A stretch of 64,000 nt of DNA. It comes from Candidatus Binatia bacterium. GTDB lineage: Bacteria; Desulfobacterota; Binatia; Bin18. A program made the translations under genes and the position numbers. Numbering within the stretch: position 1 is the first letter of the stretch; each line of letters opens with the position of its first letter. Under the pieces are notes generated by a model. It worked only from the letters and a program-made list of their open reading frames with translations. It had not been told where the DNA came from and ran no database searches. Location of the stretch: NCBI GenBank assembly GCA_963666315.2, contig CAXXHG010000021.1:1-64000 (forward strand), given 5' to 3'. Shown here piece by piece: positions 1-64,000 of this stretch.

Positions 1-1
1 G

Positions 2-112
2 CCTATGGAGCAGGTGTATGCGGCTGTCTCTCGCTGGGGTAAGGAGAAGAAGGTCAAAAGAGGCAAAGATGGATACCAGAAGGCCTCTGCCGGGAGCGCT
101 GCCAAGAAATAA
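2..112 (+). CDS. C-terminal end of a small basic hypothetical protein (partial, runs off window)
   Basis: Frame +2 reads PMEQVYAAVSRWGKEKKVKRGKDGYQKASAGSAAKK then TAA TAA. Confidence 0.5.
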   Translation, partial: PMEQVYAAVSRWGKEKKVKRGKDGYQKASAGSAAKK

Positions 113-441
113 TAATATGCTTCAAAAAATTCCCCGATGGACTTGTTCTGCTCTTTCGACTCCCTCTTGCCAGTGTAGCCCATTCCGCTAAGCTTCTCTC
201 TTCTGCACGCTTGGCGTCGCTGTGTAGACCGTCCTGTGTGTTGTACCCCGTCGTAGTCTTTCTCTCACCCAGAAAGGCTGCAAGGGGAACCCGCGGCGCT
301 CTCTCTCGTGTTAGACACGGAAAGACCTTTCTGTGTTAGGCATGCAAAGACGTTGACAAGCCGAGTTACAAGCAGGATATAAGGGATCCGAAACGCCTGA
401 GCGAAGACGGGCATCTGATACTCTCGGGAGGGACTACCTAT

Positions 442-1182
442 ATGGAAGAAACGCATGGGGATGCCGAAGTTAAGAATTCCGAGGAGCCGCGTCACGGGTT
501 ATGGTTCGTACGGGTTGGACTGATTGCCGTTGGAGTGGCTCTGGTAATTTTCCTTGGACGCCAGGCTGGTGCGTATGTCCCACAGTTTGCGGCATGGGTA
601 GCGACGCTTGGGGTATGGGGGCCCATCGTCTTTATTGCAGGCTATGCGATAGCCACCGTTGCCTTCATTCCGGGATCTGTTCTTACGTTGGCCGCCGGGG
701 CGATTTTTGGTCTGCTGAAGGGGATCGTCATTGCCTTTACTGCCGCAGTGGCCGGATCCTCGCTCGCGTTTCTTGTCACGCGCCATGTGGCGCGTGACGC
801 CATAGAGCGTCGACTGGCCGATAATCCACGCTTTTCTGCCATTGACCGTGCAGTGAGTGCCCAAGGTCTGAAAATTGTCTTTTTACTACGCCTCTCGCCC
901 GTCTTCCCGTTTAATCTCTTGAACTATGGGTTGGGGCTCACCAAGGTACGCTTTGTGGATTACATGCTTGCGTCGTTTGGGATGCTGCCTGGAACGCTGC
1001 TATATGTCTACTATGGAAAGCTCGCCGGTGATGTTGCCGCCCTTGCTGGAGGAGTAGCATCAGAGAAAGGGGTGGCTGACTACGCGGTCTTAATTCTGGG
1101 TTTGGTCGCTACCATTATTGTGACGACTATTGTGACACGAATCGCCCGTCGTGCACTCAAGGAAGCAACAGGAGAAGAGTGA
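442..1182 (+). CDS. TVP38/TMEM64 (DedA/VTT domain) membrane protein
   Basis: Multiple TM helices; motifs IPGSVLTLAAGAIFG and LLRLSPVFPFNLLNYGLGLT. Confidence 0.9.
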   Translation: MEETHGDAEVKNSEEPRHGLWFVRVGLIAVGVALVIFLGRQAGAYVPQFAAWVATLGVWGPIVFIAGYAIATVAFIPGSVLTLAAGAIFGLLKGIVIAFTAAVAGSSLAFLVTRHVARDAIERRLADNPRFSAIDRAVSAQGLKIVFLLRLSPVFPFNLLNYGLGLTKVRFVDYMLASFGMLPGTLLYVYYGKLAGDVAALAGGVASEKGVADYAVLILGLVATIIVTTIVTRIARRALKEATGEE

Positions 1183-1371
1183 GGATTGCGGGTAGTCGCT
1201 GCGTATTGCTCGCTGTTGCACCCCGGATCTCCCGCCCGGAGCGCAGGAATAAAGGCGGCGTCTTGGTTCCTGGCGTGCTTCTCCGGATTTTCACGTTTTG
1301 ATATGAGAGAATAGAGGTCTAGGCGAGCAGTCTGGGCTATGGGTCTGTCGCATAGACACAAGAGGGTAGAG

Positions 1372-2283
1372 ATGGCAAAAGGTGTCGCCTTTATTGGCGG
1401 GCAGTATGTCAATGCTGATGAAGCCAAGATTTCGGTCTTCGACCTGGGCTTTAGTCGGAGTGACGTTGTGTATGATGTAGTCTCAACCTGGAAAGGCTAT
1501 TTCTTTCGACTCGACGACCATATTGACCGTTTTCTCAACTCCTGTTCCGGCATGCGTATCGCCTGTCCATATGCCAAAGCCGAAATCAAAGAGATCCTGG
1601 CTGAGTGTACGGACCGAGCCGGACTGGAAGACGCCTATGCAGAGGTGCTGACGACGCGCGGGCGTTTTACCGTTCCCGGCGGCCGCGACCTGCGGCAGAC
1701 CAGGCCAACCTTTATTGCCTATGCGGTTCCCTATATTTGGATTGCCTCCCCAAACAAACAGGCGGAAGGGCTCCATGTTTTTGTCGCTTCAACCGCGCGC
1801 ATTCCCGATGCCTGTGTTGACGCGCGTTATAAGAATTTTCATTGGGGCGATTTAACCCAGGGCCAACTCCAAGCTCTTGATGCCGGAGCCGATGTTGCGG
1901 TCTTGTGCGGTATGTCAGGTTTCCTAAGCGAAGGGCCGGGGTTCAATCTTTTTTGGGCCAAGGACCGAAAACTCTTTAGCCCAGGAACAAATGTGCTCGA
2001 AGGTATTACGCGCAAGACCGTCTTGGATCTTGCCCAAGAAATCGGGGTGGCAGTAGAAACCGGCGACTATGCCGTACAGGCGCTGTCCAGCGCCGATGAA
2101 GCGTTTATCTGCTCAACTGCAGGCGGTATTATGCCGGTGACACAAGTCGGTGAGACTGTGCTGGGAGATGGCAGGCCGGGCTCGTTGAGTGCGCAATTGC
2201 GTGCGTTATACTGGAACAAGCGTGAGGCGGGCTGGCTGGGGACGCGGGTTTCGGACCTGCTTGCGGTACGGAGGAGTGCGTAG
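1372..2283 (+). CDS. PLP fold-type IV aminotransferase, (R)-selective amine transaminase-like
   Basis: RSDVVYDVVSTW, YAEV, KNFHWGDL, EGPGFN, LEGITR, STAGG motifs. Confidence 0.88.
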   Translation: MAKGVAFIGGQYVNADEAKISVFDLGFSRSDVVYDVVSTWKGYFFRLDDHIDRFLNSCSGMRIACPYAKAEIKEILAECTDRAGLEDAYAEVLTTRGRFTVPGGRDLRQTRPTFIAYAVPYIWIASPNKQAEGLHVFVASTARIPDACVDARYKNFHWGDLTQGQLQALDAGADVAVLCGMSGFLSEGPGFNLFWAKDRKLFSPGTNVLEGITRKTVLDLAQEIGVAVETGDYAVQALSSADEAFICSTAGGIMPVTQVGETVLGDGRPGSLSAQLRALYWNKREAGWLGTRVSDLLAVRRSA

Positions 2284-2329
2284 GAAATCACATCGTGCCG
2301 GTTTTATTTTGGAGGGGGAAGTTGTGCGG

Positions 2330-2812
2330 ATGAGGCGGGTAATGAAAATTCAGTGTGTATTCATTGCGGGAACGGCCTTGGCCTTCTTCGTCGCTCAGGG
2401 GTTCGCTCAGTTGCCTTTTCCGCTTGAACCCTTGGATCCTGTTTTTTCAGATCGAGATGGATTGGCCATTCGGGGCGCTGACCCGGTAGCCTACTTCACG
2501 GAGAAGCAAATGCTCAAGGGCACCGCGTCCTTCAGCCATGAATGGCACGGTGCCAAGTGGCTGTTTTCGAGTGCTCAGAACCGAGATACGTTTGCCGCAC
2601 AGCCTGAAAAATTCGCACCGCAATACGGTGGTTACTGCGCGGCGGCCGTCGCCGCAGGAACAGTCGCCCCAACAAACCCTGCAGTCTGGATGCTGGTTGA
2701 GGGTAAACTCTACCTCAACTTTGATAAACCGACGCGAGAGCAATGGAAAAGAGATATTCCCGGCCATATTAAGAAGGCGGATGCGAACTGGCCCGGGGTG
2801 CTGTCGGAGTAA
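2330..2812 (+). CDS. Exported YHS-domain protein
   Basis: Signal peptide; GADPVAYF...PQYGGYCA...GKLYLN...ADANWP. Confidence 0.85.
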   Translation: MRRVMKIQCVFIAGTALAFFVAQGFAQLPFPLEPLDPVFSDRDGLAIRGADPVAYFTEKQMLKGTASFSHEWHGAKWLFSSAQNRDTFAAQPEKFAPQYGGYCAAAVAAGTVAPTNPAVWMLVEGKLYLNFDKPTREQWKRDIPGHIKKADANWPGVLSE

Positions 2813-2877
2813 GAGAATGGCAATCAGAGTGAGGAAGGGAGCGGGGATCCCATGCGTCTCTCTTATTAACCTTCAGA

Positions 2878-3273
2878 TTATTCGAACCCCGCCGTCACCA
2901 GCTCCGTATCCAAATATTCCGTGATCTGCTGGATCTTACTGTCTTGGAGCTGCATGACCATACAGTAGGTATTGTTATACGGGTTGCCCGTCTTCGTCTG
3001 CGCTTTGCCCTGGGCTTGCAGAACGACGTAGTCGCCTTCGGCGATCGTGTTCAGGGCGGTGTCGGTAATAAACCCGTCGAGCTGTTCCGCAAGCAGAGTA
3101 AAGAGCCGATCAGCGATGTCCGCCTTGCCCGTATAGGTGTGAGAGTATTTCGTTGTGCCGATTATGGTCCAGTGAATGTTATCCGCCTAATTCCCAAAAA
3201 ATTTGTCAGAAGCAGCAGCGCTTAACGCGACAAACGTGTCGTACCCCAATTGTTTATTCTCAGCAGCACCCAT
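2878..3273 (-). pseudogene. NTF2/SnoaL-like (ketosteroid isomerase-like) protein with internal TAG
   Basis: Manual translation MGAAENKQL...FFGN*ADNIHWTIIGTT...IAEGDYVVLQAQG...YNNTYC...ITEYLDT; AGGAGG RBS; in-frame stop at 3187-3189. Confidence 0.8.
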
Positions 3274-3425
3274 AACAATACCTCCTGTATTGTCACTATG
3301 ACCTGACGACCTGTGGTTTGTCAGCGTAAATGATCAAGTGACATAGTGCACGTTTAGGACGAGATTACCACTACAACTTCAGTCTGTTCTCTCATCATTT
3401 CGTGCAGATCTACTCGTCTGGGGAA

Positions 3426-3451
3426 GGGGGCGATCCGAACGATCGCCCCAC
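3426..3451. repeat. Short REP-like/terminator hairpin GGGGGCGATC-N5-GATCGCCCCC
   Basis: 10-bp perfect inverted repeat downstream of the P450. Confidence 0.55.
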
Positions 3452-3477
3452 ACGCGGGAGGTACTGACAGCGATGGC

Positions 3478-4737
3478 TTAGCAGGTGACGGGCAGGGCTT
3501 TCAGTCCACGCAGGGTCAGCATGTCACGCCACTCTAGCTTCGGTGTTGCCAGGCGCATATTCGGCATGCGACGCAGCAGAGTGTTAATTGCTAGCTGGGC
3601 TTCGACGCGTGCGAGCGGCGCACCTAAGCAATGGTGGATGCCGTGGCTAAAGGTAAGCTGGGTATTATGTTGACGCGTAATATCGAGCCGGTCCGGATCT
3701 GGGAAATGCGCCGGATCGTGGTTGGCTGCACCTAGGAGGAGCAGGGATTGCTGGTTTTTGCGTATGGTTTTGCCGCCGAGTTCAATGTCTTCCAGCGCAA
3801 CCCGAGCAGTGACTTGGACTGATCCGTCGTAACGCAAAAATTCTTCTACCGCAGTTTCGATCAGTGCCGGATCGGCCTGCAGTTTGGCTAGTTGGTCTGG
3901 ATTGCGCAGGAGAGCCAGCATACCGTTCCCGATCAGGTTCATTGTGGTTTCATGGCCTGCGGCAAATAAGAGAATTGCCGTTGCCAGAAGCTCGTCTTCG
4001 TCCAGTTTGTCGCCTTTTTCCTCGGCAGCGATCAAGCCACTCAAAAGATCCTGTTGGGGATGAGCCCGCCGTTCGGCGACCAGGCGAGTAAAATAATCGA
4101 TAAACGCTTCAGTCGCTCTGTCGGCTGCTGCGGAGATATCCGGTGTGATAACCGGATCAAGCGAACGGGCCAGCGCTCCGGTCCATTCTTTGAACTGGTC
4201 GCGATCCTTGGTGGGAACGCCAATCAGTTCGGCGATAACGATCACCGGCAGGGGGAAGGCCAGGTCGGCAATAATATCGAAATTGCTCTTTGCTTGTATC
4301 GGGTCCAGCAGATCATCCACGATCGTTTGAATATGTGGCCGCATGTTTTCGACCACGCGGGGTGTAAAGGCTTTTGTCACCAGCTTGCGCAGTCGGGTGT
4401 GGTCGGGCGGATTCTTTAAGAGCATCCAGCGGGCTTGCATATCCCCGGCAGGGCCAGTCCCACCGAGCGATTCCACATAGTCATCAAACCGCTCCCAATC
4501 GCGTGGATTTGCACTGGCCTTGGAATGACGTAGCATGGTCACGATATCATCGTAGCGGGTGATTACCCAGAAGCCGAAGAATTCACCCCAATGTACGGGG
4601 TCGGCGTCCCGAAACCGGTGGTAGGTGGGGTAGGGGTTCTGACGGAATTCCGGCAGCAGAGGGTTGAATTCAAGTGGGGAATCGGGCTGCATGGGCGTTT
4701 GTGGGTCAGACGTGTTTGGGGGCGCTTCTGTCAGCAT
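3478..4737 (-). CDS. Cytochrome P450 (CYP107/BioI-like clan)
   Basis: AGHETT I-helix, EEFLR (ExxR), FSHGIHHCLG heme ligand. Confidence 0.95.
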   Translation of the reverse strand: MLTEAPPNTSDPQTPMQPDSPLEFNPLLPEFRQNPYPTYHRFRDADPVHWGEFFGFWVITRYDDIVTMLRHSKASANPRDWERFDDYVESLGGTGPAGDMQARWMLLKNPPDHTRLRKLVTKAFTPRVVENMRPHIQTIVDDLLDPIQAKSNFDIIADLAFPLPVIVIAELIGVPTKDRDQFKEWTGALARSLDPVITPDISAAADRATEAFIDYFTRLVAERRAHPQQDLLSGLIAAEEKGDKLDEDELLATAILLFAAGHETTMNLIGNGMLALLRNPDQLAKLQADPALIETAVEEFLRYDGSVQVTARVALEDIELGGKTIRKNQQSLLLLGAANHDPAHFPDPDRLDITRQHNTQLTFSHGIHHCLGAPLARVEAQLAINTLLRRMPNMRLATPKLEWRDMLTLRGLKALPVTC

Positions 4738-4852
4738 GATAGCGGCCTCCTTGCGCTGAGGACTCGGGTTCCTGTGCCTCTTTGATTTTCCTACAAGAAA
4801 TTCTGAAGTCCATATGTTACCTTCTCATATAAGCTCGATATTCTAAGAAATA

Positions 4853-4867
4853 CATACAGACTGTATG
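4853..4867. promoter_or_regulatory. Probable TetR operator CATACAG-A-CTGTATG overlapping the tetR start codon
   Basis: Perfect palindrome in the divergent P450/TetR intergenic region. Confidence 0.65.
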
Positions 4868-5470
4868 AATGTCAAGGTGAAAAAAGCAGAACAGTCAAGA
4901 CTAACCCGCGCGGCTCTGCTCAAGGCTGCACGCACACTGTTTACTGAGCGTGGTTATGCTGACACGCCGACTGAGGAGATTGTGAAGCGGGCCGGGGTGA
5001 CGCGTGGCGCGCTCTATTACCAATTCCGCGATAAGTCTGACCTTTTCCTGGCCATCCTTGAGGAACTGAATCAGGAATTAATCCAAAGCATCGCTCAGGC
5101 CATGCAGTCCGGTAGCGGTGATCTCTGGGATCAGCGAGTCCGGACCGGCTGTGCCGCTTTTCTCGACGGCTGTCTTGATCCCTCTGTACAGCGCATCTTG
5201 CTGATTGATGGGCCGTCTGTCCTCGGCTGGGAGGTACTCCGCCGTTTGGAGGAGGAGTACGGCTTAGGCATTATTCGACGGACCTTACAAGAAGTGCTGG
5301 ATGCTGGGCTGATTGAACCCCAGCCTGTTGAGCCGCTGGCCCAGTTGCTGCTTGGAGCGTTGGATGGAGCCGCCATATATATTGCCCAATCCGAGGATGT
5401 GCAGACCGCGCGTCGGGAGATAGGCGCGAGCTTAGATCGTTTACTTGACGGGCTGCGAGTCGGGAGGTGA
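4865..5470 (+). CDS. TetR/AcrR family transcriptional regulator
   Basis: N-terminal HTH LFTERGY...IVKRAGVTRGALYYQF. Confidence 0.93.
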   Translation: MNVKVKKAEQSRLTRAALLKAARTLFTERGYADTPTEEIVKRAGVTRGALYYQFRDKSDLFLAILEELNQELIQSIAQAMQSGSGDLWDQRVRTGCAAFLDGCLDPSVQRILLIDGPSVLGWEVLRRLEEEYGLGIIRRTLQEVLDAGLIEPQPVEPLAQLLLGALDGAAIYIAQSEDVQTARREIGASLDRLLDGLRVGR

Positions 5471-5480
5471 AGACGCACGA

Positions 5481-6257
5481 TTACAAATGGCTGAGTGCCC
5501 CACCTTCAATCCACACCGTCTGTCCGGTGATAAATCCAGATTTGTCTGAAGCGAGGTAGACGGCGGCTTCGCCTATCTCGTGCGGCTGGGCCAAACGTTT
5601 ATGCGGCAGATAGCGCACGAGCTGCTCTTGCATGTGAGCGTCTTTGAGCAATCCCATGCCTTCTGTCCAGCCCGCCCCGATTGCGTTTACGGTGATTCCA
5701 CTCCGCGCCCACTCCAAGGCCAAGGCCCGAGTCAGATTGAGTACACCGGCCTGCGCGGCACAATACACGCTGCCGTTAATCATGCCGCGTTCCCCCAGCA
5801 GCGAGACGATATTAATGATCCGACCAGAGTCGCCATGAGACAGCAGGGGTTCGGCTGCCGCCCGACAGGCCAGATAGACACCGGTCAAATTGACTTCCAA
5901 CACTCGTTGCCATTCCCTGGGTGTGATGTCGGCGAAGGGTTTCGCAAACGGTAGATCGTGCGCGTTGACGAGAATGTTGAGCGTACCAAGTTCTGAGACG
6001 GTCCGTGTGATGAGCGTTTGCACATCAGCTTCGCGGGCTGCATCTATTGTTTGGGCAAGGCTCTTCTTGCCCAGGGCGCGGATTTTTTCCTGGCAGTCTT
6101 TTAGTGCGAGTTCTTCTCGCTGAGTGGCGAGGGTGGTGCTGACGGCGACATCTGCACCGGCTTCCGCCAAGGCCAGTGCCGCAGCCCTTCCGATGGCAGA
6201 ACTTGCGCCGAGAACCAGCGCGGTTTTGTTTTGAAGAGAGAAGCCGGCCAGACTCAT
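5481..6257 (-). CDS. SDR family oxidoreductase
   Basis: GASSAIG Rossmann motif, YCAAQ (degenerate YxxxK), ITGQTV. Confidence 0.88.
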   Translation of the reverse strand: MSLAGFSLQNKTALVLGASSAIGRAAALALAEAGADVAVSTTLATQREELALKDCQEKIRALGKKSLAQTIDAAREADVQTLITRTVSELGTLNILVNAHDLPFAKPFADITPREWQRVLEVNLTGVYLACRAAAEPLLSHGDSGRIINIVSLLGERGMINGSVYCAAQAGVLNLTRALALEWARSGITVNAIGAGWTEGMGLLKDAHMQEQLVRYLPHKRLAQPHEIGEAAVYLASDKSGFITGQTVWIEGGALSHL

Positions 6258-7069
6258 ACCCCGTCCTCTTCAAGCGGGACAATAGGGGCAAAGCCACACG
6301 GCGCTTGTCCCCCTGCCAAGCCGCCGCCTTCAAGCGCAATCATGTCGCCATTCATATAATTGGATAACGCAGAAGCTAAGAAGACACAGGCCGGCCCAAT
6401 CTCATCGTCTTTGCCGACGCGTCCCACCGGGATGAATTTCCCGCCGCGCCAGAATTTGATCAGCTCCGGATCATCATGCGGAAAGATGCCGGGCATGATC
6501 AAATTGGCCTGTACGTTGTGCTCTGTGTAATTGATGGCCAGCGCGCGGGTGAAATTAATCAAACCCGCCTTGGCCGCCGTATACATATAATTATTCTTAG
6601 CCGCCCGGACGCCAAAACCAGAAGTGATATTAATAATCTTTCCGCCGCCCTGCTCCACCATATGAGGCAGAACCGCCCGGCAGCAATACACCGCACCGGA
6701 CAGGTTGGTATCTACGCCCAGCTGCCAATGCGCGTCGGGAATCGTATCCAAAGGACGAAACATTCCTTTGGTCGCGCCACCGGCATTATTGACCAAAATG
6801 TCGACCTGGTCGAATTCCGTACGCGCTGCCTCGATCATGGCGTTGACGGAAGTTGAGTCCGTAATATCAACGGTTACGGCCAGACTCCGACGACCTTGAG
6901 CTCTGATCAAGTCAGCTGTTTCATCGATCTGGGCTTGCGTCCGTGACGCCACAACGACATCGGCTCCAGCTTCCGCGAGTTCGAGTGCCATAGCCCGGCC
7001 TAGCCCTCGGCCCGCACCTGTCACCAATGCGATTTTTCCATCCAGCCGTAATTTATCGAGTACGCTCAC
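6254..7069 (-). CDS. SDR family oxidoreductase
   Basis: TGAGRGLG, NNAG, YTAAK; GTG start with GGAGG RBS; 4-nt overlap with downstream SDR. Confidence 0.9.
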   Translation of the reverse strand: MSVLDKLRLDGKIALVTGAGRGLGRAMALELAEAGADVVVASRTQAQIDETADLIRAQGRRSLAVTVDITDSTSVNAMIEAARTEFDQVDILVNNAGGATKGMFRPLDTIPDAHWQLGVDTNLSGAVYCCRAVLPHMVEQGGGKIINITSGFGVRAAKNNYMYTAAKAGLINFTRALAINYTEHNVQANLIMPGIFPHDDPELIKFWRGGKFIPVGRVGKDDEIGPACVFLASALSNYMNGDMIALEGGGLAGGQAPCGFAPIVPLEEDGV

Positions 7070-7166
7070 GAAACATCCTCCTCCGTGTTTACGTACCCCA
7101 GGAAATGGACGAATTCCTATGCTATTGCAAGGGCTGGGGGAGAGAGAATGGAATCGCGCACGGATA

Positions 7167-7285
7167 ACCCATCCCGCCGCTAGGCGGCACCCCTCCAAGG
7201 AAGCTCCAAGGAGGGGATTTTCTTTTTCGCTCCCCTCTCGGGAGGAGTGGCTGTCCGACCGAAGGTCGGCGGACGGGGTGGGTTT
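7167..7285. repeat. Paired palindromic REP-like element (CCCCTC..GAGGGG family), copy 1
   Basis: Units CCCGCCGCTAGGCGGCACCCCTCC and GTCCGACCGAAGGTCGGC..GGGGTGGG also occur at 50448-50557. Confidence 0.65.
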
Positions 7286-7380
7286 CTTGTGCGCAAACAC
7301 CGCCCGACCGTAAACGGTCAGGCTCAATATACAAAGCCCTAAAGGGCTGGAGGGTGCCTCAGCGCCCTTTGTAACGTAGG

Positions 7381-8166
7381 GTGATGGATCACCGTCACGC
7401 GGAGGCAGGTATGGCTGACACGCCCAGCATAGAACCCTGGCACGACTTCATCGACGGCGTTGTCTGTGCCGACAATGAAGTCCCCTGGCGAGACGACTCG
7501 GCCTACGCTGCCATTTGGGAACATCCCGGCCTGCGTGACAGCATCGGCGGTCATGTTGCACCTGCTTTGCAGCAAGCCATTGGACTGGTCCAAGTCCTGG
7601 CTCAAGTGGACCTTGTAGCCGTTATCCGGAAAGCGCGAGCTCGGGACACGACGGATGCGGGAAATTGTCATCCTGAGTCGGAGAGAATCGAAGGCGAAGA
7701 ATCTAGCGTTCAGGGTCTGAGCCTCGGCTTTGGCACCAACACCCAAGAGCCCTACGACCTGCTCAAAACCTTCGAGCTAGATTGTGTCCACGCCTACGAA
7801 TGGATAGGCGAGCACGTTATTGAAGCAGCAAAAGCCTTCGAGACTCTGCGCACAAGCGGACGGCGGCTGTCTACACAAATCCGTCTCCATCACGGGACCG
7901 TTCGTGACCTCAGCGCACTTGGTGACGACTCTATCCATATCATCTACACGGCCAATATGTTTACCCGTGAAATTCCCATGACCGAGCAGACGTTTGAGCA
8001 GTCGATGCAAGAGATGCTACGAGTGCTCGCTCCGAGCGGATTCGTTATCAGCCGCGGCTCGGCGGGCATTCTGGAGCAATATCTTGCCCAGCATCTCAAA
8101 GTCCTGCTACACAATCCTTTGGTGTCGGTGTTGCAGAAAGAAACCCCAGAGGCCATCAGTTTGTGA
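7381..8166 (+). CDS. Hypothetical protein, class I SAM methyltransferase-like fold
   Basis: LSLGFGT, DDSIHIIYT and EMLRVLAPSGFV resemble MTase motifs. Confidence 0.55.
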   Translation: MMDHRHAEAGMADTPSIEPWHDFIDGVVCADNEVPWRDDSAYAAIWEHPGLRDSIGGHVAPALQQAIGLVQVLAQVDLVAVIRKARARDTTDAGNCHPESERIEGEESSVQGLSLGFGTNTQEPYDLLKTFELDCVHAYEWIGEHVIEAAKAFETLRTSGRRLSTQIRLHHGTVRDLSALGDDSIHIIYTANMFTREIPMTEQTFEQSMQEMLRVLAPSGFVISRGSAGILEQYLAQHLKVLLHNPLVSVLQKETPEAISL

Positions 8167-8281
8167 GCCAACAATGACCTCCCTTGACCACGTCTATATC
8201 TTTTCCCCGTGCCTTCCCTTCCGGTTGATATAACAAAGACTGTCTGTCACCTTAAACAAGGGACTATAGTTCCTTGTTCTT

Positions 8282-10090
8282 ATGGAAACTCCGACACCTA
8301 GCTTTGCCAAAACAACCCGACCCCGGCTATCGCGGATCCTGCCGCGCAAGCGTCTGTTTCGACGCCTTGAGCAGCATGCGTCACGGCCTATTGTGTGGAT
8401 TAGCGGACCGCCGGGATCCGGTAAGACCACGGCGGTGGCGAGTTATCTGGAAGAGCGCGAGCTGCAAACCGTGTGGTATCAGGTCGACGCAGGTGATGCG
8501 GACGTTGCAACATTTTTTCACTATATGGGCCGGGCTCCACCGCGCAAACGCAAGCCGCTGCCCGTCTTAAAGCCCGAACGCTCGCTCCAGCTTGGACTAT
8601 TCACCAAACAATATTTTCGTGAACTCTATAGCCGGCTCAAACCGCCCTTTGTGATCGTGCTTGATAACTATCAAGACGCCTCGGATTACTCGCGCTTTCA
8701 TGAGGTCGTATGTGATGGCCTGAGTGGAATGCCTGAAGGCGGACGGGCGATGATAGTGAGTCGCGGCGAACCTCCTGCGCAGTTTGCCCGACTGCGGGCG
8801 AGTCAATATATCGATGTTGTCGAACGGGACGTGCTTGCGCTCACGGAGACAGAGGTCAGAGGACTGATTCGGCTCAATGGACGTAAGAACCTGCCGCGTG
8901 AAACAGCCCAGCAGCTGTATGATCATACCTCGGGCTGGGCGGCAGGCGTAGTGTTGTTAATGGAAGGGCTGCACGGCAATAGTGCCGTAAATCAAGCGCT
9001 CGACCAATCTTCCGAAATTGTAGCGCCTGAAACTGTTTTTGATTATTTTGCCGGTGAGATTTTTGAGCGCGAGGATCAGACTGTCCAAAATTTTCTGCTC
9101 AAGACGGCATTTCTGCCAACGATAGTGCCGCGCATGGCGACGGACCTGACGGACATAGCGCATGCAGACCGCATTCTCGCGAGCCTGAGTCGCCGTCATT
9201 ATTTTACGGACAGGCGTGTGCAGCCAAAACGAGCCGGACAAGCCGGGCAATCGGGACAAGTTGAACAAGCTCGGCTTGCCTATCAATATCACCCGCTGTT
9301 TCGTTCTTTTCTCTTGGCTCGGGCAAAAGAGTCATTGCCTGAGACACAGCTGCAACACGTCCAGCGCAGGGCGGCCGACCTGCTCACGGAGGCGGGATCT
9401 CTTGAAGATACTGTTCCGCTGCTGTGTACGCTTGAAGATTGGGATCAATTTGCCGACGTCATTCGGGCTCAGGGTGCTACGCTCGTGGCCCAAGGCCGTA
9501 CTCTGACCTTACAAGACTGGCTGAGCCGTCTGCCTTCAGACATGACTGAACAAGACGGCTGGCTTCAGTTTTGGCAGGGCATGTGTGTGCTGCCGTTCGG
9601 CGCCGTCCAGATTCGTGTTCATTTTGAGCAGGCGCTAGGCCTGTTTAAAAGCCGCCACGATGCGAACGGGGTTTTTCAAGCTTGGTGCAGCCTTGTCGCG
9701 ACCTTTTTGTACGGCTGGGGGAACTTTGCCCCGCTCGAAGAATGGATTGCTGAAGCCGTGCTTGATCATAACCGCTTGACTGATGTCCCTCAGTATAACT
9801 TTGTTTCTTCGTGGGCGGCGCTTCTGCAGGGCGATCTGCCCCTTGCCGCCCAGCATGCGGAAACAGCCGTCAATATAGAAACCGGCATGCCTATTCCTCG
9901 GGCGGAGAACTATTTTGCGCTGGCGCATGTCCGACACGAGCAGCAGGACGAAGAGCAGGCAAACACCTGTCTGGCCAGAACGCGCGAGATCGGTCGGCAA
10001 ACCAACGGCGCCCGGCTGATGTATATGAGTGGCTTGACAGAAGCCTATTTCGCTTTCGAAAGAGAGCAGGAGACCCTGGGACTACCGCTG
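8282..10090 (+). pseudogene. N-terminal part of MalT-like STAND ATPase/SARP (BTAD) regulator
   Basis: GPPGSGKTT P-loop, VLDNYQ Walker B, GWAAG, VFDYFAGEIF, YQYHPLFR; sequence breaks after ETLGLPL. Confidence 0.85.
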
Positions 10091-10141
10091 GTTGGTCAGG
10101 ATGCAGCAATTTACCGGTTGGTCAGGACGCAGCAATTTACC
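10090..10141. repeat. 25-bp tandem duplication at left inversion junction
   Basis: GGTTGGTCAGGA(T/C)GCAGCAATTTACC x2. Confidence 0.8.
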
Positions 10142-11647
10142 GAAGGTGGCGGTGGCGGTGTCGGTTGTAGTGGCGGTGGCGGTGGCGTTGGTAGTGGCGG
10201 AAGTGGTGGCGGAGGTGGTGGCCTTGGCGGTGTCGGCGGCGGGGGAATGGTCGTGGTCGCCAACTCCACCGGCAGCCCATTATAGATCAGGTCTGGCGGA
10301 TTCTCTGTCAGGTTAAAACCGGGACTGAACTGCACAATGACCCGGGCTGTTTCGACATCCTGGCAGGAAAAGGCCTCTCCGGTCAGGGCATCCAGCAGCA
10401 CGACCGCTCCCCCTGGTGCAAAGGAAAGATCTGATCCACACAGATAAAAGAGTTCGCCGGGTCCTTCCTGGGCCCATACTCCTTCCGGCAATCGTAAAGC
10501 GGCGGGGAGAGGAAACACAACCAGCTCGCCGGTATTTGAGCCGACGGCCTCTTCGGGCGCCTCTTCCCCAGTCACGGTATCGCACTGGTTTTCTAGGGTG
10601 AGAGCGGCCATATTTCCATCACGGTCTACAAACTCGCCCGCCCTCGTTCCACAGTTGGCTGCCTCCACCCCCTCCGGGATGATCTTGGCAATCTGAAAGT
10701 TCTGCACGGCCTCCACCCATTCCAGGACTACGTCCGCTCCGCCGGGTAACAGGTCCTCTAATGTGACCTCTTTCTCCAGCCCGCGCGGAAACTCCCCTAA
10801 CCCCAACGTGGTCACGACAACTGTCACTCGGGCAAACTCCACTCCGTCCGCCCTCGCCACTATCTCGTGCACCCCGGCGCCTACGAGATTCCAGTTCAAC
10901 AACAAGCCAAACCCGTTATCGGTATCGCCGCACGCGTCTAGGCTGTCATTCCGGCTCGTGCCATACGCTGCCTCTAACGGCGCCAAGTCATCGATATGGA
11001 TCGTCACCGTCTGCGCATCACACACTATGCCCGAGATCACCCCAAGCCCACTCTGAAAGGACCCCGCCGGGGGGATTTCTAGAATTCGCGGCAAAACCCC
11101 CCCCATCCCCCCCATTCGCCGTTAGGTCACCCCGAATCAAAAAGTTCTGCGCGGCCTGCTGCCAGATGACCTGCACACTCTGTCCCGCCCCCGGAAAGTC
11201 ACTCACCTCATATTGGACACTCAGATCCGTGCGGAACTCCTCCCCGAGGGGCACCACCGTTACCCGATGCTGCGAGATCAATGCGCTATCGGCAAAGGCC
11301 CGGACAATGTGCGACCCACTCGCCAAGAGGTTCCAGTTAAACAACAAGCCAAACCCGTTATCGGTATCTCCACACGCGTCTAGGGTGTCATTCCGGCCCG
11401 TGCCATACGCCGCCTCTAACGGCGCCAAGTTATCGATCTGGATCGTCACCGTCTGCGCATCACACTCCACGCCCGAGATCACCCCGATCTCGCTCACCGT
11501 CGTGTTCGGCGCCGGATTCTCCAACGCTCCCCATGCGCCTGTCACGCCGGCGAAACTCAACAGCACGCTCAGTAACAGGAGACGTACCAAGCAGACGAAT
11601 GGGCCACAGATAGACACACGGCAAGTCCGAATAAAAAACCGGTGCAT
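10111..11647 (-). pseudogene. Exported surface protein with two tandem LENP...CGDTDNGFGLLFNWNLL domains and Pro-rich tail; frameshift in poly-G
   Basis: ORFs 11018-11683 and 10111-11115 join across the G7-AT-G8 tract at 11097-11113; signal peptide; AGGAGGA RBS. Confidence 0.8.
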
Positions 11648-11913
11648 TATTCCTCCTGAAAAATTGTACCCACTCGGCCACATCCACCCCAGGTCGATCC
11701 TCGCGGAGCCCGCTCCACGCCTCGATGAGTAGATCTCGTTATTTTACCTAACAGGCAACTTTTAAGTTGATGATCCATTGGTCCCTCCAGCTGACATGGG
11801 CTAGATGATACAGCCCTGTCGTGCTGGGAGCCACGCTATGCCGTGCGAGGTTACAGATGAGGTACAGATTCCAAAATATATTCTGGTTGAAATGAGCTTC
11901 CTAGTCCTAGGGC

Positions 11914-12684
11914 TTAGCACATGAGTCCGAGGAAGTCGTTCAATTTTGGTAAAATTGGAACAAAATACAGACTTTCCGCCGATTTGTGGCCCAGGGCAAG
12001 CAAAAACAGTCTTGGGTCTAAGCCGGTGTCGTAGCACGCAATGGCCTGCTGCCATTTTTTTCTTCCCAATATTGACCGAGTGTGGTGATGGCACGCTGGA
12101 ATTTCTTGCGCAAGCGCTCGCGCGGAAGCAGAGCCCATGCGACCTTGGCCGGCAGCTTGGACTCCAGCCTGTTCCAGTAAATGCTCAAACACCCAGGTGT
12201 CAATCCAGCAATACCGAGGATCCACACTGACCTGTCCACCTTGCAGCAGAACGGCTTGCTCATGGCCCAGCAGTTGGCGTAAGCGGTGCAATGTGGTGGC
12301 GAAAGACTGATGGCCGACACTGCCTTCTGCATCAGGCCAGAGCACGTCCGTAAGCTGTTCCTCATACACCCCTCTCCCTCCAAAAGCGATGAGCGCCTTC
12401 AGCAGAGTCAAGGGGCGTTGTCGAACCTTACCGCTAAAGCGTAGCGGCTGCCCATCCTTCTCAAGCCGAAAATCTCCCAGCATGGAAATTTTCAGCGGCC
12501 ACGGCCAATGCGCTAGGTGCCAGGGCGGCTGGTCGGGTATGAGCGCGCGCTGTCTGATCAGTCTCTGGACATAGGGGACTTCGATCTCGGTTTGGAGCGC
12601 CTGCATGCACAAACGCGTCATCATCTTTGGCAGCCAAAACGGCATAGTCACAAGTCCGTACTGCCTGCCAAGACTCAACGCCTC
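11914..12684 (-). pseudogene. C-terminal wHTH/BTAD part of the MalT/SARP regulator, inverted
   Basis: EALSLGRQYG...WPWPLKISMLGDF...LLKALIAFGG...LWPDAEG...TLHRLRQLLG. Confidence 0.85.
11929..11956 (-). promoter_or_regulatory. Conserved 28-bp upstream motif, copy 1
   Basis: AATTTTACCAAAATTGAACGACTTCCTC, 26/28 identical to 12997-13024. Confidence 0.6.
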
Positions 12685-12996
12685 ACCATTCCCCCACCGC
12701 CACCACCGCAAAAACAATGTTGACTAGGAGGCTGCTTCACCACGTTTCACCCCCGTCTCGTCTTGTTTTGAGAGGCTGCTTCGCGAAAGAGAAAGTCAAG
12801 GCAAATCTGCCCGGCCTTTTCAAAGAATTTGCCCACGCTACCGTGACTCTCACGGGCATCGAGTAGAGCCCACCAAATCAAGAGAATTACCTGTGCTGGG
12901 CCGGATCCTGCGCGTCGGGGAATGGCTGGCACGTCCCACCGAATCAGCTGTTCACTCGGGCTGATTTTCCCCTGTACTCTTCAAAAGTTTTACCCA

Positions 12997-13024
12997 AATT
13001 TTACCAAAGCTGAACGACTTCCTC
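12997..13024 (+). promoter_or_regulatory. Conserved 28-bp upstream motif, copy 2
   Basis: AATTTTACCAAAGCTGAACGACTTCCTC; TTTTACC repeated at 11-bp spacing (12988 and 12999). Confidence 0.6.
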
Positions 13025-13172
13025 AGTGTTGTTGGCTAAGCGCTACAAGCCTGAAGTCCGCCCCGCCAGAAAATTCTTTGGAATCTGTACCCTATCTGTA
13101 ACCCGGCTCGGCGTAGTGTAGCTACCAGTACGACAGGGCTGCGTTGTCTGGCCGTGTTGGCTAGAGGGACAA

Positions 13173-13378
13173 ATGGACAGTTACATCGTCCGGATCTATC
13201 GCCGCCAGGCCAAAGCCCCCACGAGTTGGTGGGTGTGGTCGAGGATGTCGAGCGGGAGGAAACGATGACGTTTAAGAGCGTTGATGAACTGTGGGAGATT
13301 TTGGCCGAGCAGAAGCGACTTTCATCGCTGCGAAGTCGGGTTGGACCGACACGCAGGAATAAGGAGGAGAAGTCATAG
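13173..13378 (+). pseudogene. Small hypothetical protein, frameshifted in a C-run
   Basis: MDSYIVRIYRRQAKAP / HELVGVVEDVEREETMTFKSVDELWEIL. Confidence 0.55.
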
Positions 13379-13593
13379 CCGAGAGTCTCAGGAGCCAAGA
13401 TCTTTCTACGAACCACGGACAAATACAGATTCAAACCACTTTTCTCAAAGGAGGGAGAGTCATGGAAACCACACCCCGAGAAAGTAGGGCGCCGCCACTA
13501 TGGGTCGTGTGGACTACTGATAAGGAGGAAGACATGCGATTTGCGCGTAGTTCATTAGCTAACATTGACATTCTTATTGGACAAGGAGGAACC

Positions 13594-14469
13594 ATGAAAC
13601 GCACTAAGAGAGACTGGATCTCAACATTACGTTCTAAGCGCCCGGTAGGCCTGCTGGCATTTGCCGTTTGTTTCCTTGTCGTAGTCCTAGTGGGGACTGT
13701 GGCGGCGGTCTTCATCTACACAGGTCCCACCATACCGCCCCCTTTTGCCCCTATTTCCTCGACGGATTCATGGGACATTAACCAAGGGATTTTTGTCACG
13801 GCTAGTAGTGGTATATTGGCTGGCACCAGTGGACGTAACATGTTCGGCGATGCTTTGGGGGGCAGCGGCGAAGGCAATGTGGGCAACGTCTTTTTCCAAG
13901 ACTTCAGGCCAACAGGTTTCGTCCACACTATCGATTGGCAGACCCCTATGCCAGTTACGATCAGGAGTTTCAATCTGTCTGCCCAACATGACGGTTTTCC
14001 TCCTAGAGATGCAAGAGCTCGTGACAACTCTGACACCACACCAGATGCATGTCGTATTGACTGTACGCTACCAGCGTGTGGAGATGACATAGTCGATCCT
14101 ACCTTTGGAGAAGAGTGCGAAGGAAATATCGGATGCGTAATGTGTCTCTTAGACGATGATGAAGATGCGATACCCAATAGCGATGATACGTGTCCGCTAG
14201 ATCCAGACAACGATGCTGACGAGGATGGCGACGGCGTTTGCGGCGATGTAGACATATGCCTCGGGGATGATGCCACGGGACACGCTGACAACGATGGGGT
14301 TTGTGACGACATAGACCCATGCCCCGTGGACGTGAACGAACTGTGTCTGTTCCCGAATCAGGGTCAATGCATTTCGAACCGTATAGCTCAGGAATGTGGA
14401 GGCTTAACGGGCCAGGCACGCGCCGCCTGTAATCACGAACAGCAACAGCTCTGCAAGGACGTCTTCTAG
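13594..14469 (+). CDS. Exported/anchored Cys-rich protein with Myxococcus Cys-rich-like and thrombospondin type 3-like Ca-binding repeats
   Basis: N-terminal TM; CRIDCTLPACGDDIVD..GEEC; DEDGDGVCGDVDIC, DNDGVCDDIDPCP; AGGAGG RBS. Confidence 0.72.
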   Translation: MKRTKRDWISTLRSKRPVGLLAFAVCFLVVVLVGTVAAVFIYTGPTIPPPFAPISSTDSWDINQGIFVTASSGILAGTSGRNMFGDALGGSGEGNVGNVFFQDFRPTGFVHTIDWQTPMPVTIRSFNLSAQHDGFPPRDARARDNSDTTPDACRIDCTLPACGDDIVDPTFGEECEGNIGCVMCLLDDDEDAIPNSDDTCPLDPDNDADEDGDGVCGDVDICLGDDATGHADNDGVCDDIDPCPVDVNELCLFPNQGQCISNRIAQECGGLTGQARAACNHEQQQLCKDVF

Positions 14470-14574
14470 GCTGGGCGGATGATGCAGATGCCCTTCACTC
14501 GCTCCTGCGGGGGGCGAGCAGGGCCGCAACGGCCTTGTCAGGTTGCGGTAAGTAAATGGATAATCACAAGAACA

Positions 14575-14604
14575 GGGGTGTCCTCATTGAGGGGAGGACA
14601 CCCC
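14575..14604. terminator. GC-rich hairpin GGGGTGTCCTC-N8-GAGGACACCCC
   Basis: 11-bp perfect stem after the Cys-rich gene; no clear U-tract. Confidence 0.45.
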
Positions 14605-14788
14605 GCGACAGTGCAGTAACACGTTTCCCGCATCACAACACCAGGGGCAGCGGCCGGTCAGAGTGACTAGCGTTGCCCCTGTGTTTTATAATGATGGTTG
14701 ATTTGTATAGGGTTTCGCAGGTAGACAGAAGACCATGGAAGCCTGAGCAATCACGATTCAAGTCAACCGGCACAGCGCTCTCAAGAAG

Positions 14789-15457
14789 TTGCTCTATTGC
14801 TGTCTCAGTGCGGAACTCTTTATCGTGCTGGCCGATATCTTTTTGAATTATTTCGAGTGGATTCCGTTCCGGCCGCTGCGCCGGACATTTAATATTACCC
14901 GCGAGGATGCAATAGGGAATTGGTTCTCCAGCACGCAGACGTTGTGCGTTGGCATTGTGCTGTGGACCCTGTTTGCTCTGGATCGGAATGACAAGCAAAA
15001 ATGGGGTTGGGCGGTGCTGGCTTCTTTCTTTACTTTTATGGCGTTTGATGATGCCTCCAAGTTTCATGAACGCGCCGGTTCCTCCTTCAAAGCCTTGGCA
15101 CCGTCCCTGGCATGGGTTGAAGCACTTGTGGAGCAGTACCCCAGCTATACCTGGCAGATTCTCGTTGGTCCGTTTTTCGCGGTTATGGGTCTCTATATCG
15201 TGTGGTTTATTTGGAAAGAGCTGGACACCCCCCGCTACCGGCTCTGGTTAGGAGCGGCTTTAGCGTGCCTGGTGGTCGCCGTCGGTTTAGATGCAATCGA
15301 GGGCATGGATCTGCCGTCCTTGAGTTCGTATCCCGTTCGGCATTTTCTCAAGCTGGTGGAAGAGCTACTCGAAATGCTAGGCAATACGCTCTTTTTGCTG
15401 ACCTTCAGTAGTGTGTTACTCCACCACACACAGGAGGTTGCCATAGACTTGATCTGA
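14789..15457 (+). CDS. Multi-pass membrane protein, hypothetical
   Basis: About 6 TM helices; DDASKFHE and LVEELLEMLG motifs; upstream ATG at 14735 is separated by an in-frame TGA. Confidence 0.75.
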   Translation: MLYCCLSAELFIVLADIFLNYFEWIPFRPLRRTFNITREDAIGNWFSSTQTLCVGIVLWTLFALDRNDKQKWGWAVLASFFTFMAFDDASKFHERAGSSFKALAPSLAWVEALVEQYPSYTWQILVGPFFAVMGLYIVWFIWKELDTPRYRLWLGAALACLVVAVGLDAIEGMDLPSLSSYPVRHFLKLVEELLEMLGNTLFLLTFSSVLLHHTQEVAIDLI

Positions 15458-15660
15458 ACCGCGCTCGGGAAGTACTCAATCTCGTTATTCCCTGACCTTT
15501 CTCTTTCTTCAAGCAAAACCTTGCTTTTCGCCCTGAGGATCTTACATTTTCTAAAAAGACGAATTTCTTGTGTGAGTGTGTCCTGCCTGTCTGTATAGGG
15601 CAGCATGCGAGGGCCGATATTGTAGGCGGAAGAGAGCTGAAGGAGAGAGATGGTATCCCC

Positions 15661-16740
15661 ATGGCAATGCGATTTCAGGATTATCACAAAACACTGGGTA
15701 TTTCGCGGACTGCCTCGCCGGAAGACATCCAGAAAGTATACCGCAAGCTCGCCCGGAAATATCATCCGGACGTGAATAAGAGTCAAGAAGCGGAAGAAAA
15801 GTTTAAAGAAATTAATGAAGCCCATGAAGTCCTCAAAGACTCGGATAAACGGCAAAAATACGACACCTTAGGCCCCAATTGGCAAGCCGGGCAAGACTTC
15901 AGACCTCCGCCAGGCTGGGAGAATTTTGCAAGTCGAGCAAGTGGACCAGGACGGCCAGGCGGCGGCCGGTCTGAATTTCACTTCCGAAGCGGATCAAGTG
16001 GACTAGGGGCTTTTGACATGGGTGGTCTTGGTGGCGGGGGATTTAGCGATTTTTTTGAGTCTCTTTTTGGACAAAGCCTTGGTGGGAATACCGCGCGGCG
16101 GTCGCAGAGTGGGCGACGGCGTCAGCCCCAGAGTAGAGAGAATAAATCCGGGTGGTTGTCGTCGCGTGGCCAAGACTATGAAGTAGATATTACGATCTCT
16201 CTTGAGGAGGCGTATCGAGCGGCGGCCAAAACCATCACGCTGCGCACAACACAAGAAGACGGTTTGGGCGGCCAGCCCACAATAACGTCTAAGCGTTTTG
16301 ATGCGAAAATTCCTCCAGGTGTTACTGAAGGTGCTCGTATTCGTCTGGCGGGACAGGGGGGAGCCGGAAGAGGGACTGGCGAAAGCGGTGATATCCTGCT
16401 GCGGGTGCATATTACGCCGCACGCATTCTTTACGCTGGATGGCCATGATTTATCTGTCGAAGTGCCTATCACGCCATGGGAAGCCGCACTCGGCGCAAAG
16501 GTCGAGGTGCCGACTCTGAACGGACGCATTAAGTTGACCGTTCCGCCAGGTACGCAAGGCGGTCAGCGGTTTCGTACTCGCGGGAAAGGCTTGCCCCAAA
16601 AAAAGGGAGCGCCCGGCCACCTCTACACAACCATACGTATCACCGTCCCCAAAACGTTGACAGTCAAAGAAAAAGGCCTGTTTGAAGAACTCCAGAAGAG
16701 TTCGTCTTTTAATCCGCGCCAGGCGGGCGAAGAGAAATAG
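15661..16740 (+). CDS. cbpA: DnaJ class II chaperone, CbpA-like
   Basis: J-domain HPD, G/F-rich linker, no Zn finger, ITPWEAALG. Confidence 0.85.
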
Positions 16741-16894
16741 TCAACAGCTACTCCTTTTTTTTCTTGTCTGGGACAGATGCTGTTTCCCTACCGACTGCAG
16801 GAACTCAGGACACGTTTTTCCATGCTTTCCTGCTTTGCGCTCCCTCTCCAAACGGGATACAACCGCAGGCACGTGAATGAGGGAGAGACATTAC

Positions 16895-18097
16895 ATGCCC
16901 AGCCTACCACTCGAAGGTCTGAAAGTTATTGATATAGCCGTCCTGTTTGCCGCTCCAACCATTTCCCAAAACATGGGTGATTTTGGGGCGGAGGTGATTA
17001 AGGTCGAGCACCCCAAACTGGGTGATAGCTTGCGTACGCTCGGGGCAACCAAAGATGGGGTGCCGTTGTGGTGGAAGATCACCAACCGGAACAAGAAGTG
17101 TGTCACCCTCGATTTGCACCAGCCTGAAGGGCAGGAGATACTCAAGCAGCTCATTGCCGATGCGGATGTCCTGACTGAGAATTTTCGACCAGGCACGTTG
17201 GAGCGCTGGGGGTTGGGCTGGGAGACCCTGCATGCCATCAATCCGCGCCTGATTATGGTCCGGGTATCTGGGTTTGGTCAAACCGGGCCGTATAAGGATC
17301 GGCCTGGGTTTGGGACGCTGGCTGAAGCGATGAGCGGTTTCGCCCATATGACGGGACAGCCTGATGGCCCGCCGACTCTGCCTGGCTTTGGATTGGCAGA
17401 TTCTATGGCCGGGCAGTTTGGAACCTGGGCGGTGATGTTTGCTCTCTATGAGCGGGATCATAAGAGTAATACAGGCCAAATGCTCGACCTGAGTGTCTTG
17501 GAACCGCTGTTCACCACAACCGGCGATCAAGTGCTGGCCTATGACCAGCTTGGTGTGGTCCAGCAACGGACCGGGAACCGAGTGCCGTCCATTGGCGCGC
17601 CGCGCAATACCTATCAAAGCAAAGACGGTAAATGGCTTGCACTTTCGGCCAATGCGCCGGCTTTGGCGAAACGCGTCTTTGCCGCCATTGGTCAGCCTGA
17701 GCTGATTGATGATCCACGCTTTCAGGACAACCGAGCCCGGATCAAAAATATTGACGAAGTGGATGCCATTGTCGGTGGCTGGATTGGCGAACATAGTGCT
17801 GAAGAAGTCTTGAAGCAATTTGACGAATTCGACTGCGCCTGTGCGCCTGTGTACGATATCGCCGGCATTCTTGCTGATCCGCACTTCCAGGCCCGTGAAA
17901 CTATCACGACCGTCTTCGATCCTGAGCTTGGGCCGCTCAAGATGCAGAATGTTGTTCCCAAGTTCTCCCGCACTCCTGGAGAGATTCGTTGGCCTGGTTC
18001 GACCCATATGGGACAGCACAATGAAGAAATTTATGGGAACAAACTGGGCCTGTCTCCACAGAAGCTCGCAGAACTCAAAGAAAAGGGCGTGATCTGA
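16895..18097 (+). CDS. Family III CoA-transferase (CaiB/BaiF)
   Basis: LEGLKVID, DFGAEVIKVE, NRNKK, ENFRPG, SGFGQTGP. Confidence 0.93.
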   Translation: MPSLPLEGLKVIDIAVLFAAPTISQNMGDFGAEVIKVEHPKLGDSLRTLGATKDGVPLWWKITNRNKKCVTLDLHQPEGQEILKQLIADADVLTENFRPGTLERWGLGWETLHAINPRLIMVRVSGFGQTGPYKDRPGFGTLAEAMSGFAHMTGQPDGPPTLPGFGLADSMAGQFGTWAVMFALYERDHKSNTGQMLDLSVLEPLFTTTGDQVLAYDQLGVVQQRTGNRVPSIGAPRNTYQSKDGKWLALSANAPALAKRVFAAIGQPELIDDPRFQDNRARIKNIDEVDAIVGGWIGEHSAEEVLKQFDEFDCACAPVYDIAGILADPHFQARETITTVFDPELGPLKMQNVVPKFSRTPGEIRWPGSTHMGQHNEEIYGNKLGLSPQKLAELKEKGVI

Positions 18098-18978
18098 TGT
18101 CACGGCTGCGGCGGAGTTTATTATTCGTACCGGCCAGCAGCGAGCGCTTTTTTGCCAAAGCGAAGGAGTCGGCGGCGGATACGCTGATTTTTGACTTGGA
18201 AGACGCGGTCGCGCCGGAGCGGAAGGCGCACGCGCGGGAGACCATGAAATTGGTGCTTCAAGACTCAGACTTTCAGCGTTTTGAACGGACGGTCCGTATC
18301 AACGGACTCGACACGCCGTATTTCCTGGATGATGTATTGGCCATGGTTGAGGCAGGTGTGGATGGCCTGGTCGTGCCGAAAACGAACAGCGCTGAAAATA
18401 TCCAGTTTGTTGATCAGTTGGTGTCGCTGGCAGAGCAACGCGCAGGTCGAAATCCTGGCGCAGTCGTTCTCATACCGCTGTTTGAACAGCCTAAGGCCAT
18501 CGGCAATGCCTTTGCCATCGCCACGGCCACACCCCGGATCGCGGCCATCGCCTTTGGGCACGGCGACTTCTCACTATCCATGGGAATTAAAGCCGCCCCT
18601 TCCACCGCGGGCGTCGTGCTGCAAGCGCGCTGTCAGGTGGTCATGGCAGCTAAGGCTGCCGGAGTGATGCCGATTGATAACGTCTATCTCGACATTAAGG
18701 ATATCGATGGCTTGAACATAGAAACGCAGCAGGGCAAAGGGCTGGGTTATGAAGGCAAGGCGTGTATTCACCCCGGCCAGGTCGAACCCGTCAACGCGGT
18801 CTACACACCGACCTCGGAAGAAGTCGAACACGCCCGAGAACTCGTGGCTGCCTTTGAACAAGCCGTTGCCGAGGGTAAAGGCGCCGTGGCGTTTCGGGGC
18901 CGGATGATCGACGGCCCGATCGCCGATATTGAAAAGATTGTATTGGACCGGGCACGCAAGGCCGGGATGGGCGAGTAA
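18097..18978 (+). CDS. CitE/HpcH family acyl-CoA lyase
   Basis: RSLLFVP, DLEDAV, VRIN, GKACIHPGQ, GRMIDGP. Confidence 0.92.
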   Translation: MSRLRRSLLFVPASSERFFAKAKESAADTLIFDLEDAVAPERKAHARETMKLVLQDSDFQRFERTVRINGLDTPYFLDDVLAMVEAGVDGLVVPKTNSAENIQFVDQLVSLAEQRAGRNPGAVVLIPLFEQPKAIGNAFAIATATPRIAAIAFGHGDFSLSMGIKAAPSTAGVVLQARCQVVMAAKAAGVMPIDNVYLDIKDIDGLNIETQQGKGLGYEGKACIHPGQVEPVNAVYTPTSEEVEHARELVAAFEQAVAEGKGAVAFRGRMIDGPIADIEKIVLDRARKAGMGE

Positions 18979-18982
18979 TATC

Positions 18983-19054
18983 GTAGGGGCGAAGCATTCG
19001 CCATTCGAGTCGTAGGTGTGTACTGATTGCCGCTTTCGAATGCTTCGCCCCTAC
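18983..19054. repeat. GTAG-family REP inverted pair
   Basis: GTAGGGGCGAAGCATTCG ... CGAATGCTTCGCCCCTAC perfect 18-bp inverted repeat. Confidence 0.8.
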
Positions 19055-19084
19055 CTATGTTTTCAACGAAACGAGACAGTGCAT

Positions 19085-20020
19085 ATGAATACTGAAACGC
19101 TCCAACACGGCTCAGCCTATGTGAACGGGGTGCGTTTACATTACGTCACCCAGGGCGAAGGGAAGCTCGTGATTTTGCTGCATGGCTTTCCCGAGTTTTG
19201 GTATTCATGGCGGCATCAAATCCCCGTTCTGGCCCAGCATTTTAAAGTTGTTGCGCCTGATATGCGTGGTTACAATGAGAGTGAAAAACCGGCTGGAGTG
19301 GCGAATTATCATATTGATCGTTTGACTGCGGATGTGATGGGTCTTATCCGCGCTTTTGGAGAGGAGCGGGCGATCATTATCGGTCATGACTGGGGTGGTG
19401 GCGTCGCGTGGGCGTTTGGCGCCAACTATCCACAGGCGACTGAGCGGCTTGTGGTCTTAAATTGCCCCCATCCAGCCGCGTTTCAGAAACAGCTCAAGAG
19501 CAATCGTAAGCAGCTACGGCGCAGCTGGTATATCTTCTATTTTCAGATTCCATGGCTGCCTGAGCTGGGCCTGCGTCTCTTTCGTGGCCGCTTTGTCGAA
19601 AAAGCCTTACGTGGTATGGCGATACGTAAAGAAGCCTTTCCTGATGCAGAACTCCGCAAATATGCTGACGCGCTCGCAAAACCCGGAGCCGCAAGAGCGG
19701 CAATTAACTACTACAGAGCCGCGTTTCGTCACCGGCTGAAGAAAGGCGAGAAGGAGTTTGCTCAGATCGCGCGTCCGACGCTTTTGATTTGGGGCGAGGA
19801 TGACAGCGCCTTGGGCAAAGAACTTACCTATGACATGGAGGTATACTTCACGGATAGTTTTGAGATCAAATACATTCCCGAGTGCAGCCATTGGGTCCAA
19901 CAGGAACAGCCCGAGCTCGTCAATCAGTATTTATTGGAGTTTCTTGTCGGACAAGGAGGAGAGGCAGCGGAGCAAGAAGGGGGAATTGAGGCCGAGTCTA
20001 GTACCGACCCCTCACCCTGA
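19085..20020 (+). CDS. Alpha/beta hydrolase, epoxide hydrolase family
   Basis: HGFPE, GHDWGG, lid Tyr (SWY, NYYR), SHWVQQE. Confidence 0.9.
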   Translation: MNTETLQHGSAYVNGVRLHYVTQGEGKLVILLHGFPEFWYSWRHQIPVLAQHFKVVAPDMRGYNESEKPAGVANYHIDRLTADVMGLIRAFGEERAIIIGHDWGGGVAWAFGANYPQATERLVVLNCPHPAAFQKQLKSNRKQLRRSWYIFYFQIPWLPELGLRLFRGRFVEKALRGMAIRKEAFPDAELRKYADALAKPGAARAAINYYRAAFRHRLKKGEKEFAQIARPTLLIWGEDDSALGKELTYDMEVYFTDSFEIKYIPECSHWVQQEQPELVNQYLLEFLVGQGGEAAEQEGGIEAESSTDPSP

Positions 20021-20422
20021 CCTACCAAACGGTCGGGACAAACTGTTCCTCTTGAAGAAATCCATCGTGTGTAATGAGGGATAGCCCAACGTGTGAGCCG
20101 TTGCGACAATCACGCGGTCAAATGGATCGCGGATAGCCGGGAAATTTTCTATTGCGAGAAGAATATCGACAGTATAGTCCTGAAGAGAGAAGGGGCCGCC
20201 GTATTGTTGATACCGCGAGACCAACTCTCGAAAGGAGAGTTTCAGGCGAATCCTGCCAATTTCGCTCAGGCGCAGAATCTCCTCTAAAACGGTCATCGGA
20301 ATAACCACATGCCCCAGTCCGCGCTCTGCCTCTTGAAAAGCCCGGCGGGCTTGCTTACCGAGCTTGCGCGTCTTTCCCGTTGAAAAATACACTAAAGGAT
20401 GCGTGTCAGTCACGTAGAGCAT
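20012..20422 (-). CDS. PIN-domain (VapC) toxin, C-terminal frameshift
   Basis: MLYVTDTH, DPFDRVIVATA; adding one C near 20077 restores LITHDGFLQEEQFVPTVW. Confidence 0.85.
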   Translation of the reverse strand: MLYVTDTHPLVYFSTGKTRKLGKQARRAFQEAERGLGHVVIPMTVLEEILRLSEIGRIRLKLSFRELVSRYQQYGGPFSLQDYTVDILLAIENFPAIRDPFDRVIVATAHTLGYPSLHTMDFFKRNSLSRPFGRSG

Positions 20423-20732
20423 CGTTGAATTGATCCCCACTGCGCTGAAGTGCGGTCTCGTAGGCTTCAGCGAGTTGATGGGAACCTGTCTCCAAATCTC
20501 CAACGACTTCCATCACATCTGAAAAAGAGGCTACGGTGTGGGAGCGTCGTTGACGACGGTATTGTTCTATCTCCGCCATATCCGTCTCATACTGGGTAGC
20601 GCCGACTAATACGGCGGAAAGTTTCGACCTTTGGGTGATAGCAATCGCCTCTCCACTCTGCGCGACTTCTCGTGCCAGGCGGCTGAGGGCGGCCCGTGCT
20701 TCGACCAGGCTGATAAGCTTCTTTGCTCGCAT
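20406..20732 (-). CDS. Phd/YefM antitoxin
   Basis: ISLVEARAALSRL...AIAITQRSKLSAVLV; overlaps the PIN gene. Confidence 0.82.
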   Translation of the reverse strand: MRAKKLISLVEARAALSRLAREVAQSGEAIAITQRSKLSAVLVGATQYETDMAEIEQYRRQRRSHTVASFSDVMEVVGDLETGSHQLAEAYETALQRSGDQFNDALRD

Positions 20733-20837
20733 CACTTCTCCTGTACGGTACACTGTACATTTAGGGATCTGTCTTTTCAAGGTCGAAAGACTGGGCTGGT
20801 ACGCCGTGCCGAGTCAGGCTGAGAGATGTCTCGGTGG

Positions 20838-20898
20838 AGAAGCGACCCGATGTGGTCGCCCAGAGGGCGGACGGACAGCCACGCAGGGCGACCCCTAC
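20838..20898. repeat. Degenerate GTAG-family REP pair
   Basis: GCGACCCGATGTGGTCGCCC ... CAGCCACGCAGGGCGACCCCTAC. Confidence 0.55.
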
Positions 20899-20941
20899 AT
20901 CGTATGTCCTATAATCTCTGCTGTTTTTCTTAGAACTCCCT

Positions 20942-22117
20942 TTACTCAACCGCCCGAAACGCAAAGCGTGGGTCCGCCGCTCGGATCTCGACTTCAGGCA
21001 GACCGAGTTCCCTCCGAACCATATTTGTACCTTGGACCAGGGCGATACATTTGTAAAAGGCGATCCTGCGCGATAAGCCTTCACGCCCAAAGCCACAGTC
21101 TGCGGTAATGATCAGCCGTTCTGGTGGGATATATTCGAGCGCCTTACGAATAAGGTCGGCAATCATCTGTGGCGGCTCGACCGTGGTGACGGTGTGGTTG
21201 ATCACGCCAATGGCGATTTTCTTGTCGGTCTTATAGTTCTTGAGCAGTGGCAGATCGCGGCCCTGGTTGCTGGCCCCTTCCAGCATGAGTACATCCGCAT
21301 TGAGCTGTAGCAAATGGGGCAGCGAGCGTTCATAGCTGGGCCGTTCCCAGTAGAAGCTCTGTTGATTGGGATTGCCCCAACACGTATGCGCCCAAATCTC
21401 GGTATTGACACCCTCGACTTCACGGTTGAAGGCTTTGGTGTAGAATTCGAGATCTTTGTCGGTCGCCGGCGGTGTAGCGCAGCATGCAAAATGAAGCGGT
21501 GGCTCTTCGACCTGGATGACCGGACAGCCGGCATCGGCCAACTCACGGAGCTCTTCGTTGAGTGCGGCAGCCAGGTCCATAACCAGTTCCTGGTCGGTTT
21601 TGTAGTATTCGTTCCATAGCATCATGGGTAAACAGGTGGCGCTGATGGAGCCAAATTTGACGGACTTGTTCGTCATCTTTTGCGCGGTTTTCCAGATCGC
21701 AGCAAAATGCAACGGGCCGCGCGTGATTTTGTCTGTTACCGCGGGTGAATGATAGGCTTCCTGGACCTCGTACAGGATGTGCCCCGGTTTAATATCCGCA
21801 TAGTCCAGAAAGTGTGACGAGTCACGGAAGCCACCTATGCCTTTGAGGCGCTCAATGGTGTAGAAAAACCAAGAGCGGCCGCCTACTTCGAGATCGAAGC
21901 GTGTATCTCCATCAGTGAGAATGTCGAGTCCGGCTTGCTCTTGCTCGTTTACATAACAAGCCACCGCGTCAATATATTGTTCTCGATACACAGAATCCCC
22001 CATGGCGACTTTAAACGGTCGTCCGCGCAGGCTTTCGGTAAACCAGGTTGGCTTCGGAAATGACCCGACCATCGCCGTGGCCAGCTGTGTATCTTTTGTG
22101 GCATTAAACATCGTCAC
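20942..22117 (-). CDS. Cobalamin-independent methionine synthase II (MetE C-terminal-like) family protein
   Basis: VGSFPKP, AGLDILTDG, HTCWGN and DCGF Zn ligands. Confidence 0.88.
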   Translation of the reverse strand: MTMFNATKDTQLATAMVGSFPKPTWFTESLRGRPFKVAMGDSVYREQYIDAVACYVNEQEQAGLDILTDGDTRFDLEVGGRSWFFYTIERLKGIGGFRDSSHFLDYADIKPGHILYEVQEAYHSPAVTDKITRGPLHFAAIWKTAQKMTNKSVKFGSISATCLPMMLWNEYYKTDQELVMDLAAALNEELRELADAGCPVIQVEEPPLHFACCATPPATDKDLEFYTKAFNREVEGVNTEIWAHTCWGNPNQQSFYWERPSYERSLPHLLQLNADVLMLEGASNQGRDLPLLKNYKTDKKIAIGVINHTVTTVEPPQMIADLIRKALEYIPPERLIITADCGFGREGLSRRIAFYKCIALVQGTNMVRRELGLPEVEIRAADPRFAFRAVE

Positions 22118-22306
22118 CCCTCCTGTTGTGTCTATGTGGCTGGCAAATCATACACCTTGCAGCAGGGCGGCTGTCAACCCGAACCGGCGTCATCAGACAG
22201 CGATTATTCGAGCTGGGCGCTTGGTTTGAAGTGTGCTACAGGCTGCTAGAGGTGCGAAACCTTAGAACTAGGACTGATTCAGACGAAGAAGAAAGAGGAG
22301 CACGCC

Positions 22307-23188
22307 ATGCTACGCGGTATCTATTCTGCGCTCGTTACGCCTTTTGATGAAAAGGAAAACATTGATGAGAAGGGGTTAGAGAAACTGCTGGAATGGACAA
22401 TCGGCAAGGGCATTAGCGGCGTCTTTATTGTCAGTAGTACGGGCGAAGCCTGGGCTCTGAGCTTTGAGGAGAAGACGCGGCTTTTTAAGCAGACGGTTCA
22501 AATTGTTAATAAACGGGTCTCGGTCATTGCCGGTGTAGGTGTGCCATCAACCCGAGAGGCGATTCGTCTTACGGAAGCGGCCCAAGCGGCAGGCGCGGAT
22601 TATGTGTGTGCGGTGCCGCCCAGCTTTGTCCGGCCCACGCAGGACGAAATGGTCCAGCACTACAGTGCTATTGCTGAGGCGACGACCGTGCCCGTGCTGC
22701 TATACAATATTCCCATGCTGGCCGGTAATGTATTGGAGCCGCCGGCTGTGCGGACCTTGGCTGAGCGCTATGCCCATATCGCTGGGATGAAAGACAGTAG
22801 TGGTGATCTGACCTTGCTCAATAACTTGATGCTCCAGCGTCGAGTTGATTTTAGCGTGCTGACCGGGATTGACACCTTAGTGCTGCCAGGGCTCCTAGCC
22901 GGCAGCCAGGGCGCTATCTTAGGCAGTGCGAATGTATGCCCTGAGCTCTCGCTGGAAATCGTCCGTTTGTTTGATGCCGGTCGGCACGACAAGGCCTGGG
23001 AAGTCCAAAACCGCTTAACCCGCTTTTGGTTAGCCATGGGCTTGGGATCCTTTCCGGCACCTATCAAGGCGGCTATGGAACTCCGGGGTCTTCCTGCAGG
23101 TCCGGCTCGTAGTCCGATCGCTGCGCTGACAGACGAAGCCCGTGGGACTTTGCAACAAGAATTACAAACTATGCGCGTAGTGGAGTGA
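22307..23188 (+). CDS. Dihydrodipicolinate synthase / N-acetylneuraminate lyase family protein
   Basis: ALVTPF, SSTGE, LYNIP, GMKDSSGD. Confidence 0.9.
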   Translation: MLRGIYSALVTPFDEKENIDEKGLEKLLEWTIGKGISGVFIVSSTGEAWALSFEEKTRLFKQTVQIVNKRVSVIAGVGVPSTREAIRLTEAAQAAGADYVCAVPPSFVRPTQDEMVQHYSAIAEATTVPVLLYNIPMLAGNVLEPPAVRTLAERYAHIAGMKDSSGDLTLLNNLMLQRRVDFSVLTGIDTLVLPGLLAGSQGAILGSANVCPELSLEIVRLFDAGRHDKAWEVQNRLTRFWLAMGLGSFPAPIKAAMELRGLPAGPARSPIAALTDEARGTLQQELQTMRVVE

Positions 23189-23207
23189 GATGATTGGAGA
23201 ACCTTTT

Positions 23208-23239
23208 TGCTTGCAAGGGTTAGCGATTTTTGCTAGCGT
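23208..23239 (+). promoter_or_regulatory. XRE operator/promoter box 1 (TTGCAA-17-TAGCGT)
   Basis: TGCTTGCAAGGGTTAGCGATTTTTGCTAGC; -10 ends 6 nt before ATG (leaderless-like). Confidence 0.7.
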
Positions 23240-23245
23240 TCTTAT

Positions 23246-23614
23246 ATGGGCGGCAGCAGACCAGATCCGTATGTCAATCTTGGTGTGTTCATCAAGCGTC
23301 AGCGGGAATTGGCACAGCTCTCAGTTCGGCAGTTAGCAGATATGTGTGGCATATCAAATCCGTATCTCAGCCAAATTGAGCGCGGTCTGCGAACGCCGAG
23401 CAGCATGATCCTGCAGTCTCTAGCCAAAGGGTTGCGTATGTCAGCTGAGACCCTATACGTACAAGCCGGAATGATCGACCCGCAGGAGGCCGAGGCAAGT
23501 GATGTAGTCAAGGCCGTTTTGCATGATCCGGATCTCTCGGCACGGCAACGCGAGATGATGATCGATATGTATCGCTCCTTCCGGAAAGTCAACGAGGTAG
23601 GCGGGGGAGTCTGA
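23246..23614 (+). CDS. XRE-family HTH regulator, Rv0474/MLDSR-like
   Basis: SVRQLADMCGISNPYLSQIERGLRTPS...SAETLYVQAG...DPDLSARQR. Confidence 0.88.
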   Translation: MGGSRPDPYVNLGVFIKRQRELAQLSVRQLADMCGISNPYLSQIERGLRTPSSMILQSLAKGLRMSAETLYVQAGMIDPQEAEASDVVKAVLHDPDLSARQREMMIDMYRSFRKVNEVGGGV

Positions 23615-23636
23615 AAATCGTATTTTTTGTTATCAG

Positions 23637-23668
23637 TGCTTGCAAAAGTTAGCGCTTTGAGTTAGCAT
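23637..23668 (+). promoter_or_regulatory. XRE operator/promoter box 2 (TTGCAA-17-TAGCAT)
   Basis: TGCTTGCAAAAGTTAGCGCTTTGAGTTAGC, 24/30 identical to box 1. Confidence 0.7.
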
Positions 23669-23731
23669 TTATTTATCAACGAGGTCTGCGCCTATACACG
23701 CAAAAATCAAAACGCAACAGGGAGGTTTTTC

Positions 23732-24096
23732 TTGGCAGATACTATGTGGGGATGTAGCTCTTTTAGCAAGATGTTTGACGGGGCAAACAATCCGGTCGTC
23801 AATTTGACGGGGCAAACAATCCGGTCGTCAAGATGATGAGTGAGATGAACGCCCCGCTCAGCGAGTCAATGAAGCAGATGGCCGCTCAGTCGATTGAGTC
23901 TGGAGAAAAATGGGCGAATCAGGCCTTCGAATTGAACGCAAAGGCGACCGGATGGGCCAAGGATACTCCGTTTGCCTCGATTTTCGATACGCAGCGGACG
24001 TTCGCCCGCAAGGCTTTTGAATCGTCGACGGCAATGGCCCGCCAGATATGGCAGCTTGAGGTCAAGGCTGAAGAGACAGCTGAGACGGCTGTCTAA
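23732..24096 (+). CDS. Small amphipathic helical phasin-like protein; 5' end disrupted by a 29-bp duplication
   Basis: Ala/Gln/Glu-rich helical ORF 23833-24096; removing one repeat copy extends the frame to TTG 23732 with a GGAGG RBS. Confidence 0.6.
23774..23831. repeat. 29-bp perfect tandem duplication
   Basis: TTTGACGGGGCAAACAATCCGGTCGTCAA x2. Confidence 0.92.
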
Positions 24097-24161
24097 TTCG
24101 TTCGATCTGTATTGCGACGACAAGGGTAACGAGCCTGGCGTCGCTGCCCTTGTCTTTTTCT

Positions 24162-24875
24162 CTACTTCTCTTCTGAGGCGAGGCCTGCGGCTTCTCTCAT
24201 GCCTGCAGGCCTGACAATCAGCTTGCGGCCATCTCTGAGCAGGAACTGCTGCCGTTCTAACTCTTTCATATGCTCAGTGACTTTCTGCCGCGACGCACCT
24301 ACGAGATCGGCTAAGTCTTCATGCGTGAGTTGTAAGGTCAACATCATTCCACGCGCATCCTGAACGCCGAATTTTTGGGCGAGTTCGAGGAGCGCCAGCG
24401 CGAGCTTTTGGTGTAGGTTCGAACTCTGGAAGCGGGTATAGCGGTAGAGCAAGGCGAACCAACGTCCGACTGTCCCCTCCATCATTGAGCTAAACTCGGC
24501 AAAGGGGATGTCTAAGAGCGTTGTCACAAAAACGTCCGGTCGAACGGAACTGATCCAACAATCGCTAAAGGCTTCAGAGCGAAAGGCCCGGCACATACCC
24601 GGCATCAATGAGGTAATGCCAAAGAGTTCGCCAGGAGCGATTAAACTGACTAAGACGTGCTCTTCGTCTGGAGTAGGTAGGGACAGTTTGACAACGCCGG
24701 AGATCAAGAGATACACCGAATCCGAGGGGACTCCCTCGTTAAAGACAATTGTCCGTTTTTCGATATGGTGGAGGGTCATCTGATCGAGCAGCTGTTCGAT
24801 TTGGCGATCAGACGCCCAGGGAAATGCCTTGAGTCGGCGGATGGTTTTGACATTTAAGACTGGTGTGCGGGCCAT
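24162..24875 (-). CDS. Crp/Fnr family transcriptional regulator
   Basis: cNMP-like barrel (GELFG), HTH LTHEDLADLVGASRQKVT. Confidence 0.92.
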   Translation of the reverse strand: MARTPVLNVKTIRRLKAFPWASDRQIEQLLDQMTLHHIEKRTIVFNEGVPSDSVYLLISGVVKLSLPTPDEEHVLVSLIAPGELFGITSLMPGMCRAFRSEAFSDCWISSVRPDVFVTTLLDIPFAEFSSMMEGTVGRWFALLYRYTRFQSSNLHQKLALALLELAQKFGVQDARGMMLTLQLTHEDLADLVGASRQKVTEHMKELERQQFLLRDGRKLIVRPAGMREAAGLASEEK

Positions 24876-24963
24876 GTTTTCCCCATACAAGAATAGTAGC
24901 TGTCAGGCTGAACGTAGTGATTCAGCACTGCAGCATCCTTTCTTTTGTCCCTTCCTTTGTTCT

Positions 24964-24991
24964 TATTTTTGTCACCTAGGTGACAAAAATA
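24964..24991. promoter_or_regulatory. Crp/CooA-type site TGTCA-N6-TGACA within a 28-bp perfect palindrome
   Basis: TATTTTTGTCACCTAGGTGACAAAAATA. Confidence 0.72.
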
Positions 24992-25130
24992 CAAGATGCC
25001 TCGTGCACCCTGCTGTTTCTCTCACACTGAGATATGCATAGACGCGACCTGCTTTTCATGTAATATACTTGGCTTATAAAAAGACTGTGCATAGGGCACA
25101 AATTCTGCGTTTGACGATGAAGGAGGGCGG

Positions 25131-25568
25131 ATGCGAAACACTCAGATGGATCACAGACTACTTTCTTATGTGGTGATGGCCAGCTGCTTGTTTGTCTGGG
25201 CTTGTGGCGAACGGCCTATGGGACCGAAAGAAGAGCAGGCGATTCAAAATGTGAAGAGTTACCAACCCGAAGAGGGCTTCAGTGTTGTCTCGAATATTGA
25301 GGTGCGCGGGCAGGATGCTGGTCGCGCGGGCAATGCATGGACAATGAAGTCGTGGGAGGCCGGGGTATTGTCCCAGCAAGACCGTATTTACGATGAACTG
25401 AGTCAGTATTTCAATATCTTTGAAGCCCCGGGCGGCCGTTGGGTCCGGTTCTCGTATACGGATAAAGATGGGGTGCATGAAGCACTCTGGGAGACCGATC
25501 TCTACAAAAAGAAGGTCGAGGCGACAAATGACGTTGCCAAAGAACTCATGACGTCACCAACCCCGTAA
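25131..25568 (+). CDS. Hypothetical lipoprotein
   Basis: Lipobox-like VWAC after a hydrophobic stretch; GGAGG RBS. Confidence 0.7.
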   Translation: MRNTQMDHRLLSYVVMASCLFVWACGERPMGPKEEQAIQNVKSYQPEEGFSVVSNIEVRGQDAGRAGNAWTMKSWEAGVLSQQDRIYDELSQYFNIFEAPGGRWVRFSYTDKDGVHEALWETDLYKKKVEATNDVAKELMTSPTP

Positions 25569-25688
25569 CGCTCACGTACTGATCTGCCCGTGTGGTGAAA
25601 ACAAAGCGAGGGGGAACAGCCGTCATTCTGCTCCCCCCCAACCCTACCAGCTCGGTTGTTTTTTTCTCAGCATCCCCTTGGCGTCTGC

Positions 25689-26513
25689 TTATGCTGAAAA
25701 AGACGCAACAGTCAGGTTTGTTTCGCGTTCTTTCTGGTGCAGACGAGAAAGAATGTCTGCCAGAACGCGGTAGACTTGAGGGTTGACTATTAAGCCGATA
25801 TGGCGTCCTGTCACTTCCCGGTTCTCCCGGTGTGGATCAATACTGGCGTTCCACTCGACGACTTCATCTTGTTTCGAGAAAATGGATGTAAACCCAACCT
25901 CCTGCGGCAGCGGGGAAATCACACTGCGATTGAAGTGGCAGTTACAGTGCAGGGTACCGCACTCCGCAGGAAGCTCTCCGCGCCAGCGCCGAAAGGGTTG
26001 GAGGACGCGCGAAGCAAAAAGAACCAAAGGGCTGACATTTTCTGTGCGCTGTATGGGTGAGCCCATGGTCACCACGTAGCGTACTTGATCAGGAAAATTT
26101 GCGCCTAAGAACCGGGCCAACATACCGCCCAGACTATGGCCAAAAACGATGAGCGGACGGCCGGTCTCACGAGTAATCTGATTCAGCCGCCAACGCAGCA
26201 GATGTCCGGTCCGATTTGGGCAATCTATATTCCAGTCCAATCCGGAGAAATACGGGTTATAGCCCATCCGGCTCAGCCAGCCGGCTAACAACTGCAGGGT
26301 CCAGTCCCCGGCTAAGAAGCCGGGTATAAGCAAAACCGGCTGACCCGATACCTTGGGGCCGGGTGGATTGCGATAGACTGGATCGCGGAGTAAGGCACGC
26401 AGTTGTCGGTATGCGTCCGGGTATGTAGCGGTCAGTTGCCAGAACAGCGCGCCGAAGCTTGCAGTTTCAGCTGGTGCTGTAAAGGAGTCGGAAAACGAAG
26501 AGTGCGGTGCCAT
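25689..26513 (-). CDS. Alpha/beta hydrolase, triacylglycerol lipase/esterase-like
   Basis: PVLLIPGF, GHSLGG nucleophile elbow, DEVV, HIGL. Confidence 0.87.
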   Translation of the reverse strand: MAPHSSFSDSFTAPAETASFGALFWQLTATYPDAYRQLRALLRDPVYRNPPGPKVSGQPVLLIPGFLAGDWTLQLLAGWLSRMGYNPYFSGLDWNIDCPNRTGHLLRWRLNQITRETGRPLIVFGHSLGGMLARFLGANFPDQVRYVVTMGSPIQRTENVSPLVLFASRVLQPFRRWRGELPAECGTLHCNCHFNRSVISPLPQEVGFTSIFSKQDEVVEWNASIDPHRENREVTGRHIGLIVNPQVYRVLADILSRLHQKERETNLTVASFSA

Positions 26514-26548
26514 CCTGCTGCTGTGTCCGGGGTCGCCACTATGTTTTT

Positions 26549-26578
26549 GCTAGCAATGGGTGTTAACTTTTGCAAGCA
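26549..26578 (-). promoter_or_regulatory. XRE operator box 3 upstream of the lipase
   Basis: Minus strand TGCTTGCAAAAGTTAACACCCATTGCTAGC, same spacing as boxes 1 and 2. Confidence 0.68.
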
Positions 26579-26648
26579 TAGCAAAAACAATGACGGAACG
26601 GAAGCGAATGCAGACGAGTGGTAGCTGCCGGTCACAGACAAAGGCGGC

Positions 26649-27260
26649 TCAATTGAAAAGCAGCAGGTGACAGCTTTGGGGTAAACGGCGAGTGAGACCG
26701 TTGACCACATGGCCTCGCAGCATGTGATAAACCGCGCTGCGGCGGCTCACCCCCATCATGACTGTATCAACGGCAAGGATGTCGGCTGCCCGAGCAAGAG
26801 CCTCTGCGGCATTATAGGAGACTGTCCACACCGGGATGAGCTCAAACTCCTGGCGTTGGGCAGCCTCCGCCGCGAATCTAAGCGTCTCGAGGTCCTCTAG
26901 CCCGTCGATTATGATGAGCGCGGTAAAGGGGGCCTCAAAAACTAACTCATCCAGTAGGTGATCAAGATTACGGTATTTGCGTTGCGTCACATAGTTCTGA
27001 CATTTGTGCAAATCTTCCGGCCGCTCTTGAAGCGCCTCGAACAGGATCTTCCGCACCATTCGCTTGTCCGACTCGAAAGAGAGTGAGAACTGCAAAATCT
27101 GTACGGCTACGTGGCGCAGTGGGTCATGTGACGCAAGTTCGTTTTCGAAAACATAGAGACGCGGTTGTTTGCCCAGTAGGTCTATCAAGTAGCCATCCGG
27201 GATGTTCCGCTGTCCGCCCTTCAGCCCGATTTTTCTCTTAATATCGAGATAAATCCTCTG
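26649..27260 (-). pseudogene. Chimeric fragment: nuclease-like N-part fused to a universal-stress-domain C-terminus; truncated by IS6
   Basis: IPDGYLIDL...YVFENEL then AADILAVDTVMMGVSRRSAVYHMLRGHVV. Confidence 0.55.
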
Positions 27261-28100
27261 GGTACTGTCAAGTTATCGAGGCCCTTGTACAGCAGTGACT
27301 CTGCATGCCGTAATTGAGGCATGCCCTTACCTACCACAGACTCATATAAGAATCATCGGTTTCCGCCCGAAATCATTGCCCATGCGGTCTAGCTGTATCA
27401 CCGTTTTAGCCTCAGTTTCCGCGAAGTCGAGGAACTCTTGGCCGAGCGGGGCGTGATCGTCAGCTACGAGGCCGTGCGCCTCTGGTGTCTCAAGTTCGGG
27501 CAGACCTTCGCCAAGAAGCTCCGACAGCGGCGTGGACGACCAGGCGACACCTGGCATCTGGATGAGCTATTCATCCGGATTAGGGGCGAGCGCTATTACT
27601 TGTGGCGGGCCGACGATCAGGACGGGCAGGTGCTGGATATTCTCGTGCAGAAACGCCGCAATACTGGGGCGGCTAAGCGCTTCTTTCGCAAGTTGTTGAA
27701 GGGTTTACACTACGCCCCCAACCGCCTGGTTACCGATAAACTCCGTAGCTACGGGGCAGCCTATCGAGTCAGTATGCCGTCCGTCCATCACTGTACAATA
27801 CAGTACGCCAATAATCGCGCCGAAGTCTCCCACCAACCCACGCGCCAGCGCGAGCGCCACATGCGTCGCTTCAAATCTTTGCGCCACGTCCAACGCTTTC
27901 TCTCCGTCCACAGCCCGATCAACAATCTCTTTCGGGTAGGTCGCCACCTCATGAAGGCGGCGCATTATCGGCTGTTTCGAGATCAAGCATTTGTGACCTG
28001 GCGAGCGGTGACGACGGGACTGGCAGCAGCCTAAGGGGAAATCTCATTCGCCCTCACAACACGTGAGGTTTGTGCTATCTCCCGATAACTTGACAGTACC
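27261..28100 (+). mobile_element. IS6-family element, copy 1 (transposase with premature stop)
   Basis: 18-bp perfect terminal IRs GGTACTGTCAAGTTATCG; ORF 27321-28034 with TAG at 27390; WHLDE, TDKL, NNRAE motifs. Confidence 0.93.
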
Positions 28101-28280
28101 CCAACAAGGCCACTGGCTCCGGCGATACAAATCGTCTTGGATTCAGTCACCCTCTCTCCGTTTGTTGAGTCATCCTTCGATAAAATCTGGAGCAACCACC
28201 TCGTCTATGACCCGGAAGTCTCTTTGACACAGGGCCTCCTCCCGGATGCGACGCATTTTCGCTTTATTTTCCTCTGACAT
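28101..28280 (-). pseudogene. Two N-terminal gene stubs: ester cyclase-like (28170-28280) and Rossmann-fold VTESKTICIAGASGLVG cut by IS6
   Basis: Manual translation MSEENKAKMRRIREEAL...IDEVVAPDFIEG*; GASGLVG abuts the IS end. Confidence 0.55.
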
Positions 28281-28316
28281 GGTTCTCTGCCAAACAGCAC
28301 TCATGAAAGAGCACCG

Positions 28317-28727
28317 CTAGCTATCGAATGTCCCACCAATAGCAGCCGTGTCGTTGTATTCGCGCAAATACGTGAGCTTCCCATCCGGCGCGAATCGGAA
28401 TTCCCAGATGAACGCCATGTCGCAGGCGCGACCCGTTGCGACCGACTTGCCGTTTTTTTCTACTCCGGTCGCTGCCAGAATACGTGTCTCCGGGTCGAAA
28501 ATAAAATCATGGAATACGAGTTCGCCGATCACCCACGTCTCTGACAGTTGGGCTAAATACTTTTGCAATCCCGACACGCCCTCGTAGCGGCCGCCAAACG
28601 GAATATGGGACGGTAGAAAATTCTCCCAGGCGAAATCATCCGTCATCATTTTCACGCACTCGGGGAAGTCCGTCAGGAGGAATCCCATATACTTGTTCAC
28701 TGTGTCGATAGCCTGTTGTTTTGTCAT
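28317..28727 (-). CDS. NTF2/SnoaL-like protein
   Basis: IPFGGRYEG, ATGR, REYNDT. Confidence 0.82.
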   Translation of the reverse strand: MTKQQAIDTVNKYMGFLLTDFPECVKMMTDDFAWENFLPSHIPFGGRYEGVSGLQKYLAQLSETWVIGELVFHDFIFDPETRILAATGVEKNGKSVATGRACDMAFIWEFRFAPDGKLTYLREYNDTAAIGGTFDS

Positions 28728-28892
28728 TTTCTCACCTCGCTCGTGTGGGTTTCTACCGGAGACGCATACTGTACGATGCGGCACGCGCTCCGGGATACGG
28801 ATTCTGCTTCACTTATAATAAATTGTCCATTTTAGGTTAGGGACATTAATGGCCGGTCTACTCGCTGACACCTCAGGCTGAGCCCTGCTACA

Positions 28893-28920
28893 GGTACTGC
28901 CAACTTAACGAGGGGCTTAC
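28893..28920 (+). mobile_element. Isolated degenerate IS6 end
   Basis: GGTACTGCCAACTTAACGAGG resembles GGTACTGTCAAGTTATCGAGG. Confidence 0.45.
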
Positions 28921-28955
28921 GGCCAGGAACATTGTCCGTATAGATTCAGATCTGC

Positions 28956-29411
28956 CTACTCCGAATGCCCTTGTGGCTGCGGATAGCGCCCCGTCACATC
29001 TTTATACCCGTGCATATGCGTCGGAGAGATGCGTACGATGATCTGATCTTCCTCACTATTAAGTTTTCCATAGGTCTCAGCCAAGTCCTGGCCCATATAA
29101 CGCCCCCCAATCCGCGTCGCCCAAGGGTGCCGTTGGTCGGCATCGTCAGACAGGACGGCCGTGCCTTCGAGTTCGACGTAGGCGAACGGCGTCACCTCAT
29201 CATCGACACACAAACTGACCCGGGGATCACGGCGCAGGTTCTTTCCCTTGCGCGAGTCCCGCCCCGTCATGAAGACGATCGTCTCCCCCTCAAGATCGTA
29301 CCAGATGGGCACGATATGGGGCCGTCCGTCTTTGCGGAGCGTGGCCAGCTTGCCGGTCCGCACCGGACGGCGTAAGAAATCCCAACATTCTTCACGTGTC
29401 ATGCGTTCCAT
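28956..29411 (-). CDS. PPOX class F420-dependent oxidoreductase
   Basis: LATLRKDGRPHIVPIWY, KGKNLRRDPRVSLCVD. Confidence 0.9.
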   Translation of the reverse strand: MERMTREECWDFLRRPVRTGKLATLRKDGRPHIVPIWYDLEGETIVFMTGRDSRKGKNLRRDPRVSLCVDDEVTPFAYVELEGTAVLSDDADQRHPWATRIGGRYMGQDLAETYGKLNSEEDQIIVRISPTHMHGYKDVTGRYPQPQGHSE

Positions 29412-29575
29412 TACTACTCTCCCCTCCAGCTGATCACGACTTCTGCTCTGCCCAGCCTTCGTTTAGCGGCCTCCAGTAGAGGATATGAAACTTCCGCGAC
29501 GAATTTCCACGTATCGCCGACTTTTTTATACACATCATCGTAGTACGGGTCTATTCCAAGTGGGTAGGGGCAGAG

Positions 29576-30414
29576 CGCACTGTCAAGTTATCGGGGCAGG
29601 GTACGAAAATCACGTAGTGTGAGGTAAGATGAGGGGCATCCTTACGCCACTTCCAGCCCCATTGTCACGTCTCGCCAGGTCGTAAAGGCCCGCTCTCGAA
29701 ACAGTCGATAGTGGCCCGCCTGCATCAAGTGCCGTCCAATCCGAAAGAGATTGTTGATCGGTCCATGGACAGAGAGGAACCGTTGAACCTGTCGCAGAGA
29801 CTTGAAGCGGCGCATGTGGCGTTCGCGTTGGCGGGTGGGTTGGTGAGAGACCTCAGCCCGGTTGTTAGCGTACTGCCTGGTGTAGTGAGTCACGGATGGC
29901 ATGGTAATCCGATGAGCAGCCCCATAGCTGCGCAGTTTATCAGTGACCAGCCGATTGGGAACGTAGCGCAGCCCCTTCAACAACTTGCGAAAGAACCGTG
30001 TGGCCGCACCTGTATTCCGGCGTTTCTGCACCAGAGTATCAAGCGTGTCTCCATCCTGATCTACTGCCCGCCACAAGTAATAGCGCTTGCCCCTGATGCG
30101 GATGAACAATTCATCCAGATGCCAGGTGTCGCCTGGCTGTCCCCGTCGTCGGCGTAGTTTCTTGGCGAAGGCTCGCCCAAACTTGAAACACCACTGCCGC
30201 ACCGCTTCATGGCTGACGATGACACCGCGTTCGGCCAATAGCTCTTCCACCTCCCGGAAGCTCAGGCTGAAACGGTGATGGAGCCACACCGCGTGGGCGA
30301 TTATTTCAGCGGGAAACCAGTGATTCCTATAGAGACTTGTGGTACGAGAGGGCATCCCATGATTACTGCACTTCACTGCGACGCTTCACAAGGGACCAAC
30401 AACTTGACAATACC
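29576..30414 (-). mobile_element. IS6-family element, copy 2 (intact transposase ORF 29642-30376)
   Basis: Imperfect IRs GCACTGTCAAGTT / GGTATTGTCAAGTT; DDE motifs as in copy 1. Confidence 0.92.
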
Positions 30415-30611
30415 CTGCAGATCGTTCGATCCGTAGCAAACCTGATTGCGGAAGAAAACCCGCTCGATACTGGATCGAAATTGGGAAACTCTGCGCATTG
30501 CTGACGTCTGACCTCGATCTCACGTTCCTACCTGTCGTTTCGTGGTCGCCTGTTTCCTACTGCGATCCCCTAGGACCAGCATCTTTCGACTAAATCCGCT
30601 AAAAGGATAGC

Positions 30612-30760
30612 ATGGAGAGCGCGTCATCAGGCAGCAACGCACCGAGTATACCTCCTGGCATCACACGTGAAGACGTTGAAAAGGCGATCCGGGAGTTCGA
30701 GGCAGGAGTCGAACATGGCTTTGGGCCTTCCACGTTTTACGACCTTGCGGTCAAGCCGAC
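30612..30760 (+). pseudogene. N-terminal stub resembling the head domain of McrA/McrB-like restriction proteins
   Basis: IPPGITREDVEKAIREFEAGVEHGFGPSTFYDL. Confidence 0.45.
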
Positions 30761-31542
30761 AGGGAAGATTGGCCTGGATCAGCCCATGGGCATGCCCTAA
30801 CTGGGAGACGGTGCCGTCAAGACAGCAGACCTGCACGCCACCCTAGGCCAACTACATTCCTGCGCTTGGCTAATTGCAGATCGTAGCTTCGTCGGACTTC
30901 ATTGCGACTATTCGGCCCCATCACTGATGTACCCCTCCTCGTTGCGTGCGAACATCGTTGCTTCACTTCATTGCGACCAGCGGCACTCGGCAACCCGGCC
31001 CACCCACGGCCCGATACAGATCCTCCGGATAAGCGCCTTCCAAGTGGCGGCTCCTTCGTTCAGGTGCGGGAAAGGTTCATCGGGCACCGCACAGCCGAGG
31101 AACTCACAGAAAGGTTCGTTATGGACGAATATAGTATCCCGTCAGCTACTCTGGCTCGCTACTCCGCTATTCTCCTCGTTTTGGGGCCGCCATCAGCACT
31201 CCCGCGCGACGCCATCGCCAGCTTGTTTGGTGCGGAGACGTTCCGCGAGGTGTGGGGGGTGTAGGTGAATGGGGATTCGACTTGGGAAGGTGGAAAGAGG
31301 CTCGGTGATTGTGTATAGCGATATGCGGATTTAGCGCCTCTGCGGTGCAACTCTCAAGAGCGGAGAGTAGCAACTCCCCCGTACGACTTTAACTCTTGAC
31401 AGCCGCGCGAGGTTGGGAGTAGATCACGAAGAGATGGAGGCAGCACGACGCTGCTACAACGGTTGATTGAGTTGCTCTGCGTCTGCCGGTAAAAAGCACG
31501 CAAGTGTCGTGCACAACCTGTGTAAAAAGGGAGGACCATGAC

Positions 31543-32771
31543 ATGGGAACTCAAACAGACGGGACGAACGGAAAAAGCTGGGCGCAAACATATCCAGAGC
31601 TAGGTACCGGGCCAGTACCGATCGAGCCGTGTATTTCACCCGAGTATCATGCGCTGGAACGCGAGCGGATTTTTAAGAAAGTCTGGCTGAACGTCGGTCG
31701 GGTGGAGGAAATCTCCAAGGCCGGGGACTATTTGGTCAAAAACATTGCCGCAGGTGAAGCCTCACTGCTGATCGTGCGGGGCAAAGATGGCACCATCCGC
31801 GCGTTTCACAATATGTGCTCGCATCGGGGCAATAAGGTCGTCCGGGATGGCCCCGGCACGTGCCGGGGCTTGTTTGCCTGTAAGTTTCACGGCTGGAGCT
31901 ATAATACTGAGGGGCAGCTTACTTTTGTGCCGGATGAAGATCAGTTCTTTGATTTCGATAAAACTGCCCATGGCCTCACGCCTATTGCCGCAGACACGTG
32001 GGAGGGGTTTATTTTCATTAACCTCGCGCCCCAGCCCAATGAGACGCTGACAGAATACTTAGGCGAACTCGGAGAACGGCTGCACGGCTTTCCATTTGAC
32101 CAATGCACCACGCGCTATACCTATCAGACCGAGGCCAAGGTGAGCTGGAAGGTAGCTGCAGACGCTTTTCAAGAAGGCTACCATGTGGCGTTTATTCACG
32201 CCCGCTCCCTGCCAAGCTATGGCCCCAAGGAGAACCCGCTGGTGCACCTGCCCTGGGTGAAGCTGTATCGCGAGCCCCCGCAGTTTTTCGGTGGACGGCA
32301 ATCCCGAGCCGACGCCGACGCCCTTCCAAGCCTTGGTGCATAAGCTGGGGCGCTCGTTTGATACCATGCTGTCGGCCTCGACTGATGACCAGCCACCGTA
32401 ACTGAACCCGGGTAAAAATTCCGAATTGGGGTTTCGACATCAACGTCATTTTCCCCAATTTCTTTATAGATGTGCTCGACGGCATGTATTTTACCTATCA
32501 CTTCTGGCCACTAGCCGTGGACCGCACCTTGTGGGAGTTTCGCCAATACTTTCCACCAGCTACCAGCGTAGAACAACGCTTCGGCCAGGAATATAGTAAG
32601 TGCCTGTTTCGGGATGCTTTGCTGGAAGATCTAAGTACCCTCGAGCAAACACAAACGGCCCTGGCCACCCGCGGCAAAACACACTTTCTCTTACAGGACA
32701 ATGAAGTGTGTGTCCGCCACGGGCATAAGGTGGTCGAAGATTATGTCGGCTTCTATTCCAACGAAGCCTAG
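31543..32771 (+). pseudogene. Rieske aromatic ring-hydroxylating oxygenase alpha subunit, frameshifted
   Basis: CSHRG/CKFHGW Rieske ligands, EGYHVAFIH, C-part LLEDLSTLE in another frame. Confidence 0.88.
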
Positions 32772-32837
32772 GGACCGCGCAGCGGGGCCGTGCGAAAAGT
32801 GCCCGACACACTCCGCACTCAACACACGAGGTAGAAC

Positions 32838-33170
32838 ATGAGATTGTTGCCGGAAGAGTTTGCAGACCTGGAGCCGTTGGCTGGGCATTGGGCCTTGGCC
32901 ACGGAGACTGAGCGCAATCGCCAACGCCTTGCTAGTCCCATGTCCGAGGTACAGGCGCTGTACGACACCTTACTACCGCGCATGGAGGCTGTGCTGGGCT
33001 ACTTGGGCCAGTTTCCGCTGGATGCCCTGCCCGAAGACGCCGAGCGGTTATTTCGATTAACGTTGTCGCTGGCCGAGGTGGCGACCGCCGTAGAGAATTT
33101 TAAGCAGACGAGTGTGGTGGATGGCTACGACTGTGCGCGGCTAGAGTTTTGCCACGACCGAATGAATTGA
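32838..33170 (+). CDS. Small helical protein associated with the Rieske oxygenase
   Basis: LPEEFADLEPLA..WALATETER; GAGG RBS. Confidence 0.72.
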   Translation: MRLLPEEFADLEPLAGHWALATETERNRQRLASPMSEVQALYDTLLPRMEAVLGYLGQFPLDALPEDAERLFRLTLSLAEVATAVENFKQTSVVDGYDCARLEFCHDRMN

Positions 33171-33364
33171 GCTGGACGTGACTCCAGGTGCTAGCCTGCG
33201 AGGATGTCAACGTATCGCATTCGGTCAGGGTGGTCCCATTCGGGTACGCCCGACAGTCACATCGAATCGTGAAGCCATAATAATGGCGCAGTATTCGGGG
33301 GAGCCAGGCGACAAGCCCGCAGCGCAGGGGTGGCCAAGAGTACCGGCTGGGCAAAAAGAGGGGG

Positions 33365-35190
33365 ATGAATATGCAATCGAAGTTACACAGGCATACCCTG
33401 GGAAGGTCAGTCATGCGGTTCACCGCGCTGCGGTATGTAATGGGGTGTCTTGGGTTGGGGCTGATGGTACTAGGCGGCGCGGAGGCAAGTTGGGCGGCAT
33501 CTTCTGTAGTCTCTGGCACAGTGACCGATACGCACGGGGTGCCCGTATCGGGTGCCATGATTACCGTACTTGGTCAGGGCCCGGGGCCGCGTTCCATTAG
33601 CGTGTTTTCCGACAAGACGGGTGTGTACCATACCCCGAGCCTCGGCTGGCAGGTGTCGACAGACACGCTGAGGCTGAAGTGCCAGAAGATCGGCTATCGG
33701 CAGGCCGCGCTCACCAACACATTCGCCGGCGAGGGCAGGGTCGGCGTCGATTGTACCCTGTCCGGAGTGGAGAATGTTGCTGATCAGGTGGCGCCCGCGG
33801 ACTGGTTAGCGCGCGGCCAGATAAGCGATGAGGCTGGCCGGCGTGATGCCCTGCTGTTGTGTGGCGACTGTCATGCCCTGCCGAGTAAGGAAGTCCAGAC
33901 CATTGCCGAGTCGTTTGAGTGGTTGACGGAAGACGAGCGCAAGCAGGCCTGGCGCGACATGGTGCACCAGATGCGAGAAGTGTTTATGCGCTTCTTTGAG
34001 GAGGAAGGAGGTCGCGGCTCAGTTGGGACAGGAGGCGGCCAAAAAGGCAGGAGAGACTTTTATTAATAACGCTGACGAGGAGCTGATTACCCCGTTTTTG
34101 ACCGCACATTATTCCGGTTAATTATGACGATTTTAGCCTGCGTGATTGGAAAGAATGCTGCCAGGGACCGCCCGTGGGAGTAAAGGGAACGGTCATCCGC
34201 GAGTACCAGTTGCCGGTGGACTATAAGAAGTGGACGCGTGAAGTCGTCGTGCCCAAAGGGTCACGCTACATCTGGGCCACGGACAAAACCGGTGATCGGT
34301 TGGTGCGCTTGGACCCCGACACAGGAGCGCTCAAGTGGGTACCCGTCAAGACCGAAAATCTAGGGGGGCCACACACCTTGCTTCCCGACGCTGAGGGCAA
34401 TATCTGGATCTCGCTTGAAGATGAGGGCACGTTTAGCGCGGTTCAACCCGCTGACCGAAGAAATGGAAAATCTGGCCGCCGTTTGTGGATGACAACGGCA
34501 TTGTCATGCTGACCCATGACCCCGCCCAAACCGCATGGCGCGAAGTGGGCTTCGACCCCCAGGGACGGGTGTGGATAACATTGATTAGTCACAACATGAT
34601 CGGAAGCGTGCACCCCGAGACCGGCGAGGTGAAAGCCTATCCTTTGCCCGCACCCAAGGGCCGAGCAGGTGCGACCGCATTTGTGTATGGCTCAGCCATG
34701 TCCTCGGACGGCAAGACGGTGTGGTGGTCGCAAATCCAGGGCAATCTGGGCTGGTTCAATACGCAGACGTTGGAGTCGGGCATTGCGTTAGAGTTTCCGC
34801 GCGGCACGGGTCCCCGGCGTATGGCTATCGACGACCAGGATGTATTGTGGGTGCCGCTGTATGGCGCGGGGCAGCTACTGGCCTATGACACCCAGGCGCG
34901 CAAGGAAGTCGGGCGGTACGATCTGCCTAACCGCAACGCCGCACCGTATGCTGTCACCTGGGACCCGCAACGGAAAGTCGTGTGGTGCGGCACCATGAAC
35001 GCCAACACCATTTACCCAGTTCAACCCGCGCACCAAAGGGTGGATACAATATCCCATGCCACGCGACGGGGCTCGTTTTCGTATGTTGACCCTTGACGGT
35101 GACGGCAACGTGTGGGGGACTTATGGCACGTTTCCCGGTCGGCTCGCCCGTCCGACCATGATAATGAAACTGGAGCCCGCGCCCACGATA
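33365..35190 (+). pseudogene. Exported carboxypeptidase-regulatory-like + CxxCH + Vgb-like beta-propeller protein, multiply frameshifted
   Basis: VSGTVTDTHGVPVSGAMIT; CGDCH; repeats DAEGNIW, DPQGRVW, GPRRMAIDDQDVLW across 4 ORFs. Confidence 0.75.
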
Positions 35191-35319
35191 CGTAACGTCA
35201 GGGTCGCAAGCTTCAAGGAAGAACGGTTGCGGAGCGACCACCTTCGAGTCCAAAATCCCTTGGAGTGGGAGCGTCTTGAGTCTCATTTTCTTAATTTGAC
35301 AATACCGCTGAAGACCTTG

Positions 35320-36430
35320 TTTGAGCCACCGTTGCAAGTCCTGAAACTATACCCGCCACCGCCCGACGTGGATGACGCCACAACGCCACAAACCGGGATC
35401 ACGGTATGGCAATTCCCCGAGTGGTTCATCACCCAGGATGTTTATGCTGAGGCAAGCCACGCCAGCGTGCGTTCACGAATGCTGGTTCATCGTCGAATCC
35501 TGACCAAGGGGAAATTTATTGACGACAGCAGGACAAAGCGAGCCGTGGTTCCGATCCGTTTCGTGCGGGCCTGCCGCAGCGGACACACGGGAGACATTGG
35601 CTGGTATGACTTCGTACACGGAGACGAAACCGACTGTCATCGGCAGCTCTGGATCGAAGAGCGCGGTACAACGGGTGATCTATCGGAAGTATGGGTCCGA
35701 TGCGAATGCGGCAAGGGCGAGCGTGACATGCTTCAGGCATCCATGAAGACACTGGGTCCTTGCGATGGCAGTCGCCCCTGGCTGGGTCCGTACACCAAGG
35801 AGAAGTGCGGAGAGCCGAATCGATTGCTGATCCGTACAGCCAGCAACGCTTACTTCTCACAACTCATGAGTGTAATCTCGTTGCCGGACCGGAACGAATC
35901 TGTCCGTGAAGCGTGGAGAGGGTTTGGGATTTCATCGGCGAGGTCGAAGACCTCGACATGCTCCGGTACGAACGGAAGAAGGCAAAGGTCCGGACCGGGC
36001 TCTATGGCTTTTCGGACGAGGAAGTCTTTGAGGAGGTGAAAGTACGTCGCGGCCAATCTCCCCAACAGACTAAGACGATCAAGCAGGCGGAGATGGAAAC
36101 GCTGGGTGCCGCCAAGACGGAACTTGGCGACGACCGGTCGGATGGGAACTTTCACGCTCGGACGCTGCCTGAATCGGCGTGGCATTCTTCTGAATGGATG
36201 AAGCCCATCGAACGAGTTGTGCTAGTTCATCGCCTCCGCGAAGTAATCGCTCAAGTGGGCTTCACGCGGTTTGAGGCAATCTCGCCGGATATTGACGGTG
36301 AGTTGGAGGTGGGCGTGCGGCGTGCATCACTCGCCCGCGAAATCTCATGGTTGCCAGCTATCGAGAATCGCGGCGAAGGAATTTTTCTCCAGTTTAGCAA
36401 AGAGGCTGTTCAGAGGTGGCGTAGTCAGCC
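35320..36430 (+). pseudogene. Internal fragment of DUF1998-type DISARM DrmB-like protein
   Basis: FPEWF, PIRFVRACRSGH, CDGSRPWL, RTASNAYF, RLREVIAQVGFTR, WLPAIENRGEGIF. Confidence 0.8.
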
Positions 36431-36818
36431 CATTTTACAATGCGCTGCGCCTGATGAGACCTGTTTGCTGTGGATTCTTCACATAATGGCACTCGTCGGT
36501 GACGGTCAGATCGACTTGGCAAGAGGTGACCGGCCGTGATCCGATACTGCTAGCACCACGGTGAGGCGTTGCCAGCTAGGGATTGAAGGCGTTACTATCG
36601 GGGCCAATACCGTCTGCTTTACTGGAGAAGACGAAAAAGGCAAGAACCTGAGTACAACGGTCTTCGGGCCAAAGCAGAACCTCGCCTTTTGGGAGAAGGT
36701 CTTCCAGACAGGCAAGGCGCCGACGGGCATTCAAATCCTGGCGCAGCCATTAGATCTGAACCAGATGATCCAAGCACGGGGAGAAGGAGATTAATCGTGA
36801 AGCGTCTCCCTCACGGAC

Positions 36819-37330
36819 GTGAAGTTGACCCAGGCTCTCCGGTCTGTTCAGGCCGCGGTCAAAGAGGCCTTGATAGGACTGAATGAGGCCGCCGCTCAAG
36901 TGATGGCCCAGGGAGACTACGTAGTGGCGACGACCTTGGCAGCCAAGGGACAGGAGATCCAGCAGTTCCGCGCCGAGGTGGACGCCCTTCGTGACCGATG
37001 GCGAGCAGTGCGTGGTGCGGGTGCAGATGAGGCGAAGGCGTCGGCGACGCCCTGTGGGCCTACTACCAGCCCATCCTGAAGGCTCTATCCGAGGCTGATG
37101 GTGAGGCGAGCCGAGCCGATCTGGAGACGAAGGTCGAGCGGTTGCTGGGCGACACCGGGAAGCCTGGAGATCGGGAGCGAATGGCGCGGGGCCAGGAGCG
37201 ATGGCAGGTCATGATCCGGCGCGCCCGTAAACATTTCGTCACCGAAGGCTGGATCGAGGCGGACACGGGCAAGGTATGGAAAATTACGGACGCGGGCCGC
37301 CGGGCCGCGGAGAAGCCACTCGAGCCATGA
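36819..37330 (+). pseudogene. Protein with Mrr N-terminal winged-helix domain, frameshifted
   Basis: YYQPILKAL...RWQVMIRRARKHFVTEGWIE...VWKITDAGR. Confidence 0.65.
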
Positions 37331-37655
37331 AGGACTGTCACCTCTCCCCGCTGATCCCACGAAACAAAGTCGGTGATATCGGCGTAGGCGATCCGCTCGC
37401 ATTCGCGCAGCACTTCAGTCGCCTCGACGCGGAGACGAGCCTCGATAGGGGCAATTTCCTGCTTCATTGCCGCCTGTACCTTAGCCAGGGTTAACAGCCG
37501 CGATGCAGGACCGTCGCTGTCTTGGCGCTGTAGCCGGCTTTGATTGCCGCTTGAGTCCCGTTCGGGTTCTTAACGTTTTCCAGCACAAAGCGGCGTTGCC
37601 GTAGGGTGAGAGGATCGGATGCCCGAATGGTATCTGGGGTGTCTCTGTCAGCCAT
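37330..37655 (-). pseudogene. Phage terminase small subunit remnant
   Basis: LTLRQRRFV..NPNGTQAAIKAGYSAKTA then EVLRECERIAYADITDFVSW. Confidence 0.75.
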
Positions 37656-38299
37656 GCTGGTCAGTATAGTCCAGCGAAAGTTACAAAAAAACGGGATTTT
37701 GGAGGTATCGGCCATGTAGCCGTAGGCAGCGTATACTCCGAGCGAGAGCACCGTACTTATCTGTGTTTGCTTCGGTGAGTCCGATCCCATTGCGAAGGCC
37801 GGAGAACCGGGTTCACGCAACTTTGCGTGTGTCTCCGTAAATTGTGACAGCGCTTGGTCTCCTTTGCACTTTGTGGACAGTTTGCAGTCATGGTTTCCGA
37901 ACCATTGAACCTCGATACCAACTGTTGTAGTGCCTTTATATGATGACGTGTAAATGATGACTTGAGTATTTCCGCCGTGGGCGGATTCGCCATGTCGTGT
38001 CGACTCAGAGATCGAATGAGTGGAAGCGGCGATGTCTCATGACACCGTTGATAGCCATCGCTGTCGAAGTATGTCGGTTCGTCTCGATTGATCAATATAG
38101 GACGAACTGTTCGTGCTGAAGGAGCTTAGAAACCCCTCATTCTGTTAGACTTTGGACGCTTGCCATAGGCCAGCATCAATCTTCTCATCGGTAAACAGCT
38201 AGAGCCGAAAACCGGCGTCGTCCGGAAACCCGCCTATTTCTATGGCAAGGCGCCAATCCAATCTGTGAACCTGCGGGCACCCCCTACGTAGGCAACTTG

Positions 38300-38446
38300 G
38301 TATCGCACGTGCCATGTTCTGCGTCTCGGCTTCCAAACCGAGGCCCTGCTGCCTGATTTTGTCATTGATCGCTCCGGTTAGACCCGAGACTTGATCGTGA
38401 TGGCGTACGATATGGCCGGTTTGTCGGAGCATGGAGCGTCCGCTTA
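38300..38446 (+). pseudogene. Decayed GNAT-like C-terminal fragment
   Basis: RLGFQTEALLPDFVIDRSG*TRDLIVMAYD. Confidence 0.4.
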
Positions 38447-39935
38447 GACGCTGGTGCTAGACTGAGTGCTGGGAAGAGCCTCATGAGGCCGCGTTGTCAT
38501 GCGAAGTTGGGCTTGCGGAACGCTGAGAGAATTGTTTTGCTGCTGACGGAGCTCGCTGAACGATGCTCGTAGGCACTCGATATAGGTCCACACGTCCGGC
38601 ATGAGTTGGGGATCAACGGTGACGCCTATGGTGAGCTTTTGATTATAGCTCGCAATAGCATGGAACAATCCTATATTTGCGGCTAATGGACCCATGGAAA
38701 AAAGGCGGTGCCTCTTATGCCCGGCGAGGTAGAGCGGAATCTGGGGGCCGGGGATATTCATCACCACGGTATTGGCAAGAGTCATTGGGGATGGCATGTG
38801 TCCGACCAGAGCCTGCCAGGCCGGTGGGACCCAATTATACACAGACTTGATGGCATGAAAGGTACCGGCCTGATCTTGCTCTTGTAGTTCTTCGCTTGCC
38901 GCCTTCTGGCAGCGAGACGTAGGATGGGGTCTGTAATCCCAATATAGAGCGGATCAGCATAGTTGAGGTGCGGTCCGCAGGCTGCGCGTTACGGTGATTC
39001 CGCGGCTCATGGCGTTTGAGGTTCATTGGACACGCGGTGCGCAGCTCAACGCCGTCGATTTTCTGTCCCTTGGCTTGTAGATAGGGTCCTAGCCCGCCGG
39101 CAATAATGGCCAGGACTACATCATTGACCGTGCCTCTCAGGACAGAGCGAATAAAACGGACCTCTGCGTACGACAGCTCAAGCCAGGCAAGTTGGCGTTG
39201 GCCTGACAGCGATGTATTAAATGGGGTCGATGGCACCTGCTGCAAGAGCGTTGGAATGACGTTGATGACGGCGTTGGCCATGCGCTTGGAATAGATGCCC
39301 TGCGCGGCAGGACGCAGCAGACGAAAGCTCATGTCGGCCCAGCGCTGAGCCACTTCTGTAACACGGTCTCGAAATGCCTCTTGGAGTAATGAGAGTGTGT
39401 CCGCTAGAGGTTCTGCCTGCCATGTTCCCGTCCGCTGCTGTGCGGGTTCTCCATCCGGCTTGATGTCGTGCAGGACCAGCATAAGGTCAATTCCCGAGAC
39501 ACCCTCAAGCATGGCTTGGTGGACGAGTGCCATGACCATGGTATTCCCGTCAGGGCGTCCGTGCATAAGAATCAGCTTCCAAAGCGGGCGCCTTCTGTCG
39601 AGCGGGGAGGCAAAGAGCTGCCCGCACACCTGAGACAGCACGCTGTCATCGGCTGGGTCGGGCAGGCTGACTTCTTCGATATGGTGGGCGAGATCGAAGG
39701 TGGGGTCATCTTCCCAGGTAGGATGGGCAATACCGAGCGGAGAGAAGACGACCTTCCGGCGGTACTGCGGCAAGCGGTGCAAGCGACTTTCGATCAGGTG
39801 CAACAGCGTATCTCGGGACAGATGGCCTTCGTATAAGCTACAGCCGCCGATGTGCATGGCAGCATCCGGCTTCTCGCTATACAGGAAAGCGGCTTCGGTC
39901 TGGGTCAGCCGTCGTCTTATAAATGTTTGTGCCAT
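38444..39935 (-). pseudogene. Wax ester synthase/diacylglycerol acyltransferase (WS/DGAT), frameshifted near 38850-38950
   Basis: MHIG, WEDDPTFDLAHHI, PLDRRRPLW, HQAMLEG, TVNDVVLA, NIPGPQIPLYLAG. Confidence 0.9.
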
Positions 39936-39963
39936 GTCTGATTAGTGAGAAGATTTGGGTGTG

Positions 39964-39988
39964 AAAAAAAAGAGGGGCGCAGGCCCCT
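39964..39988 (-). terminator. Intrinsic terminator/attenuator upstream of WS/DGAT
   Basis: Minus strand AGGGGC-CTGC-GCCCCT-C-T8. Confidence 0.7.
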
Positions 39989-40037
39989 GGGGGGCTATAT
40001 TCCTACTTGTTATGATTAGGCGGCGATGCGTTTGATG

Positions 40038-40478
40038 CTAGACGTTGATTTTTTTGGCTCCGGAGAGCTGTCTTGTACGACCGGAGTTGCCCTGAGCGCA
40101 GTGGTTTTCCTCTCGGAGTGCCCGGATCTCTGCCTGTAGGGCCTTAGTGTCTGCACGAGACGGGAGGAGTCCGGCCGCCTGGGCGAGCCCGGTCAGCACG
40201 GTTTTTGTAAACGCGTTCCCCACCTGTTGCCAGCGCAGGAAACCCTCAAGCGAACGTGCGGTCGTCTGTGCAAACAGTGGCATACGATACCAGCCATCAA
40301 CCGTGCGTGAGGCGAGTCTGACCATAGCATCGTAGCCAGTCCAGGCTGTCGCCGTAGTTTCTTTTTCATTTCCGAAGCCCAAACCCCAACGCGTGCCTGC
40401 CATGGGCAGATCGAAGAGGAGAGCCTTATAGGCGATCATGGCATAGGACATATTATTTACAGTATCTTTTTCTAACAT
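40038..40478 (-). CDS. Hypothetical PhaE/granule-associated-like helical protein
   Basis: GLLPSRADTKALQAEIRALREE coiled-coil end similar to PhaE-type proteins. Confidence 0.5.
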   Translation of the reverse strand: MLEKDTVNNMSYAMIAYKALLFDLPMAGTRWGLGFGNEKETTATAWTGYDAMVRLASRTVDGWYRMPLFAQTTARSLEGFLRWQQVGNAFTKTVLTGLAQAAGLLPSRADTKALQAEIRALREENHCAQGNSGRTRQLSGAKKINV

Positions 40479-40565
40479 TACCGTTTTCCTTTCAGCGTCT
40501 CGTCAGCGTCTTGTATTGACGCTCTCTAGTCTAGAATGATTGCCTTTTGTGGCCAAGAAAATAAT

Positions 40566-40632
40566 CGTCACCTAAGTGACTCAAATGTACTTTCAGTCCT
40601 GACTGTGTGTATTTTTTGTCTCCTTTGTGACA
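40566..40632. promoter_or_regulatory. Two Crp/CooA-type sites
   Basis: CGTCA-CCTAAG-TGACT (40566) and TGTCT-CCTTTG-TGACA (40617). Confidence 0.58.
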
Positions 40633-41065
40633 GTTGTGTGAACATGTTGTGAAAAGGGTAGGTTGAGAATTTCTGCAGCGGCAATTCGAATACCGTTTCT
40701 TATCCGCCACTGGACAGACGTTGCCACCGCGCGGCGGACCCTCTATATAAGAATGACAAGAACGACAAGAACGAAAGGAGTAGGGAAAAAGGGAGACTCC
40801 AAACGACGCAGGAGTAAATGGTTCAAGAACTTTGGGATCGAGAACACATCATTTTCCAAGGGCTGGGTAAAATCTGACGGACTGGGAAAATGAGAGACTA
40901 GAGAAAAATAGGTTCCAGTGTAGCAAAGAGACCAAAGCGCAATCCGTGTGTTCATAACAAGGCAGAGGGACTTTGCGCTGTAGAAGAATGGTTAAGAAAA
41001 ACGAGCTTGAGAAAGCTGAGAAAGTCTAGAATGTCTATAATGTCACGGCAGAAAGGAGAAAACAG

Positions 41066-41356
41066 ATGAAGCGTTGGACAACAGTTCTGGCAGGTGCCAT
41101 GATCGTAGGACTCGCGGGTGCTCCGATGGGAGTATACGCAGACCACCATGAGGGAGGTCATGGCGATAGTGACGGCGCAGTGCAGGCCGATGCGAATGCC
41201 GGTGAGGCAGCCGAGAAGATGGCAGATGAGGCCAAAGAAGAAGCTGCTTCAATGGAAGAAAAGGCCGAAGCAAGTGCCACTGATGCAGTGGGGGAAATGG
41301 AAGGCGAGGCCAAAGAAGCCATGCCTGAGGGCGGCCACAGCGAAGGATCGCATTAA
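41066..41356 (+). CDS. Small secreted acidic Ala/Glu-rich protein with His-rich ends
   Basis: Signal peptide ending VYA, DHHEGGHGD, GGHSEGSH; AAGGAG RBS. Confidence 0.78.
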   Translation: MKRWTTVLAGAMIVGLAGAPMGVYADHHEGGHGDSDGAVQADANAGEAAEKMADEAKEEAASMEEKAEASATDAVGEMEGEAKEAMPEGGHSEGSH

Positions 41357-41369
41357 GCCGCGTACACGT

Positions 41370-41400
41370 GGGGTTCCCCAGAAGCGGGAGCCCCGCTTCT
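41370..41400 (+). terminator. Hairpin terminator
   Basis: GGGGTTCCC...GGGAGCCCC followed by GCTTCT. Confidence 0.5.
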
Positions 41401-41524
41401 CACCTTAGTACCACTACATTGTTAGATTCGTTGCCATAAATCGGCCCACAAAGGCGAAAAATACCTTTCCCCTGCCTTGTTCTGCTGCTAGGCTAGAATA
41501 CACATGCAAGCAGGGAGAAGGGCA

Positions 41525-41839
41525 GTGGAGCATACTCCGTTTAGCGACGCGTTCTTTTCGGATGTCACCTCCGCGGACATCCAGCGTGAGAAGAACCGTG
41601 CTCGCGAACTGCGTCGATCTGCCTGGTGGAAGCGCAAACGTGCCAGTGGGGTGTGCTACTACTGTCAGCAGCAATTCTCGCCCACTAAACTCACGATGGA
41701 TCATTTGATTCCGCTTGCACGCGGTGGGAAGTCGACCAAGGGCAATCTTGTGGCCGCGTGTAAGACCTGTAACAGTAAAAAAAAATACGCCCTGCCGTGG
41801 GAGTGGGAGATGGAGAAAACGTCTCCCTCATCTTCCTAA
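41525..41839 (+). CDS. Stand-alone HNH endonuclease
   Basis: CYYC...LTMDHLIPLARGG...NLVAACKTCNSKK. Confidence 0.9.
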   Translation: MEHTPFSDAFFSDVTSADIQREKNRARELRRSAWWKRKRASGVCYYCQQQFSPTKLTMDHLIPLARGGKSTKGNLVAACKTCNSKKKYALPWEWEMEKTSPSSS

Positions 41840-41865
41840 GAGGTATTTTTGACTTCCCAAGCCGT

Positions 41866-42437
41866 CTAATTTTCTTTCAATAACCCTTTCTTGTGGGCAT
41901 AATCTCTGAGCGCTTGGTGTAGTAAGCGGCGCGCGCGGGACAGCTGAGAGCTTTGGCCGCTTCTTGGTAGGTGCACTCCTCAATATCAACCAGGAGCAGA
42001 GTTGATCGATATTCTTCTGGGAGAGCTCGGAGGGCATCTGCGATTTCCCCATCCAAGAGGCGAGCGAGGATAATCTCGGCCAGATCGTCCTGATCTGCCT
42101 CGCCGACAGATATCAGTTTGCGTTTATAATGGTATTGCGCAGTGTCAAAATCGATCATGTGGCCCGCCCGGACGCGCTGGGCATAGCGGTTCCGAAAGGC
42201 ATTATACATGATGGTCAGCAGCCAGGCCCGACAGTTTGTGCCTGGCGTGAACTGGTGGAAAAAGCGAAACGCGCGCAGGAATGTTTCTTGGAACAGGTCG
42301 GCCGCGTCGTCTGGATTCCGCGTCAGGGACAGGCAGGCCGTATACAGATGATCCTTATGCGGAAGCGCCCACTGCTCGAAGAGAGCGTGTTTCTCCTTCT
42401 CCTCTTTGCTGTGGGCCATGCACGACACCGGTACCAC
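41866..42437 (-). pseudogene. ECF sigma-70 factor with deletion/frameshift in region 4.2
   Basis: DAADLFQETFLRA, AWLLTI, LPEEYR, YQEAA..LSCP; the GTVxSRL segment is missing and RARRLLHQAL follows in another frame. Confidence 0.82.
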
Positions 42438-42506
42438 AAACCTCGGGGGAGAGCATCCCCGGTAGGACCGCCTCAGGTAAGAATAAATTCTAAAATGAAG
42501 ACATTC

Positions 42507-42936
42507 TTACCACCCAGCTACGTCTTTCCTGCCAAACAAATTGGTTGGTGTGATACGAATAAGAATCTCGCCCGGCACGCCATTGCGCTTGCCGTAGGTT
42601 TCCGCTTGATCCTCGCCCATATACCGGCTGTCGATGCGGGTGGCCCAATAGAGGAGCTGGTCTGGGTCTGTACTCACACTGACTGTGCCTTCGAGTTGGA
42701 TAACAGAAAATGGTGGGAGCTGATCGTCAACGCTCAGACAGACGCGCGGATCTCGCCGGAGGTTGGCTGCTTTGACAGCCTTATGCCAAGTAGCGAACAC
42801 AAGAGTCTCGTCGTCAATATCAAACCAAATCGGCACCACATGCGGCCGCCCGTCAGCGCGAACGGTTGCGCACTGCGCGGTGCGGACAAGGGCTGCGCAG
42901 AAAATCCCAACATTCGTGTGTGGCCATGTTTTTCAT
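42507..42936 (-). pseudogene. PPOX class F420-dependent oxidoreductase, frameshifted paralog of 28956-29411
   Basis: ECWDFLRSP / ATVRADGRPHVVPIWF...NLRRDPRV. Confidence 0.82.
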
Positions 42937-44189
42937 ACATCCTCCGCTACAGACGGACTCATTATGGTCCGTCCGATTACTTTCTCAATAGTCAGTCCCT
43001 GGACTGCTATAGAAAAAATAACGATGACGTAGGTGATGGCAACGATCACATGGCGCTCCGGACCCGGAGGTAATGACAGCGCAAGCGCGACTGATATCCC
43101 ACCCCGCAGGCCACCCCAGGTAAGGATGCGGATCGTCCCAGGACTAAACTCTCGCACCAAACGCAGCAGAGTAACAGGGATACCGATCGCGATAAACCGG
43201 GCAAAGAGAACACACGGAATGAGCAAAAGGCTGGCAAAGAGATACTGCTGAGAAAAGGTCAGGACGAGCATTTCCAAGCCAATAAGCACAAATAAGATGG
43301 CATTGAGGACTTCGTCTAAGAGCTCCCAAAAGAGATCGAGATGAAGACGGGTTTCCTCTGACATGCCAAACAGCCGGCCATGATTGCCTATCAGCAACCC
43401 TGCGACCACAATCGCGATAGGGCCGGAGAGATGGAGTGCCGCGGCGAGAGTATAGCCGCCGAAAACCAGAGCGAGGGTCAGCAGGATTTCAACCTGGTAG
43501 TTGTCTACACTCTTGAGCATGCGATAGGCCAGATAGCCGCAACCAAGACCGAACGCCGCACCGCCAATGACTTCTTGGGTAAACAATACGACGATGGAGC
43601 CTGGACTGACCGCATGAGTTCCGGTCGCAATATCAAAGATGACCAAGAAGACAACGATGCCTATGCCGTCATTAAATAAGGACTCTCCGGTAATTTTAAT
43701 CTCAAGACTTTTAGGTGCCTTGGCTGTCTTTAAGATGCCTAGGACGGCAATCGGGTCAGTGGGAGAGATCAAAGCGCCGAAGAGCAGGCAGTAGACATAG
43801 GGTAATGCAACGCCGATCCAGCCTACTATCCACCAGGTCAGTGTTCCGACCAGAAAGGTTGAGATCAGCGTCCCGATTGTCGCCAGGGCAGCGATACTCC
43901 ACTTCCATTCGGCCAAGTCGTTGATGTTAACGTGCAGTGCCCCGGCAAATAAGAGAAAACTCAACATGCCGTGCAGGACGGTTATATTAAAATCAATCGA
44001 GCTGAGCCACCTTTCCGCCTGTTGCGCCGCGTTGAAGCCGAAGAAATCCAAGAGGTGTAGACCCAGGGACATGGCAAGGGCAATCAGCATTACCCCGATA
44101 GTGACCGGGAGCCCGATGTAGCGATGATTGAGATAGCTAAAGATCGCAGTCAGCGAGATCAGAATGGCGACAATTTGTAAAAAATCCAT
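42933..44189 (-). CDS. CPA1 Na+/H+ antiporter (NhaP-like)
   Basis: ISPTDPIAV, GESLFNDG, WGGLRGGISVALAL. Confidence 0.94.
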   Translation of the reverse strand: MDFLQIVAILISLTAIFSYLNHRYIGLPVTIGVMLIALAMSLGLHLLDFFGFNAAQQAERWLSSIDFNITVLHGMLSFLLFAGALHVNINDLAEWKWSIAALATIGTLISTFLVGTLTWWIVGWIGVALPYVYCLLFGALISPTDPIAVLGILKTAKAPKSLEIKITGESLFNDGIGIVVFLVIFDIATGTHAVSPGSIVVLFTQEVIGGAAFGLGCGYLAYRMLKSVDNYQVEILLTLALVFGGYTLAAALHLSGPIAIVVAGLLIGNHGRLFGMSEETRLHLDLFWELLDEVLNAILFVLIGLEMLVLTFSQQYLFASLLLIPCVLFARFIAIGIPVTLLRLVREFSPGTIRILTWGGLRGGISVALALSLPPGPERHVIVAITYVIVIFSIAVQGLTIEKVIGRTIMSPSVAEDV

Positions 44190-44206
44190 GAGGATAGGGG
44201 AAGACC

Positions 44207-44593
44207 TTACTCGATTTCGACTTCTATTGTCTCACCGCTGTAATACACTGGATAAGTCCGAACCGGCTTGCGTGCGGGACCGCGCAACACCTGCCCGGTT
44301 TTGAGATCAAAGCGCGCCCCGTGGGCACGGCAGACGAGGATCCGATCACTGACGATACCGCTGGAGAGGGGACTGAGATTGTGCGGACAGGCGTTGTGCA
44401 AGGCAAAGAGTTCTTCTCCGAGACGAAACACGGCCAGTCTTCTACCCGCTGCAACAACCGGCGTGCCTTGTCCTTCCGGAAAATCGGAGGCCTTGCCAAT
44501 GGGAACACGGACAGCCTTTTTAGGGGCTGTGGGGTGGGGGTTGGGAGCTAGGGAAGGGAAGAAGAAGTAAAGAATTTTTCGATACAGGCTCAA
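44207..44593 (-). CDS. Rieske [2Fe-2S] ferredoxin
   Basis: CPH...CRAHGARFDLKTG. Confidence 0.85.
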   Translation of the reverse strand: MSLYRKILYFFFPSLAPNPHPTAPKKAVRVPIGKASDFPEGQGTPVVAAGRRLAVFRLGEELFALHNACPHNLSPLSSGIVSDRILVCRAHGARFDLKTGQVLRGPARKPVRTYPVYYSGETIEVEIE

Positions 44594-44672
44594 AATTTAT
44601 ATTCCCAAGCCCTCTCCAAGGACTCCCCAGCAAAAGGCTCCCAGCCAACCCCCAATCCCTAGCCCCTAAGTG

Positions 44673-45798
44673 CTATTGTGCTGGAAAGCCGTCCAGTTTG
44701 ACGCAGTTGTCATGAACGATCTTGCGCGTGTCTTCTTCTGGAATAGCAGCGAAATTATCCGCCACCTGCTTGCGCGAGAAAGGCCACACTCCTTCGGTGT
44801 GCGGATAGTCCGATCCCCACAGTAAGTTTTCTACACCCATGAGTTCCCGGGTCAGTACCCCAGCTCGGTCGTCTTCAAAGGTGGCGTAAAACTGGCGGTG
44901 AAAATACGTGCTGGGCGGATCAGGCAGACGGGGCTCCATCCAGCCCTTATGATCTTGCCACCAGTGGTCCATAAAGCCCAGGGATGCACCTATCCAGCCT
45001 ATGCCACTTTCGACCAAGGCCCATTTGAGCTTGGGGAAACGGACGGGCGCACCGCCCCAAATAATGTGTTGCAAGGTCTCGTTCATCTCGAACTTGACAA
45101 TGCCGATGATGATCCCGCCCGCACCTGGCCCATGCGCGCGGCCGAACGGATCGCGGCCTCCGATTATGGATGCTGACGACGAGGTGCATATCCTGCAGCG
45201 CGGCCCAGAGTGGATCCCAGTCGGGCAGGTTGTAAGGACGATCATCCACCCATGCCGGTAGCACGACGCTGACCAGACCCAGCTTGGCGCAACGTTCAGT
45301 TTCCTCAATGGCCCACTCAATAGGGCCTCGACACGGAATCATGCCCACGCCTTTAAGACGATCCGGATAGGCTGAGCAATATTCCGCCAGCCAATCGTTA
45401 TATGCCCGGCAACAGGCGTACAGGTATTCGGTGTCAGGCGCGCGCATGAGGGTAAGGCCCACCCCAGGGTAGATGACCTCTCCGGACACCCCATCCATAT
45501 CCTGGTCTTTCAGTCGTTCGTGGGGGTCCCAACTCCCCGGACGATTATCCGCATACTTAAAGCCCTTAGGAGCAGGAATATCCATGCCTTGGGCTTTGAG
45601 ATCTGCCATGGGGCCTTCAAACGCCAAAGGCCGCGGCCGGAGGCCGTCAATGACAATGTAATCGCCGCTTTCGTCTAGTGCCTCGATACGCGGCGCCTTA
45701 TCTCGCCATTTTTTATCCATACGCGTCAGCCACAGATCTGCCGGCTCCACGATATGGGAGTCGGCCGAGAGGAGGCGTTTGGTATACGGCTCGGTCAT
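44673..45798 (-). pseudogene. Amidohydrolase family protein, frameshifted (probable internal deletion near 45100-45170)
   Basis: SADSHIVEP, DQDMDGV, ESGIGW, WGSDYPH. Confidence 0.86.
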
Positions 45799-45816
45799 TT
45801 CTTCCCTCCGTCTCTG

Positions 45817-46365
45817 CTACTTCTTTGCAAACGCTGACTTTTTCGCCGTTGTCTTCTGTGTTGCGGCAGCCCGCTTTTTCACCGGAGCCCGTTTTGCCGC
45901 TGTTGTTCGTTTCTTCCCGGGTTTGAGTGCCATTTTATTACACGTACACGTACCAACCTGATGCAGCTCGATGACATTATCAAAAGGGTCACGGACAAAC
46001 ACCTGGTCCGAGTTTTTGCCGACTAGGCCCTGAATGCCCCAATACCAAATACCGCGCTTATCGAGTTCCTTGCGCGCAGCTTTGATATCTTTGACGGCAA
46101 GGGCGACGTGGGGCAGCGTGGGGTCTTCTCTCTTGGACCGGGCGAGCGGCGACTTGCCTTTGGCTCCCATCAGATGAATCTGAGTTGTATTTTTGCCCTT
46201 ACCCACATACATCCAAAAACCTGGAATAGATGCGATATCGGGCCGTGCCGGATCTGTCCCTAACCCCAGGACACCAGAATAAAACTCGCGCGCCTTCTCC
46301 GCATCCTTTTGTGTGTTCCCGATCCGAATACCATGATGGTGCAGCTCAACCACTTCAATCGACAT
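45817..46365 (-). CDS. VOC/glyoxalase family protein with Lys/Ala-rich tail
   Basis: LHHHGI, QIHL, HVALAV, DPFDNVIELHQ; KKRTTAAKRAPVKK tail. Confidence 0.88.
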   Translation of the reverse strand: MSIEVVELHHHGIRIGNTQKDAEKAREFYSGVLGLGTDPARPDIASIPGFWMYVGKGKNTTQIHLMGAKGKSPLARSKREDPTLPHVALAVKDIKAARKELDKRGIWYWGIQGLVGKNSDQVFVRDPFDNVIELHQVGTCTCNKMALKPGKKRTTAAKRAPVKKRAAATQKTTAKKSAFAKK

Positions 46366-46380
46366 ACTCAACCCTCCTTA

Positions 46381-46412
46381 CAAATGGGCAATATTGCAAA
46401 TGGGCAATATTG
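46381..46412. repeat. 16-bp tandem duplication
   Basis: CAAATGGGCAATATTG x2. Confidence 0.85.
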
Positions 46413-46674
46413 TTGCCTCTGCTATAGCATAAGAGCTGAAGGAAGGGAAAAGCGTGTTTCTTGGTGGACCAGATTGAGGGGCCTTGAGGACCAGTGACAA
46501 CAGGCAACAGAATAGTGTAGGCTACGGCTGAAGAAAAATAGCAAACCGTGCAGAATAGATAAGGATACTCAATACGCCGCGTTTCCCGGCCAGAGGTATG
46601 ACCGCAGAACCGGGAAGCGCAACGAGGTAAAAGAGCTTCCTTGCTGTTGCGCGGAAAGGAATATTAATCCGTCT

Positions 46675-47697
46675 ATGTCTTCACAAAAATGTGCAACACC
46701 CTCCACTCACCTGGAGATTGTCAAAAGCCCCTGGACGCCTGCCGCAAAACAGCAAGCGCTCGAGAGAGAAGTGCTGGGGCATTACAGCGAATATTTCAGT
46801 CGGGCCATGACCACGCGCAACTGGTCACCGTGGCAGGATTTCTCACTTGAAGAGATGAGCCAATTCGGGGGCCGGCTGGGCGAAGAAACCGCCAACTTGA
46901 TAGAAGGCTTCCTGGGAGTGGAAGAATATGTTGCCGACTACGTGCGGGCGGGGATTGAGCTATTTCGCCACAACCGCACCCGGCGGAATATGCAGTTGCA
47001 GTGGGGGGCAGAAGAAGCACGCCACGGCATCGCGTGGGAACTCGTTTTACAACATTCCGGGATGCGCACGGAGGCTCAACTTCAGACGTATCTCGGCAAG
47101 GTGCAAGAATCCCGTTGGGATGTGGAACAACATCCAGGTCTCGACACCCCGCTCGGAAGCTCTGCCTACGCAATGGTCCAGGAGCGAGCGACCTATTATA
47201 ACTATCAAGAAATGCGTGCGCGTATTCGTGAAGAATATGGCCTGACGCCCACACCGACGTCTCAAGAGCGAGAACGTGGACATGAGATCGGTGCTTCGGA
47301 AGCCTTTCGCATTGTCAGCCAAGATGAGATCACACATCATGCTCTCTTCCTGAAGATTGTTCAAAGCTATATCAAATACTTCCCGTCGCTCGCGTTTGAG
47401 ACTTTAAACAAAGTATTTCTCGGATTCGAGATGCCGGCCCTGCGCGTTATTCCCAATGCACGTCTCTATCTCCGCGCCGTTTTGCGCACCAAGATATACA
47501 ACGAGGAGATCCACCGTGAAAAGGTCCACAACCCAGTGCTGAAAGCCTTGGGGCTGGAGGACAATGATGCTTTTGAAAAGGCTGTTCAATCCGCCCGCCA
47601 GCTCCCTGATGATCTCGGCCCGGATGGTATCACCCTCAGCCGGACAGGTGAGTGGATTGTCGGCTATAGCCAACCCGCAGCAGCTGCTGGATCTTGA
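46675..47697 (+). CDS. Acyl-ACP desaturase (ferritin-like diiron)
   Basis: WGAEEARHG, QERAT, DEITH. Confidence 0.85.
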   Translation: MSSQKCATPSTHLEIVKSPWTPAAKQQALEREVLGHYSEYFSRAMTTRNWSPWQDFSLEEMSQFGGRLGEETANLIEGFLGVEEYVADYVRAGIELFRHNRTRRNMQLQWGAEEARHGIAWELVLQHSGMRTEAQLQTYLGKVQESRWDVEQHPGLDTPLGSSAYAMVQERATYYNYQEMRARIREEYGLTPTPTSQERERGHEIGASEAFRIVSQDEITHHALFLKIVQSYIKYFPSLAFETLNKVFLGFEMPALRVIPNARLYLRAVLRTKIYNEEIHREKVHNPVLKALGLEDNDAFEKAVQSARQLPDDLGPDGITLSRTGEWIVGYSQPAAAAGS

Positions 47698-47771
47698 GGT
47701 TTAGTTTTTTGACCTTCTCCCCAGGGTCAAAATCAACCCACCCGCGATGTTTGCGGCGATGCTAAGAACGC

Positions 47772-48194
47772 CTAACAAAACGCTCCGAGGCACATGGGTA
47801 ATGCCCCAGCCCCCTCCCCCTGGATTCCCGTTTCCACGGGAATGACCGGCTTTCTTGTGTCATACCTGCGCAAGCAGGTATCCAGGCTTCCGGTACAAGA
47901 CTGAGTTTTGTTAGGGGCACTAAGCGCAATAATCGTCGCATAAGCAGTCCGGACCGGATTATCGTAATACGGAGCGATTTCTACTGCCTGGCCTGCCATT
48001 TCCGCATTGTATTCGCGGACGATACGCTGGACACGCTCGAAATCGTTTTTCGGTTCGTAGCGTGGTGTGTCTTTCGACAGTTCGAGATAGCCGTGGATGA
48101 TAATATTCTGTCCTCTATCCGCTTCAACGAATGGAAAGACGAGGAACGGGGTTACGATCCCGATGAAAACGAGCGCGAATACTACCCATTTCAT
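47772..48194 (-). CDS. Hypothetical membrane-anchored protein; 3' part runs through a REP element
   Basis: N-terminal TM, GGAGG RBS. Confidence 0.5.
   Translation of the reverse strand: MKWVVFALVFIGIVTPFLVFPFVEADRGQNIIIHGYLELSKDTPRYEPKNDFERVQRIVREYNAEMAGQAVEIAPYYDNPVRTAYATIIALSAPNKTQSCTGSLDTCLRRYDTRKPVIPVETGIQGEGAGALPMCLGAFC
47820..47886. repeat. GTCATTCCCG..GGGAATCCA-type REP doublet, copy 1
   Basis: TGGATTCCCGTTTCCACGGGAATGAC-N-GTCATACCTGCGCAAGCAGGTATCCAG; near-identical to 61774-61834. Confidence 0.82.
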
Positions 48195-48242
48195 AGTATC
48201 CTCCGGCTCTTATAATAATCCTGCTCTCGATACGCTGATCTT

Positions 48243-48314
48243 CGTCATAAGCGTCATAAGCGTCATAAGCGTCATAAGCGTCATAAGCGTCATAAGCGTC
48301 ATAAGCGTCATAAG
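48243..48314. repeat. 9-bp tandem repeat (CGTCATAAG)x8
   Basis: Eight perfect copies counted. Confidence 0.95.
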
Positions 48315-48386
48315 AATGATGTATTTTTATTTTCTTGCAATGATTTCTCTCTTCGGCAAATTTGAAAACACCAGGTATCTACGTCA

Positions 48387-49283
48387 TTAGCGTAGCGCCG
48401 CTACCGCAACCCCGACAATAACAATCAAACCGCCGACAAGGTGAGGCAGGGTCAGGGTCTCGTCGAGAAAAACGTAGGCTATGCCAATAGCCATCACCGG
48501 CACCAGGTTAATAAACACGCCGGCCCGACTTGGGCCAAGAATTTCAACGGCTTGATAATACCAAAAATGGGCAAAGGTCCCGAGCGTGCTTTGATAGACA
48601 ATCGCCAGCCACGAATCCCAGCGCGTTTCCGCAAACTGCCAGCTGTCCCATTCTGTCAACCAACAGGCGATGATCACATACGAGGCGCCGGCAATATAGG
48701 CATACGTTGTCGCGGCGAGGGGGGAGACCTGCTGCATGAGGTGGCGGCCATAGGTGGTATAGGCCCCCCAGGCAAACAAGGTCGCGATGATGATGAGATC
48801 GCCTGGGTTGTACTCGTTTTGGATAATGACGTGCCATGAGCCGCGCGCAATAATGACCACTACGCCCACAATGGAGATGCTAATGCCGAGGAGCATGGTG
48901 GACGACAGTTTCTCTTTCAGAAACAAGACCGCCAAAAGGGCAATCGCAATAGGTGAGGCGGCATTGAGCAGTGCGGCGTTGGTCGCCGTCGTTAAGCGCA
49001 GCCCCTGGTAACTCCCTGCTACAGAAAGCAAATAGCCGGTAAATCCTAAGAAGAGAAAACTGCCGACCAGCCGTGGAGTCCAGGCGATGTTCGAAGCCTC
49101 AGGGCCGCGCTTCCGCTGGAGATAGATGAATAAGAGGACCGCGCCAATGCTCAAACGAATGGCGGCAAGCGTAAAGGGCGGAATACTGCGCAGGGCTATT
49201 TTCCCAGTTGGAAACAAACCCGCCCAGACCATGGTGGTCAGAACCATGAGAAGAAGGCCGCGACGTTGGGCTGATAGTGCCAT
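48387..49283 (-). CDS. DMT/EamA family transporter
   Basis: 10 TM in two EamA repeats; LGPSRAGVFINLVPV. Confidence 0.92.
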   Translation of the reverse strand: MALSAQRRGLLLMVLTTMVWAGLFPTGKIALRSIPPFTLAAIRLSIGAVLLFIYLQRKRGPEASNIAWTPRLVGSFLFLGFTGYLLSVAGSYQGLRLTTATNAALLNAASPIAIALLAVLFLKEKLSSTMLLGISISIVGVVVIIARGSWHVIIQNEYNPGDLIIIATLFAWGAYTTYGRHLMQQVSPLAATTYAYIAGASYVIIACWLTEWDSWQFAETRWDSWLAIVYQSTLGTFAHFWYYQAVEILGPSRAGVFINLVPVMAIGIAYVFLDETLTLPHLVGGLIVIVGVAVAALR

Positions 49284-49325
49284 TCAGAACGACAAGGACC
49301 GAAATATAAACGGATCGATACAGAC

Positions 49326-50348
49326 CTAACGAAACGCTGGCATGACCTCTTTGGCGAAAACGCGTACGGCTTCTCGATCGTACAAACCGGGACGGCGCAG
49401 GTTGATAATGAAGTGTGTTACGCCAATATCGATATAGGCTTGAAGTTGCCGGCGAATGTCGTCGGCGCTGCCGGCCAATACGGTCTGACGTGCCTCGTCC
49501 TCGGTCATCCCCCGCATTTTCATAGCGCGTTGCAGCACCTTTTGCAGAGCTTCAGGAGTAGGATTCAGATACATAGGTGCCAGATAGGACCGTTCAATTT
49601 CACTACAGTCTCGTTTTATCTCTTGACAGTATTTCTCAAGTACTTGATTCTTTTTGGCAAACTGGCCGGGCGAGAGAATCGGAACATTCCACATCTGCGC
49701 GTAGCGTGCCACAAGGGGCAAGGTGAGTTTTTCGCCGATCCCGCCTATCATAATCGGCGGCATGGGTTGCTGGACTGGCTTGGGAACAAACGGTGCATCA
49801 ACCAGGGAATAATACTTACCTTCAAACGAAGCGGTGGGATCGGCCTGCCAGAGTTTTGTAATCACTTGCAGTGCTTCGTCGAGTCGTTTGGCGCGGCCTC
49901 TCATAGTTGAAAATTCGACCCCGTACGCTTCATGCTCACGTTTGAACCAGCCTGCACCAAGGCCGAGAATCAGACGTCCATTGCTGAGATGGTCAACCGT
50001 GGTCGCCATCTTGGCCAGGATGGACGGATGGCGGAAGGTATTACTCGTCACCATACAGCCAATCTGGATCTTGGAAGTAGAGACCGCCATCGCCCCGAGC
50101 AACGTCCACGATTCAAAGTTCGGTCCATCTGACGGACCTACGCTCGGCAGCAGATGATCGTTCACCCACAAGGTATCGAAACCCAGGGCTTCGGCTTCTT
50201 GCCACACGTCTTTGAGTTCTTCAATTGTCGTTTGCTGTTGTGCGACTTGCAGGCCAAAGCGAATTTTCGGTTTCTTCTCTTCGGCCTGAACTGGAACGCT
50301 GAGAAAGACAAGACAGATAGTGACGAGCCAATATAAAGACTTGCGCAT
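49326..50348 (-). CDS. LLM class F420-dependent oxidoreductase with N-terminal signal peptide
   Basis: GFDTLWVNDH, RHPSILAKMATTVDHLSNGRLILGLGAGW, PKPVQ, IGGIGEK; GGGAGG RBS. Confidence 0.9.
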   Translation of the reverse strand: MRKSLYWLVTICLVFLSVPVQAEEKKPKIRFGLQVAQQQTTIEELKDVWQEAEALGFDTLWVNDHLLPSVGPSDGPNFESWTLLGAMAVSTSKIQIGCMVTSNTFRHPSILAKMATTVDHLSNGRLILGLGAGWFKREHEAYGVEFSTMRGRAKRLDEALQVITKLWQADPTASFEGKYYSLVDAPFVPKPVQQPMPPIMIGGIGEKLTLPLVARYAQMWNVPILSPGQFAKKNQVLEKYCQEIKRDCSEIERSYLAPMYLNPTPEALQKVLQRAMKMRGMTEDEARQTVLAGSADDIRRQLQAYIDIGVTHFIINLRRPGLYDREAVRVFAKEVMPAFR

Positions 50349-50447
50349 ACAGTACTCCCCTCCCTTGGCACGCCTACCAGCTATGCGGAGACGGCTCAAG
50401 TTCATGGAAGTAAGATGTGGAAGAAGGGACGGGTTACTCGACGTGCT

Positions 50448-50557
50448 ATCCCGTCCTTGGAGGGGTGGCCGTCCGACCAATGGTCGGCGACCGGGGTGGG
50501 TTGCCCGAGGTCGGAAACACACCCCGCCGCTGCGCGGCACCCCTCTCAAGAGGGGAT
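50448..50557. repeat. Paired palindromic REP-like element, copy 2
   Basis: Same two units as 7167-7285 in swapped order. Confidence 0.65.
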
Positions 50558-50578
50558 GGAGTTGCTTGCGCCTTCTCC

Positions 50579-51595
50579 CTATGTCGTCACCGCACTCTGT
50601 GCCGCTTCGCTCGCGGTCTCCTCTTGCTCAACCTCAAATCCTGCTGCTTCGACGAGCTGATGCGCGTCTTGGGCCTGTTGGCCTGGCGTGGTGAGATAGC
50701 CTTCGACAAAAATGGAGTTTGCCGGATAAAAGGCCAGCCCGGACCATTTGCCGAGATAGAGTTCGCGGCCCGCGGCCATGCGGATTTCGCTGTGCGGATT
50801 GAGGAAACGCATCAGACAGAGGGTCTTGAGCCCACGCACGGGATTGAAGTCCTTGCGTGGGCCGAGCGGAGTGCCGTCGATGGGGTATAGGAAATTCACC
50901 GGCACGGAGTCAATGTCTAACGCCCGCACGGCGTAGGCCAACTCCACAACGTCTTCGTCCTTTTCGCCCATGCCGATAATGCCGCCACTGCATGTGGAAA
51001 GCCCCGCCTGCTTGACGTTCTTGATCGTCTCAACCCGGTCATCATAGGTATGCGTCGAGCAAATTTCCGAGTAAAATTTACGGCTGGTGTTGAGGTTGTG
51101 GTTGACCCAGCCGACGCCGGATTCTTTGAGTTCTCGGGCCTGGGGTTCGCTCATCAAGCCCAGAGACACACAAATCTCCAACCCTGGAAATTCGGCTTTG
51201 ATCTGTCGTGTCGCATCGGTCAGATGGGCAATATCGCGTTCGCTTGGTCCACGTCCGCTGGCGACCATGCAGTAGCGCCGGGCGCCGGCCTGGGCTGCCT
51301 TGCGCGCACCGGCAAGTAGCTCGTCTTTTGAAAGGAGACGATATCTATTAATCGGAGCCTTTGAGATGGACGACTGTGAGCAGTAGTTGCAATCTTCTGG
51401 GCAGAGGCCGCTACGGGCGTTTTGTAACACACAGATTTTTACTTTGCGGCCGAAGAATTTTTCTCGCACCGTGAATGCGGCATCCAGCAGTTCAGATAAG
51501 TTCTCGTCGGCTGTTTGTAAAACAGAAAATGCTTCTTCACGAGATAGCAATTCGCCAGCTAATGATTTGGTCGCTAAGTGCGAGAAATTATTCAT
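50579..51595 (-). CDS. bioB: Biotin synthase
   Basis: CPEDCNYCSQS radical SAM motif, NHNLNTS, CSGGIIGMGE, ANSIF. Confidence 0.97.
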   Translation of the reverse strand: MNNFSHLATKSLAGELLSREEAFSVLQTADENLSELLDAAFTVREKFFGRKVKICVLQNARSGLCPEDCNYCSQSSISKAPINRYRLLSKDELLAGARKAAQAGARRYCMVASGRGPSERDIAHLTDATRQIKAEFPGLEICVSLGLMSEPQARELKESGVGWVNHNLNTSRKFYSEICSTHTYDDRVETIKNVKQAGLSTCSGGIIGMGEKDEDVVELAYAVRALDIDSVPVNFLYPIDGTPLGPRKDFNPVRGLKTLCLMRFLNPHSEIRMAAGRELYLGKWSGLAFYPANSIFVEGYLTTPGQQAQDAHQLVEAAGFEVEQEETASEAAQSAVTT

Positions 51596-51634
51596 ACTTT
51601 TCCTTTCAGTCGAATATGTCAGCAGATCTCTGCT

Positions 51635-52342
51635 CTATCCGAGCAGTTCGGGAAGATCAACCGCTGTGGAGAATAGGTCGCTCAGCGTAGCGCGATCCTG
51701 ATCTATATTTCCGCTCAACGAAAGATGCGGAATAATCCCCCGACACGGTACATCTGTCAGGCCAGCCAAGGTTGCGGCGTTGGTCTTAATCGCATCATCA
51801 GATGTTTCAGTTGGGTGGTTGAGGACATAGCCCGCCAGGGGCAAGCCTCGGGTTTGAATACAATGCAAGGTCAGCAGGGTGTGATTCAAAGCGCCTAGCT
51901 TTGAGCCTACGACAACAAGAACCGGAATGCCGAGGTCTTGCGCCAGGTCCGCGAATGAATAGCGACCCACGAGCGGGACGAGCAAGCCGCCTGCGCCTTC
52001 TACGATCGTTACGTCGTGTTGTACTGCGATGGTATGAAAAATCTCGACAATCCGGTCCGGCCGAATGGACACGCCAGCCTGCTCAGCCGCGACACTCGGA
52101 GCGACCGGCGGGGAAAAACGGTAGGGGCACAGGGTTTCAACCGGCAAAGCGCTCTGAGCACATCCAGCCAAGCGCATGGCATCGTCTGGATATAATGCGC
52201 CGTTTCGCATATCACAGCCCGTCTCTGCCGGCTTGAGTACGCCGACGCGTTTGCCTTGTGCGGTCCATGCCGCAGCAAGTCCACAACCCACCAGGGTCTT
52301 GCCGATGCCGGTGTCTGTTCCGGTTATGAAGAGGCCGCGCAT
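51635..52342 (-). CDS. bioD: Dethiobiotin synthase
   Basis: TGTDTGIGKT, KPAETG, EGAGG, LGALNH. Confidence 0.97.
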   Translation of the reverse strand: MRGLFITGTDTGIGKTLVGCGLAAAWTAQGKRVGVLKPAETGCDMRNGALYPDDAMRLAGCAQSALPVETLCPYRFSPPVAPSVAAEQAGVSIRPDRIVEIFHTIAVQHDVTIVEGAGGLLVPLVGRYSFADLAQDLGIPVLVVVGSKLGALNHTLLTLHCIQTRGLPLAGYVLNHPTETSDDAIKTNAATLAGLTDVPCRGIIPHLSLSGNIDQDRATLSDLFSTAVDLPELLG

Positions 52343-53694
52343 GTGACCGTCTGAATCGCGTCGTGAGTCACATCGAGCAAATGAGTCAACTCGTCTTGGG
52401 TGATGCTGAGCGGCGGCATGAGAATGATAATACCGCCTAGTGGGCGAATCAGCACGCCGTGTTTGCGTGCTGCTTGGATGACCTGAATGCCGATTTTTTC
52501 CGTGGGATCATACGCAATTTTCTTGTCAGGATCGCGCATGAGTTCGATCCCCACCATCATGCCCCACTGTCGAACGTCGGCGACGTGGGGCAGGGCGGAA
52601 ATATCTGTCCGCAGTCGTTCCGTTAGCAGCGCGACCTTGGGTTGCAGATTGGCGATGACGTGTTCCGTCTCAAAAATCTCCAGACTGGCAAGGGCGGCAG
52701 CGCAGGCAACTGGATTGCCCGTATAGGTATGGCCGTGAAAAAAGGTCTTGAAATCCTCATACGGAGCCAGAAAAGCGGAGAAGATGTCTTCTGTTGCCAG
52801 TGTGGCCGCAAGCGGCAGATAGCCGCCAGTAATCCCCTTCGCCACACAGAACAAGTCCGGACTAATCTCGGCGTATTCACAGGCGAACATTTTGCCGGTT
52901 CGACCGAAGCCGGTGGCGACCTCGTCACAGATCAACAAAATATTGTATTGCTTCGTAAGCTGTCGCAGCGTCCGAACGTATTCAACCGGATGGTCCCACA
53001 TGCCGGCTGCGCCTTGCATGAGCGGTTCGATAATCACGGCAGCAAGCTCGGCATGATGCTGCGCGAGTTTCTGCTCGGCTTCTTCTTGAGCCGCGGACAA
53101 GGCCTGCTCCGCTGACAGTCCCTGCACGAACCGAAACACATGCGGTGGAGTGAGTCGGACGGTATCGGCCAAGAGCGGACGATAAAAATGATGAAACAGT
53201 TCCGAGTAGCCCACACTCACTGCTCCCAGCGTATCGCCATGATACGCTTCCACTAACGAAGCGAATTTTGTCCGTTGGGTTTCACCGCGGAGTTGGCAGT
53301 ACTGGAAGGCCAGCTTGAGAGCGATTTCTGTGGCGGTTGCACCCGCGTCGGAATAGAACACGCGGGTGAGCCCATGCGGAGCAAGCTCAACCAACTTTTT
53401 CGCCAATAGTATGGATGGAATATTCGCCAGCCCGAGCAGGGTGGAATGGGCGATATCGTTGACTTGGTCTGTAATGGCTTTATTGATTGCGGGATGGGTG
53501 TGGCCGTGGACATTACACCACAGCGAAGAGACGCCATCCAGATAGCGCTTGCCGTGCACGTCTATCAGGTAATTGCCTTCTCCCTTGGCAATGACGATCG
53601 GCTCTTCGCTCAGCCAGTCCTGCATCTGAGTAAACGGATGCCACACGTGCGCATGATCCCAGGTTGTCAGGTCAGCATACGACGGCGTACTCAT
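52324..53694 (-). CDS. bioA: Adenosylmethionine-8-amino-7-oxononanoate aminotransferase
   Basis: WHPFTQ, YHGDT, DEVATGFGRTG, AKGITGGYLP, HGHTYTGN. Confidence 0.97.
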   Translation of the reverse strand: MSTPSYADLTTWDHAHVWHPFTQMQDWLSEEPIVIAKGEGNYLIDVHGKRYLDGVSSLWCNVHGHTHPAINKAITDQVNDIAHSTLLGLANIPSILLAKKLVELAPHGLTRVFYSDAGATATEIALKLAFQYCQLRGETQRTKFASLVEAYHGDTLGAVSVGYSELFHHFYRPLLADTVRLTPPHVFRFVQGLSAEQALSAAQEEAEQKLAQHHAELAAVIIEPLMQGAAGMWDHPVEYVRTLRQLTKQYNILLICDEVATGFGRTGKMFACEYAEISPDLFCVAKGITGGYLPLAATLATEDIFSAFLAPYEDFKTFFHGHTYTGNPVACAAALASLEIFETEHVIANLQPKVALLTERLRTDISALPHVADVRQWGMMVGIELMRDPDKKIAYDPTEKIGIQVIQAARKHGVLIRPLGGIIILMPPLSITQDELTHLLDVTHDAIQTVTCAASS

Positions 53695-54863
53695 CGAATT
53701 CCCACCTCCTTGCCAGCTGCGGCAAACGCATCCAGCGTGCGGGAGAGCTGGGCCTGAGTATGCGTGGCCATAGGCGTGGCTCGAATGCGCGATGTCCCTT
53801 CTGGAACTGTTGGCGGACGGATGCCGTGGGCAAAGACGCCGTGTTGCAGCATGGCCTGTGCCAACGCCATGGTCTGGCCTGCCTCGCCAATAATGACCGG
53901 CAGAATTTGCGAGCGTGTGTCTCCCAGCGTATAGCCCAGGGATAGCAATCCGTCAGATAAGAACTTTGTGTTATCCCACAATTGCTCTCTCCGCTCAGGT
54001 TCAGACTTGACAATGTCGAGGGCGGCAAGCGCCGAGGCCGCAACTGCAGGAGGAATACCCGTGGTATAAATAAAACTCCGGGCGCGATTAATTAGCCAAT
54101 CAATCAGCTCATGGCTACCGGCAATATACGCGCCAACGCAGCCTAACGCTTTGCCTAAGGTTCCCATCTGAATATCGATCTGTTGGGCGAGTCCGAGTTC
54201 TTCGACAATGCCAGCTCCGTGCGGACCAAACACGCCGGTCGCATGCGCTTCATCAACCATGACCCAGGCATCATACTGTTGAGCCAAGGCAACGATATCG
54301 GCCAAGGGTGCAATATCGCCGTCCATGCTGAACACGGTGTCTGTGACAATCAGACGTTGGCCCGACTGCGGGCAGGCTGTGAGGAGTTCCGCTAAGTGGG
54401 CAGTATCGCAATGATGGTAGACATTAGTGTTGGCACGGGACAGCCGACAGCCGTCAATAATGCTGGCATGGTTCAGTGCATCACTCAAGATGGTGTCCTC
54501 CGGACCCATCAACGCGGACAGCACGCCAATATTGGCATGATAGCCAGTCGGGAACACCAATGCGGCCTCTGTTTGTTTGAGGCTTGCAAGGCGTTGTTCG
54601 AGCCTATGGTGGACATCCATTGAACCGGAAATCAACCGAGATGCACCGCTCCCACAGCCGTAGCGTTCGATAGCCTCTTGGGCCGCTCGCTTGAGTGCCG
54701 GATGGTTGGCTAAACCCAGATAATTGTTAGAAGAAAAGAGGAGAACTTCTTGGCCATCGAGGACAACAGTCGTGTCTTGCGCACTTTCCACCGCACGCAA
54801 ACGGCGATAGAGACCGCTTTCTTTGACCTGGGCCAGACGTGCAGTAAGGATATTTTTCAGCAT
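53691..54863 (-). CDS. bioF: 8-amino-7-oxononanoate synthase
   Basis: SNNYLGL, NHASIIDG, FSMDGD, DEAH, TLGKA, RPPTVP. Confidence 0.96.
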   Translation of the reverse strand: MLKNILTARLAQVKESGLYRRLRAVESAQDTTVVLDGQEVLLFSSNNYLGLANHPALKRAAQEAIERYGCGSGASRLISGSMDVHHRLEQRLASLKQTEAALVFPTGYHANIGVLSALMGPEDTILSDALNHASIIDGCRLSRANTNVYHHCDTAHLAELLTACPQSGQRLIVTDTVFSMDGDIAPLADIVALAQQYDAWVMVDEAHATGVFGPHGAGIVEELGLAQQIDIQMGTLGKALGCVGAYIAGSHELIDWLINRARSFIYTTGIPPAVAASALAALDIVKSEPERREQLWDNTKFLSDGLLSLGYTLGDTRSQILPVIIGEAGQTMALAQAMLQHGVFAHGIRPPTVPEGTSRIRATPMATHTQAQLSRTLDAFAAAGKEVGIR

Positions 54864-54955
54864 GCGACCGCTTTATTCAGGCTGCTCATACTGCCGGAAA
54901 TCGCTCAGGCCGGCTACCCTTTTGAGAATAGCGCTGAAAAATGGTACGAGGAGCT

Positions 54956-55387
54956 ATGCTTTCGCCTGTAGAAAAACTAAATGCGGCCTTACGCGAAAAT
55001 CGACCCGAAGAGTATGTGCGGGATGCCCACCGAGAGATTGGCCTCAAGCCGGTGCAGTTTGGTCCTGGGACATCTGAATGGGAATGGGATGCTACAAATG
55101 AGCGAGTATTAAATTCGTTTGGTTATGTGGCCGGAGGGTATCTGAGCGTCTTTGCCGATGAGCTGCTGAGCAGCGCGATTGGGTCGGTGATGGACGAAGG
55201 AGAGTTTGCCACCACGGCCGAACTCAAAATCAGCTTCCTCAAGCCGGTCAAAAAGGGTCGAGTGACAGGGCAGGCCAAAGTCCTGCGCAAAGGCCAACGG
55301 GTCGCATTCGTAGAAGCCACGATAAAAAATGAGAAAGACGCAGTGGTGGCAACGGTTAGCAGTACGTGGACGGTAGTTGGAACATAA
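54956..55387 (+). CDS. PaaI family hotdog-fold thioesterase
   Basis: NSFGYVAGG..FADE, TAELKISFLKP. Confidence 0.85.
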   Translation: MLSPVEKLNAALRENRPEEYVRDAHREIGLKPVQFGPGTSEWEWDATNERVLNSFGYVAGGYLSVFADELLSSAIGSVMDEGEFATTAELKISFLKPVKKGRVTGQAKVLRKGQRVAFVEATIKNEKDAVVATVSSTWTVVGT

Positions 55388-55414
55388 AGTCTTTAAGCAA
55401 CAGGAGGAAGAACT

Positions 55415-55858
55415 ATGGGTATCGTCGAACGATTTGGAGCCTATGCTGAAGCTTTTGAGCAAGCCTATGCCAGCGATGACTGGTCCGTGCTTGAGCAATA
55501 TTTTACCGAGGATGCGGTGTATAACTTTATTGCTGCACCGCCGCTTGGCGGACGTCACGAAGGGCGGGCTACGATCTTACGTGACTTTCGGAGTGCGGTG
55601 AATGGCTTTGACCGTCGCTTTGCCTCGCGCCGCATCGAGCTGATCGAAGGGCCACTGGAAAAAGATGGCGACGTGTGGATGAAATGGGCTGCGATCTACA
55701 CGCTGGACGGCGCGCCTGAATGTCGAATGGAGGGAGAGGAGCGGGCGGTCTTTGAAGGCGACCGGATCAGTCTGTTGGAAGACAGCGTCACGGACGCCGA
55801 AGGCCAACGTCTCGGCGCGTACATGGAAGCGCACGGAGACAAGCTGAAACCGGTATAA
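55415..55858 (+). CDS. NTF2/SnoaL-like protein
   Basis: FTEDAVY, HEGRATI; AGGAGG RBS. Confidence 0.78.
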   Translation: MGIVERFGAYAEAFEQAYASDDWSVLEQYFTEDAVYNFIAAPPLGGRHEGRATILRDFRSAVNGFDRRFASRRIELIEGPLEKDGDVWMKWAAIYTLDGAPECRMEGEERAVFEGDRISLLEDSVTDAEGQRLGAYMEAHGDKLKPV

Positions 55859-55869
55859 GACTGAATTCA

Positions 55870-55990
55870 TGCCCACGGTATTAAGACGCGCGGCGAACTG
55901 GAGCAACTCGCCAACAACTATGCCGACATCATACTGCATGGACTGCTCCAAGATATCCAGAATATCCAGGACACGGAGGCTACGCCATGA
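55870..55990 (+). pseudogene. C-terminal stub of a probable TetR-like regulator
   Basis: ELEQLANNYADIILHGLL ending in an ATGA overlap with the next gene. Confidence 0.4.
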
Positions 55991-57585
55991 GCCGCATTGA
56001 GAGCCGGATGGACACGCACTCGGAATCTTTTGCTGCGAATCGCGAGCACTACGATGGATTGCTGAAAACGCTGCGCGAACGCATTGGCCATTCCATCTTG
56101 GGCGGACACGAAAGACTACGGACTCGCCATCATCAACGCGGAAAGATCCTGGTACGCGACAGGGTGGATCTTCTGGTCGACCCGGGCACCCCCTTTCTTG
56201 AATTGTCCCCGCTGGCAGCATGGAGCCAATATGGCAACGAGGTTCCCGGTGCGGGCATCGTGACCGGGATCGGCATCGTCTCAGGTACGCCCTGTGTCGT
56301 TATCGCCAATGATGCCACGGTGAAGGGCGGCTCTTTCTTTCACGAAACGGTGAAGAAACATATACGGGCACAGGAGATCGCCGAACAGAATCGCCTGGCC
56401 TGCATTTACCTTGTTGACTGTGGCGGGGCCTATCTGCCTGAACAGGACCGTGTCTTTCCCGATCGTGATCACTTTGGCAACACCTTCTACCGGCAGTGCA
56501 ATATGTCGGCGGCGGGGATACCCCAGATATCAGCCGTTTTCGGTGGCTGCACTGCGGGAGGCGCGTACATCCCAGCATTGTCGGATCAGGTTGTGATGGT
56601 CGACGGGAACGCGCGCATTCATCTCGGTGGCCCGTCCATAGTCAAAATCGCCATCAATGAGGACGCTGATGCGGAAACGCTCGGCGGCGCGAAGATGCAC
56701 ACGCGTGTTTCGGGGGTGTCGGATCATCTGGCACGTGACGAACCGCATGCCATTGCGCTGGTGCGTGACATTGTCGCCGAGCTGAATATGGGCAGGCGCT
56801 TGCAATGCGAAGCGTCTCCGTTGCCGCCCGCTTACAATGCGGAAGAGATTAGTGGCATCGTCAGCCACGATCGAAAAATATCCTACGATGTGCGCGAGAT
56901 CATTGCGCGCATCGTTGACGGGAGCGCTTTCCAGGAATTTAAACCCGAATGGGGTGAGACGCTGGTGTGCGGAACGGCGCAGATACACGGCCACCCGGTC
57001 GGCGTGCTTGGCAACAATGGTGCGCTGTTCTCGGAGTCGGCCTTGAAGGGCGCGCATTTCATAACCCTGTGTGATCAACGCACCATTCCGCTGCTGTTCT
57101 TGCACAATATCACCGGCTTCATGGTCGGGACGGAGGCCGAGCGACGCGGTATCGCCAAGGACAGTGCAAAAATGGTCTATGCGATGTCCATCGCTCGCGT
57201 GCCGAAGTTGTCCTTGATTGTTGGTGGTTCGTATGGTGCTGGTAACTATGGCATGTGCGGACGCGGTTTTCGGCCGCATTTTCTCTTCACCTGGCCGAGT
57301 GCGCAAATCGCCACTATGTCGGCTGACATCGCGTCCAACGTGATGCTCGAATTGAGACGTAGCAACCTCAAGGCCCCAGCGCCCGAGCCCGAAGAGTTGC
57401 GGGCAATCGAGCAGCAGGTGCGCGATCAATACGGCGAACAGAGCGATCCGTACTACGCAACCTCACGGCTCTGGGACGACGGCATCATAGAACCCGCCCA
57501 AACCCGCGACGTGCTCGGACTGTGCCTGGCGATTATTGCGTCGGTCCCAGATCGGGGGCCGTGGACGCCGGTCTATCGTATGTAG
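55987..57585 (+). CDS. Acyl-CoA carboxylase carboxyltransferase subunit (MCC/GCC beta family)
   Basis: ANDATVKGG, CTAGGAY, GSYGAGNYGMCG, RLWDDGII. Confidence 0.93.
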   Translation: MSRIESRMDTHSESFAANREHYDGLLKTLRERIGHSILGGHERLRTRHHQRGKILVRDRVDLLVDPGTPFLELSPLAAWSQYGNEVPGAGIVTGIGIVSGTPCVVIANDATVKGGSFFHETVKKHIRAQEIAEQNRLACIYLVDCGGAYLPEQDRVFPDRDHFGNTFYRQCNMSAAGIPQISAVFGGCTAGGAYIPALSDQVVMVDGNARIHLGGPSIVKIAINEDADAETLGGAKMHTRVSGVSDHLARDEPHAIALVRDIVAELNMGRRLQCEASPLPPAYNAEEISGIVSHDRKISYDVREIIARIVDGSAFQEFKPEWGETLVCGTAQIHGHPVGVLGNNGALFSESALKGAHFITLCDQRTIPLLFLHNITGFMVGTEAERRGIAKDSAKMVYAMSIARVPKLSLIVGGSYGAGNYGMCGRGFRPHFLFTWPSAQIATMSADIASNVMLELRRSNLKAPAPEPEELRAIEQQVRDQYGEQSDPYYATSRLWDDGIIEPAQTRDVLGLCLAIIASVPDRGPWTPVYRM

Positions 57586-57607
57586 TTCTCACGCGTATGT
57601 AGTTCTT

Positions 57608-59629
57608 ATGTTTGAACGAATTCTGATTGCCAACCGGGGTGAAATTGCCGTGCGTATCGTGCGTGCCTGTCGGCGCCTGGGTTTGCACTCCATTGCTGTC
57701 TTTTCGGATGCGGACCGCAGCGCGCCGCATGTGGCATGCGCCGACGAAGCCATCAACATCGGCAGCCCGGAGGCCAGCGCAAGCTATCTCAACGCGTCGA
57801 AGCTTATCGCGGTAGCACAAGAAACCGGGGCTGAGGCGGTACACCCTGGGTATGGGTTCCTGGCGGAAAACGCAGATTTCGCGCGGCTGTGCGGGGATGC
57901 CGGGCTCGTATTCGTGGGACCGTCTGCCACCAATATTGCGCGTATGGGATCTAAGATTGAAGCCAAACGTCTTGCGGCAGCGTCGGGGCTTGCGTGCGTA
58001 CCGGGCTATCACGGTGACGATCAGAGCGACAAGCGGCTCATGCACGAGGCGGAACGCATTGGCGCGCCACTGCTCATCAAGGCCAGCGCGGGTGGCGGCG
58101 GCCGCGGCATGCGCCGTGTCGATGACCTCGCAGGCCTGTACGACGCCTTGAAACTGGCGCGACTGGAAGCGGCCTCAGCGTTCGGCGATCCAACCGTTCT
58201 GCTGGAGAAATTCATTCCCGCGTCCCGGCACGTGGAAGTGCAGATCTTGGCCGACAAGCACGGTAAGGTGGTACACCTCTTCGAGCGGGACTGCTCGATT
58301 CAGCGCAACTACCAGAAGCTCATTGAGGAGGCTCCGGCCTCGAACCTGAGCGCCGCGGTCCGTGAGCGCTTGCTGAATGGCGCGGTGAAGCTTGCCGAGG
58401 CGATTGCATACGACAATGTGGGCACGGTGGAGTTCATGGTTGATGCCGCAACCGAGGAACCCTTTTTCCTCGAGATGAACACTCGGCTTCAGGTCGAACA
58501 TCCCGTTACCGAGATGGTCACGGGGATCGATCTGGTTGAGTGGCAACTCCGCGTAGCCGCGGGCGAACGTCTGCCTTTTGCCCAGGAAGATATTCGGTGT
58601 AAGGGCTACGCCATCGAGGCGCGGGTCGTGGCCGAAGATCCTGCTCAAGACTATCGCCCGCAAACCGGCCGGATCTCCCATTACGCGGAACCGCGTACGT
58701 CCGGTCTGCGCATCGACAGCGGCATCGGGCCGGGCAGCGAAGTCAGCCATTATTACGATTCGATGTTGGCCAAAGTCATTGCGCTAGGACCGGAACGAGA
58801 GAGCGCGATTCGCAACCTCAAGCGCGGCCTGGCTGATTTTCAGATCGGCGGCGTCGGCGTTAACACGACATTCCTGTGCGACGTTCTGGAGACCGAACAA
58901 TTCCAATCAGCCACCCATCAGACGAACACCCTGGACGTCCTTTTCCCGGACGGATGGAGGCCGCCCGAGATAACGTCTATGCAGATTGCACAGGCGGCGC
59001 TTGCGAAACACCTATACGGAGAACGGAGTACACGGATCGCGGCGAAAAGCCCCTGGTACGGTTTGGGCGCGTGGCGCATTTCAGAGCCTGCGGGCCGTTA
59101 CGGGTCTGCATCGTACTACCTCCGGCATAGCGGTGAAGAGATAGGCGTTGTGCGTGTATACGGGCGAACGGGGCGTTACCGTGTAGAATACGGCAAGGAA
59201 TCGATACTCTCAGTCGAACACGCGTACCTGGGTGATGGGGAGATGGTGTATGAGCAGGAGGGGCGCCGTCGTCGTACTGGCGTTTTCTTCCCTGGCCTCC
59301 AGGTCGTACTTCGGGCCGGGAGTGGCCTCACGACGGTAGACGTACTGACGGCGGAAGAAGTGCTGCTGGGCGAAAGCTGCGATGATGCGCAAAGGGGCAA
59401 CCTCGTCTGTTCCCCGATGCCGGGACTCATCACGGAAGTGCTGGTCACAATCGGGCAGGCGGTGTCGGTGGGTGATCCGGTCGTGACCATGGAAGCGATG
59501 AAACTGATGCACCAACTGTCTGCGCCCATGGCGGGAACGGTGCAGGCCATACACTACCAAGCGGGCGATACCGTAGGTGGTGCAGTGTGCATCGTTACGA
59601 TCGAACCACCCGAGGAACGGAATACGTAA
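57608..59629 (+). CDS. Acyl-CoA carboxylase biotin carboxylase/biotin carrier subunit (MCC/GCC alpha family)
   Basis: IANRGEIA, GGGGRGMR, EMNTRLQVEHPVTE, EAMKL. Confidence 0.95.
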   Translation: MFERILIANRGEIAVRIVRACRRLGLHSIAVFSDADRSAPHVACADEAINIGSPEASASYLNASKLIAVAQETGAEAVHPGYGFLAENADFARLCGDAGLVFVGPSATNIARMGSKIEAKRLAAASGLACVPGYHGDDQSDKRLMHEAERIGAPLLIKASAGGGGRGMRRVDDLAGLYDALKLARLEAASAFGDPTVLLEKFIPASRHVEVQILADKHGKVVHLFERDCSIQRNYQKLIEEAPASNLSAAVRERLLNGAVKLAEAIAYDNVGTVEFMVDAATEEPFFLEMNTRLQVEHPVTEMVTGIDLVEWQLRVAAGERLPFAQEDIRCKGYAIEARVVAEDPAQDYRPQTGRISHYAEPRTSGLRIDSGIGPGSEVSHYYDSMLAKVIALGPERESAIRNLKRGLADFQIGGVGVNTTFLCDVLETEQFQSATHQTNTLDVLFPDGWRPPEITSMQIAQAALAKHLYGERSTRIAAKSPWYGLGAWRISEPAGRYGSASYYLRHSGEEIGVVRVYGRTGRYRVEYGKESILSVEHAYLGDGEMVYEQEGRRRRTGVFFPGLQVVLRAGSGLTTVDVLTAEEVLLGESCDDAQRGNLVCSPMPGLITEVLVTIGQAVSVGDPVVTMEAMKLMHQLSAPMAGTVQAIHYQAGDTVGGAVCIVTIEPPEERNT

Positions 59630-59639
59630 GAGGTACGAA

Positions 59640-60788
59640 ATGAGCGACAGATCCATCTATTTCACCGAAGAGCACGAGTTGCTGCGTCTACAGATCCGCC
59701 GATTTATCGCCAACGAGGTGGCGCCCAATGGCGTGGGCTGGGAGCAGGAGGGCATGGTCCCTCGAAGTGTCCTGCGGCAGATGGGTGATTTGGGCCTGCT
59801 GGGAATTCGCTATCCGCAGAAATACGGCGGCTCTGAGCTAGACACCCTGGCAACGATCGTGCTGGCAGAGGAACTCGGGCGTTCCACATTCGGCGGTTTC
59901 GCAATCACCGTCCTGGTGCATACCGATATGGCGTCGCCCCATCTCGCTCATGCCGGGAACGAAGAGCAGATGCAAAGATATATGCCGAAAATCGTATCAG
60001 GCGACCTGATTACTGCGGTCGCCGTGACTGAAGCCGATGCGGGCTCGGATGTGGCGGGTATAAAAACCCACGCCAAGCGGGATGGCGATTTCTGGGTGCT
60101 CAATGGAACGAAAATGTATATCACCAATGGCGTCCATGCTGATCTCTATTTCGTCGCGGCCAAGACCGATCAGGAAGCGGTCGGTTCGCGCGAGATGACC
60201 ATTTTCGCTGTTGAATCAGAGGCAATGGGTTTCAGTATCGGGCGTACGCTCGACAAGATGGGATGGAGAAGCTCTGACACGGCTGAACTCATATTTGAAG
60301 ATTGCCGCGTCCCTGTCGGGAACGTCATCGGCGAGGTCAACAAGGGCTTCTACGCCCTTATGAAGAATTTTCAGAACGAGCGGCTGGTGCTCGGCGCACA
60401 GGCTATGGGGGAAGCGCAGAAAGCACTCGACCTCACGCTCGACTACGTGCGCGAGCGCAAGGCCTTCGGTGCGCCTCTGTGGGAGAAACAGACCATTCGA
60501 CAACGCCTTGCGCAACGGCAGGCCGAGGTTGCTGCGGCGCGGCAACTGCTCTACCACGCGGCTTGGCTCGACACGCAAGGAGTTGAGTGCGTGAAGGAGG
60601 TGTCGATGGTCAAAGCCCACTGCGGTGAGCTGGTCAACCGGGTGCTATACGACTGCCAGCAGTTTCACGGCGGTTTCGGCTATATGCGCGAAAGCGCGAT
60701 CGAACGCATGGCGCGCGACGCCCGCGTTCAGTCGATCGGCGGCGGCGCGACGGAAGTCATGCTTGAAGAAGTGGCCAAGCGTCTTTAG
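59640..60788 (+). CDS. Acyl-CoA dehydrogenase
   Basis: TEADAGSDVA, NGTKMYITNG, QFHGGFGY, IGGGATEVM. Confidence 0.95.
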   Translation: MSDRSIYFTEEHELLRLQIRRFIANEVAPNGVGWEQEGMVPRSVLRQMGDLGLLGIRYPQKYGGSELDTLATIVLAEELGRSTFGGFAITVLVHTDMASPHLAHAGNEEQMQRYMPKIVSGDLITAVAVTEADAGSDVAGIKTHAKRDGDFWVLNGTKMYITNGVHADLYFVAAKTDQEAVGSREMTIFAVESEAMGFSIGRTLDKMGWRSSDTAELIFEDCRVPVGNVIGEVNKGFYALMKNFQNERLVLGAQAMGEAQKALDLTLDYVRERKAFGAPLWEKQTIRQRLAQRQAEVAAARQLLYHAAWLDTQGVECVKEVSMVKAHCGELVNRVLYDCQQFHGGFGYMRESAIERMARDARVQSIGGGATEVMLEEVAKRL

Positions 60789-60795
60789 ACATCCC

Positions 60796-60961
60796 TTATT
60801 GAATGATCAGAACTAGTCGTGTTTTCCCTGGCTCATTACCGCGCTGCGGATGTAAGTTCGCGAGCCGAATTTTCCTTCGCTTAGGCATCTGGATCGTGTT
60901 CAATAGCTTCGAACTCTACGTTCACACGTATACTCTCTTGGCGAACCTTCTTGGAGGCATG
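60796..60961 (-). pseudogene. MazEF/PemIK-like toxin-antitoxin remnant
   Basis: MPKRRKIRLANLHPQRGNEPGKTRLVLIIQ* (60796-60888) preceded by an overlapping antitoxin-like C-terminus. Confidence 0.62.
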
Positions 60962-60962
60962 A

Positions 60963-61210
60963 GGTAATACCAAACGGTGTAGAAATAGCACCCGGTGGCA
61001 TATTCTTGTGGGGTGAAGAATCAGTGTCCCTGGAGTGAAGGAGGAGCTGCCATAACACGGCCACTCACATCGTTACAGTCACCGTGCCGACCATCCTGGG
61101 ACCACCTGGAAGAGTATGTCCGTGAGCATATTCAGCAGTTCATCCAAACTCTACTGGAAGAAGAAGTGACGGAGCTATTGGGGCGGCCCAAGTCGGCCCG
61201 GCGGAAGCAT
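60963..61210 (+). mobile_element. IS256-family 5' fragment
   Basis: LEEYVREHIQQFIQTLLEEEVTELLGRPKSARR. Confidence 0.65.
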
Positions 61211-61771
61211 ACCCCGGCGTCCGCCGCCGGCGCGCTGCCATCTCGAGCGCGGGTCCCCCAAGATATTGAGGAGCCGATGATTCCACCACCGACCGCCAGG
61301 TCCCCGGCCACTGGGAAGCCGCTCTGATGGTATTCGCCCACTACGGACCGGCCATCCTGACCATGCATGAACGCCACTCCCCGGTCCTCCTCGCGGCCCG
61401 ACCGCCCAGCAAGGCGGCTCAGCCCATGGCCCGGCTGATGGTCCAGCTCCTCAAACCCTTGCCCCAAGCTTGCGCCAAACCCTGACCTTCGATAATGGCA
61501 CCGAGTTCGTCCAGCACTACCAATTGCATCCCCTGGCCATTCAGACCTTCTTTTGCGACCCCCATAAGCCGTGGCAGAAGGGCGGCATTGAAAATGCCCT
61601 CGGTCGCATGCGGCGAACCATCCCGCGCAACACCGCCCTCGCCAGCCTGCGCACAAACCGCTTTAATGCCCTCATCCGTGCCTACAACAACACACCCCGA
61701 AAATGTCTTGCCTACCACACTCCTGCAGAGGTTCTTTTACAGCAACTGTTGCACTTCAAATGTGAATCCAC
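61211..61771 (+). mobile_element. IS30-family transposase 3' fragment
   Basis: GHWEA, LTFDNGTEF, FCDPHKPWQKGGIEN, NNTPRKCL. Confidence 0.88.
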
Positions 61772-61773
61772 GG

Positions 61774-61834
61774 TCCCGTTTCCACGGGCATGACAGTCTT
61801 TCTTGTGTCATACCTGCGCAAGCAGGCATCCAGG
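61774..61834. repeat. REP doublet copy 2, left end cut by IS30
   Basis: TCCCGTTTCCACGGGCATGAC...GTCATACCTGCGCAAGCAGGCATCCAGG. Confidence 0.8.
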
Positions 61835-61961
61835 CATATGGGACAAGACGGAGTTTTGTGAGTGGCTTTAAGCAGGCGGAGCGGGTGCCCTAGCAGCGGC
61901 GTCGTCGTCCCTCGGCTGCAAAGGTGGTAGGCTGCGAGCATGCGAAGGGAGAGCTGAGTTT

Positions 61962-62588
61962 ATGGACCCTGAACAGATTCTCCAATTCTGGTTTGCCGCC
62001 TCGGCCGCTGATGCGGCCCAGGCGAAGAAGCGCTACGCGTTCTGGTTTAAAGCTACGCCTGAGATCGATGCCGCCATCCGTACGCGATTTGTGGATCTCG
62101 TTGCCCAAGCACAGGCTGGTGGACTGGAGTCCTGGGAGACGGCACCGCGCTCATGGCTGGCGCTGATCATTCTGCTCGATCAGTTTCCACGTAATCTCTA
62201 TCGCGGAACAGCGGCAGCCTTTGCCGGCGACCCGTTGGCGCAACACGTTGCCCAGCGGGGATTCGGCCAGTACTTGCCATCAACCTGCCCATCAAATCTG
62301 AGTGTGATTGAGCAGGCGTTCTGCCTTATGCCCCTGCAACACGCGGAACAGCTCTCCTTGCAAGAGGAGGCGCTGCGTCGGGGCGAGGAACTGCTTGCCC
62401 TGGCGGCAACCGAGTGGCAAGAGCAGTTGGAGGAATTTCAAGGCTCCGCCCGGAAACATTTTGCTCTCATCCAACGCTTCGGCCGGTTCCCGCATCGGAA
62501 TGTGATTCTCGGACGAGAGTCCACACTAGAGGAGCAAGAGTTTCTGGATTCTGGGAGTGGGTCGTTCGGGCAGGCACTAAAAAAATGA
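61962..62588 (+). CDS. DUF924 family protein
   Basis: ILQFWF, ILLDQFPRN, MPLQHAE, RFGRFPHRN..LGREST. Confidence 0.92.
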   Translation: MDPEQILQFWFAASAADAAQAKKRYAFWFKATPEIDAAIRTRFVDLVAQAQAGGLESWETAPRSWLALIILLDQFPRNLYRGTAAAFAGDPLAQHVAQRGFGQYLPSTCPSNLSVIEQAFCLMPLQHAEQLSLQEEALRRGEELLALAATEWQEQLEEFQGSARKHFALIQRFGRFPHRNVILGRESTLEEQEFLDSGSGSFGQALKK

Positions 62589-62621
62589 GGCAGCCCTTTT
62601 GACCTGACAACCTGTCTCTTT

Positions 62622-62891
62622 TTATTGAAATAGATTGCTACGTGAGCCTGTGTGTTCAAGCCGAAGATTGTTCGTATCCGTTGAATAGATCAAAACCCAA
62701 TCGGGCTCTATGTGGTAGTCGCGGCAACTCTTCCAAGCACCCGTCAGTGCATGATCGCGGTGTTTTGCATCAAGAGCCTCGCTCTTTGCCAACCGGCTGA
62801 CGGTGGCCTTGAGCTTCTCAAGATCTTTGCCGCGCCGGCGCATTCGTTTGACATCCTGCACGAATTGCTTCGTCTGGGAGAGCTTTTTCAT
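62622..62891 (-). CDS. yafQ: YafQ family mRNA interferase toxin
   Basis: RDHALTG.W...RDYHIEPDWVLIY. Confidence 0.85.
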   Translation of the reverse strand: MKKLSQTKQFVQDVKRMRRRGKDLEKLKATVSRLAKSEALDAKHRDHALTGAWKSCRDYHIEPDWVLIYSTDTNNLRLEHTGSRSNLFQ

Positions 62892-63149
62892 TGCTCCCAG
62901 CTCTCAAACATGTCCTCTAGCGTGTCGAATGTCTTTACGTCTTCTCCCTGCTGGCTTTTCTTCAGGGTCTTGGCCGTCAACTCGTTGGGGATGAGGACAG
63001 GAAACGGGAGGCCGCCGCGTAGACAAATCTGACGATAGAAGAGCCGGATCGCTTCTGTGGGGCTGAGCCCCAGCTTGCGCAGAACGCCCTCGGCCTGCTT
63101 CTTTAGTCTGGGGCTCGATACGTGCGTGTACAACAGCCGATTTATTCAT
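62888..63149 (-). pseudogene. dinJ: RelB/DinJ antitoxin, frameshifted
   Basis: MNKSAVVHARIEP / KKQAEGVLRKLGLSPTEAIRLFYRQI..GGLPF. Confidence 0.82.
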
Positions 63150-63156
63150 GTCCTAA

Positions 63157-63178
63157 CTGTGTCACATATGCAACACAG
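63157..63178. promoter_or_regulatory. Probable DinJ-YafQ operator
   Basis: Imperfect palindrome CTGTGT-CA-CATATG-CA-ACACAG just upstream of dinJ. Confidence 0.6.
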
Positions 63179-63316
63179 AATTAAATATTTTCTTTCCATA
63201 CGCGAAACAGTACAAAACGACTTCTGCCGAGCTTGATCCGGCGTCCACTCCAGTGCTATGGGTTCCTCTGCTTCATAAACCATTCATCTTTTTCATGTTG
63301 CCCAAAGAGGCCTATC

Positions 63317-63622
63317 ATGTCGGCATATTTTATTCTCGCCCAAACGATTACCGATCCCGAGAAATACCAGAAGGACTATATTCCGGGCGTGCTGCCTTTT
63401 CTGGCGAAATACAAGGGTGAAATCGTTGTGGCCGACTTTGAGGCCACGCCGATTCAGGGCGATCCGGCTAAAGGTGTGGTCGTTTTGAAATTTCCGTCCG
63501 AGCAAGCGATTAAGGATTTTATGGATGATCCGGACTACAAGCCGGTCAAGGACCTGCGTCTAGCGATCACGACAAACGCTGACGCTGTCATGGTACCCGA
63601 ATTCAAGCCGCCGCAAAGCTGA
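63317..63622 (+). CDS. DUF1330 family protein
   Basis: MSAYFI...KYKGE...VVVLKFPS...DPDY...R. Confidence 0.86.
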   Translation: MSAYFILAQTITDPEKYQKDYIPGVLPFLAKYKGEIVVADFEATPIQGDPAKGVVVLKFPSEQAIKDFMDDPDYKPVKDLRLAITTNADAVMVPEFKPPQS

Positions 63623-63643
63623 TTATGGCTTGGCTGGTCCTGC

Positions 63644-64000
63644 TCAGAACCACCACTGCGGCGAAGCTCCTATAATGCGTGCCAGTTCGGCGTAGCCCGC
63701 ACTCCGGGGATGGGCTCCGTCGTTTTCCTTGACTTCCTGCTTGTACTCTTCGTTTGCAATGAGTGCAGGCAGGACGGGGATATAGGGAACGTTTAATTCG
63801 TTTGCAAGGTGAGAGAACGTCTCCGAGAGCACGTGGATGCGTTCGTTATGATCAGCGTCAACCACAGGTGGAGGACCGACCCACAGGGCTGTGTACTGTG
63901 TCTGGGCTTTATGGAGCATGAGACGAGCGTTGTCCAATGATTCCTGCTGGGAGACTCGTTGGGCATTATCCTCAATCACGGTGTCGTTCACGCCGAATGA
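63644..64000 (-). CDS. GDSL/SGNH hydrolase (partial, 5' end outside window)
   Basis: GVNDT block III, DGAHP catalytic DxxH. Confidence 0.85.
   Translation of the reverse strand, partial: SFGVNDTVIEDNAQRVSQQESLDNARLMLHKAQTQYTALWVGPPPVVDADHNERIHVLSETFSHLANELNVPYIPVLPALIANEEYKQEVKENDGAHPRSAGYAELARIIGASPQWWF

Follow-up and report, generated by a model that had tools for sequence, protein, structure and literature searches.

The PhaR-PhaP system of Cupriavidus necator and Paracoccus denitrificans relies on an autoregulated repressor of the phasin gene that is presumably titrated by the surface of the granule, while E. coli CRP activates transcription from single as well as tandem sites (class I and class III promoters). 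For the WS/DGAT motif, both histidines are reportedly essential, to judge by one study's title. The HHxxxDG motif of WS/DGAT has been described as catalytic (PMC5407786). In Rhodococcus jostii RHA1, the regulator MLDSR is described as attaching to both promoter and operator in its own operon and as being sequestered by lipid droplets (PMC5504291). The box given for MLDSR in that account, GNT(T/A)GCTNNTGCTANC, agrees with the candidate operator described below in hexamer type and in its spacer of 4 nt. Here we compare with these systems a locus from an uncultured sediment bacterium of the Binatia, contained in a window of 64,000 nucleotides, the whole stretch of DNA analyzed.

A conserved gene block in the Binatia

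The features of the locus are given below; motif 1 is TTGCAArrGTTArC-N9-TAGC and motif 2 is TGTCAC-N4-GTGACA.

23208-23237 (match 23211), +, motif 1 site A, predicted XRE promoter/operator
23246-23614, +, XRE HTH_3 regulator, 122 aa (Pfam HTH_3, E 6e-13)
23637-23666 (match 23640), +, motif 1 site B, predicted phasin-like promoter/operator, TGCTTGCAAAAGTTAGC...GTTAGC
23732-24096 (remnant ORF 23833-24096), +, disrupted Phasin_2-type gene, from comparison with relatives
24162-24890, -, Crp/Fnr-family regulator, 242 aa (cNMP_binding and HTH_Crp_2 domains)
24970-24985, motif 2, perfect palindrome TGTCACCTAGGTGACA between crp and the divergent 145-aa gene
25131-25568, +, putative lipoprotein, 145 aa (signal/lipobox-like N-terminus by eye)
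25689-26513, -, alpha/beta hydrolase, 274 aa, lipase/esterase-like (GHSLGG nucleophile elbow)
26549-26578 (match 26549-26575), -, motif 1 site C, predicted hydrolase promoter/operator
26649-38198, strand unassigned, insertion, not in six relatives
38199-38432, -, small ORF downstream of WS/DGAT
38444-39935, -, WS/DGAT homologue (PF03007 and PF06974 domains, HQAMLEG motif)
39973-39988, -, terminator-like hairpin followed by T8, between PhaE-like and WS/DGAT
40038-40478, -, short PhaE-like ORF, 146 aa, without Pfam family
40566-40632, motif 2 pair, CGTCACCTAAGTGACT and TGTCTCCTTTGTGACA, upstream of PhaE-like (boxes at 40566 and 40617)

All seven genes and both motifs lie where a sequence-only reading of this DNA had placed them, although the phasin-like ORF that it reported at 23833-24096 is only the remnant of a gene whose full form starts at 23732. 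Co-location of the genes in relatives, for which it had suggested a synteny search, was borne out: across 24 further genomes sampled from the genus of uncultured Binatia to which the source genome belongs, the phasin and hydrolase genes were each found in 22, the XRE gene in 21, the WS/DGAT gene in 20 and the PhaE-like gene in 19. The block, compact in relatives (~7 kb), is unbroken in six 18-kb relative loci. In the source genome it is split by an 11.6-kb IS-bearing insertion that most relatives do not have and that carries genes for a USP-like protein, for two IS6/IS240 transposases inverted relative to each other, and for SnoaL-like and PNPOx proteins, together with a broken Rieske oxygenase gene and a terminase fragment. 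Conservation of the small ORF downstream of WS/DGAT in relatives is limited to the N-terminal ~40 residues. The 145-aa protein matched no family in Pfam and NCBIfam searches; its gene is syntenic across the genus, and the homologue in genome G025 lies beside the XRE gene.

PHA granules or neutral-lipid bodies

In several Binatia the counterparts of the cluster genes surround a PHA synthase gene. The PhaE-like gene stands immediately 5' of a class-III-type phaC in G013, G016, G025, G032 and G040, the phasin-like gene follows phaE-phaC in G025, G032 and G040, and Crp homologues adjoin phaE-phaC in G032 and G034 in the order crp-phaE-phaC. PhaC1 has a GYCFGG catalytic-cysteine box. The PhaE-like protein, which in relatives comprises 152 aa and whose C-terminal tail in the source genome deviates from that of a 96%-identical relative, belongs to a family with no significant Pfam match, weak matches to PF09712 and PF05597 occurring in two of 70 members each. 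A predicted complex of PhaC1 with the PhaE-like protein (G006 pair) scored 0.45, against 0.00 for the best of three controls, with at least 40% contact agreement between runs and a partner pLDDT of at least 59; of 80 solved complexes, 58 attained the mark applied to such predictions, as did 2 of 110 mismatched pairs, but only seven of these 80 and both passing mismatches did so at scores of 0.60 or less. This modeling weakly supports a PhaC1-PhaE-like complex.

The distribution of motif 2 follows the same genes. The two boxes before the PhaE-like gene are 51 bp apart, centre to centre, as they are in relatives, and 51-bp pairs also precede PhaC1 (contig C15) and the small-partner/PhaC2 locus (contig C23) of the source genome, PhaC1 in 12/12 main-clade relative loci, and phaE-phaC1 in G013 and G016. 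The palindrome between crp and the 145-aa gene was present in 9/9 genus loci. We take motif 2 as real because the same positions are kept in relatives.

The sequence-only reading had interpreted the cluster as a wax-ester/TAG lipid-body regulon, with small proteins coating the droplets, a WS/DGAT run by Crp to make the lipid and a lipase run by the XRE regulator to mobilise it, which we now consider unlikely. Such a regulon would have a precedent in Rhodococcus, where a regulator of the same family is described as governing a lipid-droplet protein (PMC5504291), and the hydrolase (AF2 model, pLDDT 82) resembles true lipases, its top Foldseek matches being a Streptomyces lipase (TM 0.57), esterases and monoacylglycerol lipases, with no PHA depolymerase among its 50 best fold matches and with relatives labelled triacylglycerol lipase in the sources. 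Moreover, of the 19 genus genomes in which PhaE-like was matched, 17 have this gene next to WS/DGAT rather than PhaC, and of the 15 genomes having a second, canonical WS/DGAT gene, 14 carry it 1.4-6.8 kb upstream of PhaC1, and therefore a link to neutral lipids may hold. However, the phaE-phaC-phasin order in other Binatia and the Crp-box pairs before both PhaC loci speak against lipid bodies, as does G025, in which phasin, PhaE-like, XRE and operator are present but a WS/DGAT search gave no match. Likewise, no Crp box precedes WS/DGAT in the three genus loci where PhaE-like does not precede it (G013, G016 and G014), and in the window the terminator-like hairpin, not found at the matching place in G006, parts PhaE-like from WS/DGAT.

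The WS/DGAT homologue itself, the only one found in the source genome, points in the same direction. HQAMLEG replaces the expected HHxxxDG in 8/8 orthologues from the cluster, in contrast to 4/4 other Binatia WS/DGATs examined, which have HHxxxDG. Among the 120 WS/DGAT matches listed, 78 carry HHxxxDG, while all 17 homologues at 69% identity or more carry HQxxxEG. This substitution makes wax-ester or TAG synthesis by the cluster doubtful.

The XRE regulator and its predicted operator

The XRE protein shares 51-61% identity with 78 homologues from Actinomycetota, and an MLDS/HBHA-like N-terminal motif was recognized in 44 of 76 ORFs downstream of these homologues. These data support its membership in the MLDSR/Rv0474-type family that precedes MLDS/HBHA-like genes in actinomycetes, the tie to MLDSR and Rv0474 running through the actinomycete homologues and published descriptions rather than through direct alignment. 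Motif 1 occurs three times in the window against 0.26 expected (three matches in 0/100 shuffles), and the same three sites were the only ones in 4.99 Mb of genome when up to three mismatches were allowed. It precedes the XRE, phasin and hydrolase genes in 9/9 genus loci and is also present before the phasin gene of G025. Site A is composed of GCTTGC-N4-GTTAGC-N7-GCTAGC and includes a -35-like TTGCAA, a 17-nt spacer and a -10-like TAGCGT; since the XRE ATG follows only 6 nt further on, the arrangement suggests a leaderless mRNA. Of 78 actinomycete loci, 70 carry a GCTTGC-N4-GYWAGC element (up to one mismatch) no more than 200 nt upstream of their XRE homologue, compared with 11 matches across the remaining 895 kb, and 31 carry the exact 17-bp core TGCTTGCAA[AT]AGTTAGC. 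The predicted retention of the operator of the actinomycete family is thus supported.

The family assignment, the coupling of this regulator to a different, phasin-type protein and a lipase-like hydrolase, and the separation of two motif sets (motif 1 at XRE, phasin and hydrolase; motif 2 at Crp and PhaE-like) were all proposed in the sequence-only reading and are supported, while the wax-ester/TAG regulon built upon them is not. Adjacency, analogy and co-occurrence across genomes lead us to infer that motif 1 is recognized by the XRE protein and motif 2 by Crp.

It is improbable that the XRE protein is a copper-responsive or general stress regulator with an incidental link to storage. Rv0474 has been reported as a copper-responsive autorepressor, but its M. 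smegmatis homologue is described in the same account as having no copper motif (PMC10884836), within 4.99 Mb the operator occurs nowhere but in front of the XRE, phasin and hydrolase genes, and MLDS/HBHA-like genes follow the XRE homologue in actinomycetes. Least credible is that motif 1 is a strong shared promoter, motif 2 a chance palindrome and the genes neighbours by descent only: motif 1 does hold plausible -35 and -10 hexamers and motif 2 is not significant by count in the window (5 matches versus 2.0 expected; at least 5 in 9/100 shuffles), but conservation of motif 1 reaches beyond the hexamers, the identical 17-mer stands before the XRE homologue at 31/78 loci of another phylum, and the position and 51-bp pairing of motif 2 are kept at several unlinked loci and across families.

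Lesions in the source genome

The intact phasin-like gene encodes 111-112 aa. In the source genome it is frameshifted by an exact 29-bp tandem duplication (23774-23831), begins with TTG instead of the ATG of relatives, and has a 23-nt gap where 5/5 relatives have a Crp box just upstream of site B. This stretch showed 0 differences from contigs of runs X1, X2 and X5, which come from three studies. Judged from these three changes, the phasin gene is crippled in the source strain. The remnant scores 23.6 bits against Phasin_2, below the cut-off of 24.9; the G006 orthologue is also below it, whereas the G025 orthologue (26.0 bits) is above it. The structure model of the phasin is poor (pLDDT 60).

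Compared with its nearest relative, the WS/DGAT gene shows three 1-nt deletions, all in short homopolymers (~38953, ~38910 and ~38544), which break it into two ORFs, and the X1 contig differs from the window by four gaps within 38103-39196; these frameshifts probably reflect consensus errors in the assembly. In the source assembly PhaC1, PhaC2 and the small partner protein of PhaC2 are all interrupted, and PHA synthesis in the source strain is therefore uncertain.

A predicted granule regulon and its known counterparts

In summary, we favor, with moderate confidence, the interpretation that the cluster is the core of a PHA-granule regulon with two regulators, one of which is of the actinomycete lipid-droplet type. 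A regulator typical of actinomycete lipid droplets would then operate in a storage-granule cluster of Binatia whose genes point to PHA, not to wax or fat bodies. In this regulon the Crp/Fnr-type protein would recognize TGTCAC-N4-GTGACA and, upon a small-ligand signal, most likely activate synthesis genes, its predicted targets being, at single boxes, its own divergent promoter and phasin (in relatives) and, at paired boxes, the short phaE-like gene together with both phaC genes of class-III type. The XRE operator (GCTTGC-N4-GTTAGC plus a third hexamer) appears nested within the -35/-10 regions of just three promoters, through which the protein would most likely repress its own gene and those of the phasin and the lipase-like hydrolase; by analogy with MLDSR on lipid droplets and PhaR on PHB, repression may be relieved once inclusions form. 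Across the greater part of this genus, phaE-like has been relocated in front of the HQxxxEG WS/DGAT paralogue.

The E. coli CRP system is matched in site arrangement, with a single 16-bp palindrome centred ~62 nt upstream of the predicted phasin start site in relatives and pairs 51 bp (~five helical turns) apart, but the Binatia half-site is TGTCA instead of TGTGA. As in AtfA of Acinetobacter baylyi, the cluster WS/DGAT combines both domains, and the G006 orthologue passes TIGR02946 (341.9 versus 309.95), whereas its motif is HQAMLEG rather than HHxxxDG. The class III PhaE-PhaC systems of Allochromatium vinosum and Synechocystis (TIGR01836, PF09712) resemble the PhaC of other Binatia in its ~360-aa length, G-x-C-x-G-G box and small helical partner gene before it, with a phasin gene after; however, the Binatia partner has 152-202 aa without significant PF09712 match, PhaC remains below the TIGR01836 cut-off (298.7 versus 365.3 bits for the PhaC1 orthologue of G025), and in this genus the partner gene now lies beside the WS/DGAT paralogue. 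A predicted autoregulated repressor of a phasin gene is shared with PhaR-PhaP, although the Binatia regulator is of another family, XRE, and the hydrolase gene is a further predicted target. MLDSR-MLDS of R. jostii RHA1 likewise has a small XRE protein (126 aa, 122 aa here) directly upstream of the main inclusion coat gene and, as far as its published description goes, the autoregulation through GNTWGC-type hexamers with 4-nt spacing in an overlapping promoter/operator that is predicted here; actinomycete homologues at 51-61% identity share the 17-bp core of the window. In contrast to that system, the gene downstream in Binatia is of the Phasin_2 type and unrelated to MLDS/HBHA-like proteins (hhalign probability 0.1%), the motif is also found at the hydrolase promoter, and the host belongs to the Binatia, not to the Actinomycetota.

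Organization and conservation of the gene cluster

The sequence-only reading had placed seven genes and two repeated motifs between 23208 and 40632, and had interpreted them as a candidate wax ester/TAG lipid-body regulon under two regulators. All seven genes were recovered by the ORF list and the Pfam scan of the window, and both motifs occur where they had been placed: motif 1, the candidate XRE operator (GCTTGC-N4-GTTAGC plus a third hexamer), at three promoters, and motif 2, the candidate Crp box (TGTCAC-N4-GTGACA), upstream of crp and of the PhaE-like gene.

Table. Genes of the cluster in the window (coordinates, strand, description and basis)
23246-23614, +, XRE/HTH_3 regulator of 122 aa; ORF list and Pfam scan (HTH_3, residues 16-68, E 6e-13)
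23833-24096, +, phasin-like ORF; Phasin_2, 23.6 bits against a cut-off of 24.9
24162-24890, -, Crp/Fnr regulator; PF00027 E 2e-13, PF13545 E 3e-12
25131-25568, +, 145-aa protein (putative lipoprotein) without family; ORF list and Pfam scan
25689-26513, -, alpha/beta hydrolase with GHSLGG elbow; ORF list and Pfam scan
38444-39935, -, WS/DGAT homologue; PF03007 E 2e-46, PF06974 E 4e-18
40038-40478, -, 146-aa ORF (PhaE-like) without family; ORF list and Pfam scan

A synteny search found the genes co-located in relatives as well, so that the sequence-only reading passed the refutation check it had set on this point. Among 24 other genomes of the genus, matches were obtained for the phasin in 22, the hydrolase in 22, the XRE regulator in 21, the WS/DGAT in 20 and the PhaE-like protein in 19, the genomes without a match to cluster genes including some that are 65-89% complete and one that is 97% complete. 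The order in six relatives, within about 7 kb, is PhaE-like (in 3 of the 6), WS/DGAT, small ORF, hydrolase, lipoprotein, crp, phasin and XRE. Comparison with these six identified the 11.6 kb that split the cluster in the window (26.6-38.2 kb) as an insertion containing a USP-like gene, two inverted IS6/IS240 transposase genes, SnoaL-like and PNPOx genes, a broken Rieske oxygenase and a terminase fragment. The closest public matches of the XRE protein are two MAGs named 'Candidatus Binatia bacterium' (82% identity) in which the same cluster is present, and relatives of the hydrolase likewise bear this NCBI name.

Within the insertion, 27306-30370 resembles a composite transposon, with the inverted IS6/IS240 transposase genes (792-nt arms, 77% complementary) surrounding the SnoaL-like and PNPOx genes and with the IS ends ACTGTCAAGTTATCG repeated at 27264, 28083 and 29579. 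Between 31100 and 36500 the Rieske oxygenase and its neighbours are broken over several frames, and contigs of related strains (about 91-93% identical) show a dozen single-base indels relative to the window; the broken frames represent either decaying genes or consensus errors. The conserved flank of the cluster encodes a secreted protein of 96 aa, rich in Glu and Ala, whose gene contains an internal 57-nt repeat (spacing 78 nt, 75% identity), an HNH endonuclease and an ECF-type sigma factor (41066-41356, 41504-41839 and 41877-42437, respectively).

The XRE regulator and its operator

Motif 1 occurs three times in the window compared with 0.26 matches expected, a number reached by none of 100 shuffles, and a search of the whole 4.99-Mb assembly with up to three mismatches returned only the sites at the XRE, phasin-like and hydrolase promoters. 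The same three genes are preceded by motif 1 in 9/9 loci of the genus, and in G025, which belongs to another family, the motif was likewise found upstream of the phasin. At all three sites the GCTTGC-N4-GTTAGC hexamers are present; in the window they overlap a -35-like TTGCAA and a -10-like TAGCnT element separated by a 17-nt spacer. Since the XRE start codon lies only 6-7 nt 3' of the -10-like element, in the window and in relatives, the XRE transcript is suggested to be leaderless, and the arrangement also suggests autorepression.

With 122 aa and a single N-terminal HTH_3 domain, the XRE protein fits the build of MLDSR, the lipid droplet regulator of Rhodococcus jostii, and of Mycobacterium tuberculosis Rv0474 (about 120-140 aa); MLDSR itself is described as a protein of 126 aa (PMC5504291). 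A PDB sequence search with the XRE profile returned only generic HTH domains of the XRE, SinR, ClgR and DdrO kind. When the XRE alignment was scanned against the genomes of 185,579 species and the best 80 of 583 confirmed hits were kept, 78 of these 80 were from Actinomycetota (51-61% identity, spanning XRE residues ~11-116), none of the 78 being from Rhodococcus or Mycobacterium, and the other two were from Binatia. In this set of the best 80 hits, GCTTGC-N4-GYWAGC (up to 1 mismatch) lies no more than 200 nt upstream of 70 of the 78 actinomycete XRE genes, compared with 11 matches in the other 895 kb, and the exact string TGCTTGCAA[AT]AGTTAGC, which is found in the window at 23637-23653, precedes 31 of the 78. 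The gene 3' of these actinomycete XRE genes usually encodes a helical protein of 160-260 aa starting with ..TPLYAxAGxxDLA.. (best 80 of 583 hits). Among 76 crudely picked downstream ORFs from the same 80 hits, 44 contain the P-L-Y-x-x-A-G-x-x-D-L motif and 23 at least two PAKKA-like motifs, and by the features of HBHA these proteins are putatively HBHA-like. They matched no NCBIfam family, and the description of MLDS in the Rhodococcus paper agrees with them (PMC5504291).

The regulator is patchily distributed in Binatia: it is present in the genus and in G025 (72% identity), has distant copies in G038 (49%) and G034 (42%), and gave no match in 12 further genomes of the class. In an unrooted tree built from 109 columns and the best 80 hits, the Binatia copies (11 rows) group in a single clade (support 95/57) amid Actinomycetota rows; given the lack of a root and the biased sample of best hits, no donor is claimed. 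Taken together, the protein and its sites point to an MLDSR-type regulator outside Actinomycetota, apparently connected to a phasin of the PHA type and to a hydrolase. In G034, the distant homologue is followed by a 123-aa helical protein without known family (L122, G034:C321, 4114-4854), which may be another regulator/coat pair. In six loci from Acidimicrobiia (L046, L070, L076, L087, L090 and L094) a gene for a protein of 410-470 aa takes the place of the MLDS/HBHA-like gene after the XRE homologue, and the region upstream of that homologue showed no operator box.

The phasin gene and its lesions

The relatives' phasin is a protein of 111-112 aa (MADNAWNC..FNKMFD..NPFVKMM..) whose ATG is preceded by GGGAGG. 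The phasin-like ORF of the window is a remnant of this gene: the start codon is TTG (23732) where relatives have ATG, the reading frame is shifted by a 29-bp segment repeated exactly in tandem (23774-23802 / 23803-23831), and a 23-nt stretch with a motif-2 box that lies between the XRE stop codon and motif 1 in 5/5 aligned relatives is missing. Contigs from three sequencing runs of three studies match these lesions with 0 differences and 0 gaps (X1 over 23000-27290, X2 over 23000-26729 and X5 over 23260-23916; one of the runs may be the window's own source), which shows that the lesions are not artefacts of this assembly. The phasin arm is broken in this strain. The exact 29-bp repeats could revert through deletion between them, and the duplication might therefore be an on/off switch rather than a dead end.

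Scores with Phasin_2 (PF09361) lie around the cut-off of 24.9 bits, with 23.6 for the window remnant, 19.5 for G006, 26.0 for G025, 21.4 for G032 and 16.0 for G040, and the AF2 model of the phasin-like protein is a helical hairpin of low mean pLDDT (59.9). The gene directly follows PhaC in G025, G032 and G040, which represent other families, and the XRE gene in the window's genus. The idea that the protein is a shortened MLDS was dropped in view of the hhalign probability of 0.1% between the Phasin_2-type gene of the window and the MLDS/HBHA-like proteins encoded downstream of the actinomycete XRE genes, a result that agrees with the earlier proposal of a coupling of the regulator to a different, phasin-like coat protein. 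A profile-profile comparison of the phasin-like with the PhaE-like protein likewise gave a probability of 0.1%.

The Crp-type regulator, the PhaE-like protein and the PHA synthase loci

Both a cNMP-binding domain and a C-terminal Crp-type HTH are present in the Crp protein. No oxygen-sensing Fnr-type cysteine cluster was visible by eye in its N-terminal 40 residues, and no NCBIfam equivalog was reached. Motif 2 forms a perfect palindrome, TGTCACCTAGGTGACA, in the divergent spacer between crp and the 145-aa gene, and two imperfect copies, 51 bp apart, lie upstream of the 146-aa ORF. By number alone the motif does not exceed chance in the window (5 compared with 2.0 expected, 9 of 100 shuffles reaching 5). 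Among the loci of the genus the motif is found in 9/9 crp/lipoprotein intergenic regions, and it is present in 9/9 phasin promoters of relatives and absent from that of the window. A pair of boxes exactly 51 bp apart precedes every PhaE-like gene examined. Such 51-bp pairs also lie before both class-III-type PhaC loci of the window's own genome (C15:174564/174615 and C23:22307/22358), upstream of PhaC1 in 12/12 main-clade loci, and upstream of phaE-phaC1 in G013 and G016. These sites outline a candidate Crp-type regulon of class-III-like synthases with short PhaE partners.

The PhaE-like gene lies directly upstream of a PhaC of ~360 aa in G013 and G016 (same genus), in G025, G032 and G040 (other families) and in G034, and a crp homologue adjoins the phaE-like/phaC genes in G032 and G034; in the window and 17 genus genomes it is upstream of the WS/DGAT gene rather than PhaC. 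This PhaC carries a GYCFGG box and scores 298.7 bits with the class III model, below its cut-off of 365.3. The G034 match to the PhaE-like protein sits in an open frame of 531 aa, at a locus with crp, high-GC frames that overlap, and PhaC. In G025 the phasin, the PhaE-like protein, the XRE regulator and its operator are all present, and no match to WS/DGAT was obtained.

The window's PhaE-like protein, whose C-terminal tail departs from that of a 96%-identical relative, did not match PF09712, the best subthreshold hits touching only the C-terminal end of the model. Its family is small, with 214 cluster representatives (E <=1e-3) among 1.84 billion proteins, and lies almost wholly outside Pfam; of 70 members two weakly matched PF09712 (E up to 0.01) and two PF05597, only in the C-terminal LPxxxDxxxL heptad region. 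A complex of PhaC1 and the PhaE-like protein of G006 was predicted with weak support, its score being 0.45 compared with 0.00 for the best of three controls. The mark for such predictions was passed by 58 out of 80 solved complexes and by two of 110 mismatched pairs, with only 7 of the 80 and both passing mismatches at <=0.60. The runs agreed in at least 40% of contacts, and the partner had a pLDDT of at least 59. The gene neighbourhoods and families indicate that both small proteins, the phasin-like and the PhaE-like, probably derive from PHA synthase operons.

Since PhaC1, PhaC2 and the small partner of PhaC2 are interrupted in the window's own assembly, by real lesions or assembly errors, the state of the PHA synthases in this strain is uncertain. 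The PhaC2 locus (L124, C23:22307-24640) consists of the Crp-box pair, a small helical partner spread over two frames, PhaC2 spread over three, and a GNAT acetyltransferase. A conserved second locus in relatives, e.g. L117 (G006:C1:3594972-3599054), contains a canonical WS/DGAT, DUF4440, a Crp-box pair, PhaC1 and a CBS-domain protein, of which the window's own genome retains the last four (C15:173820-176551) without the second WS/DGAT.

The hydrolase and the WS/DGAT paralogue

The closest solved relatives of the hydrolase by sequence are true lipases, with weak E values of 2e-5 to 1e-3, and its model (pLDDT 82) is best matched in fold by a Streptomyces lipase (TM 0.57), followed by esterases and monoacylglycerol lipases. 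No PHA depolymerase was among the 50 best fold matches, and PDB sequence hits gave no support for one; the database names of relatives are triacylglycerol lipase, esterase/lipase and carboxylesterase.

The WS/DGAT gene of the window is read in two ORFs, with one base missing in each of three short homopolymers (~38953, ~38910 and ~38544) relative to the nearest relative (95% DNA identity). Between a near-identical X1 contig and the window there are 4 gaps in 38103-39196, and the frame breaks are probably consensus errors. The orthologue in G006 scores 341.9 with TIGR02946 (cut-off 309.95). At 39500-39540 (protein residues 133-151) the window gene encodes HQAMLEG, as do the relatives L013-L018 and L022 at the same site, so that this motif is found in 8/8 orthologues of the cluster (the window and 7/7 relatives). 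Both histidines of the WS/DGAT motif are reportedly essential. HHxxxDG was present in 4/4 other Binatia WS/DGATs examined, including the second copy of the genus, and is described as catalytic and conserved in all members of the family (PMC5407786). Among the best 120 homologues of the G006 protein, 17/17 at >=69% identity have HQxxxEG; HHxxxDG was found in 78 and HYxxxEG in 8, 15 were not caught by the pattern and 2 were spurious. The HQAMLEG proteins, which are kept across the genus at 62-92% identity, constitute a WS/DGAT subfamily with an altered active site.

Of the 19 genus genomes with a PhaE-like match, 17 have this gene next to the WS/DGAT gene. In the window the two are separated by a terminator-like hairpin, which was not found at the corresponding place in G006. 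In G013, G016 and G014 the WS/DGAT gene, there without a PhaE-like gene in front of it, has no motif-2 box. No other WS/DGAT was found in the window's own genome. Of the 15 genomes having the canonical second copy, 14 carry it 1.4-6.8 kb upstream of PhaC1. Genes for storage lipids and for PHA repeatedly lie side by side in the genus, and WS/DGAT genes linked with PHA genes have also been described from other phyla (PMC10351704).

Discussion

The initial interpretation of the cluster as a wax ester/TAG regulon stood only in part. The co-located genes, the conserved motifs and the operator of the actinomycete MLDSR type favour a regulon of this layout; the assignment to wax esters or TAG is disfavoured by the relation of the small proteins to PHA synthase operons and by the HQAMLEG motif of the WS/DGAT. 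From the sites, their conservation and exclusivity, and the protein families, which were observed directly, we infer a scheme in which the XRE protein would sit on the promoters of its own gene, the phasin and the hydrolase and so repress them, and would let go once inclusions appear, by analogy with MLDSR, which is described as sequestered by lipid droplets (PMC5504291). The Crp-type protein, responding to some ligand, would activate the synthesis genes, i.e. the phaE-like gene and both phaC loci, as well as the relatives' phasin from a class-I-like position near -62, and would also act on its own divergent promoter.

A joint reading, which we regard as improbable, would make the MLDSR-type XRE a sensor of hydrophobic inclusion surfaces in general, one that moved with its operator from Actinomycetota to Binatia and now reads PHA or mixed PHA/lipid granules. 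In this reading the HQxxxEG paralogue, having captured the PhaE-like gene together with that gene's Crp-dependent promoter, would be a granule enzyme or scaffold of a new, two-part kind. Instead of working as a wax/TAG synthase, the paralogue might then esterify polyester chains, cap them, or form hybrid inclusions.

If the two-regulator scheme outlined first were true, a regulator known only from actinomycete lipid droplets would work, together with its operator, in an unrelated phylum on a different coat protein, which would suggest a general bacterial sensing of storage-inclusion amount. In addition, class-III-type PHA synthases whose partner subunits are very short would have a Crp-type regulon of their own, and a conserved WS/DGAT subfamily, altered in its active site, would stand out by its genetic link to PHA genes. 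We found no paper on this cluster, and none joining Binatota with polyhydroxyalkanoate; the papers found on MLDSR and lipid droplets cover, in their titles and abstracts, no other phyla.

Full-length class III PhaE proteins have about 330-370 aa, whereas the PhaE-like proteins described here have 146-202 aa. MLDSR is described as binding its own operon's promoter and operator and as repressing or activating it by dose (PMC5504291). The published MLDSR box, 5'-GNT(T/A)GCTNNTGCTANC-3' (PMC5504291), as given there, has the hexamer type and the 4-nt spacing in common with motif 1 of the window, but differs from it at published-box positions 7, 10 and 12. Finally, in the MLDSR/Rv0474 systems the XRE gene lies directly 5' of an MLDS/HBHA-type gene, whereas in the window this place is taken by a Phasin_2-type gene.
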